From positions 1 through 54,000 of the forward strand of contig JAFIGB010000312.1 of the NCBI GenBank assembly GCA_020831705.1: DNA of 54,000 nt. Direction: 5' to 3'. This document shows, in pieces, positions 1 through 54,000 of this stretch; within the stretch, counting starts at the first letter, position 1, and the number at the start of each line of letters is the position of its first letter. Origin of the DNA: Candidatus Sumerlaeia bacterium. Its GTDB lineage: Bacteria > Sumerlaeota > Sumerlaeia > SLMS01. The notes beneath the pieces are model-generated. The model did no database searches. It was not told the origin of the DNA and was given only the letters and a program-made list of their open reading frames with translations. The translations under genes were made by a program, and so were the position numbers.

Positions 1-771
1 ACGCCCGAGCCAACACCGGAACCCACCCCGACCCCGGAGCCGGAGCCGGAACCCACGCCCGAGGCATCGGCACTGACCGGTCTGCTCGACGCCCCGACAC
101 CGACGCCCGCCCCGGATCCCGTGCGTAGGTGGGAATATGACAGCGCCGGCATCATGCGGGTGGATCTCCCCGGCTTGACATACCCGGCCGCTGTATTAAC
201 GTGGGTCAACGAAACGCGGAACGAGAAATTGCTGGAGGGCGACTTGAAGGTGCTGCGCGAGAAGTCGGTCGAGGAGGTTGCCGCGTTGAAGCTGACATCG
301 GGTCGGCCCCCGCTTTACCTGCGGGAGGCCCGCCTTCCCGCCGCGCTGCACCTGATGCAGCCACGGCTCCTTCCCGCCATTATTCAGTCCGACAGTAATG
401 CGCCGGGCTTCGGCCCCTACTCGGTTCTCTTCTCCCTCAACGAGGAGGAGGCCGAGGTTCACGATCCCCGGACGGGTCGCCAGTTTGTTTCCATCGAGGT
501 CCTGGAGGACCATCTGACCGCCATCCATGTGCTGTTCTCCGATCCCTTTCAGGTGACGGGACTGCAGCGCCAGGACCGTGGTCCCCGGGTGGATGCCCTT
601 CAGGATCTTCTCCGTGAGATTGGTGTCTATCTGGCGGTGGAAAACAGCGGTACCTTCGATGCCACCACGGAAAGAGCAGTGCGCCGATTCCAGGAGGAAG
701 CCGGGCTTCCAGTCACTCCGGAAATCGACACCATGACTGCCTTCCATTTGATTCTGGAGGCTGCTCCATGA
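1..771 (+). CDS. Peptidoglycan-binding-domain protein, C-terminal part (possibly ExeA/GspA-like secretion accessory protein); 5' end outside window
   Basis: Frame +1 is open from base 1 (TPEPTPEPTPTPEPEPEPTP... Pro/Thr/Glu linker) to TGA 769-771, so the listed GTG at 121 is probably internal. The last ~60 aa (LQDLLREIGVYL..GTFDATTERAVRRFQEEAGLPVTPEIDTMT) fit the PG_binding_1 pattern. The stop overlaps the next start (ATGA 768-771). Confidence 0.6.
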   Translation, partial: TPEPTPEPTPTPEPEPEPTPEASALTGLLDAPTPTPAPDPVRRWEYDSAGIMRVDLPGLTYPAAVLTWVNETRNEKLLEGDLKVLREKSVEEVAALKLTSGRPPLYLREARLPAALHLMQPRLLPAIIQSDSNAPGFGPYSVLFSLNEEEAEVHDPRTGRQFVSIEVLEDHLTAIHVLFSDPFQVTGLQRQDRGPRVDALQDLLREIGVYLAVENSGTFDATTERAVRRFQEEAGLPVTPEIDTMTAFHLILEAAP

Positions 772-1475
772 GTTCGATCCTTGATGCCCTCGAAAAAGCC
801 CGCCGTGAGCGGGAGGCCCGCCAGGGCGAGGCCCAACCCGCGGGGGGTGAAGCTGGTGGTACGGCGACCTCATCGCCCATGACCCCCGCCGCCCAATCCC
901 ATCGCCTTGTCTATATGCTCATCGCCCTGATCATCATTGTGGTGCTCTTCGCGGGTATATCCATCGCCGCCGTTGTGTGGCTGGTTTCCGGCGATCGCAA
1001 TGGAGGGTCCGACCAGACCGTGGCCATGATTGCCCCCGTTCCCGTCGAGGCTCCCGAGGCAACACCAACACCCACTCCGGAACCGACCCCGTCGCCAACA
1101 CCGCAGCCCACACCAAGTCCCACACCGCAACCCACGGCCACTCCCCAGCCGACACCGACGCCATGGCCGTCCCCCACACCGTGGCCCAGCCCGACATCGC
1201 CTCCCCCGCCAACGGAAACACCCCGCCCCGAGGAAACACCGGTGCCACGGGAAGGTTACGCGGCCCTTTTCAAGACGGGCGACATCGTCCCCTCCCATCG
1301 CATTGGCCTTGAAGTTACGGGGATTATGGAGATGTCGTCGGGCAATATAGCCATCATCAACGACCGCCACATCCGTCCCGGACAAAAGGTGGGCGATCTG
1401 CATATCATCGAAATCAACATGAGCCACCTGGTTGTGGATCTCGGCGACGGTGTCGTGGTCAACGTGACCTACTGA
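768..1475 (+). CDS. GspB-like (type II secretion assembly factor B family) membrane-anchored protein
   Basis: N-terminal MSSILDALEKARRERE motif typical of GspB/ExeB. One TM helix (LVYMLIALIIIVVLFAGISIAAVVWLV), a long TPxPTP linker, and a C-terminal GLEVTGIM..IAIINDRHIRPGQKVGDLHIIEI segment resembling the T2SSB domain. Translationally coupled to the upstream PG-binding ORF. Confidence 0.55.
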   Translation: MSSILDALEKARREREARQGEAQPAGGEAGGTATSSPMTPAAQSHRLVYMLIALIIIVVLFAGISIAAVVWLVSGDRNGGSDQTVAMIAPVPVEAPEATPTPTPEPTPSPTPQPTPSPTPQPTATPQPTPTPWPSPTPWPSPTSPPPPTETPRPEETPVPREGYAALFKTGDIVPSHRIGLEVTGIMEMSSGNIAIINDRHIRPGQKVGDLHIIEINMSHLVVDLGDGVVVNVTY

Positions 1476-4400
1476 CCGGCGGTGACCCGGCCCGCCAATC
1501 GGATTCCCGTCCCATCCAGATAGAGCAGCGCCGTTGATCCCGCCACGCCTCCCAACGCCAGAAAATCCGTGCCAACAAGATATCCCGGCGATTCCATTCT
1601 TGTTGGCATTTCCCCATCCTCCTCAATAACGTGGGAGCAAATCAGGCTTCCATCCGGCTCCAGAACAAGCCACGCCCCACCGTCCGGCGCCCGCAGGGAA
1701 AGACCGCCGTCCATGCCAACGGTCACACCCGGGGGAGGATCCCCGCTGTCGACGGTGATGGCCCCATGTATATACAAGTTTCCGGACGCATCAAGGCTAC
1801 CCAGGTGTCCTTCGCCAACGAGGAGTACAAGACCACCATCCGCGAGCCACCTGCCAAAGGCATCCTCCCCCACCATGACTGGCATCCAAAAACGGACGCT
1901 CCCAATCTCCTGCCCGAGAACGCCATCCCCAAGTTCCACGCCGGTCACCTCGCCAAGTGCCCTCCAGGGAGGAACAGGGGAGGTGGGCAGCCGCAGGACA
2001 GGATCATCACCCGGTGACAGGCGCTCCATGGAGATCATTCCCGACTCCACATGACCCGTGGATATTGCCCGGGATTCAAGGGCGCGGACCAAATGCCCCG
2101 AACCGGAAAGGAGCCAGCGCAACGCAGGCGATGGCGGTACCCCATGGACAATGGAGGCGTCCAATGCGATACCGTCATGGCGTATCAATCGATGGGCACC
2201 CAGCGACTGGGAAGGATGCACGGCACGGGTGGAGAACCCCGGTTGATAGACACTTCCGCCAGGTAGCTTCACCCCGGGCGATTGGGCGGGATCCGGTGTA
2301 TAGACATCGAACCGCCACTTCCCCGTCCACCAGCGCAGGCCAAGAAGCCCCTCGGCAAGGGCCGTCTCCATGGCATCGGACACCGCATCCGCCCCCTGAA
2401 TGACGGCTCCAAACCCCATGTGGCGTGCGGTGCCGGCATCCCGGGCATCATCCACGGACGATTCGTCGAGATTCCCGCCATCCAAGCCCCCAAGCAGGGG
2501 ATCCATCAGCATGGAAACGATGGCATCTGCCGGGTTGGCGAGGCCGCCGTTGCCGACTCCACGACCCGCGACAAGGGCATGGATGGAGGTGGATGGCGCC
2601 ACCGATGTTGCGGGACGCAGTTCAGCCACCCACTGGACATCACGCAGGCGCAACGTCCAGGGACTGCCGGGCGACACCCCGGCGAGGACAAACCGAATCC
2701 ACGGACTTCCACCGTCGGGGCCAAGAAAGGCCATCCCCTCCCCTTCCTCCAGCAGGTGGGTAACCTCCAGACGGCCACGAAAGGCGACGATGGGCATGGT
2801 GGCCAGCGCCGTGACTGAAAGAGGGGAGGAAACGCCGACGGGTGCGGGCGGGGCAGCGCCACGGACCTCCAACGACGGTGTTTCAATGAACACATCCCCG
2901 CCGTCGGGAAGCTCCACCGCATATTCGGCGGCCGCATTTGTATAGTCAGCCCGATCCACAGGATTTGTCGGCTCCAGAACAAAAAAAAGGAGCTCCGTGC
3001 TGTCGGCTCCGACGGTGAAAATGTCCTCGTCGGCAACCATTCCATCAATCTTGATGCGCAGACGTATATCCACGGGGTCGGCATCATCCCTGTTGGTGAT
3101 ACGCATCGACAGGCGAATCCTGTCGACCTGCTCCGGGAGGTTTTCATTCGTCTGGATTCCACAAGAAATGCCCACCTCCGTGGATTGGTTAATTCCGTAT
3201 CCCTGCCGGTGTATATCGCCGATGATTTCCGAGTGAATGGCCCAGGAGCCGTCCAGCACCATGGGTGTCGATGGGGCGCGGTGCCAGCGTATATAAAAAC
3301 CGTCGTCCTTGTCGGGAACATCGGCACTCCCCGCTGCCGGGGCATCCTCCAGGCGGTACCCCTGGCCAATATTGATCATGGCCACCCGGCTTCCCTTCCC
3401 CACCATGACCTGCAGCTGGCCGCCGTCCTCCCAGAAGGCGCTTTCCGTGAAGTAAAACTCAAGGAACAGGCGCTCAACGAGGGCGTGGCGACGGTTCCCG
3501 ATGGATTGGTCCTTCGTATAGATGGCTTCCAATGTGTCACTTCCATGCTGCAAAAGCGCCCCCGCGCTCGCCACCTGGGCCGGGAAGGCATTGTTCCCAC
3601 CGAAGGAGCTGTTTTCTCCGGTGAGGCTCCAGCTCCCCTGGCCGTCACGGAGCGGTGTCTCGACGGAATCCCGCCCATGGAGAACACGAAGGGGGAGCGC
3701 ATCACGGGTGAAAAGCAACCAGTCGCGTCCGCCAGCATCCTCCTGCTCCACGGTGCCATCGACAATGGGACCGGACTCCAAATCGTCCATCCGTGTTTCC
3801 TCCACCGAGCCCGGATGATCGGCAACACACCAGCGAAGTGGCGTTTCGGAAAGGCGCAATACGGAGGCACCCCGTGGATGTTCCCGCGGCGCCGGGCGGG
3901 TCACAAATTGCAGGCGATCGGGATGTTCCATGTCCCATGTATATCCAATGACTTCGTCCTGAATCTGCACGGTCCCTTCGGGTGGCCAGGAAACCGGCCG
4001 AAGAAGAAGCGCCTCCGTCGCAGCGACGTCAATATCCTCCCCAAGTTGACCCCGTTCCACATGGAAAAGGGGAACACCATGTACCCACATCGTCCCAAAC
4101 ACCTGGGGAAGCAAGCGGTCATCCGAAAGGTCGGCAATGAATTGGGAGCGGCGGCGACAGAGGGGCCTTCCTCCGTTTGGGTAACCGTGATGAAAACGAA
4201 GTACCCACACCATGTCTTGACGCCGGATCTCGTGAAGGCGACCGATACAGATTTCAATCCATTCTGCATCGGGTTCGACACGGAGCGAAAGCACCGCCAT
4301 TACCGGAAGTGCCTTCTCCACCCCCGCCAGCAGCAACAGCGTGGGGAGCTCCTGATCCGTGGCGAGCTTGACGGTGAATTCCCCCCGGAGCGTACGCCGA

Positions 4401-4528
4401 ATGGTGTCAGGGAATCCAAATCCCTGGCGGACCTTCATGGTGGGATGACCCAGAAATCCCTCGGGTTCGACCACAAATTCCCCTCCGGGCCAGACAAGGG
4501 TCAATTTCCATGCTGGCTCCATCATCAT
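1469..4528 (-). CDS. Phage tail / host-specificity-like large protein (1019 aa)
   Basis: Long ORF with an ATGATGATG start overlapping the upstream stop and preceded by a GGAGGA SD. The internal segment NPADAIVSMLMDPLLGGLDGGNLDESSVDDARDAG..GFGAVIQGADAVSDAMETALAEGLLGLRWWTGKW resembles the 'putative phage tail protein' (Phage-tail_3, lambda J / GTA g15-like) domain. The rest is not recognised. Confidence 0.55.
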   Translation of the reverse strand: MMMEPAWKLTLVWPGGEFVVEPEGFLGHPTMKVRQGFGFPDTIRRTLRGEFTVKLATDQELPTLLLLAGVEKALPVMAVLSLRVEPDAEWIEICIGRLHEIRRQDMVWVLRFHHGYPNGGRPLCRRRSQFIADLSDDRLLPQVFGTMWVHGVPLFHVERGQLGEDIDVAATEALLLRPVSWPPEGTVQIQDEVIGYTWDMEHPDRLQFVTRPAPREHPRGASVLRLSETPLRWCVADHPGSVEETRMDDLESGPIVDGTVEQEDAGGRDWLLFTRDALPLRVLHGRDSVETPLRDGQGSWSLTGENSSFGGNNAFPAQVASAGALLQHGSDTLEAIYTKDQSIGNRRHALVERLFLEFYFTESAFWEDGGQLQVMVGKGSRVAMINIGQGYRLEDAPAAGSADVPDKDDGFYIRWHRAPSTPMVLDGSWAIHSEIIGDIHRQGYGINQSTEVGISCGIQTNENLPEQVDRIRLSMRITNRDDADPVDIRLRIKIDGMVADEDIFTVGADSTELLFFVLEPTNPVDRADYTNAAAEYAVELPDGGDVFIETPSLEVRGAAPPAPVGVSSPLSVTALATMPIVAFRGRLEVTHLLEEGEGMAFLGPDGGSPWIRFVLAGVSPGSPWTLRLRDVQWVAELRPATSVAPSTSIHALVAGRGVGNGGLANPADAIVSMLMDPLLGGLDGGNLDESSVDDARDAGTARHMGFGAVIQGADAVSDAMETALAEGLLGLRWWTGKWRFDVYTPDPAQSPGVKLPGGSVYQPGFSTRAVHPSQSLGAHRLIRHDGIALDASIVHGVPPSPALRWLLSGSGHLVRALESRAISTGHVESGMISMERLSPGDDPVLRLPTSPVPPWRALGEVTGVELGDGVLGQEIGSVRFWMPVMVGEDAFGRWLADGGLVLLVGEGHLGSLDASGNLYIHGAITVDSGDPPPGVTVGMDGGLSLRAPDGGAWLVLEPDGSLICSHVIEEDGEMPTRMESPGYLVGTDFLALGGVAGSTALLYLDGTGIRLAGRVTAGQ

Positions 4529-5493
4529 TCCTCCTGATTCAGAAAAGGATCAAAACTTTCCAGATGATTGGCGTCCCACTCGATGACAAGCCCATCCCGC
4601 TCCCCCGCCTCCAACCTCAATAGGGAACCCTCACGCAATCCACCATGGGGCGTGACGAGGAGGAACGACTGGCGGTCCTTTCTTTCGCGAAGGAACGCCT
4701 CCACGCCCTCCTGTATATTCTTCCGGCATGGATATACATGCCAGTGCACCCGTTCCCGCCATTGGCCGAGGAGCACTTGATGGCGATTCCCCCCAAGGTC
4801 ACGAAGGTTCCTCGACCATTCCTCCGGCGCGACAACACGCTTCTCCCGGATACCCCTCCCCAGTTCCACGCCATCCCCAAGTGTATAGATCACGGTGCCT
4901 GATTCCAGGGGGCGAACAAGTGGCTGTTCCAGGTGCAGGACACCATCTCCAGCAGTCATTTTCCCCGGGGACCACGCCCCACCATTGGCAATGACCCCGG
5001 TCATTTCCTCCCCGTCAATACCCTCCAGAATTGTGAAGGCTGTAATTTCATCGTTCCCCTCGGGCACTTTCTCATCCAACTCGAAGGCGGGCGAGGCTTG
5101 TGTGTATATACCTGCCGGGCGTTGAGCAGTGCCCGGGAAATGGGTGACAAGGTCAAGAATGATCCCCCGCACCAGCGGGTCGCCATCATGGCGCCGAAAG
5201 GCCTCAACCAGGGCGAAACCTGCCTCCAGTGCATCCGTGAGCTTGATCGCCGCCCGGACAAGTTCCTCCTCCTGGAAAGCGACCGACAATTCAAGGGACC
5301 AGGCCATGGTGCCATCCCGACGGAGCCCCCCCGTGAGCAAACGCGCCTCGGGAAGCCTGCGAATTCCCTCCTTCGACGCCTGCACACCCGGTTGCAGGCT
5401 TGCAAGAACATGCCAGCCGGGGAGGCATTCCCTGATGGCGTCGAGAAGGTGCTCCTTCATGTCCAGAATGTCATGCAAATCGGTGAATGGCAT
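4525..5493 (-). CDS. Phage neck/virion-associated hypothetical protein (322 aa)
   Basis: ATG at 5493 lies 6 nt after the DUF1320 stop, and the stop overlaps the next start (ATGA). It occupies the position of Mu gp37-type (DUF1834-like) neck proteins, but the sequence itself is not recognised. Confidence 0.5.
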   Translation of the reverse strand: MPFTDLHDILDMKEHLLDAIRECLPGWHVLASLQPGVQASKEGIRRLPEARLLTGGLRRDGTMAWSLELSVAFQEEELVRAAIKLTDALEAGFALVEAFRRHDGDPLVRGIILDLVTHFPGTAQRPAGIYTQASPAFELDEKVPEGNDEITAFTILEGIDGEEMTGVIANGGAWSPGKMTAGDGVLHLEQPLVRPLESGTVIYTLGDGVELGRGIREKRVVAPEEWSRNLRDLGGNRHQVLLGQWRERVHWHVYPCRKNIQEGVEAFLRERKDRQSFLLVTPHGGLREGSLLRLEAGERDGLVIEWDANHLESFDPFLNQEE

Positions 5494-5499
5494 GGGTGG

Positions 5500-5910
5500 T
5501 CACCATTTTCTCAGGATGGGGTTGCGGCGTGGGGGTGGTGTGTTTGTTCCATCCACACGCCTCCCTGGTGTATATCCGGGAACGGGATGGCGCCCCGCTG
5601 CCATTTCCTCCAGGATTTTCCGTGTTCGTACCGCACGTTCCGACCAATGCCCGGGAATCATTTCCCGCCGCCGATGAAAGAGATACTCGACGGCGAGCGT
5701 CACCGCATGGTCGACAAGGATTGGGTGGAGCACGGCGGATTCGTCTATACAATGGGGGGCAAGCATGGCACGCACCTCCCGTTCCCCGGATTCCAGGGCG
5801 CCCTGCAACACGTCAGGGCCGGGAAGGCCGGGATCGCCATCCTCGGAAAGCGCCGCGAGAACATCCGCCGACAAGGCCGACAGCAATTTTGCGGAGGAAA
5901 TCATCATCAT
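5500..5910 (-). CDS. DUF1320 (Mu gp36-like) head-tail connector protein
   Basis: MMMISSAKLLSALSADVLAALSEDGD...VLQGALESGEREVRAMLAPH...HAVTLAVEYLFHRRR...RKILEEMAAGR fits the DUF1320 pattern. I prefer the ATG cluster at 5904-5910, which has an AAAGGA SD, over the ORF-track start at 6015, which would overlap the capsid gene. Confidence 0.65.
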   Translation of the reverse strand: MMMISSAKLLSALSADVLAALSEDGDPGLPGPDVLQGALESGEREVRAMLAPHCIDESAVLHPILVDHAVTLAVEYLFHRRREMIPGHWSERAVRTRKILEEMAAGRHPVPGYTPGRRVDGTNTPPPRRNPILRKW

Positions 5911-5980
5911 TCCTTTCAGGGGAAACCGGGGATGCCATGGGAGCACCCCCGGTGGATTGCTCAATGGATTGCAGGTGGGA

Positions 5981-6922
5981 TCAGGAAACCGCGTTGCGCA
6001 GGATATACCCCGCACCCGGGGCGACGATCTTCTGGTCGTAATACTTCTGGACCCGGATCATAGTGGCCTTGCGGCGTTCCTCGCGCCAGGTCTGGACGCT
6101 GCTCCCGCGGCTGCTGCCAAGGGCCTGCCCCCAGATGAACGTCAACGCCGGGGCAACCATCTTGAGCGACGGGCGCTGCGGCACGTGAAGAAGGAGGACA
6201 TCATCACCCCAGATCGGCGCGAGATCCGGTTCCTGGCCCCGGGGAGCCACGTTCTGGAAGGCGCGTGCCACGAGGACCTTTTCGACGTCGAACAGTTCCG
6301 CCAGGACACCGGTCCCCACGACCCCGAGGCTTGAATACTTCACGCGCTCGACGATCTTCGGGTGGTTGCGGGCAACTGTATAGACGGAATGGGGAAGCAC
6401 GAGCACATTCGGCACGGCCTGCACCGCGGCGAGAATCGCATCCCGCCCCTCCTCGATCTGGGCCACGGGATCCACGCTGCTGTCATTCCAATCCTGCCCC
6501 GTCTGCCCAAGATCCACCCCGGGAAGGTTCCCCGGTTTGCGAAGAACCCCGGCAAGGTTTGCCTCCTGGTTGAGGAGAATCTTTTCGGTGAGAAATTCCA
6601 CGCGCTCAACCTGGGGCTGGAGGGGCGCATCGGCATTTTCCCGCTCCTCATCGGGGAGGGCGGATTCCAGGGCGTGATCGCTGCAGTAATACGAGTCCGA
6701 ACTGAGGGCGAAATCCACCTCGGTGGCCTCGGTCCCGGGAGCACGACCGTCCCACGTGGACCGGATCGTCTCCCGTTCGGGATCATGGATGAAGTAGCGG
6801 TCGCTTTGCTTGCGGACGCTGACCTCCGGGGCCAGTTCCCGGGCAATGAAGCCCGGATTGCGGTAGGCGATGCTCACGTTGGTGAGCGCAACATCGTAGT
6901 GGACGCTGTGAACGTCGGGCAT
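5981..6922 (-). CDS. HK97-fold major capsid protein (transposable-phage / capsid E type)
   Basis: N-terminus ...ALTNVSIAYRNPGFIARELAPEVSVRKQSDRYFIHD...RAPGTEATEVDF is the signature I associate with this major capsid family. Length is 313 aa. ATG 6922 is preceded by an AGGAAGG SD. It sits between decoration-like and connector genes. Confidence 0.75.
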   Translation of the reverse strand: MPDVHSVHYDVALTNVSIAYRNPGFIARELAPEVSVRKQSDRYFIHDPERETIRSTWDGRAPGTEATEVDFALSSDSYYCSDHALESALPDEERENADAPLQPQVERVEFLTEKILLNQEANLAGVLRKPGNLPGVDLGQTGQDWNDSSVDPVAQIEEGRDAILAAVQAVPNVLVLPHSVYTVARNHPKIVERVKYSSLGVVGTGVLAELFDVEKVLVARAFQNVAPRGQEPDLAPIWGDDVLLLHVPQRPSLKMVAPALTFIWGQALGSSRGSSVQTWREERRKATMIRVQKYYDQKIVAPGAGYILRNAVS

Positions 6923-6962
6923 TGTATATACCTTCCTTTCAGGTTTTCGTGAAGGGTTTCAA

Positions 6963-7646
6963 TCAACCGGCGAGATAGACATCGAAAATGTCACCAGCGC
7001 CGGAGGCACCATTTTCCGCGATGCCGATGGGGAAGCGTGTCTCGGGGAGGTTTTCCACCTGGAGAATCGCCGGAGCGACGATGCCGCTTCCAGTGCTTCC
7101 CGTCTCCGCATCCACATGGATCAAGGCAGCCAGGTCGTCGTCGGCCTCGATTTCCGCAATGAGCGAGGCCGCCGTCTGGATGACCTCGATTTCGTCGTGC
7201 TCAAGAACCAGACGGAGCGCGCCGCCGGTGAAGGACCAGGAAAAGGGCGCCGATTCGCCCGGGTCGTGGAGTTCCAGCGCAAGCCCCGCTGCAAAGTTTC
7301 CACGGTCGGCCCAGTGAAAAATCAGTGAGTTGTTCCCGCCGGCACTTCCGGTGCTCCAGCGGGGAAGCGGGCAACGCCCCAGGTGCCCCAGGTCGTTCAC
7401 CACACGGACGCGATCCCCACGGTCGATAATGCCGGTGGAAATGGCCCCGGTAATACCCAGGCGACGGACGGCAACGAATGCCCCCTCGCGGGGCTGGGAG
7501 TAGGTCGTGATGCCGAGGATGTGGGGATCGTCGGGGGTCGCAATGCGGCAGGTCCCCTCCCCCTCGGTGGCGACAACGGCAACACCCGCGTCAACACCCC
7601 CCTCGTTGAGAATGCGATACGCCTTGTCGAGGACGTAATTGGACAT
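6963..7646 (-). CDS. DUF2190-like capsid accessory/decoration protein (227 aa)
   Basis: Internal ATG at 7646 has a GGAGG SD 8 nt upstream, whereas the longer ORF start (7790) overlaps the protease gene. The N-terminal ~100 aa (AGVAVVATEGEGTCRIATPDDPHILGITTY..FVAVRRLGITGAI) resemble the DUF2190 beta-rich fold. Position between protease and capsid is typical. Confidence 0.45.
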   Translation of the reverse strand: MSNYVLDKAYRILNEGGVDAGVAVVATEGEGTCRIATPDDPHILGITTYSQPREGAFVAVRRLGITGAISTGIIDRGDRVRVVNDLGHLGRCPLPRWSTGSAGGNNSLIFHWADRGNFAAGLALELHDPGESAPFSWSFTGGALRLVLEHDEIEVIQTAASLIAEIEADDDLAALIHVDAETGSTGSGIVAPAILQVENLPETRFPIGIAENGASGAGDIFDVYLAG

Positions 7647-7678
7647 GATGATCAAGCCTCCATCGTGTATAGATTGAT

Positions 7679-8458
7679 TTACGTGGTGGCGCCAAGGAGC
7701 GCCGTTCGGTAGTCGAGTTCGGGGTTTTGCGCCATGAGGCCAAGGGCACGGAGGTGGGCCTCGGCGGAGGCCGGTTCGGAGACGCCGCACAACCCCGCCG
7801 AAAAGGATGCCGTCGCCTCCGTCATGATCTCCTCCCGCGCACCCGGTGTTACGGGAACGGGAGGAACGGACAACACGGCAACAAGGCGGTTGCGGGCTTC
7901 ATCGCCGGGGAGATGGGCGAAAAGGTCGAAGACCCCTTCCTCCTCCCAGCGCGGGTTCCAGGTGCCCGCCTCCTCCAGCGACTTGCGGATGGCGCCGCGA
8001 TCCACTTCCGCTTCCGGCACCGGCTCGGTTTCGAGGGTAAACGAGACAATGTCGGCCTCATCGGTGGAAAAGGCGGGATCGGCAAGACCGCTTACCCGGG
8101 GCGTTGCCGCGCCAAGAAAGCTGACCGCCTTGAGGTATGGCGCTCCGGTGTCACGAAAACGGCGGAAAAGCTCGACGCTTCGCTTGCGAAAGGCACCGGA
8201 CCGAACGGCCTCCACAAGGGCGGGGCTGAGACGCCCGAGCCGTGCCACCAGCCGGTCGCCAACGACCTTCAACCCCGCAACCCAGCCATGGGCGGGACCA
8301 TCCTGGGCGTGGTCGATGGTCACCGGCGCCTCGTGGAGGTCCGGGTTGTAGTTACCGGCAACACGGGCCAGGTCGTCATCTGTATAGACGCCCCGGGCAC
8401 CATAATCGCCGCTTCGGAAGACCTCAATTTCGAGTTCATCCTCGTTTGGATTCACCAT
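7679..8458 (-). CDS. Mu gpI-like head maturation protease/scaffold
   Basis: ATG 8458 with an AAAGGAG SD. N-terminal ...VFRSGDYGARGVYTDDDLARVAGNYNP..APVTIDHAQDGPAHGWVAGLKV resembles the Mu-like prophage I protein family. It lies immediately downstream of the portal gene. Confidence 0.6.
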   Translation of the reverse strand: MVNPNEDELEIEVFRSGDYGARGVYTDDDLARVAGNYNPDLHEAPVTIDHAQDGPAHGWVAGLKVVGDRLVARLGRLSPALVEAVRSGAFRKRSVELFRRFRDTGAPYLKAVSFLGAATPRVSGLADPAFSTDEADIVSFTLETEPVPEAEVDRGAIRKSLEEAGTWNPRWEEEGVFDLFAHLPGDEARNRLVAVLSVPPVPVTPGAREEIMTEATASFSAGLCGVSEPASAEAHLRALGLMAQNPELDYRTALLGATT

Positions 8459-8509
8459 CTGAATCTCCTTTCCTGAATTTGGGCCTTTGTTGTGTGGGAA
8501 ACGGGCCGT

Positions 8510-9955
8510 CTATACAGGCCGGTTCCCCGTGTCCTCCCGGGATCCCGGGACCCCCTCGACACGGACGCCATGGTCGGCCGTCCGCATTCCTCCCCAGGGA
8601 ACGGGGGGAAGCTGGAGCCGCTCGCGGACCTCGTTGATCGTCAGCACACCAAACTGAAGGTGATACTGGTAGAAGTTCGCATCGTCGTATTTGAGGGGAA
8701 GCTCGCCCGGCTGGGGTGCGGGGCGACCATATCGTGTATAGAAGTAGGATTGAGGCAGGGAAACACCCAGCCCGAGGAGGGCCTGGTCCACGCGAATCCG
8801 CTGATATAGATCCTCCGGCCCCTCGGTTTCGATGGCAAGACGGGGGCGGGGCGCATCAGCGGGGAGGTTTGCCTCGCAAATCCAGCCAATCAATGTCTCG
8901 TTGATCGTTGTTTCCAGAAGCCGGGCATCGGCATCAATATAGTCCTGGCGAACGAGCTGGTGGATGTTTCCAAGGGCCAGCGACCCGCTTCTTCGCCCCT
9001 CGCCACTGGTGAGCGTCGCCCCGAGGATGATCTTCGACATCTCGTCGTTGCACCAATCGAGGAGATCCCGATAACAGCGCCCATCACCGGAACGATTCGA
9101 CTCCAAGAGTTGAAGACGGATGCTTTCGGGGAGGATCACATGGGATTCCGCGTGGAGGGCATCGAGGATTTCGGTCAGGCGGCGCTGGTCCTCGCCGCTG
9201 ATCCCCGGGGCGCAGGTCGCCACGGTGGTCGGCGATCCATGTTTCTCGTTATAGACACCCCACGACTTGAGGGCATTTTTCTTGAACCAATACATCCAGT
9301 AGGCGTGTTGGGCGAGGCCGCGTCCGTAGGGATTGCGAAAATCCGCCCCGAATGTCAGCGCGATGAACTTCCTCGGAGGCGCCGGGAAATGCTGACGCGC
9401 GGGAATGGGATGACGGCCCGGGCCTTCTGTCCCATCCACCTCACGCGCCCTTGAGCTGGAACGGAATGGCGGCGAAAGCAGGTTCAACCCACCAGCCTGG
9501 TCGAGGAGGAACCACTCCTGCGGATGGGCGATCCAGTTGACGGGAACAAGGTGCCCCGCGCTGTTGTAATCCCAGACGAGTTCCACCACGGAAAAGCCCT
9601 TGGAAATTGCCTCCAACAGGGCACGCAGAAGCCCCTCAAAACGGGGAATGGAATGCAGGGCATCCTCGACAAATTGCGCGGCATGGCGTGCCGTTTCATC
9701 CCCCGACCGGGCAGGAAGCACCTGGCGGGGAAGTCCCAGCAGCCCATTGAGACGTGTCTGAAGGAGGGAAAAAAGATGCCCGTCCTTTTCCTCCATTTCG
9801 GCATACAACTCATAAACGGAGCGATGGACCCGCCCCGAAGAGGATTCAGCCTGCAGCAACGCCACGGGCGATCGATCATCACGAAGCCCCTGGCCCGCCC
9901 ACCATTGCTCGGCGGGGTTGACCAGCGGCTGGACTTTTGCAGATGGGCTTGGCAC
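8510..9955 (-). CDS. Phage portal protein, DUF935 (Mu gp29-like)
   Basis: 481-aa ORF with a GTG start at 9955 and a GGGAGGA SD 5 nt upstream. Size, position and sequence character match DUF935 portals (family assignment by recognition, not search). Confidence 0.7.
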   Translation of the reverse strand: MPSPSAKVQPLVNPAEQWWAGQGLRDDRSPVALLQAESSSGRVHRSVYELYAEMEEKDGHLFSLLQTRLNGLLGLPRQVLPARSGDETARHAAQFVEDALHSIPRFEGLLRALLEAISKGFSVVELVWDYNSAGHLVPVNWIAHPQEWFLLDQAGGLNLLSPPFRSSSRAREVDGTEGPGRHPIPARQHFPAPPRKFIALTFGADFRNPYGRGLAQHAYWMYWFKKNALKSWGVYNEKHGSPTTVATCAPGISGEDQRRLTEILDALHAESHVILPESIRLQLLESNRSGDGRCYRDLLDWCNDEMSKIILGATLTSGEGRRSGSLALGNIHQLVRQDYIDADARLLETTINETLIGWICEANLPADAPRPRLAIETEGPEDLYQRIRVDQALLGLGVSLPQSYFYTRYGRPAPQPGELPLKYDDANFYQYHLQFGVLTINEVRERLQLPPVPWGGMRTADHGVRVEGVPGSREDTGNRPV

Positions 9956-10070
9956 CAGATTCCTCCCGGCATGGAAATCTCACCGCGCCTTCAACGCGGT
10001 ACGGTGCCAACATCGCCAACTGGGTATCCGCCTTCCGGACTCCACGGACTCGGCGGACAAATTCGCCCAC

Positions 10071-10101
10071 AAAGAAAACCCGGAGGTGAAGTTCCTCCGG
10101 G
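10071..10101 (-). terminator. Rho-independent terminator downstream of plsX
   Basis: 8-bp stem CCCGGAGG (10079-10086) / CCTCCGGG (10094-10101) with a 7-nt loop, followed on the minus strand by TTTTCTTTG. It separates plsX from the phage module. Confidence 0.6.
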
Positions 10102-10134
10102 CCCAGTCCTGCATCCGTTCTGCTGTCTATCTAT

Positions 10135-11202
10135 CTAGCTGGCAGCGGCGTTCTTCTCCGCTGGTGTTTCCTCCACGAGTCCCTTGGTGATCATCTCGCC
10201 GGTGTACTTCTCCAGGTCCGCCTCCACCTGCTTGACCAACTGGCGATTCACACTTTCAGCAGCAACACGGATCGCGTTCATGATCGCCTTCTGATTGGAG
10301 GATCCATGGCAAATAATAGCCACACCGTTCACACCAAGAAGGGGTGCGCCGCCGTACTCGTCATAATCCGTGCGCCGCTTCAGGCCCTTGATGGCCGGGA
10401 GCATCAGCGCACCGCCCACCATGGTGGGAATCGACCGCCGGGCTTCCTTCTTCAAAAGCTCGGTAATCGTCTTCGCCAATCCCTCGGAGGTCTTCAGCAC
10501 GATATTGCCCACAAAACCATCACAGACAATCACATCAAATTCACCGGTGAAAATATCACGTCCCTCGGCATTTCCCACAAAGTTGATTCCCAGCGAGCGG
10601 AGCAACTTGTTGGTCTCCAGCGTGACCTCGTTTCCCTTGCTGTCCTCCTCGCCAATGGAAAGGAGCCCAATACGCGGATTGGCGCGGCCAAGCACCTCAC
10701 GGGCGTAGGTCGCCCCCATAATGGCAAAATTCACCAACTGGCGGGGCTTGCAATCCACCACCGCCCCCGAATCCACCACAACCACGTGATCAGCCATGGT
10801 GGGAAGCAGGGCGGCAATCGCCGGCTTCTTGATCCCGGGAATGTTGCGCCAACTCATCATCGCATGGGCCAGAAAGGCTCCCGTGTTCGCCGGAGACACC
10901 ACCGCATCCCCCTCGCCCCGCTTCACCAGGTCCACCGCAATGGCCAGCGAGGAATTCTTCTTCCGCAGCGAATCGCGTGGATTATCCGTCATCACCACCT
11001 TCTCCGCCGCATGAACCACCTTGATCCGTGGATCTCGAATGTTCAATCGCGACAGGAACCGGCGGATATTGCGTTCGTTGCCGACAATAATCACTTCCAG
11101 ATTGAACTTCTGCGCCGCCAGCACGGCCCCCTCAATACAGGGACGCGGCCCATGGTCCCCCCCCATGGCCTCCAAAACAATTCGCAATGGTCGATTGATC
11201 AT
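10135..11202 (-). CDS. plsX: Phosphate acyltransferase PlsX
   Basis: Full-length 355 aa. LRIVLEAMGGDHGP, DAVVSPANTGA and FVGNIVLKTSEG motifs are characteristic of PlsX. Confidence 0.95.
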   Translation of the reverse strand: MINRPLRIVLEAMGGDHGPRPCIEGAVLAAQKFNLEVIIVGNERNIRRFLSRLNIRDPRIKVVHAAEKVVMTDNPRDSLRKKNSSLAIAVDLVKRGEGDAVVSPANTGAFLAHAMMSWRNIPGIKKPAIAALLPTMADHVVVVDSGAVVDCKPRQLVNFAIMGATYAREVLGRANPRIGLLSIGEEDSKGNEVTLETNKLLRSLGINFVGNAEGRDIFTGEFDVIVCDGFVGNIVLKTSEGLAKTITELLKKEARRSIPTMVGGALMLPAIKGLKRRTDYDEYGGAPLLGVNGVAIICHGSSNQKAIMNAIRVAAESVNRQLVKQVEADLEKYTGEMITKGLVEETPAEKNAAAS

Positions 11203-11296
11203 CTCTAATTCGGCACCAGATCATGGATTCGTCCAAGGGAATGCCCAAAAACCAAACACCCCCGCCGGCAATCTGGTGGAAACGCAAAGGGATGAC

Positions 11297-11321
11297 AAGG
11301 ATGAAGGATGAGGGATGAAGG
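11297..11321. repeat. Purine-rich box (AAGGATGAAGGATGAGGGATGAAGG), left copy
   Basis: 19 nt (11303-11321) are perfectly complementary to 11786-11804. The first 15 nt (11297-11311) recur exactly at 42558-42572. Confidence 0.8.
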
Positions 11322-11353
11322 GTGAATGAAGTTTTTTTAAGGATGGAAGCGGG

Positions 11354-11476
11354 GGGCAGATTCATCCTTGGTGGCTTGGATTGAGTGAACAAGGAGGCCT
11401 TTAGAGCATTGGAAGGTTGGCGGTCGTAATCCTGAAACGAGGTGTCTCCTGACGCCAGATCTGGGAGGCGACAAGG
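11354..11476. repeat. 123-bp direct repeat, copy 1
   Basis: Aligns to 11562-11684 with 5 mismatches by eye, and the last ~78 nt are identical. Contains the palindrome CCAGATCTGG. The two copies fall in different reading frames of the overlapping minus-strand ORFs, so they are non-coding. Confidence 0.85.
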
Positions 11477-11484
11477 GTGGCAAA

Positions 11485-11530
11485 CCGTTACCAATGTCCT
11501 GAACCTGAAACGTTACCTATGTCTTGAACC
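11485..11530. repeat. Short tandem repeat (CGTTACC-WATGTCYTGAACC, two units, period about 26)
   Basis: ccgttaccaatgtcctgaacc (11485-11505) and cgttacctatgtcttgaacc (11511-11530), in the spacer between the two 123-bp copies. Confidence 0.6.
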
Positions 11531-11561
11531 CGCACCAAGGATGGGAAGTCAAAGCGAGAGA

Positions 11562-11684
11562 GGGCAGATTCATCCTTGATGCTTTGGATTAAGTGAACAA
11601 GGAGGTCTTTAGAGCATTGGAAGGTTGGCGGTCGTAATCCTGAAACGAGGTGTCTCCTGACGCCAGATCTGGGAGGCGACAAGG
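11562..11684. repeat. 123-bp direct repeat, copy 2
   Basis: See copy 1. Both copies are preceded by a related AAGGATGG(G)AAG leader. Confidence 0.85.
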
Positions 11685-11803
11685 ATGAGGGATGAAGTTC
11701 AAATGATGAATAAAGCTACATCAAGTTTAGAAATAAGTCTGCTTTAATGTAATTTTTTTATATTCAAAATCTATTCATCCTTCCTCCTTCATCCCTCATC
11801 CTT
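11681..11803. repeat. Perfect 17-bp inverted repeat enclosing an 89-nt AT-rich loop
   Basis: AAGGATGAGGGATGAAG (11681-11697) pairs with CTTCATCCCTCATCCTT (11787-11803). The loop 11698-11786 is the most AT-rich stretch in this part of the window. The structure starts about 10 nt after the stop of the 403-aa gene. Confidence 0.8.
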
Positions 11804-11813
11804 CACCCTTGCG

Positions 11814-13025
11814 TCACTCCTCCCCTCCAGCGTGGTGGGAGAGGTATTTGTCGATCGCCGCGCGCTGGCGGTCCGGGTAATCTTCGTAATCCATGTCCAC
11901 CAGTGCCTGGGCGAAGCCTCCCGGGTAGAATTCGTTGAGGAGTGAGGGCATTTCCATGAATCGGTACTGGTTGCCCGAATCATGGGCGTGGGTGGACGGC
12001 TGACCGGGCGTGGAGACGGAGGTGGAGTCGGGGAAGATATTGCGGAAGTTGAAAAAGGCGGATGGAACTTCCTCCTCGTCGAGAAAGCCCATCTCCTTGA
12101 TAGTCACGCGAAACTTTGATTCGTAGGGGCAGGTTCCTTCCGTGTTTCCACCGGTGCAGGTCCAGAATGTATAGACACGGGGCAATCGCAGGCCATTGAT
12201 TTCCGTGTACTCCTCGACCGTCATGCTTCGCTTCAGCCGACCCGGGTCGGAGGTGCTGTACCACTCGATGCTCCGTAGGGCGCCGTCGGTGTGGATTTCA
12301 AATCGTGGTTGCTCCTTGACGAAACCCGGTTCGCGCTCGGGAATGGTAACATTGATTTGAAAACTTTCGGGATCCACCCTTTGGATGGAGTGGCGATGGA
12401 GACCAAGGGCGTGTTGGAGGATTTCATCGGGGTTGGTGGCGGCGAGCCACTTTTCCTGGGCCTCACGCTGGTCGTCCACATGGGTGAGTTGCAACCTGGG
12501 GTTAAGAATCTCATGAAGATCGTATCCCACGGGACGTGGCACCGTCATGGCCTTCATTGAAAATCGTGAAATGGCAAAGATCGGTCGATCAGAATAGGCG
12601 ATGGGCCAAGGAGCGCTGTGGTTCGTGCCAACCCCGCCTTCATTCATGTCCCACCAGTAGGAATGTTCAACACCATCACGGGCGGCCATATAGCGGCGTG
12701 CTCGCTGGGTGTCGGGTTTTTCGGGATCACGCCGGGCCAGAATTTCAATGGCCAGGTTGTCGCCTTGGATGAGTTCGACAACCAGTTCCCGGGTGTTTCC
12801 CGATAAATCCGCACCGTCTTCCACGCGCAGGAGGTTTTCCCGCTCATAGATAAAGTAGGCGCCATTGTTGAGCATTTCAGCTCGTGTTTGCAGCCCTGCC
12901 AGGGCGTGGTCGAGGGCGTGGTCGTCAAGTCCGTCAATGGCCGTGGCAGCCATTGGAAAAAACCCCATGGAGAGGACAAGGGAGATCCGAAAAAATCGGC
13001 CCCCTGCCGGAGCGATCATGTTCAT
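11814..13025 (-). CDS. Secreted hypothetical protein (403 aa)
   Basis: I prefer ATG 13025 (MNMIAPAGGRFFRISLVLSMGFFPMAATA, signal-peptide-like) over the ORF-track start at 13094. No family recognised. Confidence 0.6.
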   Translation of the reverse strand: MNMIAPAGGRFFRISLVLSMGFFPMAATAIDGLDDHALDHALAGLQTRAEMLNNGAYFIYERENLLRVEDGADLSGNTRELVVELIQGDNLAIEILARRDPEKPDTQRARRYMAARDGVEHSYWWDMNEGGVGTNHSAPWPIAYSDRPIFAISRFSMKAMTVPRPVGYDLHEILNPRLQLTHVDDQREAQEKWLAATNPDEILQHALGLHRHSIQRVDPESFQINVTIPEREPGFVKEQPRFEIHTDGALRSIEWYSTSDPGRLKRSMTVEEYTEINGLRLPRVYTFWTCTGGNTEGTCPYESKFRVTIKEMGFLDEEEVPSAFFNFRNIFPDSTSVSTPGQPSTHAHDSGNQYRFMEMPSLLNEFYPGGFAQALVDMDYEDYPDRQRAAIDKYLSHHAGGEE

Positions 13026-13119
13026 GGTACGGTATCCACCTTTGTCTGCATCGTATCGTGGAAAATGTTCCCGGAGACAGAGGGGCGATCGCACCTGAAC
13101 CGCCCATGCCCCGGCGTGT

Positions 13120-13563
13120 TCAGCAGTTGTCGTTGCAACCGGTTGCCCTGAAGTTCAATTGCGGCGCATGGCATGACGTCTGGCTGGGGCCACCACCGTG
13201 GTACTGACAAAGCTTTTGCCCTGTGTAGGGATTCATGTAACACTCGCCAATAATTCTGTTTCCACAACTGGACGCACCGGACAAATCGCAGGTTTTTCCG
13301 GGAGAATCGGACTTTGCGCAGCCGTAGCCATTTCCCGGATTCTCGCACTTCCAGCACGAGTAACCTTCCGAGCCACCCCAAGTCGCCTGACAGGAGGAGT
13401 CCCCCGAAGAAGGACAGGCATCTGGAATCTGCACGCAACAAAGGCCTGGCTCCACAGGTCCTGCAGCCTTGGTTTCATGAAAAACAAAAATGAGGGCACA
13501 CGCAATCAAAATTGCAGGGGCCACCCATTTTAGCAACGACTTCTCATTGATCCTCTTGCTCAT
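13120..13563 (-). CDS. Small membrane-anchored/secreted cysteine-rich protein (147 aa, 14 Cys in the last ~105 aa)
   Basis: ATG 13563 with a GAGGAA SD. N-terminal hydrophobic helix WVAPAILIACALIFVF, then GLCCVQIPDACPSSGDSSCQ...YSCWKCENPGNGYGC...GKTCD...SSCGN..GECY...KLCQY..TSCH..TGCNDNC. It lies 33 nt downstream of the TPR gene. Confidence 0.6.
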   Translation of the reverse strand: MSKRINEKSLLKWVAPAILIACALIFVFHETKAAGPVEPGLCCVQIPDACPSSGDSSCQATWGGSEGYSCWKCENPGNGYGCAKSDSPGKTCDLSGASSCGNRIIGECYMNPYTGQKLCQYHGGGPSQTSCHAPQLNFRATGCNDNC

Positions 13564-13596
13564 TTCGTTCCTCGATTTGGTAGCGATGATTCCGAT

Positions 13597-15504
13597 TTAC
13601 CAGCGGTAGTTTTCCGTATTGAAGAAGTGCTTCGGGTAGAGGCGGACGGCAAGGTCACGGAGCCGGGCGGCCTCCTCGGTGTTTCCAGCAACGCGATTGG
13701 ACTCCGAAAGGTTGTAGAGCGCATGCATGCGGTAATTGATCGTCGGGTAGTAGTCCGAGTCGGGCGGGAAGGTATCGAGGAGCCAGCGGTAATGGGCCGC
13801 ACGCTCGTCGTTCCGGTCCATCCTGGAAAGTGCCCAGCATGTATAGACCGTGGCCGTCCCAAGTTGCTTCCAGTTTTCCGGGTATTGTGTTTTCAATTCC
13901 TCGAACTGGTCGAGGACCTTCCCGTAATCACCGTCCCAATAAAAGGACTCCAGTTTCATCAGGTGGGCGGTCGCCCGTGTTTCGGCCGGAAAGTCCTCCT
14001 CGGACATGATTTCCTCCAGCAGGCTCCTCACGTTCGCCCATGCATCCGCGGAATCGAGGTTGGTGGCCTGCTCAAAAAGCAGCCCCGCCTGCTCCAGAAG
14101 GATCCGGTGCTTGTCACTCACCTCCGCAGGCGTCAGGCCGAGAAGGCGGGTGTTGAGATCGAGGACTTTTTCCAGCAGTTCCTGGTTCTCATCGCTCCGT
14201 GTCGGGTTGTCCCGTGAATGCGTTGCCCGGGCGTATAGATCGCCGTGGTGAATCTGCTTGAGACGAAAGAGCGCCTCACGATTGAAGGGGTGGGACGGGG
14301 AAAGATCCGCATTCGCCACCAGTGCCTCCTCGAAGGCATGAGCGGCGGCGGCCCGATCCTCGGCCATCAGGTGTATATACCCGATACGAAGACGGGCATC
14401 ACGCCCAACCCGCGTTGGCGGTGTGTGGGACTTGACATCCTCAAGAATCGCCAGGGCCTTCCCAATATTTCCATTGTTGCCTTCGCGAATGGCGGCACGG
14501 ACGTTGTTGTGGTGGGCCAGTTCGGTTTCCACCTCGGAACGCCGCAGGGCGGCACCTTCCCCTTCCGGCTGGAGCAATTCCTCCACCAGTGCCGCGGCTT
14601 CCGCCCCCCAGCGACCATACACCGGATCGCCCGCAAAACAGGAGAGAACCAGCGCCCGCGTGCCGGCATCAACCTCCTCAAGGTGGGAAAGTCCACGCAC
14701 GGTATACCACGCCACAAGGACGGGGTTGACCGTTCGGTTGTCCACACCCTGGGAGTGATGAACCAGCAGCGTCATCATATTGCAAAGGTCACTTTGTGAT
14801 GCCTTTTCGTCGATGATGTCGGCAATCAATCCGGCATACCTCGCCATCGTGCGGGACGCGGCGGCGTTGTCCCAACCATCCTCTACGGCTCCATGGAACA
14901 TGCCGCGGGCGTCGTGATAATTCCCACCAGATCGGATCAGGTGAAGGCCACGGCGATGGGCGTGCTTTCCGGCCTCGTCCAGGTCCCAATGGAAATGCTC
15001 CGCAAAGGCCGCACTCCAGTCTGCATCCTTATAGTCGGACTTGATCCAGTAATGGTTTAGCAGGGCACATCGCGCACGGTCCCTGTTGGATTCCGAAGTG
15101 GGTGCGGCAATGATGTCGAGAAAGATCGCCTCGGCATCGCTGTTTTGATTCAGGGAACCGAGATGGTTTCCGGCTTCGAGAATAATTGCATTCAGGTCTT
15201 CATTGCTCCAATTCCCACCAAGCAGGGGCACAAGAGCACGGGCACTTTCCAAACCCGGTTCGGAGTAAAAGGAGATGAGGGCCTCCAGATGTTGACGCTC
15301 ATTGCTGGACAGGCGCTGGGAGGTAAGATTGTCCTCAAGGAGGTCGGTGGCCTTCACAAGATCACCGGCGCGAAGGTGTTCCAGCCCGCGGCGCAATTCA
15401 AAGCCAACACGCAGGTTTCCATCATCAGCCGGGGAACCGTTGGCCGAGAGGAGGAGGGCACCGACACAAAACAGCCGGCACGCAAGAGAAGCCAATCCAC
15501 TCAT
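13597..15504 (-). CDS. Secreted TPR-like repeat protein
   Basis: ATG 15504 (MSGLASLACRLFCVGALLLSANG, signal-like) with an AAGGAG SD 10 nt upstream. The ORF-track start at 15552 adds 16 aa. Helical-repeat character throughout (A/L/Y/W-rich 34-aa-like units). Confidence 0.6.
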   Translation of the reverse strand: MSGLASLACRLFCVGALLLSANGSPADDGNLRVGFELRRGLEHLRAGDLVKATDLLEDNLTSQRLSSNERQHLEALISFYSEPGLESARALVPLLGGNWSNEDLNAIILEAGNHLGSLNQNSDAEAIFLDIIAAPTSESNRDRARCALLNHYWIKSDYKDADWSAAFAEHFHWDLDEAGKHAHRRGLHLIRSGGNYHDARGMFHGAVEDGWDNAAASRTMARYAGLIADIIDEKASQSDLCNMMTLLVHHSQGVDNRTVNPVLVAWYTVRGLSHLEEVDAGTRALVLSCFAGDPVYGRWGAEAAALVEELLQPEGEGAALRRSEVETELAHHNNVRAAIREGNNGNIGKALAILEDVKSHTPPTRVGRDARLRIGYIHLMAEDRAAAAHAFEEALVANADLSPSHPFNREALFRLKQIHHGDLYARATHSRDNPTRSDENQELLEKVLDLNTRLLGLTPAEVSDKHRILLEQAGLLFEQATNLDSADAWANVRSLLEEIMSEEDFPAETRATAHLMKLESFYWDGDYGKVLDQFEELKTQYPENWKQLGTATVYTCWALSRMDRNDERAAHYRWLLDTFPPDSDYYPTINYRMHALYNLSESNRVAGNTEEAARLRDLAVRLYPKHFFNTENYRW

Positions 15505-15705
15505 CGGAGGGAGTCTCCTTTTGGGACAGAAAATTAGGTCGTCCTGTGACAACGGTTGCAGGGCTAAATATTATGCCCAGCGAGGGTCAACAGAAAAAAA
15601 ACAATGAATCAAAGACCCCGGCGACAGGTCGCCCTTAAACCCACGAAAATCAACTGTTTTCCGGAGGAAAAAAATGCCGAGCATCCGGAACGCACCCAAC
15701 AAAAA

Positions 15706-15742
15706 GGAAAAACCCGCCGACAACCATCTGATCACCGGCGGG
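15706..15742 (-). terminator. Rho-independent terminator after the Amidase_3/FN3 gene
   Basis: Stem CCCGCCG (15713-15719) / CGGCGGG (15736-15742), with an A-run on the plus strand (a T-run on the minus strand) directly adjacent. Confidence 0.5.
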
Positions 15743-15773
15743 CAGGAACTGACGTTCGAAGTGGCGGAAATGG

Positions 15774-18476
15774 TCAGTCGACCATGTCCATCCAGTCTCC
15801 GACCTGGGTCGCCTCGGCGAAATAGGTCACAACAGCACCCATAACATCATCACGGAGGTTTGCGTCCAGAATCGTCTCGAACGGGAATCCGAGATAGACA
15901 AGTGCCCCCCGGTTATCGTCACCGGGATGGACGATCGCTGCGCTCAGGTTGGGGGAATAACCACCAACATATTGCATGGCCACGGTGGCACCGCCGGTTG
16001 GCACGAGTACATCGGGGAATGCCACGTCGTACTTCCCGTGTATATCCGAACCATCGGAGAAGTTAAACGAGCCGATGCCGTCGAAGATGCCGCCCGGTAC
16101 ACCCTGCGCCGTGTATGTCTGGGCGTTGTCCTCGGGGTTGCCGCTGGTGAAAGGCTGGGTCTTGAGGGTGTTTTGCAGGAACGCCTTGTTGCTGCTTGAA
16201 GCGGCCGTGCGCCCGAGATCCCAGGCAACTTCTGCTCCGGAAAGGAACAGGTGTCCGCCACCAGCAAGATAGTTTTCCACAAGGGTTTGTTCCGTGGCGT
16301 TGAAGGTCACGTTGACCGTGCTTTCCTCGCCAAGGATCCAATATACTGCATTATAGTCACCCAGCTGCACCGAGCTGTCTATAACCTGGTCGTTCTGCAC
16401 GGTGTCGAAGGTGACACCATGGGCGGCGAGGGATTCGCCAACTTCGACGCTGTAATCAAAGCTGTTGTTAAAGCGCGGCACCACCCGGTGAATCGTGCCA
16501 CCACCTGCAGAGGGGCTCCCCAGGTAGGCCGGCTCGACCTGACGGTAGTTGGTCGTGCGGTCATATCGCTCGAAACCATTGATGATCAATGCATCCGCGC
16601 GGCCCGACTGGCGGCGAACGGAAACAACACCGGAGGGATGGGACTGGCCGCCGTCATTGGTGGCGACGACGCGGAAGTGGCGTGTCTCGCCCGCAGGCAC
16701 ATGGGGCGTGATGTTGAAGTTGGAGGTCGTTGCGCCGCTCAGGAATTCGACACTGGTGAATCCGCGACCGTTTTCAGAAACCTCGATGATATATCCGGTG
16801 GGCAGGTCCCCCCCGGCTCCCCATGGGCCATTTTCCTGAGAAGGCGTCCAGTTGAGGGTGACACTTCCCGAGTTGTCTGTCACAACCCAGGGATTGACCG
16901 GTGTTTCCGGTGGATAGACAGTTGGTCCGCCGCCATGATTTGCGAAGTGATTGATGATGGCATGGACCGAGTAACGGGCAAGAGCCTCGCGTACCTTCGG
17001 GTCGCGCATCAGTTGGGCATCCATCGCGTTATCGTGATAGGCGGTTTCAAGAAGGCCCGCTGTCATCTGTCCGCCAAAGTTGTTGTTGTTGATTTCACCG
17101 TAGGCCGAGAATCCACCATTAGGGCCACAACCGGACCCGAAAATGTGGTTGCTCGCCGCTGTCTTTCCCCATGTGTGCTCGAAGGGATTCCCCGGGGCGG
17201 TGGTGATGGTGCGCATGTCTGTGTTGATACGCGAGCCGATCTCCATGGCGAAGCTCACGCCGAAGGGCGTGTTGAGGGAGTTGGCGGAACTTGGGCTGGA
17301 GCAGGGGGTGCCTGAATTGCTGTTGAACAGGCCGTCCGCACCACGACCACCACCGGCATTGGAGTGGAAACTGAGGTAGAGACGATCAGAGACCTCACCA
17401 CTGTCAACACCACCCTCAAAATTCATCTGGCTGGCTAGACGGGGGGGGGCATTGACGGAGTTCGTCAACAGGATACCACTCGATTGGCCACGGCTTTCCG
17501 CAAGCCAGTAGCGGGCGTTTTCCTCGTGGCGGGGCTTGCCGGAGGCGCTTCCCTCCGCCCGTGAATCACCCATTCCGTTGCCCCAGCGAATGGAGTCCGC
17601 AAAGGCATTCGATCCCGGAGCACCGGAAAGTCGCGAGTTGGTGATCTGCACGAAGGCCTGCTCACCCGGCTCGAACCAATAGCTCCCCAGGTATACCCAA
17701 CCGGACCCCACACGCTGGTGGTTGATGCGCATGGATGTTGTCCCGCCGGAATGGCCAACAATGTATTCCTGGTTGATGCGGTCCGTTCCCCAACGCGTCC
17801 ATGTATAGACAGGCCAGTAGCCCGCCTCGGTAATCAGGGTGCTGGCATCGTAGGTGGCCGTCGCTGTCGGTTCACCGTCCACCGCACTGATCCACCGGTA
17901 ATGAACAGAATCACTTGCATTGCCGTAATACGGAGTCTGGGTGCTGGGGTTCCAAGTTCCGGCGAAGGTGACGTTGGGATGGAGGTTGGTCATGACGACC
18001 TCTTCGGCACGGAAACCAAAGGGGCGCATGGGGACCACCGTCGCTCCGGCGTTGAGAAGCATGTCCGCCATGATCGTCGACTGGTCAATGGTGCCGAAAT
18101 CCTCGACCATGAGGTTTGTCAGGGGGCGCTGGGTGTACCACACACCGGGGGCATCATACGTCCAGCCATGGCCCGCCATCAGATAAACGATGCGGCCACT
18201 GAGGGATCCGGTGACTTCATTCACCGGCCCGGTGATGGAGATGGGAGCCTTGTCGACGGAATCAACATGCTTGGAAAGGTCGTCCGAACCGGCCTTCACC
18301 GGTCCATGGAGGGCAAGGGCCTCCTCCTCGGTGAGGGAGCATTTCTCGGGCATCTCGAAGAGGGGTTCCCATTCGTGGACCATGCCGCAGGGGCAGCCCT
18401 GTTCAAGAGGATCAAAGGCAAGGGCTGGTGCCTGGATGGCAAGCCCTGCCGCCAGCATCAAAAGTACTTTTCGCAT
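15774..18476 (-). CDS. Large secreted protein with split Amidase_3-like (N-acetylmuramoyl-L-alanine amidase) motifs, an FN3 domain and a C-terminal alpha/beta domain
   Basis: ATG 18476 gives MRKVLLMLAAGLAIQAPALA, a signal peptide. Motifs: VYLMAGHGWTYD, YLSFHSNAGGGRGADGLF and LLETAYHDN (Amidase_3-like metal/active-site motifs). An FN3-like block follows (VTLNWTPS...GYIIEVSENGRGF...RHFRVVATNDGG). The ORF-track N-terminal extension to 18680 is rejected. Confidence 0.7.
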   Translation of the reverse strand: MRKVLLMLAAGLAIQAPALAFDPLEQGCPCGMVHEWEPLFEMPEKCSLTEEEALALHGPVKAGSDDLSKHVDSVDKAPISITGPVNEVTGSLSGRIVYLMAGHGWTYDAPGVWYTQRPLTNLMVEDFGTIDQSTIMADMLLNAGATVVPMRPFGFRAEEVVMTNLHPNVTFAGTWNPSTQTPYYGNASDSVHYRWISAVDGEPTATATYDASTLITEAGYWPVYTWTRWGTDRINQEYIVGHSGGTTSMRINHQRVGSGWVYLGSYWFEPGEQAFVQITNSRLSGAPGSNAFADSIRWGNGMGDSRAEGSASGKPRHEENARYWLAESRGQSSGILLTNSVNAPPRLASQMNFEGGVDSGEVSDRLYLSFHSNAGGGRGADGLFNSNSGTPCSSPSSANSLNTPFGVSFAMEIGSRINTDMRTITTAPGNPFEHTWGKTAASNHIFGSGCGPNGGFSAYGEINNNNFGGQMTAGLLETAYHDNAMDAQLMRDPKVREALARYSVHAIINHFANHGGGPTVYPPETPVNPWVVTDNSGSVTLNWTPSQENGPWGAGGDLPTGYIIEVSENGRGFTSVEFLSGATTSNFNITPHVPAGETRHFRVVATNDGGQSHPSGVVSVRRQSGRADALIINGFERYDRTTNYRQVEPAYLGSPSAGGGTIHRVVPRFNNSFDYSVEVGESLAAHGVTFDTVQNDQVIDSSVQLGDYNAVYWILGEESTVNVTFNATEQTLVENYLAGGGHLFLSGAEVAWDLGRTAASSSNKAFLQNTLKTQPFTSGNPEDNAQTYTAQGVPGGIFDGIGSFNFSDGSDIHGKYDVAFPDVLVPTGGATVAMQYVGGYSPNLSAAIVHPGDDNRGALVYLGFPFETILDANLRDDVMGAVVTYFAEATQVGDWMDMVD

Positions 18477-18496
18477 GTCAGGCCTTTCAGGGTGGT

Positions 18497-18539
18497 GGAA
18501 ACGCTTCAAATTCGCAAAGCGCGATTGACGGAAACGCTT
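18497..18539. promoter_or_regulatory. Direct repeat GGAAACGCTT x2 (33-nt spacing) in the leader/promoter of the Amidase_3/FN3 gene
   Basis: GGAAACGCTT occurs at 18497-18506 and 18530-18539, 21-63 nt upstream of ATG 18476, in the divergent region shared with the sigma54-activator gene. Function unknown. Confidence 0.3.
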
Positions 18540-18752
18540 GTTGGCGGGAGGGGGGATAATCAACAGAACTTTACTGAAAAAGTAAACAACCACCCCATTA
18601 TCCCGAGAATTGTCAGGTGTTACCCAAAAATGAAATCTCCTTTTTTCACGAAAAAGTGATCCATCCTGCCCATGGCACAAACCCGAATCGTAAAATCACG
18701 GTCGCATCCATCAGGACGAGGAACACCTCCTGAAAGTCTGTGACATCCTAAT

Positions 18753-20153
18753 ATGACACGAATACTGATCATCGAAGACGATCCCTCCTTTGGGCAGCGG
18801 CTGGCGCGCAATCTCGCCCTGGATGGTTTTGAGACCGAACATGCCGAGGGCGGCACCCAGGGCCTCAATGCCCTGACGGAGAAGAAATTCGACGCCATTC
18901 TTTGCGACATCAAGATGCCCGGAATCGGGGGCCTTGAGCTGCTCACGCGCATCCGCACCGGCCAGCAGTCGGGCATCGATCCCCAGATTCCCATGATCAT
19001 GCTCACTTCGATGACCAGCGTGGAGGTCGCCGTGGATGCCATGCGCAGGGGCGCCTCGGATTACCTCACCAAGGAGGCCGGGCGTGCGGAAATCGCCGTG
19101 CGCCTTCGCCGCGCCATCGAGCGCCGCGACCTGACGGAGGAAAACACCCGCCTGCGCGAATCCCTCGCCCGCCATGACGAGTTTTCCGAAATGGTTGGCA
19201 ATTCCAAGGAACTCGAAAGCATCAAGGCGGAAATCGAGCAGGTTGCACCCACCGATGCCACCGTGATGCTTCTGGGGGAAACCGGGGTGGGCAAGGAACT
19301 GGTCGCCCGCGCCATCCACCGTTCCTCCGGCCGCAAGGGCCCCTTCATTGACATCAACGGTGCCATGCTTCCCGACGACACTTCCTTCCAAAGCGAGCTT
19401 TTCGGTCATGAACGGGGCGCCTTCACCGATGCGCATCAAATGAAAAAGGGGAAGATGGAACTCGCCGATGGGGGAACGCTCTTCATCGACGAGGTGGGCG
19501 AGGTCTCCCTCGCCGTCCAGGCCAAGCTTCTTCGTGTTCTCGAAACAATGACCTTCACCCGCCTTGGCGGGACCAAGCCGATCCATGTGGACGTCCGCGT
19601 GGTGGTCGCCACCAACCGTGATCTCCTCGACCGCGCCCAGTCGGGTGGCTTCCGCTCCGATCTTTATTACCGCCTCAATGTCTTTCCCGTCAATATCCTC
19701 CCCCTTCGCAAGCGCCGCGAGGACATCCCGATCCTGACACTTCACTTCATTCGCCGTTTTGCCGAAAAGTATGGTCGCCCCGTGCCCATGCTGGAGCAGG
19801 GTGCGATGCAGAAACTGATGAATTACGAGTGGCCGGGGAACATCCGTGAACTGCGCAATATCTGCGAGCGACTCGTCATTCGTGTGAAGGGCTCCGACAC
19901 CCTCACCAGCGAGGATGTTGCCGCCTGCGGCCTCCACACCCAGTCCACCGCCGGCCAGGTCGTCAACATCCCCGAGGAGGGCATCGACCTCGACGAGGTG
20001 GAGAAGATGCTCGTCGTCGAGGCCCTCAACCGGGCCGACTGGAATCAGACCGAGGCGTCGCGCCTGCTCAACATCTCGGTCGATCGCATGAACAACCGGG
20101 TGAAGAAGTGGAACCTGAAGCACGAAAACTGGCGCGTGAACAAGAAGGGGTGA
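18753..20153 (+). CDS. Sigma54-dependent response regulator (NtrC family: receiver + AAA+ + Fis-type HTH)
   Basis: Receiver (ILIIEDD..., AILCDIKMPGIGG), Walker A GETGVGKELVARAIH, GAFTDA motif (ELFGHERGAFTDA), and C-terminal HTH NQTEASRLLNISVDRMNNRVKKW. Confidence 0.9.
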   Translation: MTRILIIEDDPSFGQRLARNLALDGFETEHAEGGTQGLNALTEKKFDAILCDIKMPGIGGLELLTRIRTGQQSGIDPQIPMIMLTSMTSVEVAVDAMRRGASDYLTKEAGRAEIAVRLRRAIERRDLTEENTRLRESLARHDEFSEMVGNSKELESIKAEIEQVAPTDATVMLLGETGVGKELVARAIHRSSGRKGPFIDINGAMLPDDTSFQSELFGHERGAFTDAHQMKKGKMELADGGTLFIDEVGEVSLAVQAKLLRVLETMTFTRLGGTKPIHVDVRVVVATNRDLLDRAQSGGFRSDLYYRLNVFPVNILPLRKRREDIPILTLHFIRRFAEKYGRPVPMLEQGAMQKLMNYEWPGNIRELRNICERLVIRVKGSDTLTSEDVAACGLHTQSTAGQVVNIPEEGIDLDEVEKMLVVEALNRADWNQTEASRLLNISVDRMNNRVKKWNLKHENWRVNKKG

Positions 20154-20155
20154 CC

Positions 20156-21301
20156 TTACCCTCCCCCGAAACTTTCCAAAATGGCCTGGATGCACCGCTC
20201 CCCCGCCCTGCCGTCACCGTAGGGGGAACGGCGCTGGGCCATGGCATCGTAAACGGCCCGGTCGGTGAGCAACGCATTGGCGGCTTCAAACAGGGCGCGG
20301 CGATGGGGCCCCACCAGCTTCACACTTCCCGCCTCCACCGCCTCGGGGCGCTCGGTCACATCCCTTGTCACCAGAACCGGCTTGCCCAGGGCGGGAGCCT
20401 CCTCCTGGACGCCGCCGCTGTCGGTAATAATGAAGTCGCTCGCGATCATCATCGCCACGAACTCCAAATACCCCGCCACCGGAACGAGCCGGATGTTTTT
20501 CGTATCCCCAAGAATTTCCCGCACCGGTTTCTGCACGTTGGGGTTGAGATGAACGGGATACACAAGGAGCGCGTTGGGGTGGGCCTCGGCAATATCACGA
20601 AGGCCCAGACAAAACTCCTCGAAGGGTTTCCCGAAATTTTCCCGGCGGTGACCGGTCACCAGGACCACCTTCCGTCCGTCCCCCCCCTTTTTCCAATCAC
20701 CCATAAGATCCAGGGCCGGATCCTGGGGGGGTGATTTGCGAATGCCTTCCTCGGCCATGTAGAGGGCATCGATGACGGTGTTCCCCGTCACGTCAATGCG
20801 CCCCCCCAGAAGGGGAACACGATCACGTTCGAGGTACGCCCGTGCCGACTCGGTCGGAGCGAGATGAAGGCGCGCCATCTGGCTGATGATGCGGCGGTTT
20901 GCCTCCTCGGGGTAGGGAGCATCAAGACGGTCGGACCGAAGGCCCGCCTCCAGATGCGCCACGGGAACCCGACGGTGAAAGGCCGCAAGGGCCGCACACA
21001 TCGCCGTGGTGGTGTCGCCCTGAACGACGACCGCCGCCGGTTCCTCCCGCTCCAGGACGCCGTCGATGGCCACCAGCGCCCTGGCGGCAAGGGCGGAAAG
21101 GGTCTGGCCCGGTTGCATCAGGTCCAGATCAATGTCCGGCTTGATGCCAAAAAAGGCAAGAATCGGCCGCACCATGTCCCGGTGCTGGCCGGTGCTGAGC
21201 ACCACCGGGGTGACATCCGGAGCATGGCGCCGGGCGGCGAGAATGAGGGGAGCCTGCTTGATTGCTTCGGGGCGAGTGCCCAGAACGAGGAGGAGCTTCA
21301 C
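20156..21301 (-). CDS. wecB: UDP-N-acetylglucosamine 2-epimerase (non-hydrolysing)
   Basis: GTG start. KLLLVLGTRPEAIKQAPL, HLEAGLRS and TDSGGVQEEAPALGKPVLVTR motifs. The gene is convergent with the regulator gene, with a 2-nt gap. Confidence 0.9.
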   Translation of the reverse strand: MKLLLVLGTRPEAIKQAPLILAARRHAPDVTPVVLSTGQHRDMVRPILAFFGIKPDIDLDLMQPGQTLSALAARALVAIDGVLEREEPAAVVVQGDTTTAMCAALAAFHRRVPVAHLEAGLRSDRLDAPYPEEANRRIISQMARLHLAPTESARAYLERDRVPLLGGRIDVTGNTVIDALYMAEEGIRKSPPQDPALDLMGDWKKGGDGRKVVLVTGHRRENFGKPFEEFCLGLRDIAEAHPNALLVYPVHLNPNVQKPVREILGDTKNIRLVPVAGYLEFVAMMIASDFIITDSGGVQEEAPALGKPVLVTRDVTERPEAVEAGSVKLVGPHRRALFEAANALLTDRAVYDAMAQRRSPYGDGRAGERCIQAILESFGGG

Positions 21302-21415
21302 GGTTTGCTTGCGTCTTTCCCGGGGAGGTGGTGGTCTTTCGAACCACTGCGGTTGAGGATGTCAGTACAATCGCCGCAGAACAAGGCTCAACGGAAGAGG
21401 TCGCCGGGCAAGCAA

Positions 21416-22429
21416 ATGAGTAATGATTCGACACTTGTGGCAGTAACCGGAGCAGGAGGCTTCATCGGAAGCCATCTTGTGGAGGCGCTCCTGCGCTCGG
21501 GAAGGAGGGTCCGCGCCCTCGTTCGCTACAACGGCCGGGGCCAGCGCGGTTTGCTGGAGGAATCGGAGCGCAAGCTCCCCGCCGAGCTTCTCGCGAACCT
21601 TGAGGTCGTTGCCGGGGATGTCACCGATCCCCGCTGCGTCCGGGCACTGGTGAAGGACTGCCAGACGGTCTTCCACCTCGCCGCCCTCATCGGCATTCCC
21701 TACTCCTACGAGGCCCCCCATTCGTATGTGGAAACAAACATACGCGGCACATTGAACATGCTGGAGGCCTGCCACGATCTCGGTGTTCCCCACTTCATCC
21801 ATACCTCCACCAGCGAGGTTTACGGGACGGCGCGGACGACCCCGATGGATGAAAGCCACCCCCTGCAGGCTCAATCCCCGTACGCCGCCACAAAGATTGC
21901 CGCCGACAAACTCGTCGAGTCCTGGGCTGCCAGCTTTGGGCTTCCCATGACAATCGTGCGCCCCTTCAACGCCTACGGCCCCCGGCAATCCCTGCGTGCG
22001 GTCATTCCGACCATCGTCGTCCAGGCACTGCACAAGAAATGCGAAAAAATTAGCCTCGGGGCCCTCGATCCCGTCCGCGATCTGACCTTCGTGGAGGATG
22101 TCGCCCGGGCGTTTCTGGTCGTTGCCGACGCCGCTCCCGCCGCCGTCCGTGGAAAAACCTACAACCTCGGCACCGGTCAGGGAATCAGCATCGGCAATCT
22201 GGTGGTGCTCGCCCAGGAGGTGCTGGGGACCGCCAAGGAGGTGGAAACCGAGGATGAGCGCCTGCGCCCCGCCCTGAGCGAGGTCCGCACATTGATCAGC
22301 AACAACAGCTTCATCCGCCATGACATCGGCTGGAAGCCCGAGATCACCCTGCAGGAGGGGATCAAGCGCACCGCCGAATACTTCAAGACACGGCTGGACC
22401 GGGTGAATCCTGAGGAGTACGCCCGATGA
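21416..22429 (+). CDS. NAD-dependent sugar epimerase/dehydratase (extended SDR)
   Basis: ATG 21416 gives MSNDSTLVAVTGAGGFIGSHLVEALL (Rossmann GxxGxxG) and a YAATKIAADK catalytic YxxxK. The longer ORF-track start (20864) overlaps wecB antisense and is rejected. Confidence 0.85.
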   Translation: MSNDSTLVAVTGAGGFIGSHLVEALLRSGRRVRALVRYNGRGQRGLLEESERKLPAELLANLEVVAGDVTDPRCVRALVKDCQTVFHLAALIGIPYSYEAPHSYVETNIRGTLNMLEACHDLGVPHFIHTSTSEVYGTARTTPMDESHPLQAQSPYAATKIAADKLVESWAASFGLPMTIVRPFNAYGPRQSLRAVIPTIVVQALHKKCEKISLGALDPVRDLTFVEDVARAFLVVADAAPAAVRGKTYNLGTGQGISIGNLVVLAQEVLGTAKEVETEDERLRPALSEVRTLISNNSFIRHDIGWKPEITLQEGIKRTAEYFKTRLDRVNPEEYAR

Positions 22430-23136
22430 GCGCCCCCCGCCATGCGGTGATCCTGGCAGGTGGCAAGGGGATGCGCCTGCGGCCCTACACAACCATCCTC
22501 CCCAAGCCGCTCCTCCCCGTGGGCGACCGTCCGATCCTTCACCGGGTCATCGCCATGTTGGCGGACGCCGGGTTTCGCGACCTGACAATCTCGGTCGGCC
22601 ATCTGGCGGAATTGATCATGGCTTTTTTCGGCGATGGGGCGAAATATGGGCTGAACATCAAGTACGCCATCGAGGACCAACCCCTGGGCACCATCGGCCC
22701 GTTGCGCCATATCGAGGGGCTGGGGGAAAATTTTCTTGTTATGAACGGCGACGTTCTCACCGACCTGGATCCGAACATTCTTTGGAAGTCCCACATGGAG
22801 TCCGGATCCCTGCTGACCATCGCAACGTACCAGCGGGAGGAGTGCATCGACTTTGGCGTTTTGGACCGTTCGGAGGAAAACCGCATTACCGCCTTCCGGG
22901 AAAAACCCCGCATTCCCTACGAGGTCTCCATGGGAGTTTACGTGCTTAATCGCGGGTGTTTGGACTTTGTGCCGGAGGATCGGCCCTTCGGGTTTGACGA
23001 ACTGGTGCTTGCCCTTCTCGCTGCGGGAGCCCCGGTGAGGGGGCACCTTCACCGGGGGAAATGGCTCGACCTGGGGCGGCCGGGGGACTATGAAAAGGCC
23101 ACGGAGCAGTGGGCAGAAGGAGACAGAAAAGTGTAA
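22426..23136 (+). CDS. Sugar-phosphate nucleotidyltransferase
   Basis: AVILAGGKGMRLRPYTTILPKPLLPV is the NTP_transferase signature. ATGA overlap with the upstream SDR gene. Confidence 0.85.
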   Translation: MSAPRHAVILAGGKGMRLRPYTTILPKPLLPVGDRPILHRVIAMLADAGFRDLTISVGHLAELIMAFFGDGAKYGLNIKYAIEDQPLGTIGPLRHIEGLGENFLVMNGDVLTDLDPNILWKSHMESGSLLTIATYQREECIDFGVLDRSEENRITAFREKPRIPYEVSMGVYVLNRGCLDFVPEDRPFGFDELVLALLAAGAPVRGHLHRGKWLDLGRPGDYEKATEQWAEGDRKV

Positions 23137-23196
23137 AATTCCGGGCAGGATGGGGGACGAAAATCAGGGCTCGGGAATTTTGACGGCCCTTTTTGC

Positions 23197-23225
23197 TTGC
23201 CGCTGCTTGAGGCCCTTCCTTTATA
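23197..23225 (+). promoter_or_regulatory. Possible sigma70-type promoter for acpP (TTGCCG-17 nt-TTTATA)
   Basis: One of the very few intergenic TATA-containing stretches, about 110 nt upstream of acpP. The hexamers match the consensus only weakly. Confidence 0.25.
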
Positions 23226-23333
23226 TCTCGCGCTTCAAGGCGGCGAGGGTCACCCCGCCGCGGAAGTCTTGTGCCGCTAAGGCACACAGAAAGGCCGCTG
23301 ATAAACGGCCCCAAATACGGAGGCAAAAGCCCA

Positions 23334-23573
23334 ATGGCAAGTGTCGAAGACAAAGTGAAGGAATGTATCGTCAGCCAGCTTGGCGTTAATGATGATGAAG
23401 TTACTCCCGAGGCTTCCTTCGTGGATGACCTTGGTGCCGACTCCCTCGACATCGTCGAGTTGGTTATGGCCCTTGAAGACAAGTTCGGCATCGAAATTCC
23501 CGACGAGGACGTCGAGAAGATGCGCACCGTCAAGGATGCCATTGATTACGTCAACAGCAAGTCGGCGGAATAA
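23334..23573 (+). CDS. acpP: Acyl carrier protein
   Basis: [18 protein letters not shown]...[27 protein letters not shown] with the DSL phosphopantetheine site. ACGGAGG SD upstream of ATG 23334. Confidence 0.95.
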
Positions 23574-23633
23574 CCGGGGCTCACGCCTTGGCACTCCGGT
23601 CGACCAATTCGACCAGAAAAAGCAACGGGGATT

Positions 23634-24875
23634 ATGAGAAATCACCGAGTCGTCGTAACCGGTATGGGGGCCATCACCCCGGTCGGAAACACAGTACCAG
23701 AATTCTGGGAGTCGATCCTGGCCGGCAAGTCCGGTGCAGGACCGACCACCCTAATTGACGTCTCCTCGCACAAGGTGAAGTTCTCCTGCGAGGTGAAGAA
23801 CTACGACGTTACCGCCCACTTCGATCGGAAACAGATCCGGCGCCTTGATCGCTTCATCCAGTTCGGCATCGTTGCCGCACGGGAGGCGCTCAAGGATTCG
23901 GGACTCGATATCGAGGAAGTTGGGTCGGAAAATGTCGGCGTCTTCATCGGCTCGGGAATCGGCGGGCTTAATATTCTGGAGGAGCAGATGGCCCTGATGG
24001 TCAACCGCGGCCCGAACGTGGTTTCCCCCCTGCTCATCCCCCGCATGATCCCCAACATGGCAGCCGGGCAATTGTCCATCGAGTTGGGCCTCAAGGGCCC
24101 CAACTCCTGCGTTGTCACCGCCTGCGCCTCGGGAACCCACTCCATCGGCGATGCCTTCAATGTCATCCGCCGTGGCCAGGCAACCGCCATGATCTGCGGA
24201 GGCACCGAGGCCTGCATTACCCAGCTCGGTGTTGCCGGATTCGAGAACATGAAGGCCCTGAGCGAACGCAATGACAGCCCGGAAACCGCAAGCCGACCCT
24301 TCAGCCTTTCCCGTGACGGTTTCGTCATGGCCGAGGGTGCCGGTGTCCTCATGCTTGAGGACTACGAGAACGCCAGGAAGCGCGGCGCTCATATCTACGC
24401 CGAGGTCGTCGGGTACGGCATGACGGGCGATGCCCATCATATCACCGCCCCAGCCCCGGAAGGGGAAGGCGCACGGCGCTCCATGGCCATGGCCCTCAAG
24501 GATGCCGAGCTCAACCCCGAGGACATCTCCTACATCAATGCCCACGGCACCAGCACGCCGCTCAACGACAAGTTTGAGACCATGGCAGTGAAGGGCCTCT
24601 TCAGGGAAGGCGCCAAGAAGATCCCCCCCATGTCCTCCACCAAGGGAAGCACCGGTCACCTCCTCGGTGCCGCCGGTGGTGTCGAGGCAGTGGCCGCCAT
24701 CATGGCCATTGAAAAGAACATCATCCCGCCAACGGCCAACTACATTGATGCCGACCCGGAATGCGATCTGGATTACGTGACTGAAGGCGCCCGCGAGCTC
24801 CCCATCAGCTCCACCATGAGCAACTCCTTCGGCTTCGGTGGTCACAACACCACCCTGGTCTTCAAGCGGCTCTGA
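23634..24875 (+). CDS. fabF: 3-oxoacyl-ACP synthase II
   Basis: 413 aa. Active-site CASG, HGTSTPLND and GHLLGAAGGVEA motifs. Confidence 0.95.
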   Translation: MRNHRVVVTGMGAITPVGNTVPEFWESILAGKSGAGPTTLIDVSSHKVKFSCEVKNYDVTAHFDRKQIRRLDRFIQFGIVAAREALKDSGLDIEEVGSENVGVFIGSGIGGLNILEEQMALMVNRGPNVVSPLLIPRMIPNMAAGQLSIELGLKGPNSCVVTACASGTHSIGDAFNVIRRGQATAMICGGTEACITQLGVAGFENMKALSERNDSPETASRPFSLSRDGFVMAEGAGVLMLEDYENARKRGAHIYAEVVGYGMTGDAHHITAPAPEGEGARRSMAMALKDAELNPEDISYINAHGTSTPLNDKFETMAVKGLFREGAKKIPPMSSTKGSTGHLLGAAGGVEAVAAIMAIEKNIIPPTANYIDADPECDLDYVTEGARELPISSTMSNSFGFGGHNTTLVFKRL

Positions 24876-24897
24876 TTACCAACCCGCCCCCATAAGC

Positions 24898-24953
24898 AAA
24901 AAAAACCGCCCCGGCAATCCGTGAAAACGGCACCGGGGCGGTTTTTTATTTTT
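24898..24953. terminator. Bidirectional rho-independent terminator between convergent fabF and the 318-aa gene
   Basis: A8 run, stem CCGCCCCGG (24906-24914) / CCGGGGCGG (24933-24941), then TTTTTTATTTTT. Confidence 0.8.
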
Positions 24954-24975
24954 ATGATCGAAATCTGATGCGACC

Positions 24976-25932
24976 CTACCGGATCTGTTCCACTTCCAGG
25001 TGGACGACTCCGAAGTCGTAATCCGGGCACCCCTGGCATTCGGGCTTGATAATGCCGAAGGTAATTTCCAGCACACGGGTCGTCCGGGGATCGTAACCCT
25101 TGTCACGGAGCGCCATCGTTTCCCGGGCCGACATGACCGCAAGGGCCTTGGGGCTCAACGCCAGCACATCGTAATACCCCTCCTCGGCCACATTGGAGAA
25201 GGTGCCCTTGTCTGTACGGGCGGCATTGAGGAAGTTCCGACCATGGACGGGGCGGGTGTACCGCCGCTCGAAGGTCATCCCATGGCGTTCAAGAATGGGG
25301 CGGACGATGTGGTCGGGGAACCCGGAGGTGTCGAGAAGGCGAATCGCCCCAGCGGTTCCTCCATCGCTGGCCAGTTCAAAGTCCCGTGCGGCGCTTTCCA
25401 CTTCGTTTCGAATCAGGGACTTTTGCAGGTCTGTATGACGTTGTTCCAGCTTGGCAAGCTCACGGACCAATTCACGCTCAATGGCCTGAATATCTGCCCG
25501 GTCCTGATTGTCGGGACTCCAGTTGGTGAAGGTCGCCTGGGAGGGATCCTCATACTCATCCGCCGAATCCTCCATCGCCTCGTCAGGGAAAACATCCCGG
25601 ATCAGATCACCGGTCTCCGTGGCGTTTGGGCGGGTGGCGATGACCTCGGGAGCCTCGGGGTTGACCATGGGGAGATCCTCGGCCACTTCCGGTTCCGGCT
25701 CGGGTTCAGGTTCCGGTTCCTCGAAGATTTCCTCCTCAAGAATCAATTCCTGCTCGGGGACCTGCTCCACGGTGACACGCATGGGCAGCGGCTCGGGAGG
25801 CGTGGGTTGCGGTGCCAGACGGATCGACGCCAGCGTCGCCATGGAAAGCAGCACCACCGGCAGGGCAATGGAAAGCCCGGCATGGCGTTCATACCATGGA
25901 ATGTGATGGCGGTGGCCGCTGGGAATCCTCAT
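24976..25932 (-). CDS. Membrane-anchored protein with Pro-rich and (EP)n acidic linker; C-terminal domain unknown
   Basis: TM helix LSIALPVVLLSMATLASI, then PQPTPPEPLP and EEPEPEPEPEPEVAE (a TonB-like linker style). The C-terminal ~170 aa are not recognised. Confidence 0.6.
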   Translation of the reverse strand: MRIPSGHRHHIPWYERHAGLSIALPVVLLSMATLASIRLAPQPTPPEPLPMRVTVEQVPEQELILEEEIFEEPEPEPEPEPEVAEDLPMVNPEAPEVIATRPNATETGDLIRDVFPDEAMEDSADEYEDPSQATFTNWSPDNQDRADIQAIERELVRELAKLEQRHTDLQKSLIRNEVESAARDFELASDGGTAGAIRLLDTSGFPDHIVRPILERHGMTFERRYTRPVHGRNFLNAARTDKGTFSNVAEEGYYDVLALSPKALAVMSARETMALRDKGYDPRTTRVLEITFGIIKPECQGCPDYDFGVVHLEVEQIR

Positions 25933-25958
25933 GGGAGGAGAAGGACCTCGCTGGGTGG

Positions 25959-27182
25959 TCAGGGAAGGGGTGGATTCACGGACGGATCGTCGCGGAATCG
26001 CTCAAGGTCAAAGTACAAAACATGGGCAATGATGTCACGGGAAGAATTCACCCCGCCATCGTCCCGGCCATCGGGGCCGAAGCTGTAAACACGGGCGAAG
26101 ACACGCCCCGCAGGGTTTGTCACCTTCCTGTACATCAACGGGTTCCTCCACGGATCGAGGGGAGGCACCGCACCCTCGACGTATGGACCATCCCACCCAT
26201 CAAGATCCTCGCCAAACTTGATCAGGGACCACGCCTCTTCCTGTGATTCCGGAATAACACCGGTGTCATTGGCAAACCGGGCGAAAGCCCCGGCGAATTC
26301 ATCAATATTCTCGGCGTATCTCAATTCCGCCACATTGCGCATGTGCTCCTGCATCGTGGCTTCCCACTGGGCATTGTCCATGGCGATTTGCTGGCTCAGG
26401 TTCCCAATGGGGGTCATTCCCGCCACAGAACCGCTCGCCCCCACCATATCCGCCGACCAGTCATCCCAGTCGCGCATGATGGCATCGGGGTCCACCGGGT
26501 TGGCAAGAAGGTCGAGAATCTGCCCGTCGGCATTGACCACCGCCGCCTGGTTCTCCCGCAGCGTCACCGAAACACCGGTGCGGTTGGCCGTCACATGGAC
26601 GGTGCCGCTCACCACGGTGACCTGGGACGAACCATCGGCATTGTCCACCCGAAAGAGGGTTCCGCGAACACCAGCGGTCAGTTCAGGGGTCCGCACCCGG
26701 AAGGCATCCGGTTCGCCCCGGGGGGAAACCTGGGACCAAACGGATCCACCATGGAGAAAGAGCGAAACATCCTGGGAGGATTCATCCAGTTGCTCGATTT
26801 CAATGTGACTTCTTGGAGGAAGACGAAGTTCATCCTGCACGCCCCGAAGGACCAGTTTTGCCGTGGACTGGTCAAGCGTCCTGACCTGATGGCCTACCCG
26901 GAGCTGGGTTGTCTCCATCCGTGTCTGCCACCCTGCCTCCTCGTCCGGCAGGTGCTGGACCGGGGCATCCTCGCTCATTTCATAAACAACGCCGTGGTTG
27001 CCTTCTGTGACATCTGGAGCAGGGACACGTTCACGGCGACGGAGGGTGGGCCGCTCAAGGGCGGGTTCCGTGACGACCTCCTCCCCTTCACCAGCGGGTG
27101 CTTCCTGCTCCTCCCCGGCATTCAGGGCCATGGGTGGAGCAAGGAGAAGCATGAAGGCGAGGAGGCTGGAGGTGAGGCGCAT
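25959..27182 (-). CDS. Secreted FecR-domain protein fused to a GspG/pseudopilin-like globular domain
   Basis: Signal peptide MRLTSSLLAFMLLLAPPMALNA. FecR-like beta region (AKLVLRGVQDELRLPPRSHIEI..AFRVRTPELTAGVRGTLFRVDN..VTVVSGTVHVT). The C-terminus FANDTGVIPESQEEAWSLI...GWDGPYVEG..PLDPWRNPLMYRKV...YSFGPDGRDDGG resembles the T2SS major pseudopilin core but has no prepilin helix. Confidence 0.65.
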   Translation of the reverse strand: MRLTSSLLAFMLLLAPPMALNAGEEQEAPAGEGEEVVTEPALERPTLRRRERVPAPDVTEGNHGVVYEMSEDAPVQHLPDEEAGWQTRMETTQLRVGHQVRTLDQSTAKLVLRGVQDELRLPPRSHIEIEQLDESSQDVSLFLHGGSVWSQVSPRGEPDAFRVRTPELTAGVRGTLFRVDNADGSSQVTVVSGTVHVTANRTGVSVTLRENQAAVVNADGQILDLLANPVDPDAIMRDWDDWSADMVGASGSVAGMTPIGNLSQQIAMDNAQWEATMQEHMRNVAELRYAENIDEFAGAFARFANDTGVIPESQEEAWSLIKFGEDLDGWDGPYVEGAVPPLDPWRNPLMYRKVTNPAGRVFARVYSFGPDGRDDGGVNSSRDIIAHVLYFDLERFRDDPSVNPPLP

Positions 27183-27289
27183 GACTTAATTACCCGGGGC
27201 GGTCGTTTTCCACACCCCATAGGATAGGACAAAACCCCCGGCGTGTCCACCGGGGGTCGTCGTGAGTGCTGGAATTTCGGGGCGGGAGG

Positions 27290-28042
27290 TTACTCGTCCT
27301 CGTCGCTCCCGTCGGTCTCTGCATCCGCAGCAGCAGCAGGGGCCTCGTCGCGGGTGGCGGCGAGAACCTGGGGAAGGGCTTCACTGGCGGAAATACCCTT
27401 GGGCAGGCGCTTGATGATGACCTGCTCCATGACAACCTTCTCATTGGGAACGTCGCGGCTGTTCTTGGGAACGCTGGCGATTTTCTTCACAAGGTCCACA
27501 CCGTTCGATCCGCTGAGAAGCTCGCCAAAGATGGTGTGCTTCTGGTTCAGGTGGGGGGTGGGAACTTCGGTAATGAAGAACTGGCTGCCATTGGTGTTGG
27601 GGCCACTGTTGGCCTTTGCAAGAAGGCCGGGGCGATCGAAGTTCACGGAGGGATCGAATTCATCACGGAAGCGGTAACCAGGGTCACCCGTTCCATTGCC
27701 GCGGGGGCAGCCCGCCTGAATCATGAAGTTGGAAATCACGCGGTGGAATGTCAGGCCATCGTAGTAGGGACGACCCGTGGTGCGCTCGCCGGTGCTGATA
27801 TCCCGGAACTCACGGGTACCATCGGCCAGATTGACGAAGTTGCGCACGGTGATGGGCGCGATATCGGGGAAAAGCTTGATGGCGAAGTCACCATGGTTGG
27901 TCTTGATCAGGGCGAAGTAATCTACCGAATCGTCCAGCTCCGGGCCACGATCGTAGGCCGGTTGTTGGGCTGAAGCAGCAAGGGGAAGTGCCAGGGCAGC
28001 AGCCATGACAAGGAAAAGTCGAAAGAGAACACGGGGGCTCAT
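27290..28042 (-). CDS. Secreted cyclophilin-type peptidyl-prolyl isomerase with acidic C-terminal tail
   Basis: FHRVISNFMIQAGCPRGNGTGDPGY and LLAKANSGPNTNGSQFFIT motifs. Signal peptide MSPRVLFRLFLVMAAALALPLAASA. Confidence 0.9.
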   Translation of the reverse strand: MSPRVLFRLFLVMAAALALPLAASAQQPAYDRGPELDDSVDYFALIKTNHGDFAIKLFPDIAPITVRNFVNLADGTREFRDISTGERTTGRPYYDGLTFHRVISNFMIQAGCPRGNGTGDPGYRFRDEFDPSVNFDRPGLLAKANSGPNTNGSQFFITEVPTPHLNQKHTIFGELLSGSNGVDLVKKIASVPKNSRDVPNEKVVMEQVIIKRLPKGISASEALPQVLAATRDEAPAAAADAETDGSDEDE

Positions 28043-28325
28043 GATGGGTACTCACCTCGGTGTGATGGTTTTATCTGCCGAACTGCAGGTTTCGCTTATG
28101 TCCCGCAGCCGGGGGAACCATTGGCCGAAGGACAGGGCCGAAACGCAAGCGGCAATATCAGTGGACTCCAACCTCAAGGCATCGGTTTGTAAAACTGACA
28201 GGACGGTTTGGGGGAAATTGCAATGGCCGTCTTCTGCCCTTACCAATTGACGATGGCCTGCAAGCCCACGAATATCAATGGGCAACACCATTCCAAACAA
28301 CCAAAATCACAGGATCCAATTCACG

Positions 28326-29300
28326 ATGGCCTCGACTTCCTCCCTGCTCCTTCTTTCTGCCGCGCTTGCCTTTTCATCGATTCTCCCAACCGCCACCTTC
28401 GCCAGTGGGAATCAGGTTCTCCCCGTCCTCCTTGGTGAGGAAGCCGCGAGCCTCGAACAAGACCTGAATCAGGACGAGGTCGTTGATGCCGCCGACGTCG
28501 TTACCGGCCTCGAAGGGGGAACCGCGACGGAGCTCACCATCATGTTGCCGGGCGATGTTCCCCTGATCCTTGTGGAAATCCCTGCGGGGTCCTTCATCAT
28601 GGGTTCCCCCTCCACGGAACGGAATCGCTCCTCCAATGAAGGCCCCATGACGCAGGTCACCCTTTCCAGCAGCTTTTACATGGGGAAATATCCCGTCACC
28701 CAGAACCAATGGATCGCCCTCATCGAGGAGAACCCCTCGCTCCTGCTCGGCGATGACCACCCCGTCAATCGCATCGGCTGGGAGGACGCCCAGACGTATA
28801 TCACCGCCCTCAACGAATTCCTCGCCACCACCGAGCACAACATCACCGTGCGTCTTCCCAGGGAAGCCGAATGGGAATACGCCGCCCGGGCAGGCACCAT
28901 CACGCGCTTTTCCTTCGGTGACTCCCTCATTGGTGAGTCCGACGGTGACAATTGCGAGATGGACGGCCTTCGCGACCTCCACATGTGGTTTTGTGGCAAC
29001 AATAGCGGTTCCATCGGTGAGGAGGGATACGGCACCAAGCCGGTGGGGCAGAAACTTCCCAACGCCTTCGGCCTCCACGACATGCACGGGCAGGTCTGGG
29101 AATGGTGCGCCGATTATTACGGGACATTCCTTCCCGGCGGCGAGGTCACCGACCCCACAGGCCCTGCGGAGGGCTCCCTCCGTGTCACCCGGGGAGGCAC
29201 CTGGAGCAGCGACGCCATGGATTGCCGTTCCGCCCGCCGCGCCGGCGTGAACCCTTCGAGTTCCACCTTCACCCGGGGATTTCGTCTGGCCGCAGACTGA
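28326..29300 (+). CDS. Formylglycine-generating-enzyme (SUMF1/FGE) family protein with N-terminal signal and a degenerate dockerin-like segment
   Basis: ATG 28326 (MASTSSLLLLSAALAFSSILP). LVEIPAGSFIMGSP, NAFGLHDMHGQVWEWCADYY and RVTRGGTWSSDAMDCRSARR motifs. DLNQDEVVDAADVV lies near the N-terminus. Confidence 0.85.
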   Translation: MASTSSLLLLSAALAFSSILPTATFASGNQVLPVLLGEEAASLEQDLNQDEVVDAADVVTGLEGGTATELTIMLPGDVPLILVEIPAGSFIMGSPSTERNRSSNEGPMTQVTLSSSFYMGKYPVTQNQWIALIEENPSLLLGDDHPVNRIGWEDAQTYITALNEFLATTEHNITVRLPREAEWEYAARAGTITRFSFGDSLIGESDGDNCEMDGLRDLHMWFCGNNSGSIGEEGYGTKPVGQKLPNAFGLHDMHGQVWEWCADYYGTFLPGGEVTDPTGPAEGSLRVTRGGTWSSDAMDCRSARRAGVNPSSSTFTRGFRLAAD

Positions 29301-29320
29301 GAAAATCCGCAGTCCCCATG

Positions 29321-29359
29321 AAAAAACCGCCGGACGGAGAAACGTTCCCCACCCGGCGG
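29321..29359 (-). terminator. Terminator downstream of the beta-helix gene
   Basis: Stem CCGCCGG (29327-29333) / CCGGCGG (29353-29359), followed by a T6 run on the minus strand (plus-strand AAAAAA 29321-29326). Confidence 0.55.
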
Positions 29360-29389
29360 CGTATCAGAGGCGATGATGGCCCCTGCGTG

Positions 29390-31813
29390 TCAGTCGATTC
29401 CCGCAATGGCAGGGAAAAACAGGCGAACGCCTGCCTGGAACCGAAGAATCTGGAGAGGATTGGCAAGGGAGCGCGGTCCCTGACCGGTGACGTTGATTGC
29501 ATTCAGGTCGACGATGCCATGATCAAAGGGCACCGAGCCATTGATCAGCTGAAGGGCACGGATCGCATCGGCCAGGGTGGTGTTTGAACCACGATTAACG
29601 CGGCCAAGGGTGGCGGGATGGGGGTTTTCTGTGGAGAAAACGCCGAGGCTCCGCTCGTACCAGTCAACGACGCCGTTGCCGTTGGTGTCGTCCATCCGGA
29701 CGTCAGAATATTCCGTCGACGTAAGCTGAAGTTGTATATCAGGCCCACCGGGTATTCCCCCCGAGAAGGACGTTACCGACAATTGGGCCGGGTCGCCAAA
29801 TTCGGCAAGGACGATGGCATCCGCCAGGCCGTTTGCCGAGCGATCCAGCTGGGCAACGACATTGTCGTCGGTGATGGCAGCGGGGCTTGAGGGCGTCGTG
29901 ACAACCTTTTCCAGGCCGTCTATATAACCGCTGTTGTTGAGGTCCTCATCGTAGTTGGCCGCGTACCAGTTTCCACCCCAGGACAGGTGGCTGGTGGAGG
30001 GGTAATCGCCAGGGACGAGGTGGAGATGGTTGTTCCCCATGAAGAGGTTGGATCCAACATCCAGTGAAGCAACCTCGTCATTGATGAGAACATCCGCAAC
30101 GGCGGACCCAAGGAAAATGTTCCGCGTGGCCTCCAGATCAATGGTACCCACGGCGCTGATGGCAGTGGCAGCGGCACCGAGGGTTGTGTTTTGAATGGTG
30201 GCGGAAAGCCCGTTCAGGCCACGGAGTTCAATGGCGGTGTCGACACCCGCATTGCGAAGTCCCAGCGAGTCGAGAAGCACCCCGCCAGCGGTGGAAATGG
30301 CCACCAGGGAGACATCAGGGTCGCTCGTGATAATGTCTACGCTGCCGGGACCCGGTTGGGCCGGGACGATGTCGACGGACCTTGTGATGAAGATCGAGGG
30401 CGCCACGTGGCTACCCCCCTCAAGCACCACGGTGCCGCCGGGGTTGACGGACAGAAGCGCCTCGCCAAGGCTGGTTGTATAGACGTCTGTGGGGCTTGCC
30501 GGAATGTCGGCGGCATCCGCCACGACGACAATGGTATCCGCGGCGGGGGTTGTTTGCCAGCCACCCACGGTCGCGCCGGTGGTGGAGGCACCAACAAGCG
30601 GTGAGCCGGGCTGGAGGGAAACATCCCCACCGGGCACACCACCCGGGTTGGCGTAATCAGGCACAACGTCGAGGGCACCAAGGTCGGAATATATATCCAT
30701 CGAAATCGTTGGAGGCGCCGGCGTCCGGTAGGAATTGCGCATGTCAGGGGCGGAAATTTCATTGCCGGAAAGTGACCCGAGCCCCGTCCCCGTGTTGTTG
30801 CGCATGCGGATTTGTCCCGGTGCGGGAACCGGGCTGAGATTCACGTCCGGCGAGCCAAAATAGTCGACGGAAACAAGGCGGGTCACAGAGTTGAAAATAT
30901 TGTCGGAAATGTCTATATGGCGAAAGCGCTGGAATTCATCGGGGTTCTGGGAACTGCCAATAAAGAAGATGATCGACCGATTTGCCAGGTTCTCCAGCGT
31001 GTTGTTGCGGAAGTAAAACTCCAGCTCTCCGCCGGGGTTCCACTGGTTGAGAAGAACCGCCTGATTTTTGTTCACGATCGTGTTGCCCTCGATGAGGATA
31101 ACGCCCTCAAGGCCGGGAAGGTCTCCGAATCCCTCGAAGATCACCGCTTGGCGATCATTGAAGGAGGGAATGCCGATGATCTCGTTGTTCCGGATCACCA
31201 AGTTTCCCGCAAACGTCCGAATCTGTACATTCGGCCTTGGTTGGCTCTGGAACCGATTGTTCTCAATGGTAAGGTTCCCGGCGTGGGAGAAGACACCACG
31301 AATCGCCCCGTCGATGACGGAGTTGGCAATGGTGATGTTCTCGTGGATGATGTCGTAAGTGGGTGCCGACCCCGATGGAATGCTGATCATGACCGAGTCA
31401 TCAGACGTTGGGGGAAGGGAAAGCTCGAGGTGCTCCAGCGTGACATCGCTGGCGGAGATCCTTATTGCATTCTGGGTGTTGGAGCCCGTGCCGGCGAGAT
31501 TTTCAAACTCCACGACAGGTCGGTCAGCGGGGTCTGTTCCCCGGATCGTCACCGACTTGGTGATGGCAATTCCGGGAGGGCCTGAAGCGGATCCGCCCAC
31601 CCCAACCACGGTGTAGGTTCCCGGTTGAACGAGGATGGTGCCACCAACTTCGACTTCATCCAGGGCCTTGTCAAAGGTGAGGAAGGGGTCGGCTTCAGTG
31701 CCGGGGTTGCTGTCGTCACCCGTGGGGGAAAGGTAAACAGTGGGTGCTGCCGACAATGACATCCCTGATGCCAGTATCAACGCGGCTCCCAAGGTGGGAA
31801 ATGGTAACTTCAT
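29390..31813 (-). CDS. Secreted right-handed parallel beta-helix repeat protein (807 aa) with C-terminal Ca-binding/dockerin-like segments
   Basis: Signal peptide MKLPFPTLGAALILASGMSLSA. Repeated PbH1-like units (IANSVIDG, IENNRF, IRNNEIIG, IEGNTIVN, FRNNTLEN, ISDNIFN). C-terminal DDTNGNGVVDWYERSLG and GRVNRGSNTTLADAIRALQLINGS. Confidence 0.7.
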   Translation of the reverse strand: MKLPFPTLGAALILASGMSLSAAPTVYLSPTGDDSNPGTEADPFLTFDKALDEVEVGGTILVQPGTYTVVGVGGSASGPPGIAITKSVTIRGTDPADRPVVEFENLAGTGSNTQNAIRISASDVTLEHLELSLPPTSDDSVMISIPSGSAPTYDIIHENITIANSVIDGAIRGVFSHAGNLTIENNRFQSQPRPNVQIRTFAGNLVIRNNEIIGIPSFNDRQAVIFEGFGDLPGLEGVILIEGNTIVNKNQAVLLNQWNPGGELEFYFRNNTLENLANRSIIFFIGSSQNPDEFQRFRHIDISDNIFNSVTRLVSVDYFGSPDVNLSPVPAPGQIRMRNNTGTGLGSLSGNEISAPDMRNSYRTPAPPTISMDIYSDLGALDVVPDYANPGGVPGGDVSLQPGSPLVGASTTGATVGGWQTTPAADTIVVVADAADIPASPTDVYTTSLGEALLSVNPGGTVVLEGGSHVAPSIFITRSVDIVPAQPGPGSVDIITSDPDVSLVAISTAGGVLLDSLGLRNAGVDTAIELRGLNGLSATIQNTTLGAAATAISAVGTIDLEATRNIFLGSAVADVLINDEVASLDVGSNLFMGNNHLHLVPGDYPSTSHLSWGGNWYAANYDEDLNNSGYIDGLEKVVTTPSSPAAITDDNVVAQLDRSANGLADAIVLAEFGDPAQLSVTSFSGGIPGGPDIQLQLTSTEYSDVRMDDTNGNGVVDWYERSLGVFSTENPHPATLGRVNRGSNTTLADAIRALQLINGSVPFDHGIVDLNAINVTGQGPRSLANPLQILRFQAGVRLFFPAIAGID

Positions 31814-31940
31814 AATGGTGCTCCTTCTGGAACTTGAGTTGGAGGTGCAAGTTCACAAGAACTGTCAACCACTGGCCGAAAGTTTTGCAAGTGATATCTC
31901 CGCAATCGACAAAACCAATCTATTTCCCCCTCCCCATGTA

Positions 31941-31992
31941 AAAATAACAACCGCCCCACCCTGTATCGCCATTGGCGCAAAGGGTGGGGCGG
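31941..31992 (-). terminator. Terminator downstream of the metallophosphoesterase gene
   Basis: 12-bp stem CCGCCCCACCCT (31951-31962) / AGGGTGGGGCGG (31981-31992), followed on the minus strand by TTGTTATTTTT. Confidence 0.7.
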
Positions 31993-32025
31993 CATGCTCA
32001 ACGTCTTGTCGCGTTGACCGGCAAC

Positions 32026-33639
32026 CTACCGGTGCAGGAACGCCTTTGATTCCCTGAACTCGCGGCCCATGGTGTCCCTGTAGTGAACCCGGATGAAGTT
32101 CACGCCCTCGACGAGGTCATCGGGGGCAAGGGTCGTTTCCCACATGTGGAAGCTGGTGAGGGGATGGACCCAGTTGCGGCGGTAGGGGGCGTCCTCTGTA
32201 TAGAGCGCCCTTGCCACGGGATCGAGCTGGGGGGCGAAATCCATCGTCCGCTCGGGCTGGTCGTTGAGGCGAAGGGTTGCCTCGCCACCTTCCATCATGC
32301 CGTCGAAGATGTTCACCACGACCTTGTAGGAGACCGGTTCACCATCCTCCTCCTCCACAATGGCGTGGGGGAGGTAGATGTTCATTTGCTTGTCCTTCGG
32401 CAGGCCAAGACCACGATATCGCGTGGTGTATTCATTCCCCTCGATATTCAGAAGGACATACCCCTGGGGGGTGCCGTCGCGCTGGGGGGCGAAGGGGACA
32501 CCCGTTGGCCCTTCCGGGCCGCCCCACCATGCACCGCTGATCGTCGCAATGTTAGCCTGGTGGAAGTGACCATCGCCGTGCCAGCCGTCCTCGTGGGTGA
32601 AGGTGCGGTGGTTGTTGTAGTGGGTGTGGCCGTTGATGGCGAGCACCCGTTCACGGTCGCGCAGGACGTCGAAGAGGCGGTCGGTGTTTTGCGCCAACTG
32701 GTTGCCGGGCTGGCGGTTGGACATCCAGATCGGCCCGTGGGTGGCGATAACGACCAGATAATCCTCGGGAACATGCTCGAGGTTGCGCTCCAGCCAGTCC
32801 ATGTCGCTGTCGCGGAATCCCTCGCGGTATCGGCCATTTTGCTCCCGCGTTCCACCGGCGTAGATAATATTGTCCAGCCCGACGAAATGAACCTTGCCGA
32901 CATTGAACGAGTACGTCCGCGGGCCGTAATAATTGATATACGTTTCCCCGGCGTACTCGTCGGTTGGGGAGTCAAAGTCAATGTCATGGTTGCCAATGAT
33001 GCCGAAGAAGGGAATGCCGGCGTTGGCCACCCCCTTGATGTAGTGGGGGAAGAAGCTCAGGTCATCGTAGAGAATATCCCCAAGCGTCATGCCGAAGACG
33101 GCATCACTGTCATTCTTGCGGACCTGTCCCACCACCGTGCGCAGAACGTAGTCCATCTGCTCCCAGTTTCGGGGCTGGGGGTCGGCAAAGAGGACAATCT
33201 TGTAGTCCTCCGGTTCGTCTATTTCTTGAAGGGCGAAGTTGATGCTTTCCGGAAGCGGCCCGGTGGGGGCAACGCCGCCATAACGCAGGTCGGGGGATCC
33301 ATCGGGACGGTGGACATAAAAGAACTGCGGCACCTTGTTTTCGTTCGTATTGATGGCATACCCGCTCGGCTTGGTCATGAAAATGACCGTGTCGCCCTCC
33401 ACGGGGAGCTCCCATTTTCCCTCCGCATCGGTCAACACCACGTCGATTCCGTTCGAGACGGGTACGCCCTGAATCGGCGGTTCCCCCTCATCCATGACAC
33501 CGTTGCCATTCACATCGTGAAAGACAACGCCGCGGGCAATTTCCCCCTCCGCCATGAGCGAAGCGGGAAGCGCCAGCATCGTGGTCAGGAGAAAGGCACA
33601 TGCCCCGGATAAGTTCCTGTGGTTTTTCAAACTGGTCAT
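32026..33639 (-). CDS. Secreted calcineurin-like metallophosphoesterase with N-terminal Ig/CarboxypepD_reg-like domain
   Basis: ATG 33639 with an AGGAG SD (MTSLKNHRNLSGACAFLLTTMLALPASLMA). GDILYDD, IIGNHD and INGHTHYNNH metallophosphatase motifs. The ORF-track extension to 34116 is rejected. Confidence 0.8.
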   Translation of the reverse strand: MTSLKNHRNLSGACAFLLTTMLALPASLMAEGEIARGVVFHDVNGNGVMDEGEPPIQGVPVSNGIDVVLTDAEGKWELPVEGDTVIFMTKPSGYAINTNENKVPQFFYVHRPDGSPDLRYGGVAPTGPLPESINFALQEIDEPEDYKIVLFADPQPRNWEQMDYVLRTVVGQVRKNDSDAVFGMTLGDILYDDLSFFPHYIKGVANAGIPFFGIIGNHDIDFDSPTDEYAGETYINYYGPRTYSFNVGKVHFVGLDNIIYAGGTREQNGRYREGFRDSDMDWLERNLEHVPEDYLVVIATHGPIWMSNRQPGNQLAQNTDRLFDVLRDRERVLAINGHTHYNNHRTFTHEDGWHGDGHFHQANIATISGAWWGGPEGPTGVPFAPQRDGTPQGYVLLNIEGNEYTTRYRGLGLPKDKQMNIYLPHAIVEEEDGEPVSYKVVVNIFDGMMEGGEATLRLNDQPERTMDFAPQLDPVARALYTEDAPYRRNWVHPLTSFHMWETTLAPDDLVEGVNFIRVHYRDTMGREFRESKAFLHR

Positions 33640-33855
33640 TCGACACTCCTTTTTGGTAAACACCAGACAGGGCAAGGTTCCCCGCCGGGAAGTGCCGTGG
33701 TCAAGGCGGTTCGGATGGGGGGCGTGATTGGCACTCCTCCTCACCTGAAGGCTGGGGGAAACGGGAATTGCCCCCCCTTTCTTCCCTTGCATTGGCACCG
33801 CCGATTCGCCTTTCCTTTGCCCGACGGCACGCACGCTCCCGCTCCCGTTTTTCCC

Positions 33856-35241
33856 ATGAACCTTTACCGCCGCCTCGACCAAATCGCCCAACGCAAGGCC
33901 CGCCAGCAGGTGGCCATTGAGGATCTGCGCGCCGGGCACCATCCGGGCATCGCCACCGCCACCAATCACTTTTCCCGGCCCCAATCCACACCCCCTCCCC
34001 GTGCCCGGGCCATCCTCGACCACCTCGACGCCACCACCGCCGAGGAAGGCCCCCAGGGGCGTGTCTATATCCGCCGGGTGGAGCTTCGCCCCGGGTGCGA
34101 CAACAACCAGCCCCATGCCCTCGGTGCCTTCGGCCCCGCAGGGTCACCCCCGCTTACCCACGATCAACTTGCCGACCTTTCCACCGAGTGGGAGGGAGGC
34201 CCCGTCGAGCCCCATCAAATCGGCTTCATGGACACCGAAACCACCGGACTGGCCGGGGGCACCGGCACCATTGCCTTTCTTGTTGGCATTGGCTGGTGGG
34301 AGGCGCGCCCCGATGGATGGGTGTTCGTCCTGGAGCAATTCCTTGTCGATGATTTCGCCCATGAAGGGGAATTGATGCGCCGCGTGGGGGAGCACTTCGC
34401 CCGCTTCCGCATCGTTGTTTCCTACAACGGACGCTGCTTCGACATGCCCCTCCTCCGTACCCGCGGGATCATGAACCGCCTGCCCCCGCGCCTGTTTCGC
34501 CCCGCCCAGGTCGACCTGCTCACCACCGCCCGGCGGCTTTGGCGCAACCGCCTCGAAAGCGTCTCCCTCAAGAGCGTCGAATCCCACCTCATGTGTATAG
34601 ACAGGGGTCCCGACGTGGACGGCGCTGAAATCCCCGCGATATTTTTCGACCTCGCCCACAACGGCACCATCGGCCGCCTCCCCCTTGTCGTCTCCCACAA
34701 CGCCCAGGACATCGCCACCATGGCCGGGCTGTTGTATAGACTGGGGCTTGCCGTGGGGGATCCCCATGGCTGCGGCCTCCTCGACCACTGGAGTGAATTC
34801 GCCGGAATCGCACGGTGGCGCGAGACACAGCGCCGCTGGGACGAGGCCGCCGCCGCATGGACCCGCGCCCTTTCGCTGACGGGATCCGATGAGTCCGTCG
34901 AGCGCGAACTTCTCTACCGTCTTGCCGCCTGCCACAAACGCCAGCGCCACTGGACACCCGCCGTGGAGGCATGGGAAGCCCTTTCCCAACAACCGGTCAT
35001 TCACAGCGCAATCGCCTGGATCGAACTGGCCAAATACCACGAGCACGTGGCCAGAAACCCCGTACGTGCCCTGGAAGTTGTCCGTGAATGTCTGGGAAAA
35101 ATTCGCCTGGAGGAGGAGATCCGCTTTTACCTCGGCAGGGACACCACCCGTGCCCCCTCCCCGCTCATGGCCGACATGCTCCACCGCGAGAACCGTCTGT
35201 CTGGAAAGATCGACCGTCTCGGGGAACGTCCTCGTGTATAG
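33856..35241 (+). CDS. YprB-like RNase H-fold (DEDD exonuclease-like) protein with C-terminal TPR-like region
   Basis: IGFMDTETTGLAGGTGTIAFLVGIGWW...IVVSYNGRCFDMPLLRTR matches the RNase_H_2/YprB pattern. The start is assigned to ATG 33856 (MNLYRRLDQIAQRKA), which is uncertain because there is no clear SD. Confidence 0.6.
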   Translation: MNLYRRLDQIAQRKARQQVAIEDLRAGHHPGIATATNHFSRPQSTPPPRARAILDHLDATTAEEGPQGRVYIRRVELRPGCDNNQPHALGAFGPAGSPPLTHDQLADLSTEWEGGPVEPHQIGFMDTETTGLAGGTGTIAFLVGIGWWEARPDGWVFVLEQFLVDDFAHEGELMRRVGEHFARFRIVVSYNGRCFDMPLLRTRGIMNRLPPRLFRPAQVDLLTTARRLWRNRLESVSLKSVESHLMCIDRGPDVDGAEIPAIFFDLAHNGTIGRLPLVVSHNAQDIATMAGLLYRLGLAVGDPHGCGLLDHWSEFAGIARWRETQRRWDEAAAAWTRALSLTGSDESVERELLYRLAACHKRQRHWTPAVEAWEALSQQPVIHSAIAWIELAKYHEHVARNPVRALEVVRECLGKIRLEEEIRFYLGRDTTRAPSPLMADMLHRENRLSGKIDRLGERPRV

Positions 35242-35268
35242 ACAAGGTTTTTAACACCCCGGCAGAGG

Positions 35269-38200
35269 TCACTCCGACCCAGCCTCCTCCATCGTGACAA
35301 AGTACCTCTCCATCTCGTCAGCCGGCAAGGCCGGCGCGAGGAAAAAACCCTGGGCGTATCCGCACTCCATCTCCTTCAGCGCCTCCATCTGCTCCCTGCT
35401 TTCCATCCCCTCGGCAATGACCTTCAGTTGAAGGATGGAGGCGATGCCAATGACGGCACGGACGACATACTGGCTGGACGGGTCAGTCCCCATCGTGTTG
35501 ATGAAGGACCTGTCTATTTTAAGGGCATTGATGGGGAAATTGTGCAGGTAGTTGAGCGACGAGTACCCGGTCCCGAAGTCATCCAGGGCAAGGTGGACGC
35601 CGAGTTTTTTCCAGCGCTTGAGGGCTGCCTGGACGCTTCCCGCCTCGCCGAGAAGACTCGCCTCCGTCAGATCAATGTGAACAAGGCCCCCATTCAGCCC
35701 TGACTCATTTATCGCCTTTTCCAACGCACTCGCCGTGCTGACCGCAGTGAACTGGGCGGGGGAAAGATTGACGGAAATGAATTGGTCGGTGCAGCGGTCC
35801 GGGAAGTTGGCGCCCCACGTTTCACGTTGTTTCACGGCCTCCCTCAGGACCCACTCACCGATGGGAACGATCAGGTTGGTTTCCTCGGCAATGGAGAGAA
35901 AATCATGGGGCGGAATCAACCCAACCCCCGGCTTGTTCCAGCGCAACAGGGCCTCCATGCCCACGAGCCCTCCGGTTTTCAGCTCGAAGATCGGCTGATA
36001 GTGGAGGACAAATTCCCCACCCTCCAACGCCTCACGAAGGGACATCTCCGATTCACTGGTCTTCTGGATGGAATCGCGCATCCCCACGTCAAAGAGCTCA
36101 TAGCGGGCCTTGCCGAGTTCCTTCGCCCTGTATAGCGCGGTGTCGGCATCGTGCAGGATTTCCTCCACGGTGTTGTATCGCGTGTCACTGGTCGCAATAC
36201 CAATGCTGACGCCAATTTCCAGCGTCTTGCCTGATATTTGAAACGGGGTCAGCAGGTCCTTCAGGACACGGTCGGCGATGGTGACGATATTGCGCCTGTT
36301 TTTCAATTCATCCAGGACGACGGTAAACTCGTCCCCGCCAAGGCGGGCAATGGTGTCGCCAGATCGAAAGTGCCGCTGGAGACGCTGGCCAACGGCATGG
36401 AGCAACTTGTCACCCATGGCGTGGCCGTAGGTATCATTGACGGCCTTGAACTTGTCCAGGTCCATGTACATCACACCAAAACGGTAGCGGCGATTGCGCT
36501 TGGCACGCTCAAGGCACTGGTTGAGGCGATCGAGAAAAAGCGCCCTGTTGGCAAGTCCGGTCAGTGGATCGTAGAAGGCCGAATTGACCAGCTGGGCCTC
36601 CTGGAACTTGCGCAGGGTAATATCCGTCATGGAACCGACGATGCGCACCGCACGACCATCCGGGTTGTGCACACATATCCCCCGGCACAACACCCAGACA
36701 GGCTTGGAATCCTTCCCAATCAACCGGTGCTCACTTTCGAAATGGGCGGTTTCCTGATCAAAGTGGGCGCGCAACGCCTCCCTCACAGAGGGTTCATCCT
36801 CGGGCAGGATGCGCTTGAGCCATTCTTCAGGGTCGTCGCCAATCTCCTCGGGTCCGTATCCGAGTATTTCCTTCCAGCGATCACTGAGGTGAATTCTCTT
36901 CCGGGCAAGATCCCAGTCCCACAGACCATCATTGGAGCCTTGTGCAGCAAGGGCATATCGTTCCTCGCTGATGCGGATGGCCTGGATCAGCCGGATTCTC
37001 TCAAGGGCCCCCGCGCAGTGGTCCGACAGCATCTGGAGCGACTCGAGGGTATTCTTGTCGTAGTCATTCGGTGTATAGCTCTGAAAGGAAAGAAACCCCA
37101 CGACCTTGCCAGCGTGCCTGGCGGGGGCGAACATAAGGGATGCCGAACGCTTCTTCGCCCCGAACTTCCTGAGGACCTCGTCGGTCTCATCCGGTGACTT
37201 GCGATTGATGATGAAAGCTCCCTCCTTGAGAAGGCGCTTCTCAGACGGGCCCGGGTCTGTTTCCAGGCCCTTCGCTGCAATCTCCCTGCGTTGCCCATCC
37301 TCCGTGTCGATGTTCATCACCTCACGAATGGTCCCCGATTCCGGATCGTATAGATCCAGAAAGCACGCATCCCAGTGAATCCCGAGGGAGTCCACGGCGC
37401 TGACAATGATTTGTGCGGCCTCCTTCGGTGTGGCGACATGGCTCAGCTCCCGGCCCACGGTGGCGAGAAGCGCGGTTTGATCCTGGGCATGGCGGATCTT
37501 TTCCTCGGCAATGGTGCGATAAAGAGCCCCCGCACAGCGACCGGCAAACACCACCAGAAGGTCCAGGTCGCGCTGACTGTATTGGTTGGATGTATAGCTC
37601 TGGAGCGACAACATGGCCAGGGGGGTCCCATCCACCTGGCGGATGGGCGCGTAGAGCACGGAGGCGCTTTTCCGCGACTTGTTCCCGAAACGCTTCCTTG
37701 GAATCACATCCTGTTCCAGCGCATCCCGGATCAGGAGTGGACCCTCCTCCAGGACACGACGGAACGTGATGGACGGTTTTTTCGGTTTCCTCCCGATACC
37801 CGGCATTTCAGACCGGTTTCCATTGATGAGATCATACTCAAGGAGCGTTTGGCACTGACCGGTTTCCGGGTTAAACAAGGTCAGGGAAAAGGCATCCCAG
37901 CCAAAAACCTGATCGAAAACATCAGCAATGGAATGGGCCACTTCAAGGACACTTCGCGCGCTCCCGAGGGCACGTCCGAAAAGCACTGACCCCTCGTTGA
38001 GCCGCTTCGCCTCCACAACCTCGGTAATGTCCTGGAGAATTCCGATTGTCCCAAGAAGCTTGCCTTCCTCATCGCGAACCAGGATCGATGAATCGGAAAG
38101 CCACCGCTCCCGTCCATCATTTAGCAAAATGAGGTAGTCGCTTCTCCACTGGTTGACGTCCCCCTTTTTGGAAAGCTTGATGCTGTCCTCGAAGGTCTTC

Positions 38201-39459
38201 CCCTCGCACTCGCCGTGCATCACAATCTTGAGGATCATTTTGCGAAGGGTTACGGGGCTGAATTCCTCGGCGGAAAATCCAACAAGATCCTTGATTCCCT
38301 CGCCGAGATAGCTCCACCCCTCGACACCAAACTCCCGCTGGTAGGGCACCGCACCCGCCTGGATGATCGCGCGCCGATAGCGCTCCTCATTGACCCGGAT
38401 TTCCCCCATCAGCCGTGTATATTCAATGATGCCGGCAATCTCGGAGCAGACAAACTTCAACACCTCCAGGTCCGAACGATCGAACGCATTCTCCTTTTCG
38501 TAGGACTGAACGACCACCAGGCCGATAGTCTTGTCTCCCGACAGCAGCGGCACTCCCAGCCAGGATTTCGGCGGCGTTCCCCTGGCCTCGATAATCCCCT
38601 GGGCAAGGAGCTCATCGTACCTTTTCCTGTCTATCAGGAGCGGTTCCTTCCTGGTCAGGACGATATTGCTGAGGGTTTTTTCCGCCGTGGCCTCCCCCAC
38701 CGAATAGTCATCAGACTTGTCTACCGCGTAGGTAAAATCGAGCATTCCCCGCTCGGCGCTATACAGGGCGATGAAAAAATTCTCCGCATGGACGATCGTT
38801 CGGATGCTCGCATGGACAAGGGGATACAGCTCCTCCAGGGTGCGCACCTTGCGTGCTGACTGGGCGACATTAAAGATCGCCCGCTGAAGAGCCACCTGGC
38901 GGCTGATCTCCTCGTTGGCACGCTCAAGCTTCTCCACCTGGTTTTCCAGCTCGCGCTCGGCCAGCGCCCGCCGCATTGCCGGGGCAACCGTTCCGGCGAT
39001 CAGCTCCAGCAGGTCCTTGTCAGCATTGTCGTAGCGATTGGGGGTATAGGATTGAACCGAAAGAACGCCCTGAAGTTTGCCGTGGTAATGAATGGGTACA
39101 AAAAGGAGGCTGGCCGATTTGAGGGATGTGTTCCCGAAGGAGTTCATCGCCTCCTCATCCTGCGTCCTGTTGACCAGGATGCTTTGGCCCCGATGAAGCT
39201 CCAACTGGGAATGATACGGGGTTGGGGGAAACCGGACGGGATCGAGTTGCTGAAGCTTCCCATCAACGATGTCCCAGGCCATCACTCGAAGGAACTGGGT
39301 GGAACCCTCCATGCGCTCGGAGAAGATGAAGGCATCCCAATCAAATAACGCCCGTGTACTTTCGGCAAGGACATCCGCGACATGGGCGATGGTGTCTGCC
39401 TCGACAAGGCGGTGGATTAGGTTGGCTAAAATTTGTTCCGTGTTTTTGATGGGGGTCAT
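35269..39459 (-). CDS. Multi-GAF/PAS sensor diguanylate cyclase/phosphodiesterase (GGDEF + EAL)
   Basis: RLGGDEF (GGDEF), and EAL region (GMEALLRW, ..DDFGTGYSSLNYL). There are several GAF-like and PAS-like blocks upstream. The ORF-track start 39522 is a TTG without an SD, so I prefer the first ATG at 39459. The start remains uncertain. Confidence 0.85.
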   Translation of the reverse strand: MTPIKNTEQILANLIHRLVEADTIAHVADVLAESTRALFDWDAFIFSERMEGSTQFLRVMAWDIVDGKLQQLDPVRFPPTPYHSQLELHRGQSILVNRTQDEEAMNSFGNTSLKSASLLFVPIHYHGKLQGVLSVQSYTPNRYDNADKDLLELIAGTVAPAMRRALAERELENQVEKLERANEEISRQVALQRAIFNVAQSARKVRTLEELYPLVHASIRTIVHAENFFIALYSAERGMLDFTYAVDKSDDYSVGEATAEKTLSNIVLTRKEPLLIDRKRYDELLAQGIIEARGTPPKSWLGVPLLSGDKTIGLVVVQSYEKENAFDRSDLEVLKFVCSEIAGIIEYTRLMGEIRVNEERYRRAIIQAGAVPYQREFGVEGWSYLGEGIKDLVGFSAEEFSPVTLRKMILKIVMHGECEGKTFEDSIKLSKKGDVNQWRSDYLILLNDGRERWLSDSSILVRDEEGKLLGTIGILQDITEVVEAKRLNEGSVLFGRALGSARSVLEVAHSIADVFDQVFGWDAFSLTLFNPETGQCQTLLEYDLINGNRSEMPGIGRKPKKPSITFRRVLEEGPLLIRDALEQDVIPRKRFGNKSRKSASVLYAPIRQVDGTPLAMLSLQSYTSNQYSQRDLDLLVVFAGRCAGALYRTIAEEKIRHAQDQTALLATVGRELSHVATPKEAAQIIVSAVDSLGIHWDACFLDLYDPESGTIREVMNIDTEDGQRREIAAKGLETDPGPSEKRLLKEGAFIINRKSPDETDEVLRKFGAKKRSASLMFAPARHAGKVVGFLSFQSYTPNDYDKNTLESLQMLSDHCAGALERIRLIQAIRISEERYALAAQGSNDGLWDWDLARKRIHLSDRWKEILGYGPEEIGDDPEEWLKRILPEDEPSVREALRAHFDQETAHFESEHRLIGKDSKPVWVLCRGICVHNPDGRAVRIVGSMTDITLRKFQEAQLVNSAFYDPLTGLANRALFLDRLNQCLERAKRNRRYRFGVMYMDLDKFKAVNDTYGHAMGDKLLHAVGQRLQRHFRSGDTIARLGGDEFTVVLDELKNRRNIVTIADRVLKDLLTPFQISGKTLEIGVSIGIATSDTRYNTVEEILHDADTALYRAKELGKARYELFDVGMRDSIQKTSESEMSLREALEGGEFVLHYQPIFELKTGGLVGMEALLRWNKPGVGLIPPHDFLSIAEETNLIVPIGEWVLREAVKQRETWGANFPDRCTDQFISVNLSPAQFTAVSTASALEKAINESGLNGGLVHIDLTEASLLGEAGSVQAALKRWKKLGVHLALDDFGTGYSSLNYLHNFPINALKIDRSFINTMGTDPSSQYVVRAVIGIASILQLKVIAEGMESREQMEALKEMECGYAQGFFLAPALPADEMERYFVTMEEAGSE

Positions 39460-39600
39460 ATTTCCAAGTTCACCCACAATATCGCCATTTGCAGGCCCGA
39501 CGTCAACAGTTGTTGAGACCAATCATTGAAGATTGGCTACCCCGACCTGAACTGGAGGGCGATTCGGTGATGTTATTTTTTAAGAAAGGGGGGGGAGGAA

Positions 39601-40479
39601 TCAGCCCTGTTGGCGGGCGATGATGGCAATGCGGTTTTGTTCGGCCAATTCAATCGCTTGTTTTCGGTCGAAGAAAAGCGACTGATTCGCAGTAATACAA
39701 AGGGCAGCAGCCCGGGCGGCTGCCAGATTGCGGATGGTTGTCAGGCCAATGACGGGAACATCGAACCGCATGTCCTGGCGCGGCTTGGCCACCTTCACGA
39801 AGACAACTCCGTCGCCGGCGATCGAGTTCACACGCTTGATCAGATTGTCGGTTCCCTCCAGCGCCTCCACGGCAACGACGACCTTGTTTTTCACGGCAAT
39901 CGTCTGACCGATGTCAAGACGGCCGATTTCCTTGGCAAGGGGGTAGGCAAACTCGATGTCCTCGAGAATTTCCTCGCTCGGGCGAACCCGTGTGGTGAGC
40001 AACCCCGGTTCGGGCATACAGCTTTTCAGGAACATCGTGGAATCGAGGACACGCATGCCCTCCTTCTCCAGTTCCTCCACCGCAGCACCGAGCAGGGAAT
40101 CGGCGCGCCGGTCCTTCAAGCCACTAAGGATGCTTAGAATACGGGTGTCGAAGGCAATCTGACGCAGGAGAAGGTCGTGGCGAATACGCCCCGCCATGAC
40201 AATGTGACGGACGTCGTTCTCGCGGGCGAGATCGATAAGGCGGGAAACCTCGGCCAGTTTCAGGGTGTACATCCGATGGCTGTACTGGCTCAACTCGGGG
40301 CTGGCCATTCCATGGATGCCAAAGACAATAACCTCGACGCCTTCGCTGCGTGCAGCTTCAGCGAGGACCACCGGGAATTTGCCTTCCCCGGCAATCAACC
40401 CGATGCGCGACGGAATCTCCGAGAGACGACGCGTGTCGGCGTTGAGGTAGATAGAGCCCTTACTCTGTGCCGGGTCCAC
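39601..40479 (-). CDS. lpxI: UDP-2,3-diacylglucosamine hydrolase LpxI (DUF1009)
   Basis: RIGLIAGEGKFPVVLAEAARSEGVEV...VMAGRIRH...DIGQTIAVKNKVVVAVEALEGTD fits LpxI. There is no in-frame ATG near the N-terminus. Candidate starts are GTG 40479 (20-nt overlap with fabZ), TTG 40398 and TTG 40554. Confidence 0.75.
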   Translation of the reverse strand: MDPAQSKGSIYLNADTRRLSEIPSRIGLIAGEGKFPVVLAEAARSEGVEVIVFGIHGMASPELSQYSHRMYTLKLAEVSRLIDLARENDVRHIVMAGRIRHDLLLRQIAFDTRILSILSGLKDRRADSLLGAAVEELEKEGMRVLDSTMFLKSCMPEPGLLTTRVRPSEEILEDIEFAYPLAKEIGRLDIGQTIAVKNKVVVAVEALEGTDNLIKRVNSIAGDGVVFVKVAKPRQDMRFDVPVIGLTTIRNLAAARAAALCITANQSLFFDRKQAIELAEQNRIAIIARQQG

Positions 40480-40948
40480 GATCGTCTTTCTGGAAAGCAA
40501 AGAGGATAGTGGCACTCGATATGACCGTTCCTTCGCAGGTGATTTCCGCCTCAAGGCGGCCCGTCCGTGCCTTCAGGTTCCTGATCTGGCCGTCCACGTC
40601 AAGCCGCATTCCCGGTTCGGCGGGTCGGCGGAACTTCGCGCTCTCCACTGTCATCAAGTAGGCCACCTTGCCCAAATTCTCGCGGCGGGACAAAATCCAG
40701 CAGGCGCCGACCTGGGCCATGGTTTCAATCTGAAGGACGCCCGGATAAACCGGATGACCGGGAAAATGGCCGACGAAATAACCCTCGTTGGCAGAAAGGT
40801 TCTTGAAACCCCGCATTCCATCCTCGCGGAACTCGGTCATTCCATCAACCAGCAGAAAGGGGTAACGATGGGGGAGGATCTTTTCGATCGTCGGAACCCC
40901 AAAGGGAGGAAGAAAGGCGAAGGCCTCATCAAGGTTGTAATTGCTCAT
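40460..40948 (-). CDS. fabZ: 3-hydroxyacyl-ACP dehydratase FabZ
   Basis: LPHRYPFLLVD and GHFPGHPVYPGVLQIETMAQVG motifs. Confidence 0.95.
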   Translation of the reverse strand: MSNYNLDEAFAFLPPFGVPTIEKILPHRYPFLLVDGMTEFREDGMRGFKNLSANEGYFVGHFPGHPVYPGVLQIETMAQVGACWILSRRENLGKVAYLMTVESAKFRRPAEPGMRLDVDGQIRNLKARTGRLEAEITCEGTVISSATILFAFQKDDRGPGTE

Positions 40949-41799
40949 TTCCTCAGGTCATACTCCTCGGCAATCAAGTGCGCAAACTTCACATGGTTTC
41001 GGTGCCCGGCACGCCAAGCCCAAAAGTGACCACGCAAGGGACGATTCAATAGAGCAAGGTCGCCCAGCAGGTCGATGATTTTGTGTCGTACAACCTCGTC
41101 AGGAAAGTGAAGCCCTTCATTGAAATACTTTTCATGGTCAAACACCACGGCGTTTTCGAGGTTCCCGCCCTTGGCCAGTCCCGCCTGACGGAGCTTCTCA
41201 ATGTCCCCCGCAAGCGCAAAAGTCCGCGCCGGAGCGGCCTCCTTTTCGAAGGATTCCGCCGTGATTTCCAACGTAAATGCCGCACTTCCCACAATGGTTC
41301 CGGGAAACTCCACCCCCACGCTCAATCGCAACGTGTCGTTCGGCGTCGCCACCAGAACCGCCTCGCCATCCTCAAGGGTCAGAATCCGATCGATCACCAG
41401 GGGCTTCACCCGGTTTCCGTTTTCACGGATCCCCGCGGCACGAATTTTTTCCATGAACTCCTTCGATCCCCCTCCAAGGAAGGGAACTTCGGGGCCCTCC
41501 TGCGTCACCACCACGTCGGTGATTCCATGAGCCGCCAGGGCAGCCATGAGGTGTTCCATCTGTTCAAAGCGGGCACCATCGGCGCCGGTGATCACCGTGC
41601 GACGGTCGGAAAGCTCCGCATCGGCATGGTCCCATCGTGCGGGGACAAGACCCGTGCCGCCGGGACGCTGGAATACAATTCCCCCCGATTCGGCAGGCTG
41701 AAGTTGAACCCGACAGGGCACTCCACTGTGAATTCCGGTCCCCTCAATATCGAGGTCCGCCGCAAGGGTCTTTCCTGGTTCTGTTTCCTGTTCGGTCAT
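40945..41799 (-). CDS. lpxC: UDP-3-O-acyl-GlcNAc deacetylase LpxC
   Basis: GTGIHSGVPCRVQLQPA and RHKIIDLLGDLALL motifs. ATGA overlaps with both the skp-like and fabZ genes. Confidence 0.9.
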   Translation of the reverse strand: MTEQETEPGKTLAADLDIEGTGIHSGVPCRVQLQPAESGGIVFQRPGGTGLVPARWDHADAELSDRRTVITGADGARFEQMEHLMAALAAHGITDVVVTQEGPEVPFLGGGSKEFMEKIRAAGIRENGNRVKPLVIDRILTLEDGEAVLVATPNDTLRLSVGVEFPGTIVGSAAFTLEITAESFEKEAAPARTFALAGDIEKLRQAGLAKGGNLENAVVFDHEKYFNEGLHFPDEVVRHKIIDLLGDLALLNRPLRGHFWAWRAGHRNHVKFAHLIAEEYDLRK

Positions 41800-42437
41800 G
41801 GAATGGTAAGGGCCGGCAGTTCAGGCCCTGCTTCCTCCGTTGATGTGGGGCGTCTTGTCGGTTGGCGAACCAGTCTCTGCAGGTCCTCGCCCCGTGTCTC
41901 CAGGGCCTCGATCACCGCCGGTGTCAGGTCAACCACAGGAGTGGCATAAAGGACCATCTCGCCGCTGAGAACCATGTCATAGCCCTTCCTGCGGGCCGTC
42001 TGACCGACAACTTCGAGAACAAAACGGCGCAAGGGCCCAACAATGGCCGCTTCCTTGTCACGCACGTCCCGCCCAAATCGGTATTCCTCCTCCTCGACCT
42101 CGTCGAGAAGATTGATGATCTCCAACTCCCGACTGCGCCGCGCTTCGGGGGAAAGGGCGCCACCCTGCTGCTCAAACCGTTGCTGAAGACGACGCAATTC
42201 CCTCATTTTCGCCAGCAGATCGCGCTCGCGCCGCTCCATCTCCTCGTCGACCTCCCGAAGAGCCTCCCACACCGCACGACTGTCCTGAAGGACGACGTCC
42301 ATGTCCACAAAGCCAATGCGAATCTCCCCGGTGGGCGTGGTCGCCCCATCCTGGCTTGTTGATGTGGAGAGAATCTGGGAAGGTGCAAGATGGGGAGCAC
42401 CGATCAGCACCAAAAGGAGAAAGAACCGTGAAAGCAA
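41796..42437 (-). CDS. skp: OmpH/Skp-like periplasmic chaperone
   Basis: TTG start with a GGAGGA SD. Signal-like LSRFFLLLVLIGAPHLAPS, then a long coiled-coil (EEMERRERDLLAKMRELRRLQQRFEQQ). It is in the classic position upstream of lpx genes. Confidence 0.65.
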   Translation of the reverse strand: MLSRFFLLLVLIGAPHLAPSQILSTSTSQDGATTPTGEIRIGFVDMDVVLQDSRAVWEALREVDEEMERRERDLLAKMRELRRLQQRFEQQGGALSPEARRSRELEIINLLDEVEEEEYRFGRDVRDKEAAIVGPLRRFVLEVVGQTARRKGYDMVLSGEMVLYATPVVDLTPAVIEALETRGEDLQRLVRQPTRRPTSTEEAGPELPALTIP

Positions 42438-42557
42438 ACAAAATCCTCCGCATTGAACGCATGGGGGAAACCACCGTCGGCATCCCCGACCCCTGCAGGG
42501 CAGGCGGGGAAACCATGGGATGACAGGAAGGGCGTGGCAAGGAGGAAGGCGGGTTTT

Positions 42558-42590
42558 AAGGATGAAGGATGAAGGAGGAAGGAGGAAGAA
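42558..42590. repeat. Purine-rich box (AAGGATGAAGGATGAAGGAGGAAGGAGGAAGAA), dispersed copy
   Basis: The first 15 nt are identical to 11297-11311. GGATGAAGGAGGAAGGA matches the reverse complement of 11778-11794. It lies at the edge of the lower-GC leader of hipBA. Confidence 0.7.
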
Positions 42591-42667
42591 ATGATTTAAG
42601 GGTAAATTTTGGCCTCTTGATCGTATTTGGAGTTTTAAGCGGTCTGTTTTGACCTATTCGGTTTCTA

Positions 42668-42695
42668 TTGACGGCGGGTGCTTAGGGGCCATAAC
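42668..42695 (+). promoter_or_regulatory. Possible sigma70-type promoter of hipBA (TTGACG-16 nt-CATAAC)
   Basis: TTGACG at 42668-42673 and CATAAC at 42690-42695, about 50 nt upstream of hipB ATG 42745. Based on hexamer similarity only. Confidence 0.3.
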
Positions 42696-42744
42696 TTACC
42701 TTTAGAGGCTTGAAAGAGCCGGAAAGGGTCATAGGTGGCTCGTT

Positions 42745-43089
42745 ATGGATCTTGAAAGAATGAGCGATCAGGCTTTACTTGGAGAACTGGGGCGGCGTGT
42801 TCAACGGGAACGGTTGAACCAGAACCTCCGGCAAGTAGACCTCGCCAAGCGGTCCGGCTTGTCGGTCCGTGCCATCCGGCGTCTGGAGGCGGGGGAAGGG
42901 GTCACGTTGGAAAATTTCCTTCGGGTGTTGCGCGGCCTCGGGCGGTTGGGTCAGTTGGATAATTTCCTTCCCGACCCCGGCTACAGCCCGATTCAACTGG
43001 CCCAGTTGGCGGGATCGGTTCGGGAGCGCGCATCGCCCTACGGGCGGGAAAGGAAAAAGCACGATGGCGAAGAAATACAGGAAGGTTGA
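42745..43089 (+). CDS. hipB: HipB-like XRE-family HTH antitoxin
   Basis: LRQVDLAKRSGLSVRAIRRLEAGEGVTLENFLRVLRGLG is a Cro/C1 HTH. It lies directly upstream of, and overlaps, the hipA-like gene. Confidence 0.8.
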   Translation: MDLERMSDQALLGELGRRVQRERLNQNLRQVDLAKRSGLSVRAIRRLEAGEGVTLENFLRVLRGLGRLGQLDNFLPDPGYSPIQLAQLAGSVRERASPYGRERKKHDGEEIQEG

Positions 43090-44389
43090 TGTCGCCTCTA
43101 TTACCCTTTGGGGCCGGGAAGTGGGGGCCATTGCCTGGGATGATGGCCGGGGCACGGGAAGCTTTGAGTATACTCCCGAGTTCGCCCGGTCGGGACTGGA
43201 AATCTCCCCCCTCAAAATGCCCTTGGCGGCAGGGCGGTTCTACCAGTTTCCCGAGCTGAACCGCCAGACCTTCCATGGTCTCCCGGGGTTGCTCGCCGAT
43301 GCCCTCCCCGACAGGTTCGGCAACCTCCTCATCGACCAATGGCTTTCCCGGCAGGGAAGAACCGCCCGGGAGTTTTCCCCCGTCGAGCGTCTTTGCTACA
43401 TGGGGTCCCGTTCCATGGGTGCCCTTGAGTTTACGCCGGCGCTGCTGAAGAAGCGGCAGGGGAACGACACCCCTCTTGAGGTGGCCGAGCTTGTCCAGCT
43501 TGCCCGGGAGATTCTCAAAACCAAGGGCCAGCTTTCCACCAGCTTCATGGAGGATCGCGAGGAGGCGCTGGAGACAATCCTGCGGGTGGGAACATCCGCC
43601 GGCGGCGCCCGCGCCAAGGCCGTCATTGCCTTCAACCCCACCACGGAGGAGGTCCGTTCCGGCCAGATAGACATCCCACCCGGTTATGAGGCGTGGCTGC
43701 TCAAGTTCGATGGCGTCGACGGCGACCACCTTGCAACCCCCGCCGGATATGGACGGATTGAGTACGCCTACCACCGCATGGCACGGGCGGCTGGAATCAC
43801 CATGGAGGATTGCCGTCTGCTCCCCGACCGCGGAGGACGGAGCCACTTCATGACACGGCGTTTCGACCGTCTTCCCGGAAACAGGAAGCTCCACATGGCC
43901 TCCCTTTCCGGTCTTGCCCATTACGACTTCAACCAGCCCGGAGCCCATGGTTACGAGGATGCCTTTGCCGTCATGCGCGAACTGGGCCTCGGCTACGATG
44001 CCGCCGATGAAATGTTCCGCCGCATGGTCTTCAACATCCTTGCCCGCAATCAGGACGACCACCCCCGCAATATCTCCTTCCTCATGGATGAGGCGGGGCG
44101 GTGGAGCCTCGCACCCGGTTACGACATCACATGGAGCTACAACCCGCGGGGGGATTGGACGTCCCTTCATCAGATGACGGCCAACGGCAAGCGCGACGGG
44201 TTTACCCGCGAGGATCTCCTTGCGGTTGCCGAAAATGCCGGGGTGAAAAAGCCAATGGACATCATCCACCAGGTCGTAAGTGCCGTGGCTGACTGGGAGG
44301 AATTTGCCGAGGCCGCAAGCGTCCCCACCGCCATGATCCGCTCCATCAGTGAAAGCCACCGCCTCGACCTTGCACCAAGAGCTTTATAG
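43064..44389 (+). CDS. hipA: HipA-family serine/threonine kinase toxin
   Basis: ATG 43064 (MAKKYRKVDVASITLWGREVGAIAWD = HipA N-terminal coupling domain). SHFMTRRFDR, then NQDDHPRNISFLM (HipA_C catalytic motif). 26-nt overlap with hipB. The ORF-track start 42869 is rejected. Confidence 0.85.
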   Translation: MAKKYRKVDVASITLWGREVGAIAWDDGRGTGSFEYTPEFARSGLEISPLKMPLAAGRFYQFPELNRQTFHGLPGLLADALPDRFGNLLIDQWLSRQGRTAREFSPVERLCYMGSRSMGALEFTPALLKKRQGNDTPLEVAELVQLAREILKTKGQLSTSFMEDREEALETILRVGTSAGGARAKAVIAFNPTTEEVRSGQIDIPPGYEAWLLKFDGVDGDHLATPAGYGRIEYAYHRMARAAGITMEDCRLLPDRGGRSHFMTRRFDRLPGNRKLHMASLSGLAHYDFNQPGAHGYEDAFAVMRELGLGYDAADEMFRRMVFNILARNQDDHPRNISFLMDEAGRWSLAPGYDITWSYNPRGDWTSLHQMTANGKRDGFTREDLLAVAENAGVKKPMDIIHQVVSAVADWEEFAEAASVPTAMIRSISESHRLDLAPRAL

Positions 44390-44526
44390 ACAACGCCCCG
44401 TCGAAGCAATTGCAGCAGGACACCCAATGGCCATCTCACTCGATCTTGGCAACCGAATCATCAATACCTGGAAAAGGGGCGACTCGATCCGCAAGGGAAT
44501 CGCCGAGCGCCACGACAACATCCGCG

Positions 44527-46479
44527 TCAGCGACGAAGAGTACCACCATGCGTTTCCGCCTCGAGGTAAAAGGATTCGAGCGGCCTATATCCCAGTTCTT
44601 CCATCAATTCATCCCAGTTATCGGGCAGGTCGATCCTGATCGTGACATTCCCGCCGCCGGGCATGGTTTGAACCTTGTTTCGGTCGGGATCGCCGGCGAT
44701 GAGGATGGGGGTCATTCCTCGTCTCATCACAGGAACAGTGTGGATTTTTTCCGCGCCGGGGAGGTTGGGAAACCAGGGGGGTGCCTCGGTGAGTGCTCCG
44801 CTCTCCTGGCGCATAATGCGCTGGTAATGCTGTTCGAAGGAGTGTCTGGAGGGGTCGTGGGCGCTGCCGGGGCTGGCCCAGTAGTTCGCGAATGCCCGTT
44901 CGTAAACTGGCCGACGAGCGGTGTCCATCAGGGCGTTTTCGAGGCTTTCCTTGGATGTATAGACACGGGCCAGATCCTGCGCTATGTGTTCGGTGATCAT
45001 AATGGTGCGATAGGTGAAGGGCATTCCGCTGCCGACGCCGAACTGACTTTTTTCCACCACATCCCAGGCGAACAGGTTCTTGACATCTTCCGCGTCCGGC
45101 GTTGCGGGCGTCAGGTTGTTCCCCCACATCAGCGCCGTTGCGCCGGTCACGGTGCTGTCATTCAGATCATGTCCCCTCTGGACATGGAAGGGCATCCAGC
45201 CGATCCGGAGACACGCCTCCTCGTCCTCAGCCATGGTCCAGGACATTGGATAGCCGAAGCTCCCCATGCGGTCCTGTTTGACGTAGTATCCAGCAAGGTT
45301 CATGACGGCTAGATTGATATATCTTCCGAGAGCAGCATTGCGTGGCCCGGAAACCATCCCCGATTGGGCATCAAAACCGAGTTGCCGGGCGACGGGACCG
45401 TTCACCCAGGCGTAGGGAATCCATCCGTGGGTGCTGCCGAGACTTCGCCGGTGGCTCGGATCCGCGAGAACCTTTGTATAGGCGACGAGTAACGGCATGA
45501 ATTCGGGAGGGCATCCCGCCATGACGCCGTTCGCCGCAACATGCCAGGCGAGGGTTTCCCGATGGGCGATGGGGAGCACGCCCACCGAGTCGTCCCACGC
45601 GAGGTCCGTATAGCGGAGGAACTCCTCGATCCTCTGCTGCGTCGGTGGAATAATCGGCAAACCGTCAGACCAGCGCATCTCCGCAAAATGGCGGTTCACC
45701 TCGTTTAGGTTCCCCGTATATACAACTCCCCGGACGTCATCGACGACGGCCTTGCGGTGCTCGGCAATCTCCTCCTCCGTGATCGGCCTGGTCAGGGCAT
45801 CCACAATCTGTGGCCAGAGAACCTCCCGGGTGTTTCGGAGCAGTTCCTCTCGCGAATGAGCCGCGAACGGCCCCGGATAAGTCGCCGTCCGGGGCACGGG
45901 AATGCCATTGTTTACCCCTGTCGAATGAACCTGATCGACAAAACCCGGACCAGCAATCGTAACGGCAGGTATAGCAATATACTCCGCCGCAATGCTGGAG
46001 CCAGCCTCCTTGGGAGTACAAAGACCGCAGCCCCCGTTTCCGGAAATCACCGCATCGACCCCCATTTCACGCAGGTTCCTTTGGAAATCGTCCTTCGAGC
46101 GCCGGGAAATGCCTGGACCGGGATAGGCGCCGGCGGAACCGATTTCATTCAGCAAAATCACCTTCGCCGTCGGGTAATTCGTCAGGATCAACCTTCTGAT
46201 TTCGGGATGGGTCACGCGCGCCATAAAGCTGCCGCCCACAACAGCGACCGTCTTCCCTTCCAGGCTCTCCAATCGCGGCGCCTGCTCGATCATGGTAACA
46301 ACCTGCCTGCCCACCGGCGCCACCACGGCGTACTTGCCAGCTTCGATCTCCACCGTGCCCTCCTCCCCGGCCATTTCCACGGGACAAAGTTCACACTCCT
46401 CCGCGACCATCGAATATCCGCTCCCCCCAAGGTTCAGCAACAGGGCGAGGGCCATCATAACAGGCAACTTTGCGATCAT
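44527..46479 (-). CDS. Secreted two-domain hypothetical protein; N-terminal domain carries a GGCGLCT (Cys form of a UGSC-like redox motif)
   Basis: ATG 46479 with a GGAGA SD gives MIAKLPVMMALALLLNLGG. GKTVAVVGGSF...VDAVISGNGGCGLCTPKEAGSSIAAEYIAIPAVTIAG recalls UGSC/GrdB-like selenoprotein-type domains. The C-terminal half (LPIIPPTQQRIEEFL...VAANGVMAGCPPEFMPLL) is not recognised. Confidence 0.6.
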   Translation of the reverse strand: MIAKLPVMMALALLLNLGGSGYSMVAEECELCPVEMAGEEGTVEIEAGKYAVVAPVGRQVVTMIEQAPRLESLEGKTVAVVGGSFMARVTHPEIRRLILTNYPTAKVILLNEIGSAGAYPGPGISRRSKDDFQRNLREMGVDAVISGNGGCGLCTPKEAGSSIAAEYIAIPAVTIAGPGFVDQVHSTGVNNGIPVPRTATYPGPFAAHSREELLRNTREVLWPQIVDALTRPITEEEIAEHRKAVVDDVRGVVYTGNLNEVNRHFAEMRWSDGLPIIPPTQQRIEEFLRYTDLAWDDSVGVLPIAHRETLAWHVAANGVMAGCPPEFMPLLVAYTKVLADPSHRRSLGSTHGWIPYAWVNGPVARQLGFDAQSGMVSGPRNAALGRYINLAVMNLAGYYVKQDRMGSFGYPMSWTMAEDEEACLRIGWMPFHVQRGHDLNDSTVTGATALMWGNNLTPATPDAEDVKNLFAWDVVEKSQFGVGSGMPFTYRTIMITEHIAQDLARVYTSKESLENALMDTARRPVYERAFANYWASPGSAHDPSRHSFEQHYQRIMRQESGALTEAPPWFPNLPGAEKIHTVPVMRRGMTPILIAGDPDRNKVQTMPGGGNVTIRIDLPDNWDELMEELGYRPLESFYLEAETHGGTLRR

Positions 46480-46759
46480 CTCGTTCTCCGTTTTACTACA
46501 CGTGTGTACAACCGGCTTCCTCCCCTGCAGTCTATATGCCACAAGGAGACTTCAGCGACAGAGGACATCCGAAAGCACATCCAAAAACGCAAAATCCCCA
46601 GTGAAATTGCGGGTTGTTGAACCATTCAAATCCTGCTCGAACCCGACGAAGGAGCACGATAACCGCACCTTTGCTTCCGCTTCCTTGTTCGCATTGGTAC
46701 AATGCCTTGCGAACCAATTGAGGGTTATCACCCCCAAGAAGTCGCGCCATGGGTGGCGT

Positions 46760-46790
46760 AAAAAAACCCGCCCGGAAAACCGGGCGGGCG
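46760..46790 (-). terminator. Rho-independent terminator of acs
   Basis: Stem CCCGCCCGG (46767-46775) / CCGGGCGGG (46780-46788) with a 4-nt loop and a T7 run on the minus strand. Confidence 0.85.
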
Positions 46791-46822
46791 GATGAGGTAT
46801 TGAGGGTGCTTCTGGCGGCGGA

Positions 46823-48796
46823 TCAGTCGCCGTATTTTTCCTCGTAGGTTTCCCGCAGGTTCGCGACCACATTGGCATCAGCCAGCGTGGTGGTGTCGCC
46901 CAGGGCGCGTCCTTCGGCGATGTCGCGGAGGAGGCGGCGCATGATCTTGCCGGAGCGCGTCTTGGGCAGGTCGGCGGTGAAGAAGATGTCCTCGGGCCGG
47001 GCAATGGGGCCGATGATCTTCACGACGTGCGCCTTGAGTTCCTCGCGCAGTTCCGGGCTCGGTTCGAAGCGTGACTTGAGGGAAACGAAGGCCACGACGG
47101 CCTGGCCCTTGATTTCGTGGGCCTTGCCAATGACGGCGGCCTCGGCGGTGGCGGGGTGGTCGACCAGGGCCGATTCCACCTCCATGGTGCCGATGCGGTG
47201 ACCCGAGACGTTGAGAACGTCGTCGACGCGGCCAAGGATCATGATGTCGCCGTCCTTGTCGATCTTCGCACCGTCGCCGGGGAAGTAATACTTGCCGCCC
47301 CACTTGCTGAAGTAGGTCTCCACGAACCGATCATCATCGCCGTAGATGGTGCGCAACATGCCCGGCCATGGCTTGCGGATGGCAAGGTAGCCCGAGCCTT
47401 CCTTGATTTCCTCGCCATTTTCGTCCACCACGGCGGCGTCTATACCGGGGAAGGCGGGACCGGCGCTGCCGGGCTTCATCTTCGTCAGGCCGGGAAGGCC
47501 GGTGATCATGTGGCCACCTGTTTCCGTCTGCCACCAGGTATCCACAATCGGGCATTTACCACCGCCGATGATTTCGGAGTACCAGATCCACGCTTCGGGG
47601 TTGATCGGCTCGCCGACGGAACCCAGAAGGCGAAGGGACGACAGGTTGTGCTTTTGCGGAAGGGTGCGGCCCCACTTCATGAAGGCGCGGATCGCCGTGG
47701 GCGCTGTATAGAACACGGTGACATTGTGGTCGGCGACCATCTTCCAGAAGCGGTCCTTGTCGGGGAAGTCCGGCGCGCCCTCGTACATGAGGCAGGTGGC
47801 GCCAAGCTGGAGGGGACCGTAGACGATATAGCTGTGTCCGGTGACCCAGCCCACGTCCGCCGTGCACCAATAGACATCGTTGTCCTTCAGGTCGAAGGTG
47901 TACTTCGAGGTCACATACGTCTGCACCGCGTAACCGCCCGTTGTGTGGACGATGCCCTTGGGCTTGCCGGTGGTTCCCGATGTATAGAGGATATACAGCA
48001 TGTCCTCGGCGTCGAGTTCCTCGGGGGGGCACTCGGGGGCGGCATCAGCCATCATGCGGTGGTACCAGTGGTCGCGGCCCTCCTGGATGTGGCAGGGGAA
48101 CGGCTCGCCAAGGGGACGCTTCACGATGACGACATTTTCAATGGAGGGGCACTTTTCCAGGGCGATATCCGCATCGTGCTTGAGCGAGACGACCTTGCCG
48201 CGCCGCCAGCCGCCGTCAGCGGTGATGAGCAGCTTGCATTGCGAGTCGTTGATGCGGTCCGCCAGCGAATCGGGGCTGAAACCGCCAAAGACGATGCTGT
48301 GAACGGCGCCGATGCGGGCGCAGGCGAGCATGGCCACGGCGGCCTCGGGAATCATCGGCATATAGATGGCAACACGGTCACCCTTGCCCACGCCAAGGTG
48401 CTTCATGGCGTTGGAAAACTTGCAGACTTCCCGGTGGAGCTGGAGGTAGGTATACGTCCGCCGATCCCCCGGTTCCCCTTCCCAGATCAATGCGGCCTTG
48501 TTGCGGCGGGCCGACTTGAGATGAACGTCGAGGCAGTTGTAGCTCAGGTTCATCTTCCCGTCCACGAACCACTTCACATGGGGGAAATCGCCTTCGCGGA
48601 CCTTTGTCCAGGGGGAAAACCAATGAAGGTTTCTTGCTTCCTCGGCCCAGAACGTCTCCGGTGCCTTCGCGGCATGATCATAAATAATCGGGTCATTTGC
48701 ATTCGCCTGGGCGGCAAAATCCGCGGGGGGAGGAAAGACGCGCTCCTCGTGGAGAAGGTCGTCCATCACGGTTTGTGGGTCGGGTGTCATTCTCAT
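46823..48796 (-). CDS. acs: Acetyl-CoA synthetase
   Basis: [14 protein letters not shown]-binding motif and full-length similarity in character to Acs (WWQTETGG, ..[16 protein letters not shown]). The second ATG (48790) has better SD spacing and may be the real start. Confidence 0.95.
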
Positions 48797-48884
48797 CCTC
48801 TCTGTTTCTGGAAATAAACCACTTTCTCAGTTGGAGCAGTCCACCAGAACCGGCGGGGGGATGTCAAGCACCGGGGCGGGGGAA

Positions 48885-48905
48885 GTGATCAATGAATTTG
48901 ATCAC
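48885..48905. promoter_or_regulatory. Perfect 8-5-8 palindrome GTGATCAA-TGAAT-TTGATCAC upstream of acs (candidate operator)
   Basis: Read directly from the sequence. It lies about 90 nt upstream of the acs start, between the valS terminator and a TTGACA hexamer (minus strand, about 48864-48869). Confidence 0.4.
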
Positions 48906-48910
48906 CCCAC

Positions 48911-48957
48911 AAACGAAAACGGAGGCCCGGCCATCCATCAGGATGCGCCGGACCTCC
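48911..48957 (-). terminator. Terminator of valS
   Basis: 11-bp stem with one mismatch (48921-48931 / 48947-48957), followed on the minus strand by GTTTTCGTTTG. It lies 30 nt after the valS stop. Confidence 0.6.
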
Positions 48958-48987
48958 CAAGGGCCGGACCGTTGGGTCCCGAGCAAG

Positions 48988-51852
48988 TTAACCCCGCAAT
49001 TCCACCAGTCGGGCCTTGATCGCTTCCATGTCGGCCTCGTATTTCGCCAGCTTTTCCCGCTCCTGGACCACGACGGCCTCCGGGGCGTTGGCGACGAACT
49101 TCTCGTTGGCCAGCTTCCCGCGCGTCCCCTGGACACCCTTCTCCAGCTTGCCGAGTTCCTTCTCCAGACGGCTGACCTCCGCCTCGCGAAGCTCCCCAGG
49201 GAGGGGCACCTGCACCACCAGATCGCCCTTCACCGCCTTGCTCGCGAAGGGAAGAACGCCCGGTGCCGCCACCACCGTCATTTCCTTCACGGAAGCAAGG
49301 GCGCGGATCTGCATGGCCGCCTCCTCCAACAGGGCGCGGATCGCTCCATCGGGGTGGCTGAACTCCACGTCCACCTTCATTTCCACGGGGACCGTCATCT
49401 CGCCGCGGATGTTGCGCACCATGTATAGCGCCTCCTGGAGGAGGTCAATGCCGTCGCAGGCCGCGGCGTCTGTATAGACACGGCCCTTTGGCCACGGGGC
49501 AACGCACAGGGAAGGCGCCTCGAAGTTGTCGACGAAGGGGAGCGCCCCGGGCCGCAATGTGGCGGGTTCGACGGGCACGCCCGTCTCCACACCGGCAAGC
49601 CTGGCGCGAAGCAACTGCCAGATTTCCTCGGTGGCGTGGGGAATGACCGGATGAAGCATCCGAAGAACGTGCTCCAGGACGGTGAGGAGCACTACCTTCG
49701 CCGCACGGGTCGATTCGGGCGTGGTGCCCTCCTTGCCGTAAACGCGGGGCTTTGTCAGTTCCACATACCAGTCGCAGTAGTCATCCCACAGGAAGTGATA
49801 CAGCGATTGTATATACTGATCGAATGTATACTCATCCAGATGGCGCGTGGCGGTGGTGATGGCGTCGGAAAGGCGGGAAAGAATCCACCGGTCCTCGCGC
49901 TGGAGGGAGTCGGCGGAAACGCCGCCACGGAACTCCTCCGGGGTGATGTCCGCCGTTGCCGTGAGCACAAAGCGCGACGCGTTCCACAGCTTGTTGATGA
50001 AGTTGCGGTACCCGGCAATGCGATGCTTGTCTATCTCGATGGTACGCCCCTGGCCGCTGTACGCGATGAGGGCACTGCGTACCGAGTCCACGCCGAATTG
50101 GTCGAACATGTCGAGGGGGTCGATGACGTTCCCCTTCGACTTAGACATCTTCTCCCACTTGAACTCGATGCCCTTCGGGGGCGAGTCCATGTCGTCGAGA
50201 CAAAGCTCCCGGCGCTCGGTGGGGGAGATCAACTCCATGTCGCCGCCGCGCCTGCGGTAGAACGACTTGCCGAAAATCAATCCGTGGAGATAGACCGTAT
50301 GGAACGGCACCTTCTTGAGCAGCCCCTTCGACATCATGATCATCCGGGCGACCCAGAAAAACAGAATGTCGTGGCCGGTGACGAGGACCGACGTGGGGAA
50401 GAACTTGCTCATGTCGTCGGTGTCCTCCGGCCACCCCAGAACGCTGAAGGGCCAAAGTGCCGAGGAAAACCACGTGTCCAGCACGTCGGGATCCTGCTCC
50501 CAGGCATCGGGGTCCGCCGCCACCTCGGGGGGAAGACCCTCCCCATCCCAGCAGACCATTTCCGCGCGATTGTCCCGTCTATACCAAATGGGAATGCGAT
50601 GTCCCCACCAGAGCTGTCTTGATATACACCAGTCGCGGAGGTTGTCCATCCAGGCGAAGTACGTGTTTTCCTGCGCCTTGGGGATGATGCGGGTTTCGCC
50701 GTTGTGGACGGCATCCGCCGCCAGTTTCGCCAGGGGTGCGACCTTCACAAACCACTGGTCGGATATACGCGGTTCCACAATGGCCTTCGACCGGTAACCG
50801 CGTCCCACACGGTGGGGATGCTTTTCAATCTTTTCAATAAGGCCCAGCGCCTTGAGATCCTCGACAACCTTCTCCCTGGCCACATACCTGTCCAGCCCGC
50901 GGTATGCCTCCGGCGCGTTGTCATTCACCACCGCCGTGTCGGTGAAAATATTGATCAGTTCCATATTGTGGCGCTGGCCGCAGGCAAAGTCGTTCGGATC
51001 GTGGGCCGGGGTGATCTTCACCATGCCCGAACCGAACTCCTTCTTCACAAAATCATCGGCAATGATCGGAATCTTTCGCCCCGTCAGGGGAAGATCCACC
51101 GTTTGGCCCACAAGGGCTGTATAGCGCCCGTCGCCGGGATTGACCGCCACCGCCGTGTCACCAAGGAGGGTTTCCGGCCGTGTCGTTGCCACCACCGCGT
51201 ATCGGCCGCTGCCGTCGCTGAACGGGTAGCGAATGTGCCACAACTGCCCTTCCTCGTCCTCATACTCCACCTCATCATCCGCCAGCGCCGTTAGCGACAC
51301 GGGGTCCCAATTGATCATATACTTGCCGCGATAAATCAGCCCCTCGTCATACAATGTCTTGAAGGCCCTGCGGACGGCCTTGGCGCGGTCGTCGTCGAGG
51401 GTAAAGGCCTCCCGCGACCAATCACAGGAGCACCCAAGGCGCTTGATCTGGTTTGTAATGCGGGCGTGATATTCGTCCTTCCACTTCCACACCTCGCTGA
51501 CAAAGGCCTCGCGTCCCATTTCCTGACGGGTGCGACCCTCGGCGCGGAGCTTCTCCACCACCACATGCTGAGTGGCAATGCCGGCATGATCCGTCCCCGG
51601 CACCCAAAGGGTCTCATCGCCCGCCATGCGATGGTAGCGAATGAGCACATCCTGAATCGTCTGCACCAACCCGTGTCCGAGGTGGAGAACCCCGGTCACA
51701 TTGGGGGGGGGAATAACGATGGTGAAGGTGTCCCGATCGGAGGAATTGTCGGCACCAAAGAAGCCCTGTTGCTCCCAAAAGGCCCTCCATCGCTCCTCCG
51801 CCTCGACCGGCTGGAAATTCTTGGGAAGCTCGCCATCAGTTGTCATAGTCAT
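48988..51852 (-). CDS. valS: Valyl-tRNA synthetase
   Basis: PPPNVTGVLHLGH (HIGH), KMSKSKGN (KMSKS), and a C-terminal coiled-coil. 954 aa. Confidence 0.95.
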   Translation of the reverse strand: MTMTTDGELPKNFQPVEAEERWRAFWEQQGFFGADNSSDRDTFTIVIPPPNVTGVLHLGHGLVQTIQDVLIRYHRMAGDETLWVPGTDHAGIATQHVVVEKLRAEGRTRQEMGREAFVSEVWKWKDEYHARITNQIKRLGCSCDWSREAFTLDDDRAKAVRRAFKTLYDEGLIYRGKYMINWDPVSLTALADDEVEYEDEEGQLWHIRYPFSDGSGRYAVVATTRPETLLGDTAVAVNPGDGRYTALVGQTVDLPLTGRKIPIIADDFVKKEFGSGMVKITPAHDPNDFACGQRHNMELINIFTDTAVVNDNAPEAYRGLDRYVAREKVVEDLKALGLIEKIEKHPHRVGRGYRSKAIVEPRISDQWFVKVAPLAKLAADAVHNGETRIIPKAQENTYFAWMDNLRDWCISRQLWWGHRIPIWYRRDNRAEMVCWDGEGLPPEVAADPDAWEQDPDVLDTWFSSALWPFSVLGWPEDTDDMSKFFPTSVLVTGHDILFFWVARMIMMSKGLLKKVPFHTVYLHGLIFGKSFYRRRGGDMELISPTERRELCLDDMDSPPKGIEFKWEKMSKSKGNVIDPLDMFDQFGVDSVRSALIAYSGQGRTIEIDKHRIAGYRNFINKLWNASRFVLTATADITPEEFRGGVSADSLQREDRWILSRLSDAITTATRHLDEYTFDQYIQSLYHFLWDDYCDWYVELTKPRVYGKEGTTPESTRAAKVVLLTVLEHVLRMLHPVIPHATEEIWQLLRARLAGVETGVPVEPATLRPGALPFVDNFEAPSLCVAPWPKGRVYTDAAACDGIDLLQEALYMVRNIRGEMTVPVEMKVDVEFSHPDGAIRALLEEAAMQIRALASVKEMTVVAAPGVLPFASKAVKGDLVVQVPLPGELREAEVSRLEKELGKLEKGVQGTRGKLANEKFVANAPEAVVVQEREKLAKYEADMEAIKARLVELRG

Positions 51853-51894
51853 GAATCATTGTCGCTACTGGATTTACCCGGTTTGCCCGGCGGC

Positions 51895-51943
51895 AAAAAA
51901 ACCCCCGGCTGGGAAGAGGGCCGAATTCTCCCAACGAGCCGGG
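51895..51943 (-). terminator. Terminator-like hairpin + U7 tract in the valS 5' leader (orphan terminator or attenuator)
   Basis: Outer stem CCCGGCT/AGCCGGG plus inner GGG(A)/(T)CCC pairing (51902-51943), then seven T on the minus strand (51895-51901), ending 42 nt upstream of the valS ATG. No minus-strand gene lies upstream for about 1.8 kb. Confidence 0.5.
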
Positions 51944-52142
51944 CGAAGTCAAGGGAGGAGAACCGCACGGGGGGGCGTTCGACGCATTGTCTTTCATTCG
52001 CCGTTCAGAGTAAAAGCACCTCAATTACCAACGTGGAGGAGCTTGCGAGACATTGTGACCAAATGGGAAAGTCGTTGACCCACCGAACAAACCATCAACT
52101 AAATCTCCAAGAAGTACTAAACGGTTAATTGAGGACGGTAAA

Positions 52143-52322
52143 ATGTTCGATTTTCGAGAGCCCACAAAGAATCACGGAACTTTTGATGCCATCCCACAGT
52201 CAAATGAAACTGTAGCGAAACTGTTTTGGGGAGAGAAGTTTTCCGCCCTGGGATGCGCTGTTCACTCCAGTCCTTTAGTCGATTTTCTCTCGTCATTACA
52301 AGGAATGGATGCCAATGCTTAA
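52143..52322 (+). CDS. Possible small ORF (59 aa) overlapping the start of the AlbA_2 gene by 14 nt
   Basis: Below the ORF-track length cutoff. I translated it by hand: MFDFREPTKNHGTFDAIPQSNETVAKLFWGEKFSALGCAVHSSPLVDFLSSLQGMDANA. GAGGA lies 9 nt upstream of the ATG. No family recognised, so it could be spurious. Confidence 0.25.
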   Translation: MFDFREPTKNHGTFDAIPQSNETVAKLFWGEKFSALGCAVHSSPLVDFLSSLQGMDANA

Positions 52323-53508
52323 CAAGCCCCTTGACCAGATCGAAGAACGTGACATCCAACAGCTCATCGATGATCAGGTCATCGAGTCTCGGACTCTTGA
52401 GTACAAGAGTGAACTGCCAAAGTTTGCAGACGGCGAGAAGAAACGCAAGTTCCTTGCAAGCATATCATCTTTTGCTAATACATCGGGGGGTGACCTGATC
52501 TATGGTCTGGCTGAAGTCAGAAAGGAGGATAGCTCTGGTATTGCGGGACGTATAGTTGGTATTGATAATACCGATCAAGACGGTTTGAAGCTTCAGCTTC
52601 ACGGCATTATATCGAATGGGATCACGCCACGCATTCAGAACTTGGATTACAAATTCGTTCAATGCGAAGGTGACAAACTCATTCTCATCATCCGCATTCC
52701 TCGCAGTCACCGACGCCCCCACATGGTGAGCCATGACGGTCGCATACGATTCTACGGAAGAACGAGTTCCGGGAGTCATCCTTGGGACTATGTTGAAATC
52801 AAAGACGCCTTCCTCGGCGCCGATCAGGTAACAGAAAGAATCAGGAACTTCCGCCTCGACAGAATCGCTCAGATTATTTCTGGCAAGCACCCTGTTAATA
52901 TTATGGACGATCACATGCTAGTTGTCCACGTTATACCATTCACAGCACTTGAGACTGGAACTGTTCGGCATGTCAACCTGAAGGCTTTCGATGATTATCT
53001 TCCAATCCAATGGGGGGGGCGAGTTGATCGAAGGTATAATTTTGATGGAATTGTCACTTGCCCAGGCGACAGGCATGATGGTTCAACAGCATACTGTCAG
53101 ATCTTCAGAAATGGTATTATTGAGACCGCCATATCAATTTTTATTTCTGGAAATGAGGGGCATCTATACGTAGAAAAAGGGGTGGTTGAAAGCGATTCGG
53201 TTGATATAGTAACCAAATCCCGTGCAAAGCTGCGCGAAGAGGGAATTGATGAAACTCTTGTTATCTTCATTTCGATTTTGAACACTAGCCAGCTAAGGAT
53301 TTCCAAGAGAAATGCCTCATTCGATTCAAGAGACACTATCAATGAAGACAATCTACTTTTTCCAGAGGTCCTCGTCGATGATGCGAATACTCAAGAAGCC
53401 GATGCTTTACAACCCATCTTCGATGCGTTCTGGCAGTCATCAGGGTATGAGAGGTGTTTTCTATACGATAATGAAGGGAACTTTGTTCTTCCCAAGAGAT
53501 ATTATTGA
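52309..53508 (+). CDS. AlbA_2 (Schlafen-type divergent AAA/DNA-binding) domain protein with uncharacterised C-terminal half
   Basis: N-terminal IEERDIQQLIDDQVIESRTLEYKSELP......FLASISSFANTSGGDLIYGL...LILIIRIPRS..RPHMV fits the AlbA_2 pattern. The C-terminal ~230 aa are not recognised. Low-GC codon usage. Confidence 0.7.
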   Translation: MPMLNKPLDQIEERDIQQLIDDQVIESRTLEYKSELPKFADGEKKRKFLASISSFANTSGGDLIYGLAEVRKEDSSGIAGRIVGIDNTDQDGLKLQLHGIISNGITPRIQNLDYKFVQCEGDKLILIIRIPRSHRRPHMVSHDGRIRFYGRTSSGSHPWDYVEIKDAFLGADQVTERIRNFRLDRIAQIISGKHPVNIMDDHMLVVHVIPFTALETGTVRHVNLKAFDDYLPIQWGGRVDRRYNFDGIVTCPGDRHDGSTAYCQIFRNGIIETAISIFISGNEGHLYVEKGVVESDSVDIVTKSRAKLREEGIDETLVIFISILNTSQLRISKRNASFDSRDTINEDNLLFPEVLVDDANTQEADALQPIFDAFWQSSGYERCFLYDNEGNFVLPKRYY

Positions 53509-53740
53509 CAACGCCTTGTTTCTGTATATACTTTAATTGCCCTGAGGTTTCATCCTGATTGATGTCACATCGGTCAAGCCTTCCCGGAGGGAAGGAAGAA
53601 GGATGGCCCCCTATTGTCGCGAAGCGCAATGGGGGGATATCGTGGCAGTAATTATTGCGTGCTGGAAGCACGCCAGACTGTGAAGCAGCAGATCCGAATG
53701 AAGTCATCTATACAGTGTCTGTCAGACTAGACAGAACCCG

Positions 53741-54000
53741 TCAATCGCAGGGCCGGCCAAAGTTATCCCGTACGGCAATGAAATCATCGAGGTTCACCGC
53801 TCCATCGCCATTGGCATCCCCGGCGACAGGGTTGGGTTGTCCGAAGTTGTCGCGGACAGCAATGAAGTCATCAAGATTGACGGCTCCGTCCCCATTGGCA
53901 TCGCCCATGCAGAAGGGCGCGGGGGTCGGTGTCGGGGTTGCTGTCGGTGTCGGCGTTGGCGTCGGTGTCGGCGTCGGTGTGGGTGTTGGTGTTGGTGTTG
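53741..54000 (-). CDS. C-terminal end of a secreted protein: (PT)n linker + two dockerin-type repeats; 5' part outside window
   Basis: Reverse translation reads ...PTPTPTPTPTPTATPTPTPAPFCMGDANGDGAVNLDDFIAVRDNFGQPNPVAGDANGDGAVNLDDFIAVRDNFGRPCD, with stop TGA (plus-strand TCA 53741-53743). The duplicated DANGDGAVNLDDF is the dockerin Ca-binding loop pattern. Confidence 0.75.
   Translation of the reverse strand, partial: TPTPTPTPTPTPTPTPTPTATPTPTPAPFCMGDANGDGAVNLDDFIAVRDNFGQPNPVAGDANGDGAVNLDDFIAVRDNFGRPCD

Follow-up and report, generated by a model that had tools for sequence, protein, structure and literature searches.

Seven closely spaced phage genes lie on the minus strand at 1469–9955 of the 54,000-nucleotide stretch analysed here (the window), running from a portal gene to a 1019-aa ORF. 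As an earlier, sequence-only reading had left open a decaying prophage, a capsid-forming satellite and a domesticated particle system, we asked which of these the locus represents. The window belongs to a Candidatus Sumerlaeota MAG whose assembly is 85% complete. All seven ORFs proved intact, as first read. With intergenic gaps of 51, 32, 40, 70 and 6 nt and a single overlap of 4 nt, the module is tightly packed; of the translational coupling claimed for it, the close packing stood, but true overlap is limited to the last gene pair. Six of the seven starts, one fewer than had been credited, have an SD-like site upstream (GGGAGGA, AAAGGAG, GGAGG, AAGGAAGG, AAAGGA, AGGAGGA). The convergent gene at 768–1475 does overlap the last module ORF by 7 nt. 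Within the window, we found no terminase, transposase, integrase, tape measure, tube or sheath gene, in agreement with the sequence-only reading, and no tRNA or att-like flanking repeats. Because the window's first letter is the contig end, gene content to the left cannot be judged from the window alone.

The first five genes, like all window features with coordinates below on the minus strand, encode head and adaptor proteins. The Mu-type portal (8510–9955; 481 aa, GTG start) matched Pfam Portal_Mu (PF06074, 1e-92) and phrog_113, and its nearest solved structures were the portals of JBD30 (8rka, 5e-33) and Mu (9khx, 2e-21). It was the first module gene in all 27 loci, with host genes upstream. 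It is followed by a gpI-like head maturation protease with a C-terminal scaffold-like part (7679–8458; 259 aa; phrog_976, 2e-35 over residues 10–172), conserved in 33 loci, and by a capsid cement/decoration protein (6963–7646; 227 aa). The window copy of the cement protein gave no direct Pfam match because of an insert of ∼100 aa, which is lineage-specific and splits the core in the profile; orthologues in other Sumerlaeota passed the cut-off for PF09956 (Phage_cement_2, formerly DUF2190; 9e-8) and also matched PF22758, bearing out the earlier DUF2190-like assignment. The remaining two are a major capsid protein of Mu gpT/HK97-fold type (5981–6922; 313 aa; phrog_1005, 2e-74; PDB 3bjq, 6e-28) and a head-tail adaptor of Mu gp36/DUF1320 type (5500–5910; 136 aa from the ATG; PF07030, 1e-4; phrog_195, 5e-10). 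A longer GTG reading of the adaptor overlaps the capsid gene; the 133-aa call in a relative agrees with the ATG version.

For the last two proteins, AlphaFold2 models were searched with Foldseek, as had been suggested, which gave a terminator-Dit fusion and a baseplate hub. The neck-to-baseplate protein (4525–5493; 322 aa; pLDDT 76) has an N-terminal part of ∼145 aa with a tail-terminator fold, a member of phrog_490, and a Dit-like (distal tail protein) C-terminal part of ∼180 aa, which matches the gene following the tape measure in a true Mu-like prophage (G025:C26). Foldseek matches of the model included the Mu terminator 9khy, T1 tube and lambda gpU, as well as many BFVD 'tail terminator/completion' proteins. 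phrog_490 is common to this protein and the ORF at the terminator position of the G025 prophage, and an N-domain profile picked up, in family f5, a stand-alone gene of 156 aa behind gp36 (5e-8). The models and profiles together indicate that the 322-aa protein is a fusion of terminator and Dit, which other lineages encode as two genes. The 1019-aa protein (1469–4528; pLDDT 79), with a C-terminal beta-rich tip, matched Sf11 tail chain E (6e-12) and T5 pb3 (7e-7), and further the DT57C baseplate, the lambda tip and the RcGTA chain 6tba_7A; its homologue comes after Dit in the G025 prophage. Its model indicates a siphovirus baseplate hub of T5 pb3/lambda gpJ type. The earlier tail/fibre label was thus right as to the tail side, whereas a fibre was rejected on the Foldseek folds, which are those of a baseplate hub or tail tip.

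The operon begins past the plsX terminator. In front of the operon stands a phased-repeat element, found again ahead of a terminase-partner gene on contig C447 of the same genome. The intrinsic terminator seen earlier between plsX and the module is real (10076–10104; an 11-pair stem followed by the T-run TTTTCTTTGT) and bounds the module's transcription unit on its upstream side. The repeat element (10033–10058) consists of three phased direct repeats, GTCCGCCGA, GTCCGTGGA and GTCCGGAA, with a period of 9, lies ∼80–105 nt before the portal start and is kept in a 90%-identical relative despite saturated synonymous sites. Of 18 portal loci, 8 had comparable GT[CT]C arrays at −100 to −147, versus 3% of control windows (Fisher p = 9e-8), and an 18/19 copy of the portal element lies 73 nt before the terminase-partner gene. 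In G004 and G022, an element common to the portal and TerL loci scored 42 and 98, against a maximum of 23 among shuffled G012 sequences. The element, or 'shared promoter', is not private to the particle system: G022 carries the same kind in at least 40 copies, before pgk and other ordinary genes. A second conserved non-coding block, GGCACCGTACCGCGTTGA (9991–10008), lies between these repeats and the portal; it is identical in the window and L095 and is possibly a core promoter, with a spacing that is non-canonical for sigma-54; a promoter scan upstream of the portal found no sigma-70-like site.

Across the phylum, the capsid gene was present in 62 of 75 Sumerlaeota species genomes and in 35 of 41 relatives, nearly always single and without internal stops, and the module was single-copy in 83% of species. 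The order portal-protease-cement-capsid-adaptor-(c7)-(hub)-(fibre) is kept in 34 named Sumerlaeota loci with varying flanks; the hub gene was found in 48 of the 75 genomes. Host-family labels changed nine times on the capsid tree, which is as few as can be; shuffled labels gave a mean of 22, and none of 200 shuffles came down to nine. Genus pairs came out as sisters, and the TerL tree showed the same family pairs. Capsid and plsX identities were correlated (Spearman 0.74, p = 2e-6), and the two are conserved to about the same degree. For unsaturated pairs, dN/dS was 0.02–0.06 for capsid, 0.08 for portal, 0.03–0.08 for adaptor, 0.23 for protease, 0.24–0.37 for cement, 0.13–0.25 for c7 and 0.16–0.20 for hub. 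Between the window and the 90%-identical relative it was 0.08 for capsid and 0.10 for portal, values that rest on saturated dS; tail-side genes of this pair share 34–45% identity at 90% capsid identity. By these measures purifying selection acts on the module, with dN/dS well below 1 for every gene, and the module has been inherited vertically across almost the whole class Sumerlaeia, diverging in step with its hosts.

Such conservation bears directly on the suggestion of a decaying prophage, a functionless remnant that is intact by chance. Most phage functions are indeed lost and the tail is truncated, some families lack the hub, and TerL in some genomes is broken into two ORFs. However, the absence of stops in 62 genomes spanning the class and the dN/dS range of 0.02–0.37 contradict decay, as does the plsX-like conservation of the capsid. 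What a real prophage looks like here is seen in G025:C26, whose genes are contiguous and include Neck1, a tape measure of 818 aa and, next to them, a TerL with stop codons; this sole true Mu-like prophage is rare (2 of 41 genomes). We therefore rejected decay, which is extremely improbable. The domesticated option of the sequence-only reading gained support from the stop-free capsid genes, the minimal changes on the capsid tree, the low dN/dS and the synteny in the close relative.

That relative carries plsX, the module and the GspB-like, ExeA-like and DNA_pol_B genes at the same locus as the window, so the placement described earlier between plsX and an ExeA/GspB-like pair recurs within the genus, although flanks differ between genera across the class. 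On its contig, we found no phage genes past the window's end, only host genes on both sides, contrary to the case of further phage genes contiguous outside the window. This also weighs against temperate Mu-like prophages being common in Sumerlaeota and co-speciating with their hosts, the window holding an integrated copy with its remaining genes off the contig. Every test returned the genes as phage genes, the window opens at a contig end, IMG/VR holds real Mu-like siphophages with related capsid genes (35–37% identity), and the G025 prophage has homologous Dit, hub and fibre genes. Yet the portal always comes first, after host genes, the module is mostly single-copy with a tree that agrees with host taxonomy, and no transposase, repressor, tape measure or tube gene was found anywhere in the window's own assembly. 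The complete genomes contradict an integrated copy as well: head and TerL are 130 kb apart in G036, and in G033 the head lies at 0.15 Mb, c7-hub at 5.606 Mb and TerL at 5.643 Mb. We consider this explanation highly improbable.

With parts 130 kb to >500 kb apart in complete genomes, no capsid could carry the whole set. The label 'terminase-less' therefore fits the locus but not the lineage: a Mu-type TerL (phrog_38) was found in 38 of 41 relatives, without conserved neighbours and unlinked to the head genes. Capsid and TerL co-occurrence was marginally significant (p = 0.05), four genomes having TerL without the capsid gene. In the window's own 85%-complete assembly, the genome-wide terminase search recovered a TerL partner (C447:19790–20020; 42% identity, 2e-16) and not the TerL gene itself. 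The partner is small, and its gene sits at the contig end of C447. Since the scattered parts are not packageable as a unit, these data also speak against a helper-dependent, cf-PICI-like satellite that makes its own heads and takes its tube and tape measure, or the entire tail, from an infecting Mu-like siphophage. Head genes plus an incomplete tail, the infection of the phylum by related siphophages whose neck, Dit and hub genes are compatible, and the fast evolution of the tail-side genes would suit such an element; it is nonetheless very unlikely, as the module has no integrase, primase/replication module, att site or tRNA, descends vertically at a locus fixed within the genus, has its own distal tip, superfluous for a tail-borrower, and belongs to a lineage with its own terminase.

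Class-wide vertical inheritance and a TerL elsewhere in the chromosome together read as an undescribed GTA-like system. Replication, transposition, lysogeny and tape-measure genes are gone, and in this lineage the tail-tube genes too; no integrase was found, and no lysis genes or regulator were identified for the system. Our best reading is a multi-locus, stub-tailed, Mu-derived system, and the locus is probably the operon for head, neck and tail tip in a vertically inherited particle system of Mu type that was domesticated long ago. In this model, a host factor would turn on the portal operon and the terminase locus by way of the repeat element; portal, protease/scaffold and capsid protein would assemble a procapsid, which the protease would mature and the cement protein stabilise. 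The unlinked terminase would then package DNA into it, most probably from the host and in headfuls, and the gp36 adaptor would close the portal. The terminator-Dit fusion would link the neck directly to a trimer of the hub, giving a tube-less stub tail whose fast-evolving tip, joined in relatives by a separate fibre, may bind target cells. We know of no characterised precedent for a siphovirus-type tail tip that has neither tape measure nor tube, which makes DNA delivery doubtful. Moreover, the whole of family f7 (13 genomes) lacks the hub and keeps head and TerL, so that the conserved function may need only a filled head. These points, and a promoter element common to ordinary genes, would fit domestication for a role other than transfer; filled or empty capsids might, for example, export or store DNA, act as a decoy in defence against Mu-like phages or form a protein shell. 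We hold such a role unlikely, because portal, adaptor, terminase and a receptor-type hub or fibre under selection are packaging and attachment parts, and a shell needs neither portal nor TerL.

Among known systems, cf-PICIs are patchily distributed mobile islands that bring an integrase, att sites and modules for regulation and replication. The Sumerlaeota module resembles them in having its own head genes and an incomplete tail, but has none of those mobile-island features and no patchy distribution. With Mu-like siphophages (the JBD30/D3112 group and the Mu head module) it shares the families and order of portal, gpI-like protease-scaffold, cement, capsid and gp36, and with the G025 prophage the order Dit, hub, fibre. 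Unlike these, it is without MuA/B transposase, repressor, lysis genes and adjacent TerS/TerL, without gpF-like minor head protein, Neck1, tube, chaperones and tape measure, and has terminator and Dit fused in one protein. GTAs of the RcGTA type (Rhodogtaviriformidae) likewise have a multi-locus 'genome' (PMC5026251). The differences from RcGTA are a host of another phylum, portal, protease, capsid and adaptor of Mu type rather than of HK97/RcGTA families, a TerL apart from the head genes, where in RcGTA TerS and TerL open the main cluster, and a tail without tape measure or tube, where that of RcGTA is a short but complete siphovirus tail. The likenesses of the putative Sumerlaeota particle system are a phage-derived head-tail set under vertical descent and purifying selection in a large host clade, free of replication and lysogeny genes, spread over several loci and not packageable as a whole, with presumably host-type regulation and a hub whose fold matches include the virion chain 6tba_7A. 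Overall, the seven-gene set looks like an undescribed gene-transfer-agent-like particle system, a putative viriform as defined in PMC9662315.

The window is the entire contig C155 of a fragmented MAG (502 contigs, N50 11.9 kb, 84.6% complete). The seven intact genes described in the sequence-only reading span 1469-9955, all of them on the minus strand, and were confirmed by coordinates and by Pfam and phrog matches. In transcriptional order they encode a portal (8510-9955; Portal_Mu, 1e-92), a protease/scaffold (7679-8458; phrog_976, 2e-35), a cement protein (6963-7646), the major capsid protein (5981-6922; phrog_1005, 2e-74), a gp36-type adaptor (5500-5910; PF07030 and phrog_195), a 322-aa protein (4525-5493) and a 1019-aa protein (1469-4528). 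The window's cement gene has no Pfam match of its own because this copy carries a ~100-aa insert; shorter orthologues score above the cut-off for PF09956 (Phage_cement_2, formerly DUF2190). Gaps between genes are 51, 32, 40, 70 and 6 nt, plus one 4-nt overlap. Good Shine-Dalgarno sites, reported earlier for all ORFs, precede six of the seven starts. The terminator upstream of the module is that of plsX (10076-10104), and the last ORF does overlap the convergent gene at 768-1475 by 7 nt. No tRNA was found in the window and no att-like or flanking repeats around the module.

The fold searches that the sequence-only reading had proposed for the two largest tail-side products were run with AlphaFold2 models, and gave a baseplate hub and a fusion of terminator and distal tail protein (Dit). 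For the 1019-aa protein (pLDDT 79), the best matches were all siphovirus baseplate-hub or tail-tip proteins: a tail protein of phage Sf11 (6e-12), the T5 hub pb3 (7e-7), the DT57C baseplate, the lambda tail tip and a chain of the RcGTA virion. TM-scores were low because the protein has many domains. Of its earlier description as tail/host-specificity-like within a fibre module, the tail part therefore holds and the fibre part does not: by its modelled fold, the protein is predicted to be a baseplate hub of the Tal/gpJ/pb3 type. The model of the 322-aa protein (pLDDT 76) matched the Mu tail terminator, lambda gpU and tube and terminator proteins of T1 and T5, and in BFVD one domain matched dozens of 120-160-aa proteins named 'tail terminator' or 'tail completion'. 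With a profile built from the first 150 residues of the protein, a separate 156-aa gene was found right behind gp36 in host family f5 (5e-8). This gene, the N-domain of an orthologue and the terminator-position ORF of a real prophage all belong to phrog_490. The C-terminal part matches a 206-aa prophage gene just behind the tape measure, which is the Dit position. Together, the fold matches, phrog_490 and the Dit-position match identify the 322-aa protein as a terminator-fold neck protein fused to a Dit-like protein.

The capsid gene is present in 35/41 relatives and, across the phylum, in 62/75 species genomes (62/73 within the class Sumerlaeia, 0/2 outside it); it is nearly always single-copy and never contains internal stops in the 62 genomes. 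Its identity to the window drops with taxonomic distance similarly to that of plsX (Spearman 0.74, p = 2e-6), with 62-68% for capsid and 68-73% for plsX in the same family, 53-67% and 55-62% in the same order, and 46-59% and 48-54% in the same class. On a capsid tree of 34 named loci, genus pairs are sisters and the host-family labels need only 9 changes, the minimum possible; shuffled labels needed 22 on average, and none of 200 shuffles was as low as 9. The comparison of selection across relatives suggested by the earlier reading, made on pairs with unsaturated dS (0.1-0.25), gave dN/dS of 0.02-0.06 for capsid, 0.08 for portal, 0.03-0.08 for the adaptor and 0.13-0.37 for the remaining module genes, all indicating purifying selection.

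A second locus of the genus is on the metagenomic contig L095 from the Logan runs SRR324568xx, referred to here as the 90% relative from the identity of its capsid gene to the window's; portal is 84% and plsX 94% identical. On the tail side, identity falls to 34% for the 322-aa protein and 45% for the hub (window 4525-5493 and 1469-4528 against L095:11419-15497), so in this comparison that side evolves much faster than the head side. This could reflect a receptor arms race or relaxed constraint, dS being saturated in this pair. Synteny, the other comparison put forward earlier, supports a shared position: the locus formed by plsX, the module and the GspB/ExeA-like pair is kept. Upstream of the module, the 90% relative has a sigma-54 activator, a 904-aa protein, plsX and one inserted 410-aa gene; behind the seven genes follow a GspB-like gene, a full-length ExeA-like gene of 697 aa, a 210-aa gene and a family-B DNA polymerase. 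Within the genus, as judged from the window and this one relative, the locus is fixed. The sequence-only reading named terminase, transposase or tail genes contiguous just outside the window as a refutation; in the 22.7-kb contig of the 90% relative, no phage-like genes were found past the window's left end. Beyond the genus, flanks vary from one genus to the next. The module always begins with portal, and the gene upstream of portal is different in every genus and never the large terminase (TerL). As the ExeA-like and GspB-like genes and plsX adjoin the module only within this genus, we dropped them as functional partners.

Several smaller features of these flanks were also observed. The inserted 410-aa gene (L095:5493-6725) has no assigned family and is reversed; it separates plsX from the promoter region of portal, an interval that in the window holds just the terminator and 120 nt. 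Upstream of plsX, the window contains two 126-nt direct repeats (11354-11687; 95% identical, 208 nt apart) with purine-rich flanking repeats, absent from the plsX region of the 90% relative as far as seen. The ExeA-like gene, 697 aa in the 90% relative, is truncated in the window by the contig start, and Pro/Thr/Glu-rich 29-nt repeats (1-59 and 1050-1114) are common to the ExeA-like and GspB-like genes.

No terminase is present at the module locus, as first read; in the lineage as a whole, a terminase is conserved. The Pfam profile Terminase_6N matched in only 5/41 genomes. As Pfam does not cover Mu-type TerL, phrog_38 was used instead, and it detected TerL in 38/41 relatives, usually as one copy. 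The TerL tree repeats the host families. Among 14 loci, no conserved gene neighbourhood of TerL was found. Its position varies: it is convergent and directly behind the fibre gene in G012 and 6.8 kb upstream of portal in G004, while 130 kb separate it from the head genes in G036, a complete genome. In G033, also complete, the head genes lie at 0.15 Mb, the genes for the 322-aa-type neck-to-baseplate protein (c7) and hub at 5.606 Mb and TerL at 5.643 Mb, with >500 kb between loci. In many genomes, an ORF of ~95-110 aa overlaps the TerL start in a different frame (L081, L082, L083, L085 and others; for example L083:19468-19752, minus strand). It is conserved and helical, has an acidic C-terminus and matches no family, and may be a new partner of small-terminase type.

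In the window's own assembly (84.6% complete), tblastn and profile searches found neither TerL nor the fibre gene (c8); a fibre gene next to the hub is absent in the 90% relative too. Contig C447 of the own genome breaks off within a gene (19790-20020) sharing 42% identity (2e-16) with the TerL partner of G004. This contig end accounts for the missing TerL, which should lie just beyond it. Mnh/Mrp-antiporter-like genes are found upstream of this partner gene (C447:19700-20020, corresponding to L114:1501-1821). In two genera of family f13, separate ORFs encode the ATPase and the nuclease of TerL, with the split at one shared profile position (~537-543; G033:C1:5642868-5644764 and G039:C101:2180-3968), which suggests a conserved split gene and not a pseudogene. 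TerL is likewise in two pieces in G002, G007, G019 and G030.

Past the plsX terminator and ahead of the portal start is an element of phased direct repeats, GTCCGCCGA GTCCGTGGA GTCCGGAA (10058-10033); the element is also written as GTCCGCCGAGTCCGTGGAGTCCGGAA. It is kept in the 90% relative, as is another block, GGCACCGTACCGCGTTGA. Of the portal loci from families f1, f3 and f7, 8/18 carry phased GT[CT]C arrays at -100 to -147, a feature of 3% of control windows (p = 9e-8). The element is shared by the regions upstream of portal and of TerL in one and the same genome, with alignment scores of 42 in G004 and 98 in G022 against a maximum of 23 for shuffled G012 sequences. In the own genome, the 92-nt leader of portal has a single notable second match, an 18/19 copy located 73 nt ahead of the gene for the TerL partner; a strict second element match at C64:12870 falls inside a membrane-protein gene and was taken as chance. 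Such sharing could mark a regulon specific to the module. In G022, however, the element forms a family of at least 40 copies (L103-L112), each pointing at a downstream gene. The repeat there is 60-74 nt long, TTGTCTGATAAGTGTATTTTGTCTTTCTTGTTCCCGA.GCTCCACATGAGGGGACAAACGG, and sits ~40-70 nt upstream of genes in most copies examined; the genes behind it, which include pgk, an ankyrin protein, a PHP protein, portal and the TerL partner, are unrelated. This weakens the idea of a module-specific regulon. The G022 repeat is predicted to be a dispersed promoter-bearing element, and since its copies precede host genes, the element of the module is predicted to be a promoter or operator type of the host that is not private to the module. 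As judged from these sequences, the element thus shows a probable integration of the module into host transcription; a dedicated regulon does not follow from it. A sigma-54 promoter was also considered, for the TGGCAC in the conserved block, and dropped: the spacing to a GC is one base short, and other families do not conserve the block.

For comparison, G025 contains a contiguous Mu-like siphophage prophage (G025:C26:95001-135000; L101 and L102). Its head side comprises a 681-aa gene, TerL with stop codons, portal, an F-like gene, protease, capsid and gp36, and its tail side Neck1, the terminator-position ORF, a putative tube of 275 aa, chaperones, an 818-aa tape measure, Dit, hub and fibre. 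A similar layout is seen in siphophages from IMG/VR whose capsid identity is 35-37%. A prophage of this type is the likely kind of ancestor of the domesticated set and a useful outgroup. Family f5 keeps gp36, a terminator-like gene, an Ig-domain protein, two small genes, Dit, hub and fibre, that is, the prophage order minus the tape measure. In the window lineage the middle genes have been lost too, with the terminator fused to Dit. Proteins of the G025 prophage with no homologue in the own assembly are Neck1, tube, tape measure and the F-like and MuA-like proteins. No hub homologue was found in families f7 (13 genomes) and f6, which are of Sumerlaeaceae type (for example G036:C1:2333074, L042, L044 and L048) and keep portal, protease, cement, capsid (and an adaptor) and TerL. 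Some f7/f6 genomes have a different 250-310-aa gene (cluster c12) behind the capsid or adaptor gene.

Overall, these genes are a vertically inherited, selected, multi-locus and non-mobile set of Mu-type particle genes. A functional Mu-like prophage would have transposition, repressor and lysis genes contiguous with its late genes, a terminase directly upstream of portal and a complete tail with tube, chaperones and tape measure; here, MuA/MuB, repressor and lysis genes were found neither in the window, nor in the 22.7-kb contig of the 90% relative, nor in the own assembly, no terminase directly precedes portal, and the own genome lacks homologues of the G025 prophage's tube and tape measure. 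Intact capsid genes lacking mobility genes might also belong to a cf-PICI or other phage satellite. The hallmarks of these elements are an integrase, att sites, a replication/regulation module and a patchy mobile distribution, whereas this module has no tRNA or flanking repeats, lies among host genes and descends vertically. An encapsulin nanocompartment, which is likewise an HK97-fold shell, consists of the shell and a cargo protein without portal, protease or terminase; the capsid gene here is accompanied by a portal, a maturation protease, an adaptor and a conserved terminase. We consider a domesticated particle system the probable explanation, and infer that its genes, controlled by the host and acting in a GTA-like manner, would make stub-tailed heads filled with DNA.

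The criteria for the viriform and GTA class (PMC9662315) are caudovirus-derived structural genes resident in and co-evolving with a cellular genome, particles holding at most part of the genes needed for making them, packaging of random host DNA with delivery to recipients, and cellular instead of viral regulation. Residence and co-evolution are seen here in the 62/75 genomes, the minimum-change tree, the dN/dS of 0.02-0.37 and the synteny in the 90% relative. Mu-type capsids hold a few tens of kb. Because the particle-gene loci are 130 kb (G036) or >500 kb (G033) apart, and on different contigs in the own genome, a particle would hold at most part of its gene set, if DNA is packaged at all. 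More tentatively, and with somewhat less than even confidence, we propose for the whole class Sumerlaeia an undescribed, independently domesticated GTA derived from a Mu-like siphophage, with scattered loci, a host-type promoter and a tube-less stub tail. Its genes would have been scattered to two or three loci (head; neck and tail tip; TerL and its new small partner) and placed behind a putative host-type repeat-bearing promoter. The tail would have been reduced stepwise, the tape measure first, then tube and chaperones in the window lineage with fusion of terminator to Dit, leaving a stub without a tube, in which the neck would be joined to a siphovirus baseplate hub with nothing between them. 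Points of doubt for this GTA are one hub-less family, the lack of lysis genes in our searches, and a tail tip without tape measure or tube, for which we know of no precedent in a characterised phage or GTA.

The locus may be read as a record of domestication stages: terminase unlinked, tail genes moved to a third locus, tape measure and then tube lost, two neck/tail proteins fused, and genes wired to a predicted host promoter element. These stages open the question of a minimal DNA-delivering particle to expression studies and cryo-EM. For annotation, prophage finders and IMG/VR call such loci viral, which inflates prophage counts. One example is L068 (IMGVR_UViG_3300016457_000611), a 6-kb Sumerlaeota-type module fragment with 61% capsid identity that IMG/VR enters among its viral contigs; public collections thereby count such loci as viruses. 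Sumerlaeota are uncultured and globally distributed, and if the GTA reading is true, capsid-mediated gene exchange must be considered in more lineages. Should Mu-type modules be confirmed in other phyla, Mu-type heads may prove a recurrent substrate of domestication. Our literature search returned no description of the system and no paper linking Sumerlaeota/BRC1 to phage particles or GTAs. To our knowledge, each of the few known GTAs (RcGTA-like, BaGTA, VSH-1, Dd1 and VTA) is restricted to a single clade; if true, a system derived from Mu and spanning the phylum would add to them an independent origin of host-owned virus-like particles.

Follow-up and report, generated by a model that had tools for sequence, protein, structure and literature searches.

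Why an AT-rich octamer should be written through the genes of a GC-rich bacterium, and what might read it, is the question raised by this 54-kb stretch of Candidatus Sumerlaeia DNA from a contig of a metagenome-assembled genome, or MAG (the window, by which we mean the whole stretch analysed). The word GTATAGAC/GTCTATAC had 16 exact matches in the window, with GTATAGAC on the plus strand 12 times and on the minus strand four times, in a lineage with a host GC content of 59-66%. An earlier sequence-only reading had given this copy number, this strand split, and a 9-mer extension in 14 of the 16 copies, all of which we reproduced (TGTATAGAC had 14 matches, 12 plus and two minus); its coordinates were also right except for one copy, placed at 17813, for which the correct start is 17803. 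The excess over chance that it had estimated held up as well, with 16 copies against 0.2 to 1 expected: dinucleotide-preserving shuffles gave a mean of 0.23 (largest value 2), and Markov models gave 0.99, 0.15, and 0.16 at orders 0, 1, and 2. Models of order 4-6 returned expectations close to the observed count, but this agreement was discounted, since 54 kb of training sequence leaves any model of order 4 or higher dominated by the word itself. Relaxed variants, which had been described as common, were approximately 4-fold enriched. By our own arithmetic, spacing in the window was no more regular than random (variance/mean of ~1.2 on 6-kb bins), and neighbour distances of 121-174 bp in the window and clade loci numbered four against about two expected. 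Neither statistic was significant, and both regular spacing and clustering were dropped as properties of the word. The highest local density was found in a phage-like head module at 5.5-9.9 kb.

The word was not confined to the window. In seven other Sumerlaeia loci with valyl-tRNA synthetase (ValRS) sequences at least 67% identical, GTCTATAC was the top or a strongly over-represented 8-mer, so that it was present in 8/8 loci at this level of identity (window included), and it was absent from the three Sumerlaeota loci at 58-60% ValRS identity (L168, L169, and L085). A de novo search returned it as the top 8-mer in the window, L165, L166, and L001. Assemblies positive for the word are GCA_964346275.1, GCA_964420455.1, GCA_020848155.1, GCA_965610335.1, and the MAG of the window; the relatives GCA_020444065.1 and GCA_019634695.1 are negative. 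The clade sample comprised ~210 kb, the loci other than the window being 14-23 kb pieces around one gene. A ValRS scan of genome contigs yielded two Sumerlaeota loci, with the other 78 loci serving as controls, and a metagenome scan with a Sumerlaeota ValRS alignment, whose patterns proved too universal, added one distant Sumerlaeota locus (L085) and 79 further controls. Pooled clade DNA (147 kb) held 40 copies against 0.48 expected; density was ~124 times that of GC-matched control DNA (915 kb), and frequency in the clade was about 1 per 3-4 kb. The ninth base behaved as a lineage "dialect", being A in the window and mostly G in L165, L166, and L170. Based on these data, we concluded that one Candidatus Sumerlaeia subclade has in GTCTATAC a hyper-abundant genomic word of its own, at roughly 100 times expectation. 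Literature searches on the word itself, on Sumerlaeota genome features, and on newly described uptake sequences returned no earlier description of it.

Some more local origins were considered and rejected. The window had no megablast match in a phage collection, a portal-protein scan of viral contigs gave no matches, and the sequence is not of phage origin but a piece of chromosome that includes a small Mu-like head module. A MITE or other repeat element was rejected on the finding that the flanks of the copies are unrelated, and an 11-kb stretch without GTATA (17.8-28.8 kb), which might have been a foreign island, contains housekeeping genes in whose products Tyr-Thr and Val-Tyr dipeptides are scarce.

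Nine of the copies encode Val-Tyr-Thr (VYT) as GTC TAT ACA on the minus strand: GTCTATAC(A) at 2298..2305 (gene 1469-4504(-)), and GTCTATACA at 6378..6385 (major head protein gene, 5981-6922(-)), 8382..8389 (head maturation protease gene, 7679-8458(-)), 12169..12176 (gene 11814-12953(-)), 13841..13848 (gene 13597-15396(-)), 17803..17810 (gene 15774-18458(-)), 30477..30484 (gene 29390-31756(-)), 44957..44964 (gene 44527-46458(-)), and 49472..49479 (ValRS gene, 48988-51846(-)). Plus-strand copies of GTCTATAC are read otherwise, as TGT ATA GAC (Cys-Ile-Asp, the frame being derived from coordinates) at 5743..5750 in a Mu Gp36-like gene (5500-6015(-)), as GGT ATA GAC (Gly-Ile-Asp) at 47438..47445 in the acetyl-CoA synthetase gene (46823-48769(-)), and as TGG TAT AGA CGG (Trp-Tyr-Arg-Arg) at 50577..50584 in the ValRS gene. 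A further plus-strand copy at 8508..8515 gives GTA TAG AC on the minus strand, its TAG being the stop of the portal gene (8510-9865(-)); this copy lies at the top of a single modest hairpin, which lacks a T run, and we found no inverted word pairs resembling terminators. The plus-strand RNase_H_2/TPR gene (about 34120-35241) carries three minus-strand copies of GTCTATACA, at 34595..34602 (antisense, TGT ATA GAC, Cys-Ile-Asp), at 34734..34741 (TTG TAT AGA CTG, Leu-Tyr-Arg-Leu), and at 35236..35243, where GTA TAG AC on the plus strand supplies the stop of the gene. In addition, a one-mismatch copy, TTATAGAC, lies over the TAG stop of a HipA-like gene (43064-44389(+)) at 44384..44391 on the plus strand, and three of the seven TAG stops in the window fall inside TA-TAG-AC. 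The Cys-Ile-Asp, Gly-Ile-Asp, Leu-Tyr-Arg, and Trp-Tyr-Arg readings and the two stop-codon overlaps proposed from the sequence alone were thus all found again, and a recount of VYT gave the same 9/10 tripeptides encoded by GTC TAT ACA. The statement that the word is read in all three frames was too strong: several frames are used, but nine of the 14 in-gene copies, and 9/9 sense copies, share a single one. Likewise, the view that Tyr-Thr is written with TAC/ACC elsewhere was only partly borne out, with TAT-ACA encoding 22/40 Tyr-Thr pairs in the window, 13 of the 22 outside VYT.

A translational effect, either a codon-pair preference (GTC-TAT, TAT-ACA) or selection for the peptide Val-Tyr-Thr, would fit the single frame of the sense copies, the prevalence of TAT-ACA, the use of GTC-TAT for 18/34 Val-Tyr pairs in the window, and the sense orientation of 27/36 in-gene copies across the eight loci. 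However, when the window was shuffled so as to keep every protein and the codon usage of each gene, not only was sense-strand GTCTATACA in excess (9 vs 0.21) but sense-strand GTATAGAC was ~27-fold enriched as well (4 vs 0.15), and this reverse complement is written with ATA and AGA. Word occupancy was 92% for VYT and 0-17% in each of the other frames, which need CTA, ATA, or AGA; the word nevertheless occupied 7/41 [SRGC]ID tripeptides, though ATA makes up 4% of Ile codons, and 3/31 [SRGC]LY tripeptides, the frame nGT CTA TAC being in use even though CTA makes up 1.3% of Leu codons. Density was 2.7 per 10 kb in intergenic DNA vs 2.5 in coding DNA, with ~90% of copies intragenic. We concluded that a peptide or codon-pair effect as the sole cause is refuted by the antisense enrichment and by the stop-codon and intergenic copies, and we regard an effect of this kind as scarcely credible.

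Comparisons with related loci pointed the same way. VYT was five times as frequent in the clade loci as expected (26 vs 5.05), with 24/26 (92%) carrying the word, but it was not kept at homologous positions in orthologues. Alignments of orthologues showed sites gained through synonymous rare codons, as in ValRS at 50577..50584 (TGG TAT AGA CGG vs TGG TAC CGC AGG in the L081 orthologue, peptide unchanged), and through amino acid replacement (VYG to VYT, TID to CID), at positions differing between lineages. At the other ValRS site, 49472..49479, the L081 orthologue has GTC TAT CAG (VYQ), and the acetyl-CoA synthetase copy at 47438..47445 was identical in the orthologue of L081/L084. Among three related pairs at 59-74% third-position identity, 3/9 sites were common to both members, a fraction based on few sites. 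Because both orientations exceeded synonymous shuffles, because sites arose at non-homologous positions, and because the word is common across the clade, the proposal of pressure on the DNA word rather than on a peptide or simple codon usage was upheld: a directional force on the DNA itself maintains the word, imposing ATA, AGA, and CTA codons, replacing amino acids, and raising VYT five-fold. That the explanation is DNA-level and orientation-neutral in this part is, in our judgement, highly probable.

The strand bias in the window called for an explanation other than one of those first offered, replication polarity of the Chi or KOPS type, in which RecBCD/AddAB or FtsK would recognise a polar word on a single strand, co-oriented with replication. 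The window itself seemed to favour such a word. Its copies were 12:4 on one strand (12:2 for the 9-mer), GC skew suggested that it lies within a single replichore, both in-gene copies of the plus-strand RNase_H_2 gene hold the majority DNA orientation, and the density of the word resembles that of Chi in E. coli. The 12:4 split was weak by itself, though (two-sided binomial ~0.08, our own calculation), and across the eight loci orientation followed gene strand, with a split of 13/6 in plus-strand genes and 3/14 in minus-strand genes (Fisher p=0.003), as compared with 29:17 relative to the G-rich strand (p=0.10) and, in our own tally, 26:20 relative to the ValRS-oriented strand. In L165, where gene strands are mixed, the orientation was 4:6. 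Orientation follows the coding strand because every frame other than sense-direction GTC-TAT-ACR requires a very rare codon or runs into a stop, and minus-strand genes account for three quarters of the window's coding DNA. The strand asymmetry of the window is therefore a by-product of coding cost, arising from the cheap VYT frame together with the predominance of minus-strand genes. An enrichment of ~100-fold is also far above that of Chi, and for a word recognised on one strand only, a quasi-palindrome with enriched perfect palindromic relatives would be meaningless. Genes for RecBCD, AddAB, and FtsK (gamma domain) were absent from the window and from the other loci retrieved. Replication direction was inferred solely from GC skew and ValRS direction in short loci, and a weak superimposed skew would still fit; even so, a polar word of this type appears very improbable.

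The symmetry of the word is apparent in its fuller form, Y-GTCTATAC-R. Among 40 pooled sites, Y preceded the word (position -1) in 37/40 and R followed it (position +9) in 35/40, giving a quasi-palindrome YGTMTAKACR and a family GTMTAKAC. The dominant GTCTATAC is not its own reverse complement (GTCT|ATAC) and is ~4-20 times commoner than either perfect palindrome, GTATATAC (9 sites in the pooled clade) or GTCTAGAC (2 sites), both of which were enriched, as was the half-site word TGTCTAT(C) by itself. In the window, GTATATAC, which has no strand, occurs at 1768..1775 (there TGTATATACA), 5104..5111, 6924..6931 (intergenic), 14373..14380, 45716..45723 (the tenth VYT, GTA TAT ACG), 49809..49816 (within ValRS), and 53524..53531 (intergenic, at the low-GC contig end). 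One-base deviations were found mostly at outer positions 1, 3, and 8, with a central TCTATA that was almost invariant. The quasi-palindrome and its enriched palindromic relatives and half-sites make it probable that a sequence-specific protein dimer recognises the word in double-stranded form. The core of the word is also the operator core of GntR/HutC-type winged-helix regulators, the HutC-subfamily consensus being NyGTMTAKACNy (PMC4494728) with a core of TGTA-N2-TACA (PMC12977541), which likewise suggests duplex recognition by a dimer. No GntR-family gene was found among the scanned window proteins or in the loci examined.

As to function, our best reading is that the Sumerlaeia word may be a lineage-specific abundant word like HIP1 or USS/DUS, whose role we infer to be that of a transformation tag, or mark of "kin DNA", with a probability of about 0.35. 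In natural transformation, fragments bearing the word would be favoured for uptake or recombination, and the word would spread by molecular drive and/or selection. USS and DUS work in this way, and a recent proposal treats the HIP1 word of cyanobacteria as an uptake sequence too (bioRxiv 10.64898/2026.06.24.733823). The ~210 kb of clade loci, a fraction of each genome, yielded no competence gene, receptor, or methylase, and the main Sumerlaeota genomics paper contains no mention of competence. Against a tag, too, are the lack of enrichment in intergenic DNA, the phage-like head module, which as imported DNA should not be the densest region unless the module is old, and a density approximately three times below that of USS/DUS. 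A more specific version, which we consider rather doubtful, is that the subclade evolved its own "kin DNA" 10-mer (YGTCTATACR), independently of Proteobacteria and Cyanobacteria, with a GntR/HutC-type winged-helix dimer as reader and with molecular drive rewriting proteins. If true, it would add a new recognition system to the USS/HIP type, with the five-fold VYT excess, the Cys and Arg-AGA substitutions, and the recruited TAG stops as its marks on the proteome.

Two other explanations have to be weighed against a transformation tag. One is the biased-repair drive of Elhai's model for HIP1, in which a methyltransferase recognising part of the word and a very-short-patch-like repair system would convert near-cognate sites, and the word would accumulate neutrally wherever protein function permits. 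An orientation-neutral quasi-palindrome resembles a type II recognition site, the deviations at positions 1, 3, and 8 around a TCTATA core match the pattern of one-base HIP1 variants, which deviate mainly at outer positions (PMC4390886), and the turnover of sites between relatives, the similar coding and intergenic densities, and the dense phage-like module would all be consistent with such a process, the last two fitting one that acts on all resident DNA. Under a neutral drive, on the other hand, the word should be denser in intergenic DNA, which is unconstrained, than within genes, and this was not the case. A new site is often 3-4 substitutions away, some of them changing an amino acid (e.g. 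VYG to VYT), and at that distance single-mismatch repair would not drive the early steps. Transition neighbours were not visibly depleted, albeit with very small counts, and no DNA methyltransferase or Vsr-like gene was present in the ~210 kb of clade loci, a small part of each genome. We regard repair drive as unlikely. The other explanation would be a binding-site array for an abundant chromosome-organising or nucleoid protein, e.g. a GntR/HutC-like winged-helix dimer, with site density maintained by selection and serving chromosome structure, segregation, or self-marking against a nuclease. The match of the core to the HutC-subfamily operator GTMTAKAC (PMC4494728; PMC12977541), the half-sites enriched alone, the uniform density in coding and intergenic DNA, and the chromosome-structure role that Xu et al. 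argued for HIP1 (PMC5861425) are in its favour, and a dense phage-like module would be in keeping with a self tag if resident elements, too, had to bear it. On the other side, the copies in the window were spaced no more regularly than random, and no candidate protein was identified in the loci examined. To our knowledge, specific 8-10 bp sites numbering about a thousand in a genome are not a feature of any nucleoid protein; Noc, SlmA, MatP, and ParB, which organise chromosomes site-specifically, bind at tens of sites. We give such an array a small chance.

Whatever its reader, the word may have implications beyond this lineage. The list of known hyper-abundant genomic words is short (USS, DUS, HIP1, Chi, and KOPS), and each has shed light on how DNA is taken up or recombined or how chromosomes are organised; the Sumerlaeia word sits in a phylum without a cultured model or known genetics, and its dyad symmetry indicates a reader protein of a definable class. 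The boundary of its distribution is sharp (ValRS identity of ~60% vs 67%), and phylogenetic profiling for the gene or genes responsible is therefore feasible with public MAGs. The word could also be used as a compositional marker for binning and for the detection of foreign DNA in Sumerlaeia genomes. More generally, it is a clean case of DNA-level pressure reshaping proteins, and it carries the caution that gene-strand effects can pass for replication skew.

Compared with known systems, the word shares with Chi, KOPS, and SRS (read by RecBCD/AddAB and FtsK/SpoIIIE) its status as an over-represented 8-mer, a Chi-like density, and an apparent skew in the window, but gene strand and coding cost account for that skew, and the word is dyad-symmetric, AT-rich rather than G-rich, and enriched by one to two orders of magnitude more. 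The USS of Pasteurellaceae and the DUS of Neisseriaceae are closer. They too are short words enriched ~100-fold in both orientations without replication polarity, they force particular tripeptides and frame preferences on proteins, and they are conserved in family-level clades that differ in "dialect" (A or G at the ninth base in the present case), their single-mismatch copies also being enriched. In contrast to the Sumerlaeia word, the USS and DUS of Haemophilus and Neisseria are non-palindromic and about three times denser, and inverted pairs between genes are enriched for DUS but were not found for the Sumerlaeia word. The operators of GntR/HutC regulators, a list of which includes the dre site GGTCTAGACC, have as their exact consensus core the set GTCTATAC/GTATATAC/GTCTAGAC with Y and R flanks (PMC4494728; PMC12977541; PMC4333415), a match in sequence only; such operators stand at a handful of promoters, unlike a word that recurs about every 3 kb and has ~90% of its copies within genes. 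HIP1 of cyanobacteria (GCGATCGC) is likewise an octamer over-represented lineage-wide, written through coding regions, and dyad-symmetric, with variants that deviate mostly at outer positions. It differs in being a perfect GC-rich palindrome, where the Sumerlaeia word is AT-rich and asymmetric, in reaching densities of up to >1 per gene as opposed to 1 per 3-4 kb, in having known cognate methyltransferases, and in not being limited, as the Sumerlaeia word is, to a subclade of its phylum. The over-representation of HIP1 is 15-300 fold and independent of any peptide or RNA function (PMC5861425); the excess of the Sumerlaeia word falls in that range, again independently of such a function, though for a word that is not a perfect palindrome. 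The candidate functions are the same for both, namely repair drive, chromosome structure, and transformation.

The octamer GTATAGAC, singled out as over-represented in the sequence-only reading, was matched exactly 16 times in the window (12 plus, 4 minus), where dinucleotide-preserving shuffles gave an expectation of 0.23 and low-order Markov models one of 0.15-1.0 copies, and the 9-mer TGTATAGAC was matched 14 times, as reported; all coordinates stood but 17813, a typographical error for 17803. De novo ranking placed TGTATAGA and GTATAGAC at the top of all window 8-mers. With synonymous codons shuffled within each gene, keeping all proteins and per-gene codon usage, GTCTATACA was expected 0.21 times in the sense strand and observed 9 times, and its reverse complement GTATAGAC was expected 0.15 times and observed 4 times, so both orientations exceed what proteins and codon usage predict.

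The word is a property of a clade and not of this contig alone. The density of GTCTATAC per 10 kb was 3.0 in the window and, in the neighbourhoods of valyl-tRNA synthetase (ValRS) from other Sumerlaeia genomes, 4.4 in L165 (ValRS 71% identical to that of the window), 2.2 in L166 (72%), 1.6 in L167 (68%), 2.8 in L001 (68%), 1.4 in L081 (88%), 1.3 in L170 (67%), and 2.0 in L171 (69%). It was zero in the ValRS loci of Sumerlaeota at 58-60% identity (L168, L169, and L085) and 0.02-0.04 in unrelated bacteria of similar GC. Pooled over 147 kb, the clade held 40 copies against 0.48 expected, a density 124 times that of GC-matched controls (915 kb). An assembly artefact was excluded because the word occurred in separate MAGs from differing studies and assemblers. 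A low-GC Sumerlaeota MAG (L002; 49% GC, ValRS 68% identical) carried 2 perfect copies in 23 kb and 5 of GTCTATAT/ATATAGAC against 0.42 expected, a pattern that could reflect a further dialect or erosion of the word as the genome shifted towards AT. An unrelated Cryomorphaceae MAG (L022; Bacteroidota, 51% GC) held 4 copies of GTCTATAC/GTATAGAC in 21 kb (at 5727, 5844, 14509, and 20803) against 0.3 expected, an excess that is marginal once corrected for ~160 control loci, and the word was not the top one there.

The proposal that the pressure acts on the DNA word was borne out by rare codons, residue changes, shifted positions in orthologues, and enrichment of both orientations. Codon alignment of ValRS orthologues placed copies at differing positions between lineages; the same WYRR peptide was written TGG TAT AGA CGG in the window and TGG TAC CGC AGG in L081, L165 had CGT CTA TAC where others had CTC or CTG at that Leu, and sites were gained through replacement of VYG by VYT in L165 and L166, of TID by CID in L166, and of QYV by VYT in L167. 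Across 49,000 clade codons, Val-Tyr-Thr (VYT) was observed 26 times against 5.05 expected, 24 of them encoded by GTC TAT ACN, and the word occupied 7/41 [SRGC]-I-D tripeptides (ATA being 4% of Ile codons), 3/25 x-Y-R-[LPHQR] (AGA, 2% of Arg codons), and 3/31 [SRGC]-L-Y (CTA, 1.3% of Leu codons). The overlap with stop codons also held, as TA-TAG-AC contains three of the seven TAG stops of the window (8510-8512, 35239-35241, and 44387-44389; GTA TAG AC or TTA TAG AC, within the word itself or a copy with one mismatch), and a further TAG stop at 4830-4832 of L165 lies in the word-like context GTC TAG AC. The frame GTA TAG AC appears at gene ends, and stop codons seem to be drawn into the word because TAG blocks this frame inside genes. 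Selection on codon pairs or on the peptide is a highly improbable source of the excess, as antisense, stop-codon, and intergenic copies lie beyond its reach.

The strand skew had been likened to Chi or FtsK-KOPS, and that likeness was not supported. Nine of the 12 plus-strand matches in the window fall in minus-strand genes, all nine as GTC TAT ACA, and in the short loci with gene calls, orientation was split 13 (co-oriented) to 6 in plus-strand genes and 3 to 14 in minus-strand genes (Fisher p=0.003), with 27 sense and 9 antisense copies in genes. Orientation was 29:17 relative to the G-rich strand (p=0.10), 26:20 relative to ValRS direction by our tally, and 4:6 in L165, where gene strands are mixed. 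In the clade, the VYT frame was 92% occupied and was the sole source of the sense preference; the remaining two sense frames together were occupied at 3/59, below the two antisense frames at 10/66. The strand bias is thus a coding-cost effect and not a replication effect, and since orientation follows gene strand and the sense excess comes from the VYT frame, a polar word of the Chi or KOPS type is unsupported and very unlikely, though a weak skew may be superimposed on the gene-strand effect.

Among pooled copies, the preceding base was a pyrimidine in 37/40 and the following base a purine in 35/40, and the fuller motif is therefore Y-GTCTATAC-R. The ninth base was A in 14/16 window copies and mostly G in L165, L166, and L170, in effect a dialect of the lineage. 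The halves GTMT and AKAC make the word a quasi-palindrome; its fully palindromic relatives, GTATATAC at 9 sites and GTCTAGAC at 2, were strongly enriched too, as was the half-site TGTCTAT(C), the top word of L081. One-base variants fell mainly at positions 1, 3, and 8, with the central TCTATA almost fixed. A second over-represented word, TGTCTATC(T), had 9 sites against 0.3 expected in the window and led the 8-mer families of L081, the closest relative, where perfect GTCTATAC was less frequent; it resembles a half-site standing alone (TGTCTAT) or else that lineage's own dialect. To judge from its symmetry, the motif would be a duplex site for a protein dimer.

The window is ordinary chromosome, with genes for ValRS, acetyl-CoA synthetase, a GAF/PAS/GGDEF/EAL protein, PlsX, ACP, FabF, FabZ, LpxC, LpxI, Skp, a sigma-54 activator, and HipBA, and a search of phage records with the window gave no match. 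Coding sequence covers ~36 kb of the minus and ~10.5 kb of the plus strand. A small Mu-like head module (5500-9865, minus strand) comprises genes for a Gp36-like protein (5500-6015), the major head protein (5981-6922), an unknown product (6963-7655), the head protease (7679-8458), and a Mu-type portal (8510-9865) with no terminase adjoining; it directly adjoins plsX (10135-11175) and looks like a prophage remnant or domesticated module. Word density peaks locally there (4 copies in 2.8 kb, 5743-8515), and the portal-stop copy occupies the apex of a hairpin (8485-8545, minus strand; -22 kcal/mol, z = -1.95, no T run after) that is modest and probably incidental. The pentamer GTATA/TATAC was absent from both strands over 11 kb (17811-28795), probably because the housekeeping genes there (sigma-54 activator, sugar epimerase, nucleotidyl transferase, ACP, FabF, and cyclophilin) hold very few Tyr-Thr or Val-Tyr dipeptides. 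Long ORFs overlap on opposite strands at 33619-35241 (plus) and 34144-35184 (minus); family support (RNase_H_2 with TPR, E = 1e-27) was confined to the former, and the latter was dismissed as a shadow. Gene calling by simple codon scores had chosen the wrong strand here, which bears on the assignment of the three word copies in this gene. At 42745-44389 (plus strand), a HipA-like kinase gene lies downstream of a HipB-like HTH gene, and the two form a toxin-antitoxin pair. At the contig end (52000-54000), GC drops to 47.8%, a gene with a Schlafen/AlbA_2 domain lies at 52309-53508 (plus strand), and one-mismatch copies (ATCTATAC twice, TTCTATAC, and GTATATAC) occur with no perfect copy; the region is possibly an island of foreign or defence genes.

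We commit to the reading of a lineage-specific, abundant recognition word, orientation-neutral and read on duplex DNA, which would be kept by selection or molecular drive; related pairs had 3 of 9 word sites in common, a sample too small to tell selection from drive. Its likeliest role may be that of a tag of kin DNA for uptake or recombination, tentatively put at a probability of about 0.35. Counting against uptake, the USS and DUS uptake sequences are denser than the word, the motif has dyad symmetry, its density is high in the phage-like head module, and neither an intergenic excess nor terminator-type inverted pairs were found. Drive by biased repair is a less likely explanation than the kin-DNA tag, and we hold an array of sites for a chromosome-organising or self-marking protein to be just as doubtful as repair drive.

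Among known sites, the core GTMTAKAC is identical to that of the operator consensus of HutC-subfamily GntR regulators, NyGTMTAKACNy (PMC4494728); the HutC operator is also given as TGTA-N2-TACA (PMC12977541), and the dre site of NagR/DasR contains GGTCTAGACC (PMC4333415). This likeness in sequence gives a clue to the kind of reader and is no evidence of membership; ~90% of copies fall inside genes, and the word is as dense between genes as in coding DNA. The closest analogues are the uptake sequences and HIP1, a cyanobacterial octamer in 15-300 fold excess that plays no part at the peptide or RNA level (PMC5861425), for which methylation-linked repair drive, chromosome structure, and lately DNA uptake have been proposed (PMC5861425; PMC4390886; bioRxiv 10.64898/2026.06.24.733823; bioRxiv 10.1101/2024.09.10.611283). 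No description of the word was found in the literature on the word itself, Sumerlaeota genome features, or new uptake sequences. Unlike its nearest relatives, the word is AT-rich although the genome is GC-rich, asymmetric yet dyad-like, restricted to one sharply bounded subclade, and fits a known class of operator core, and we rate it a new case among the known hyper-abundant genomic words.
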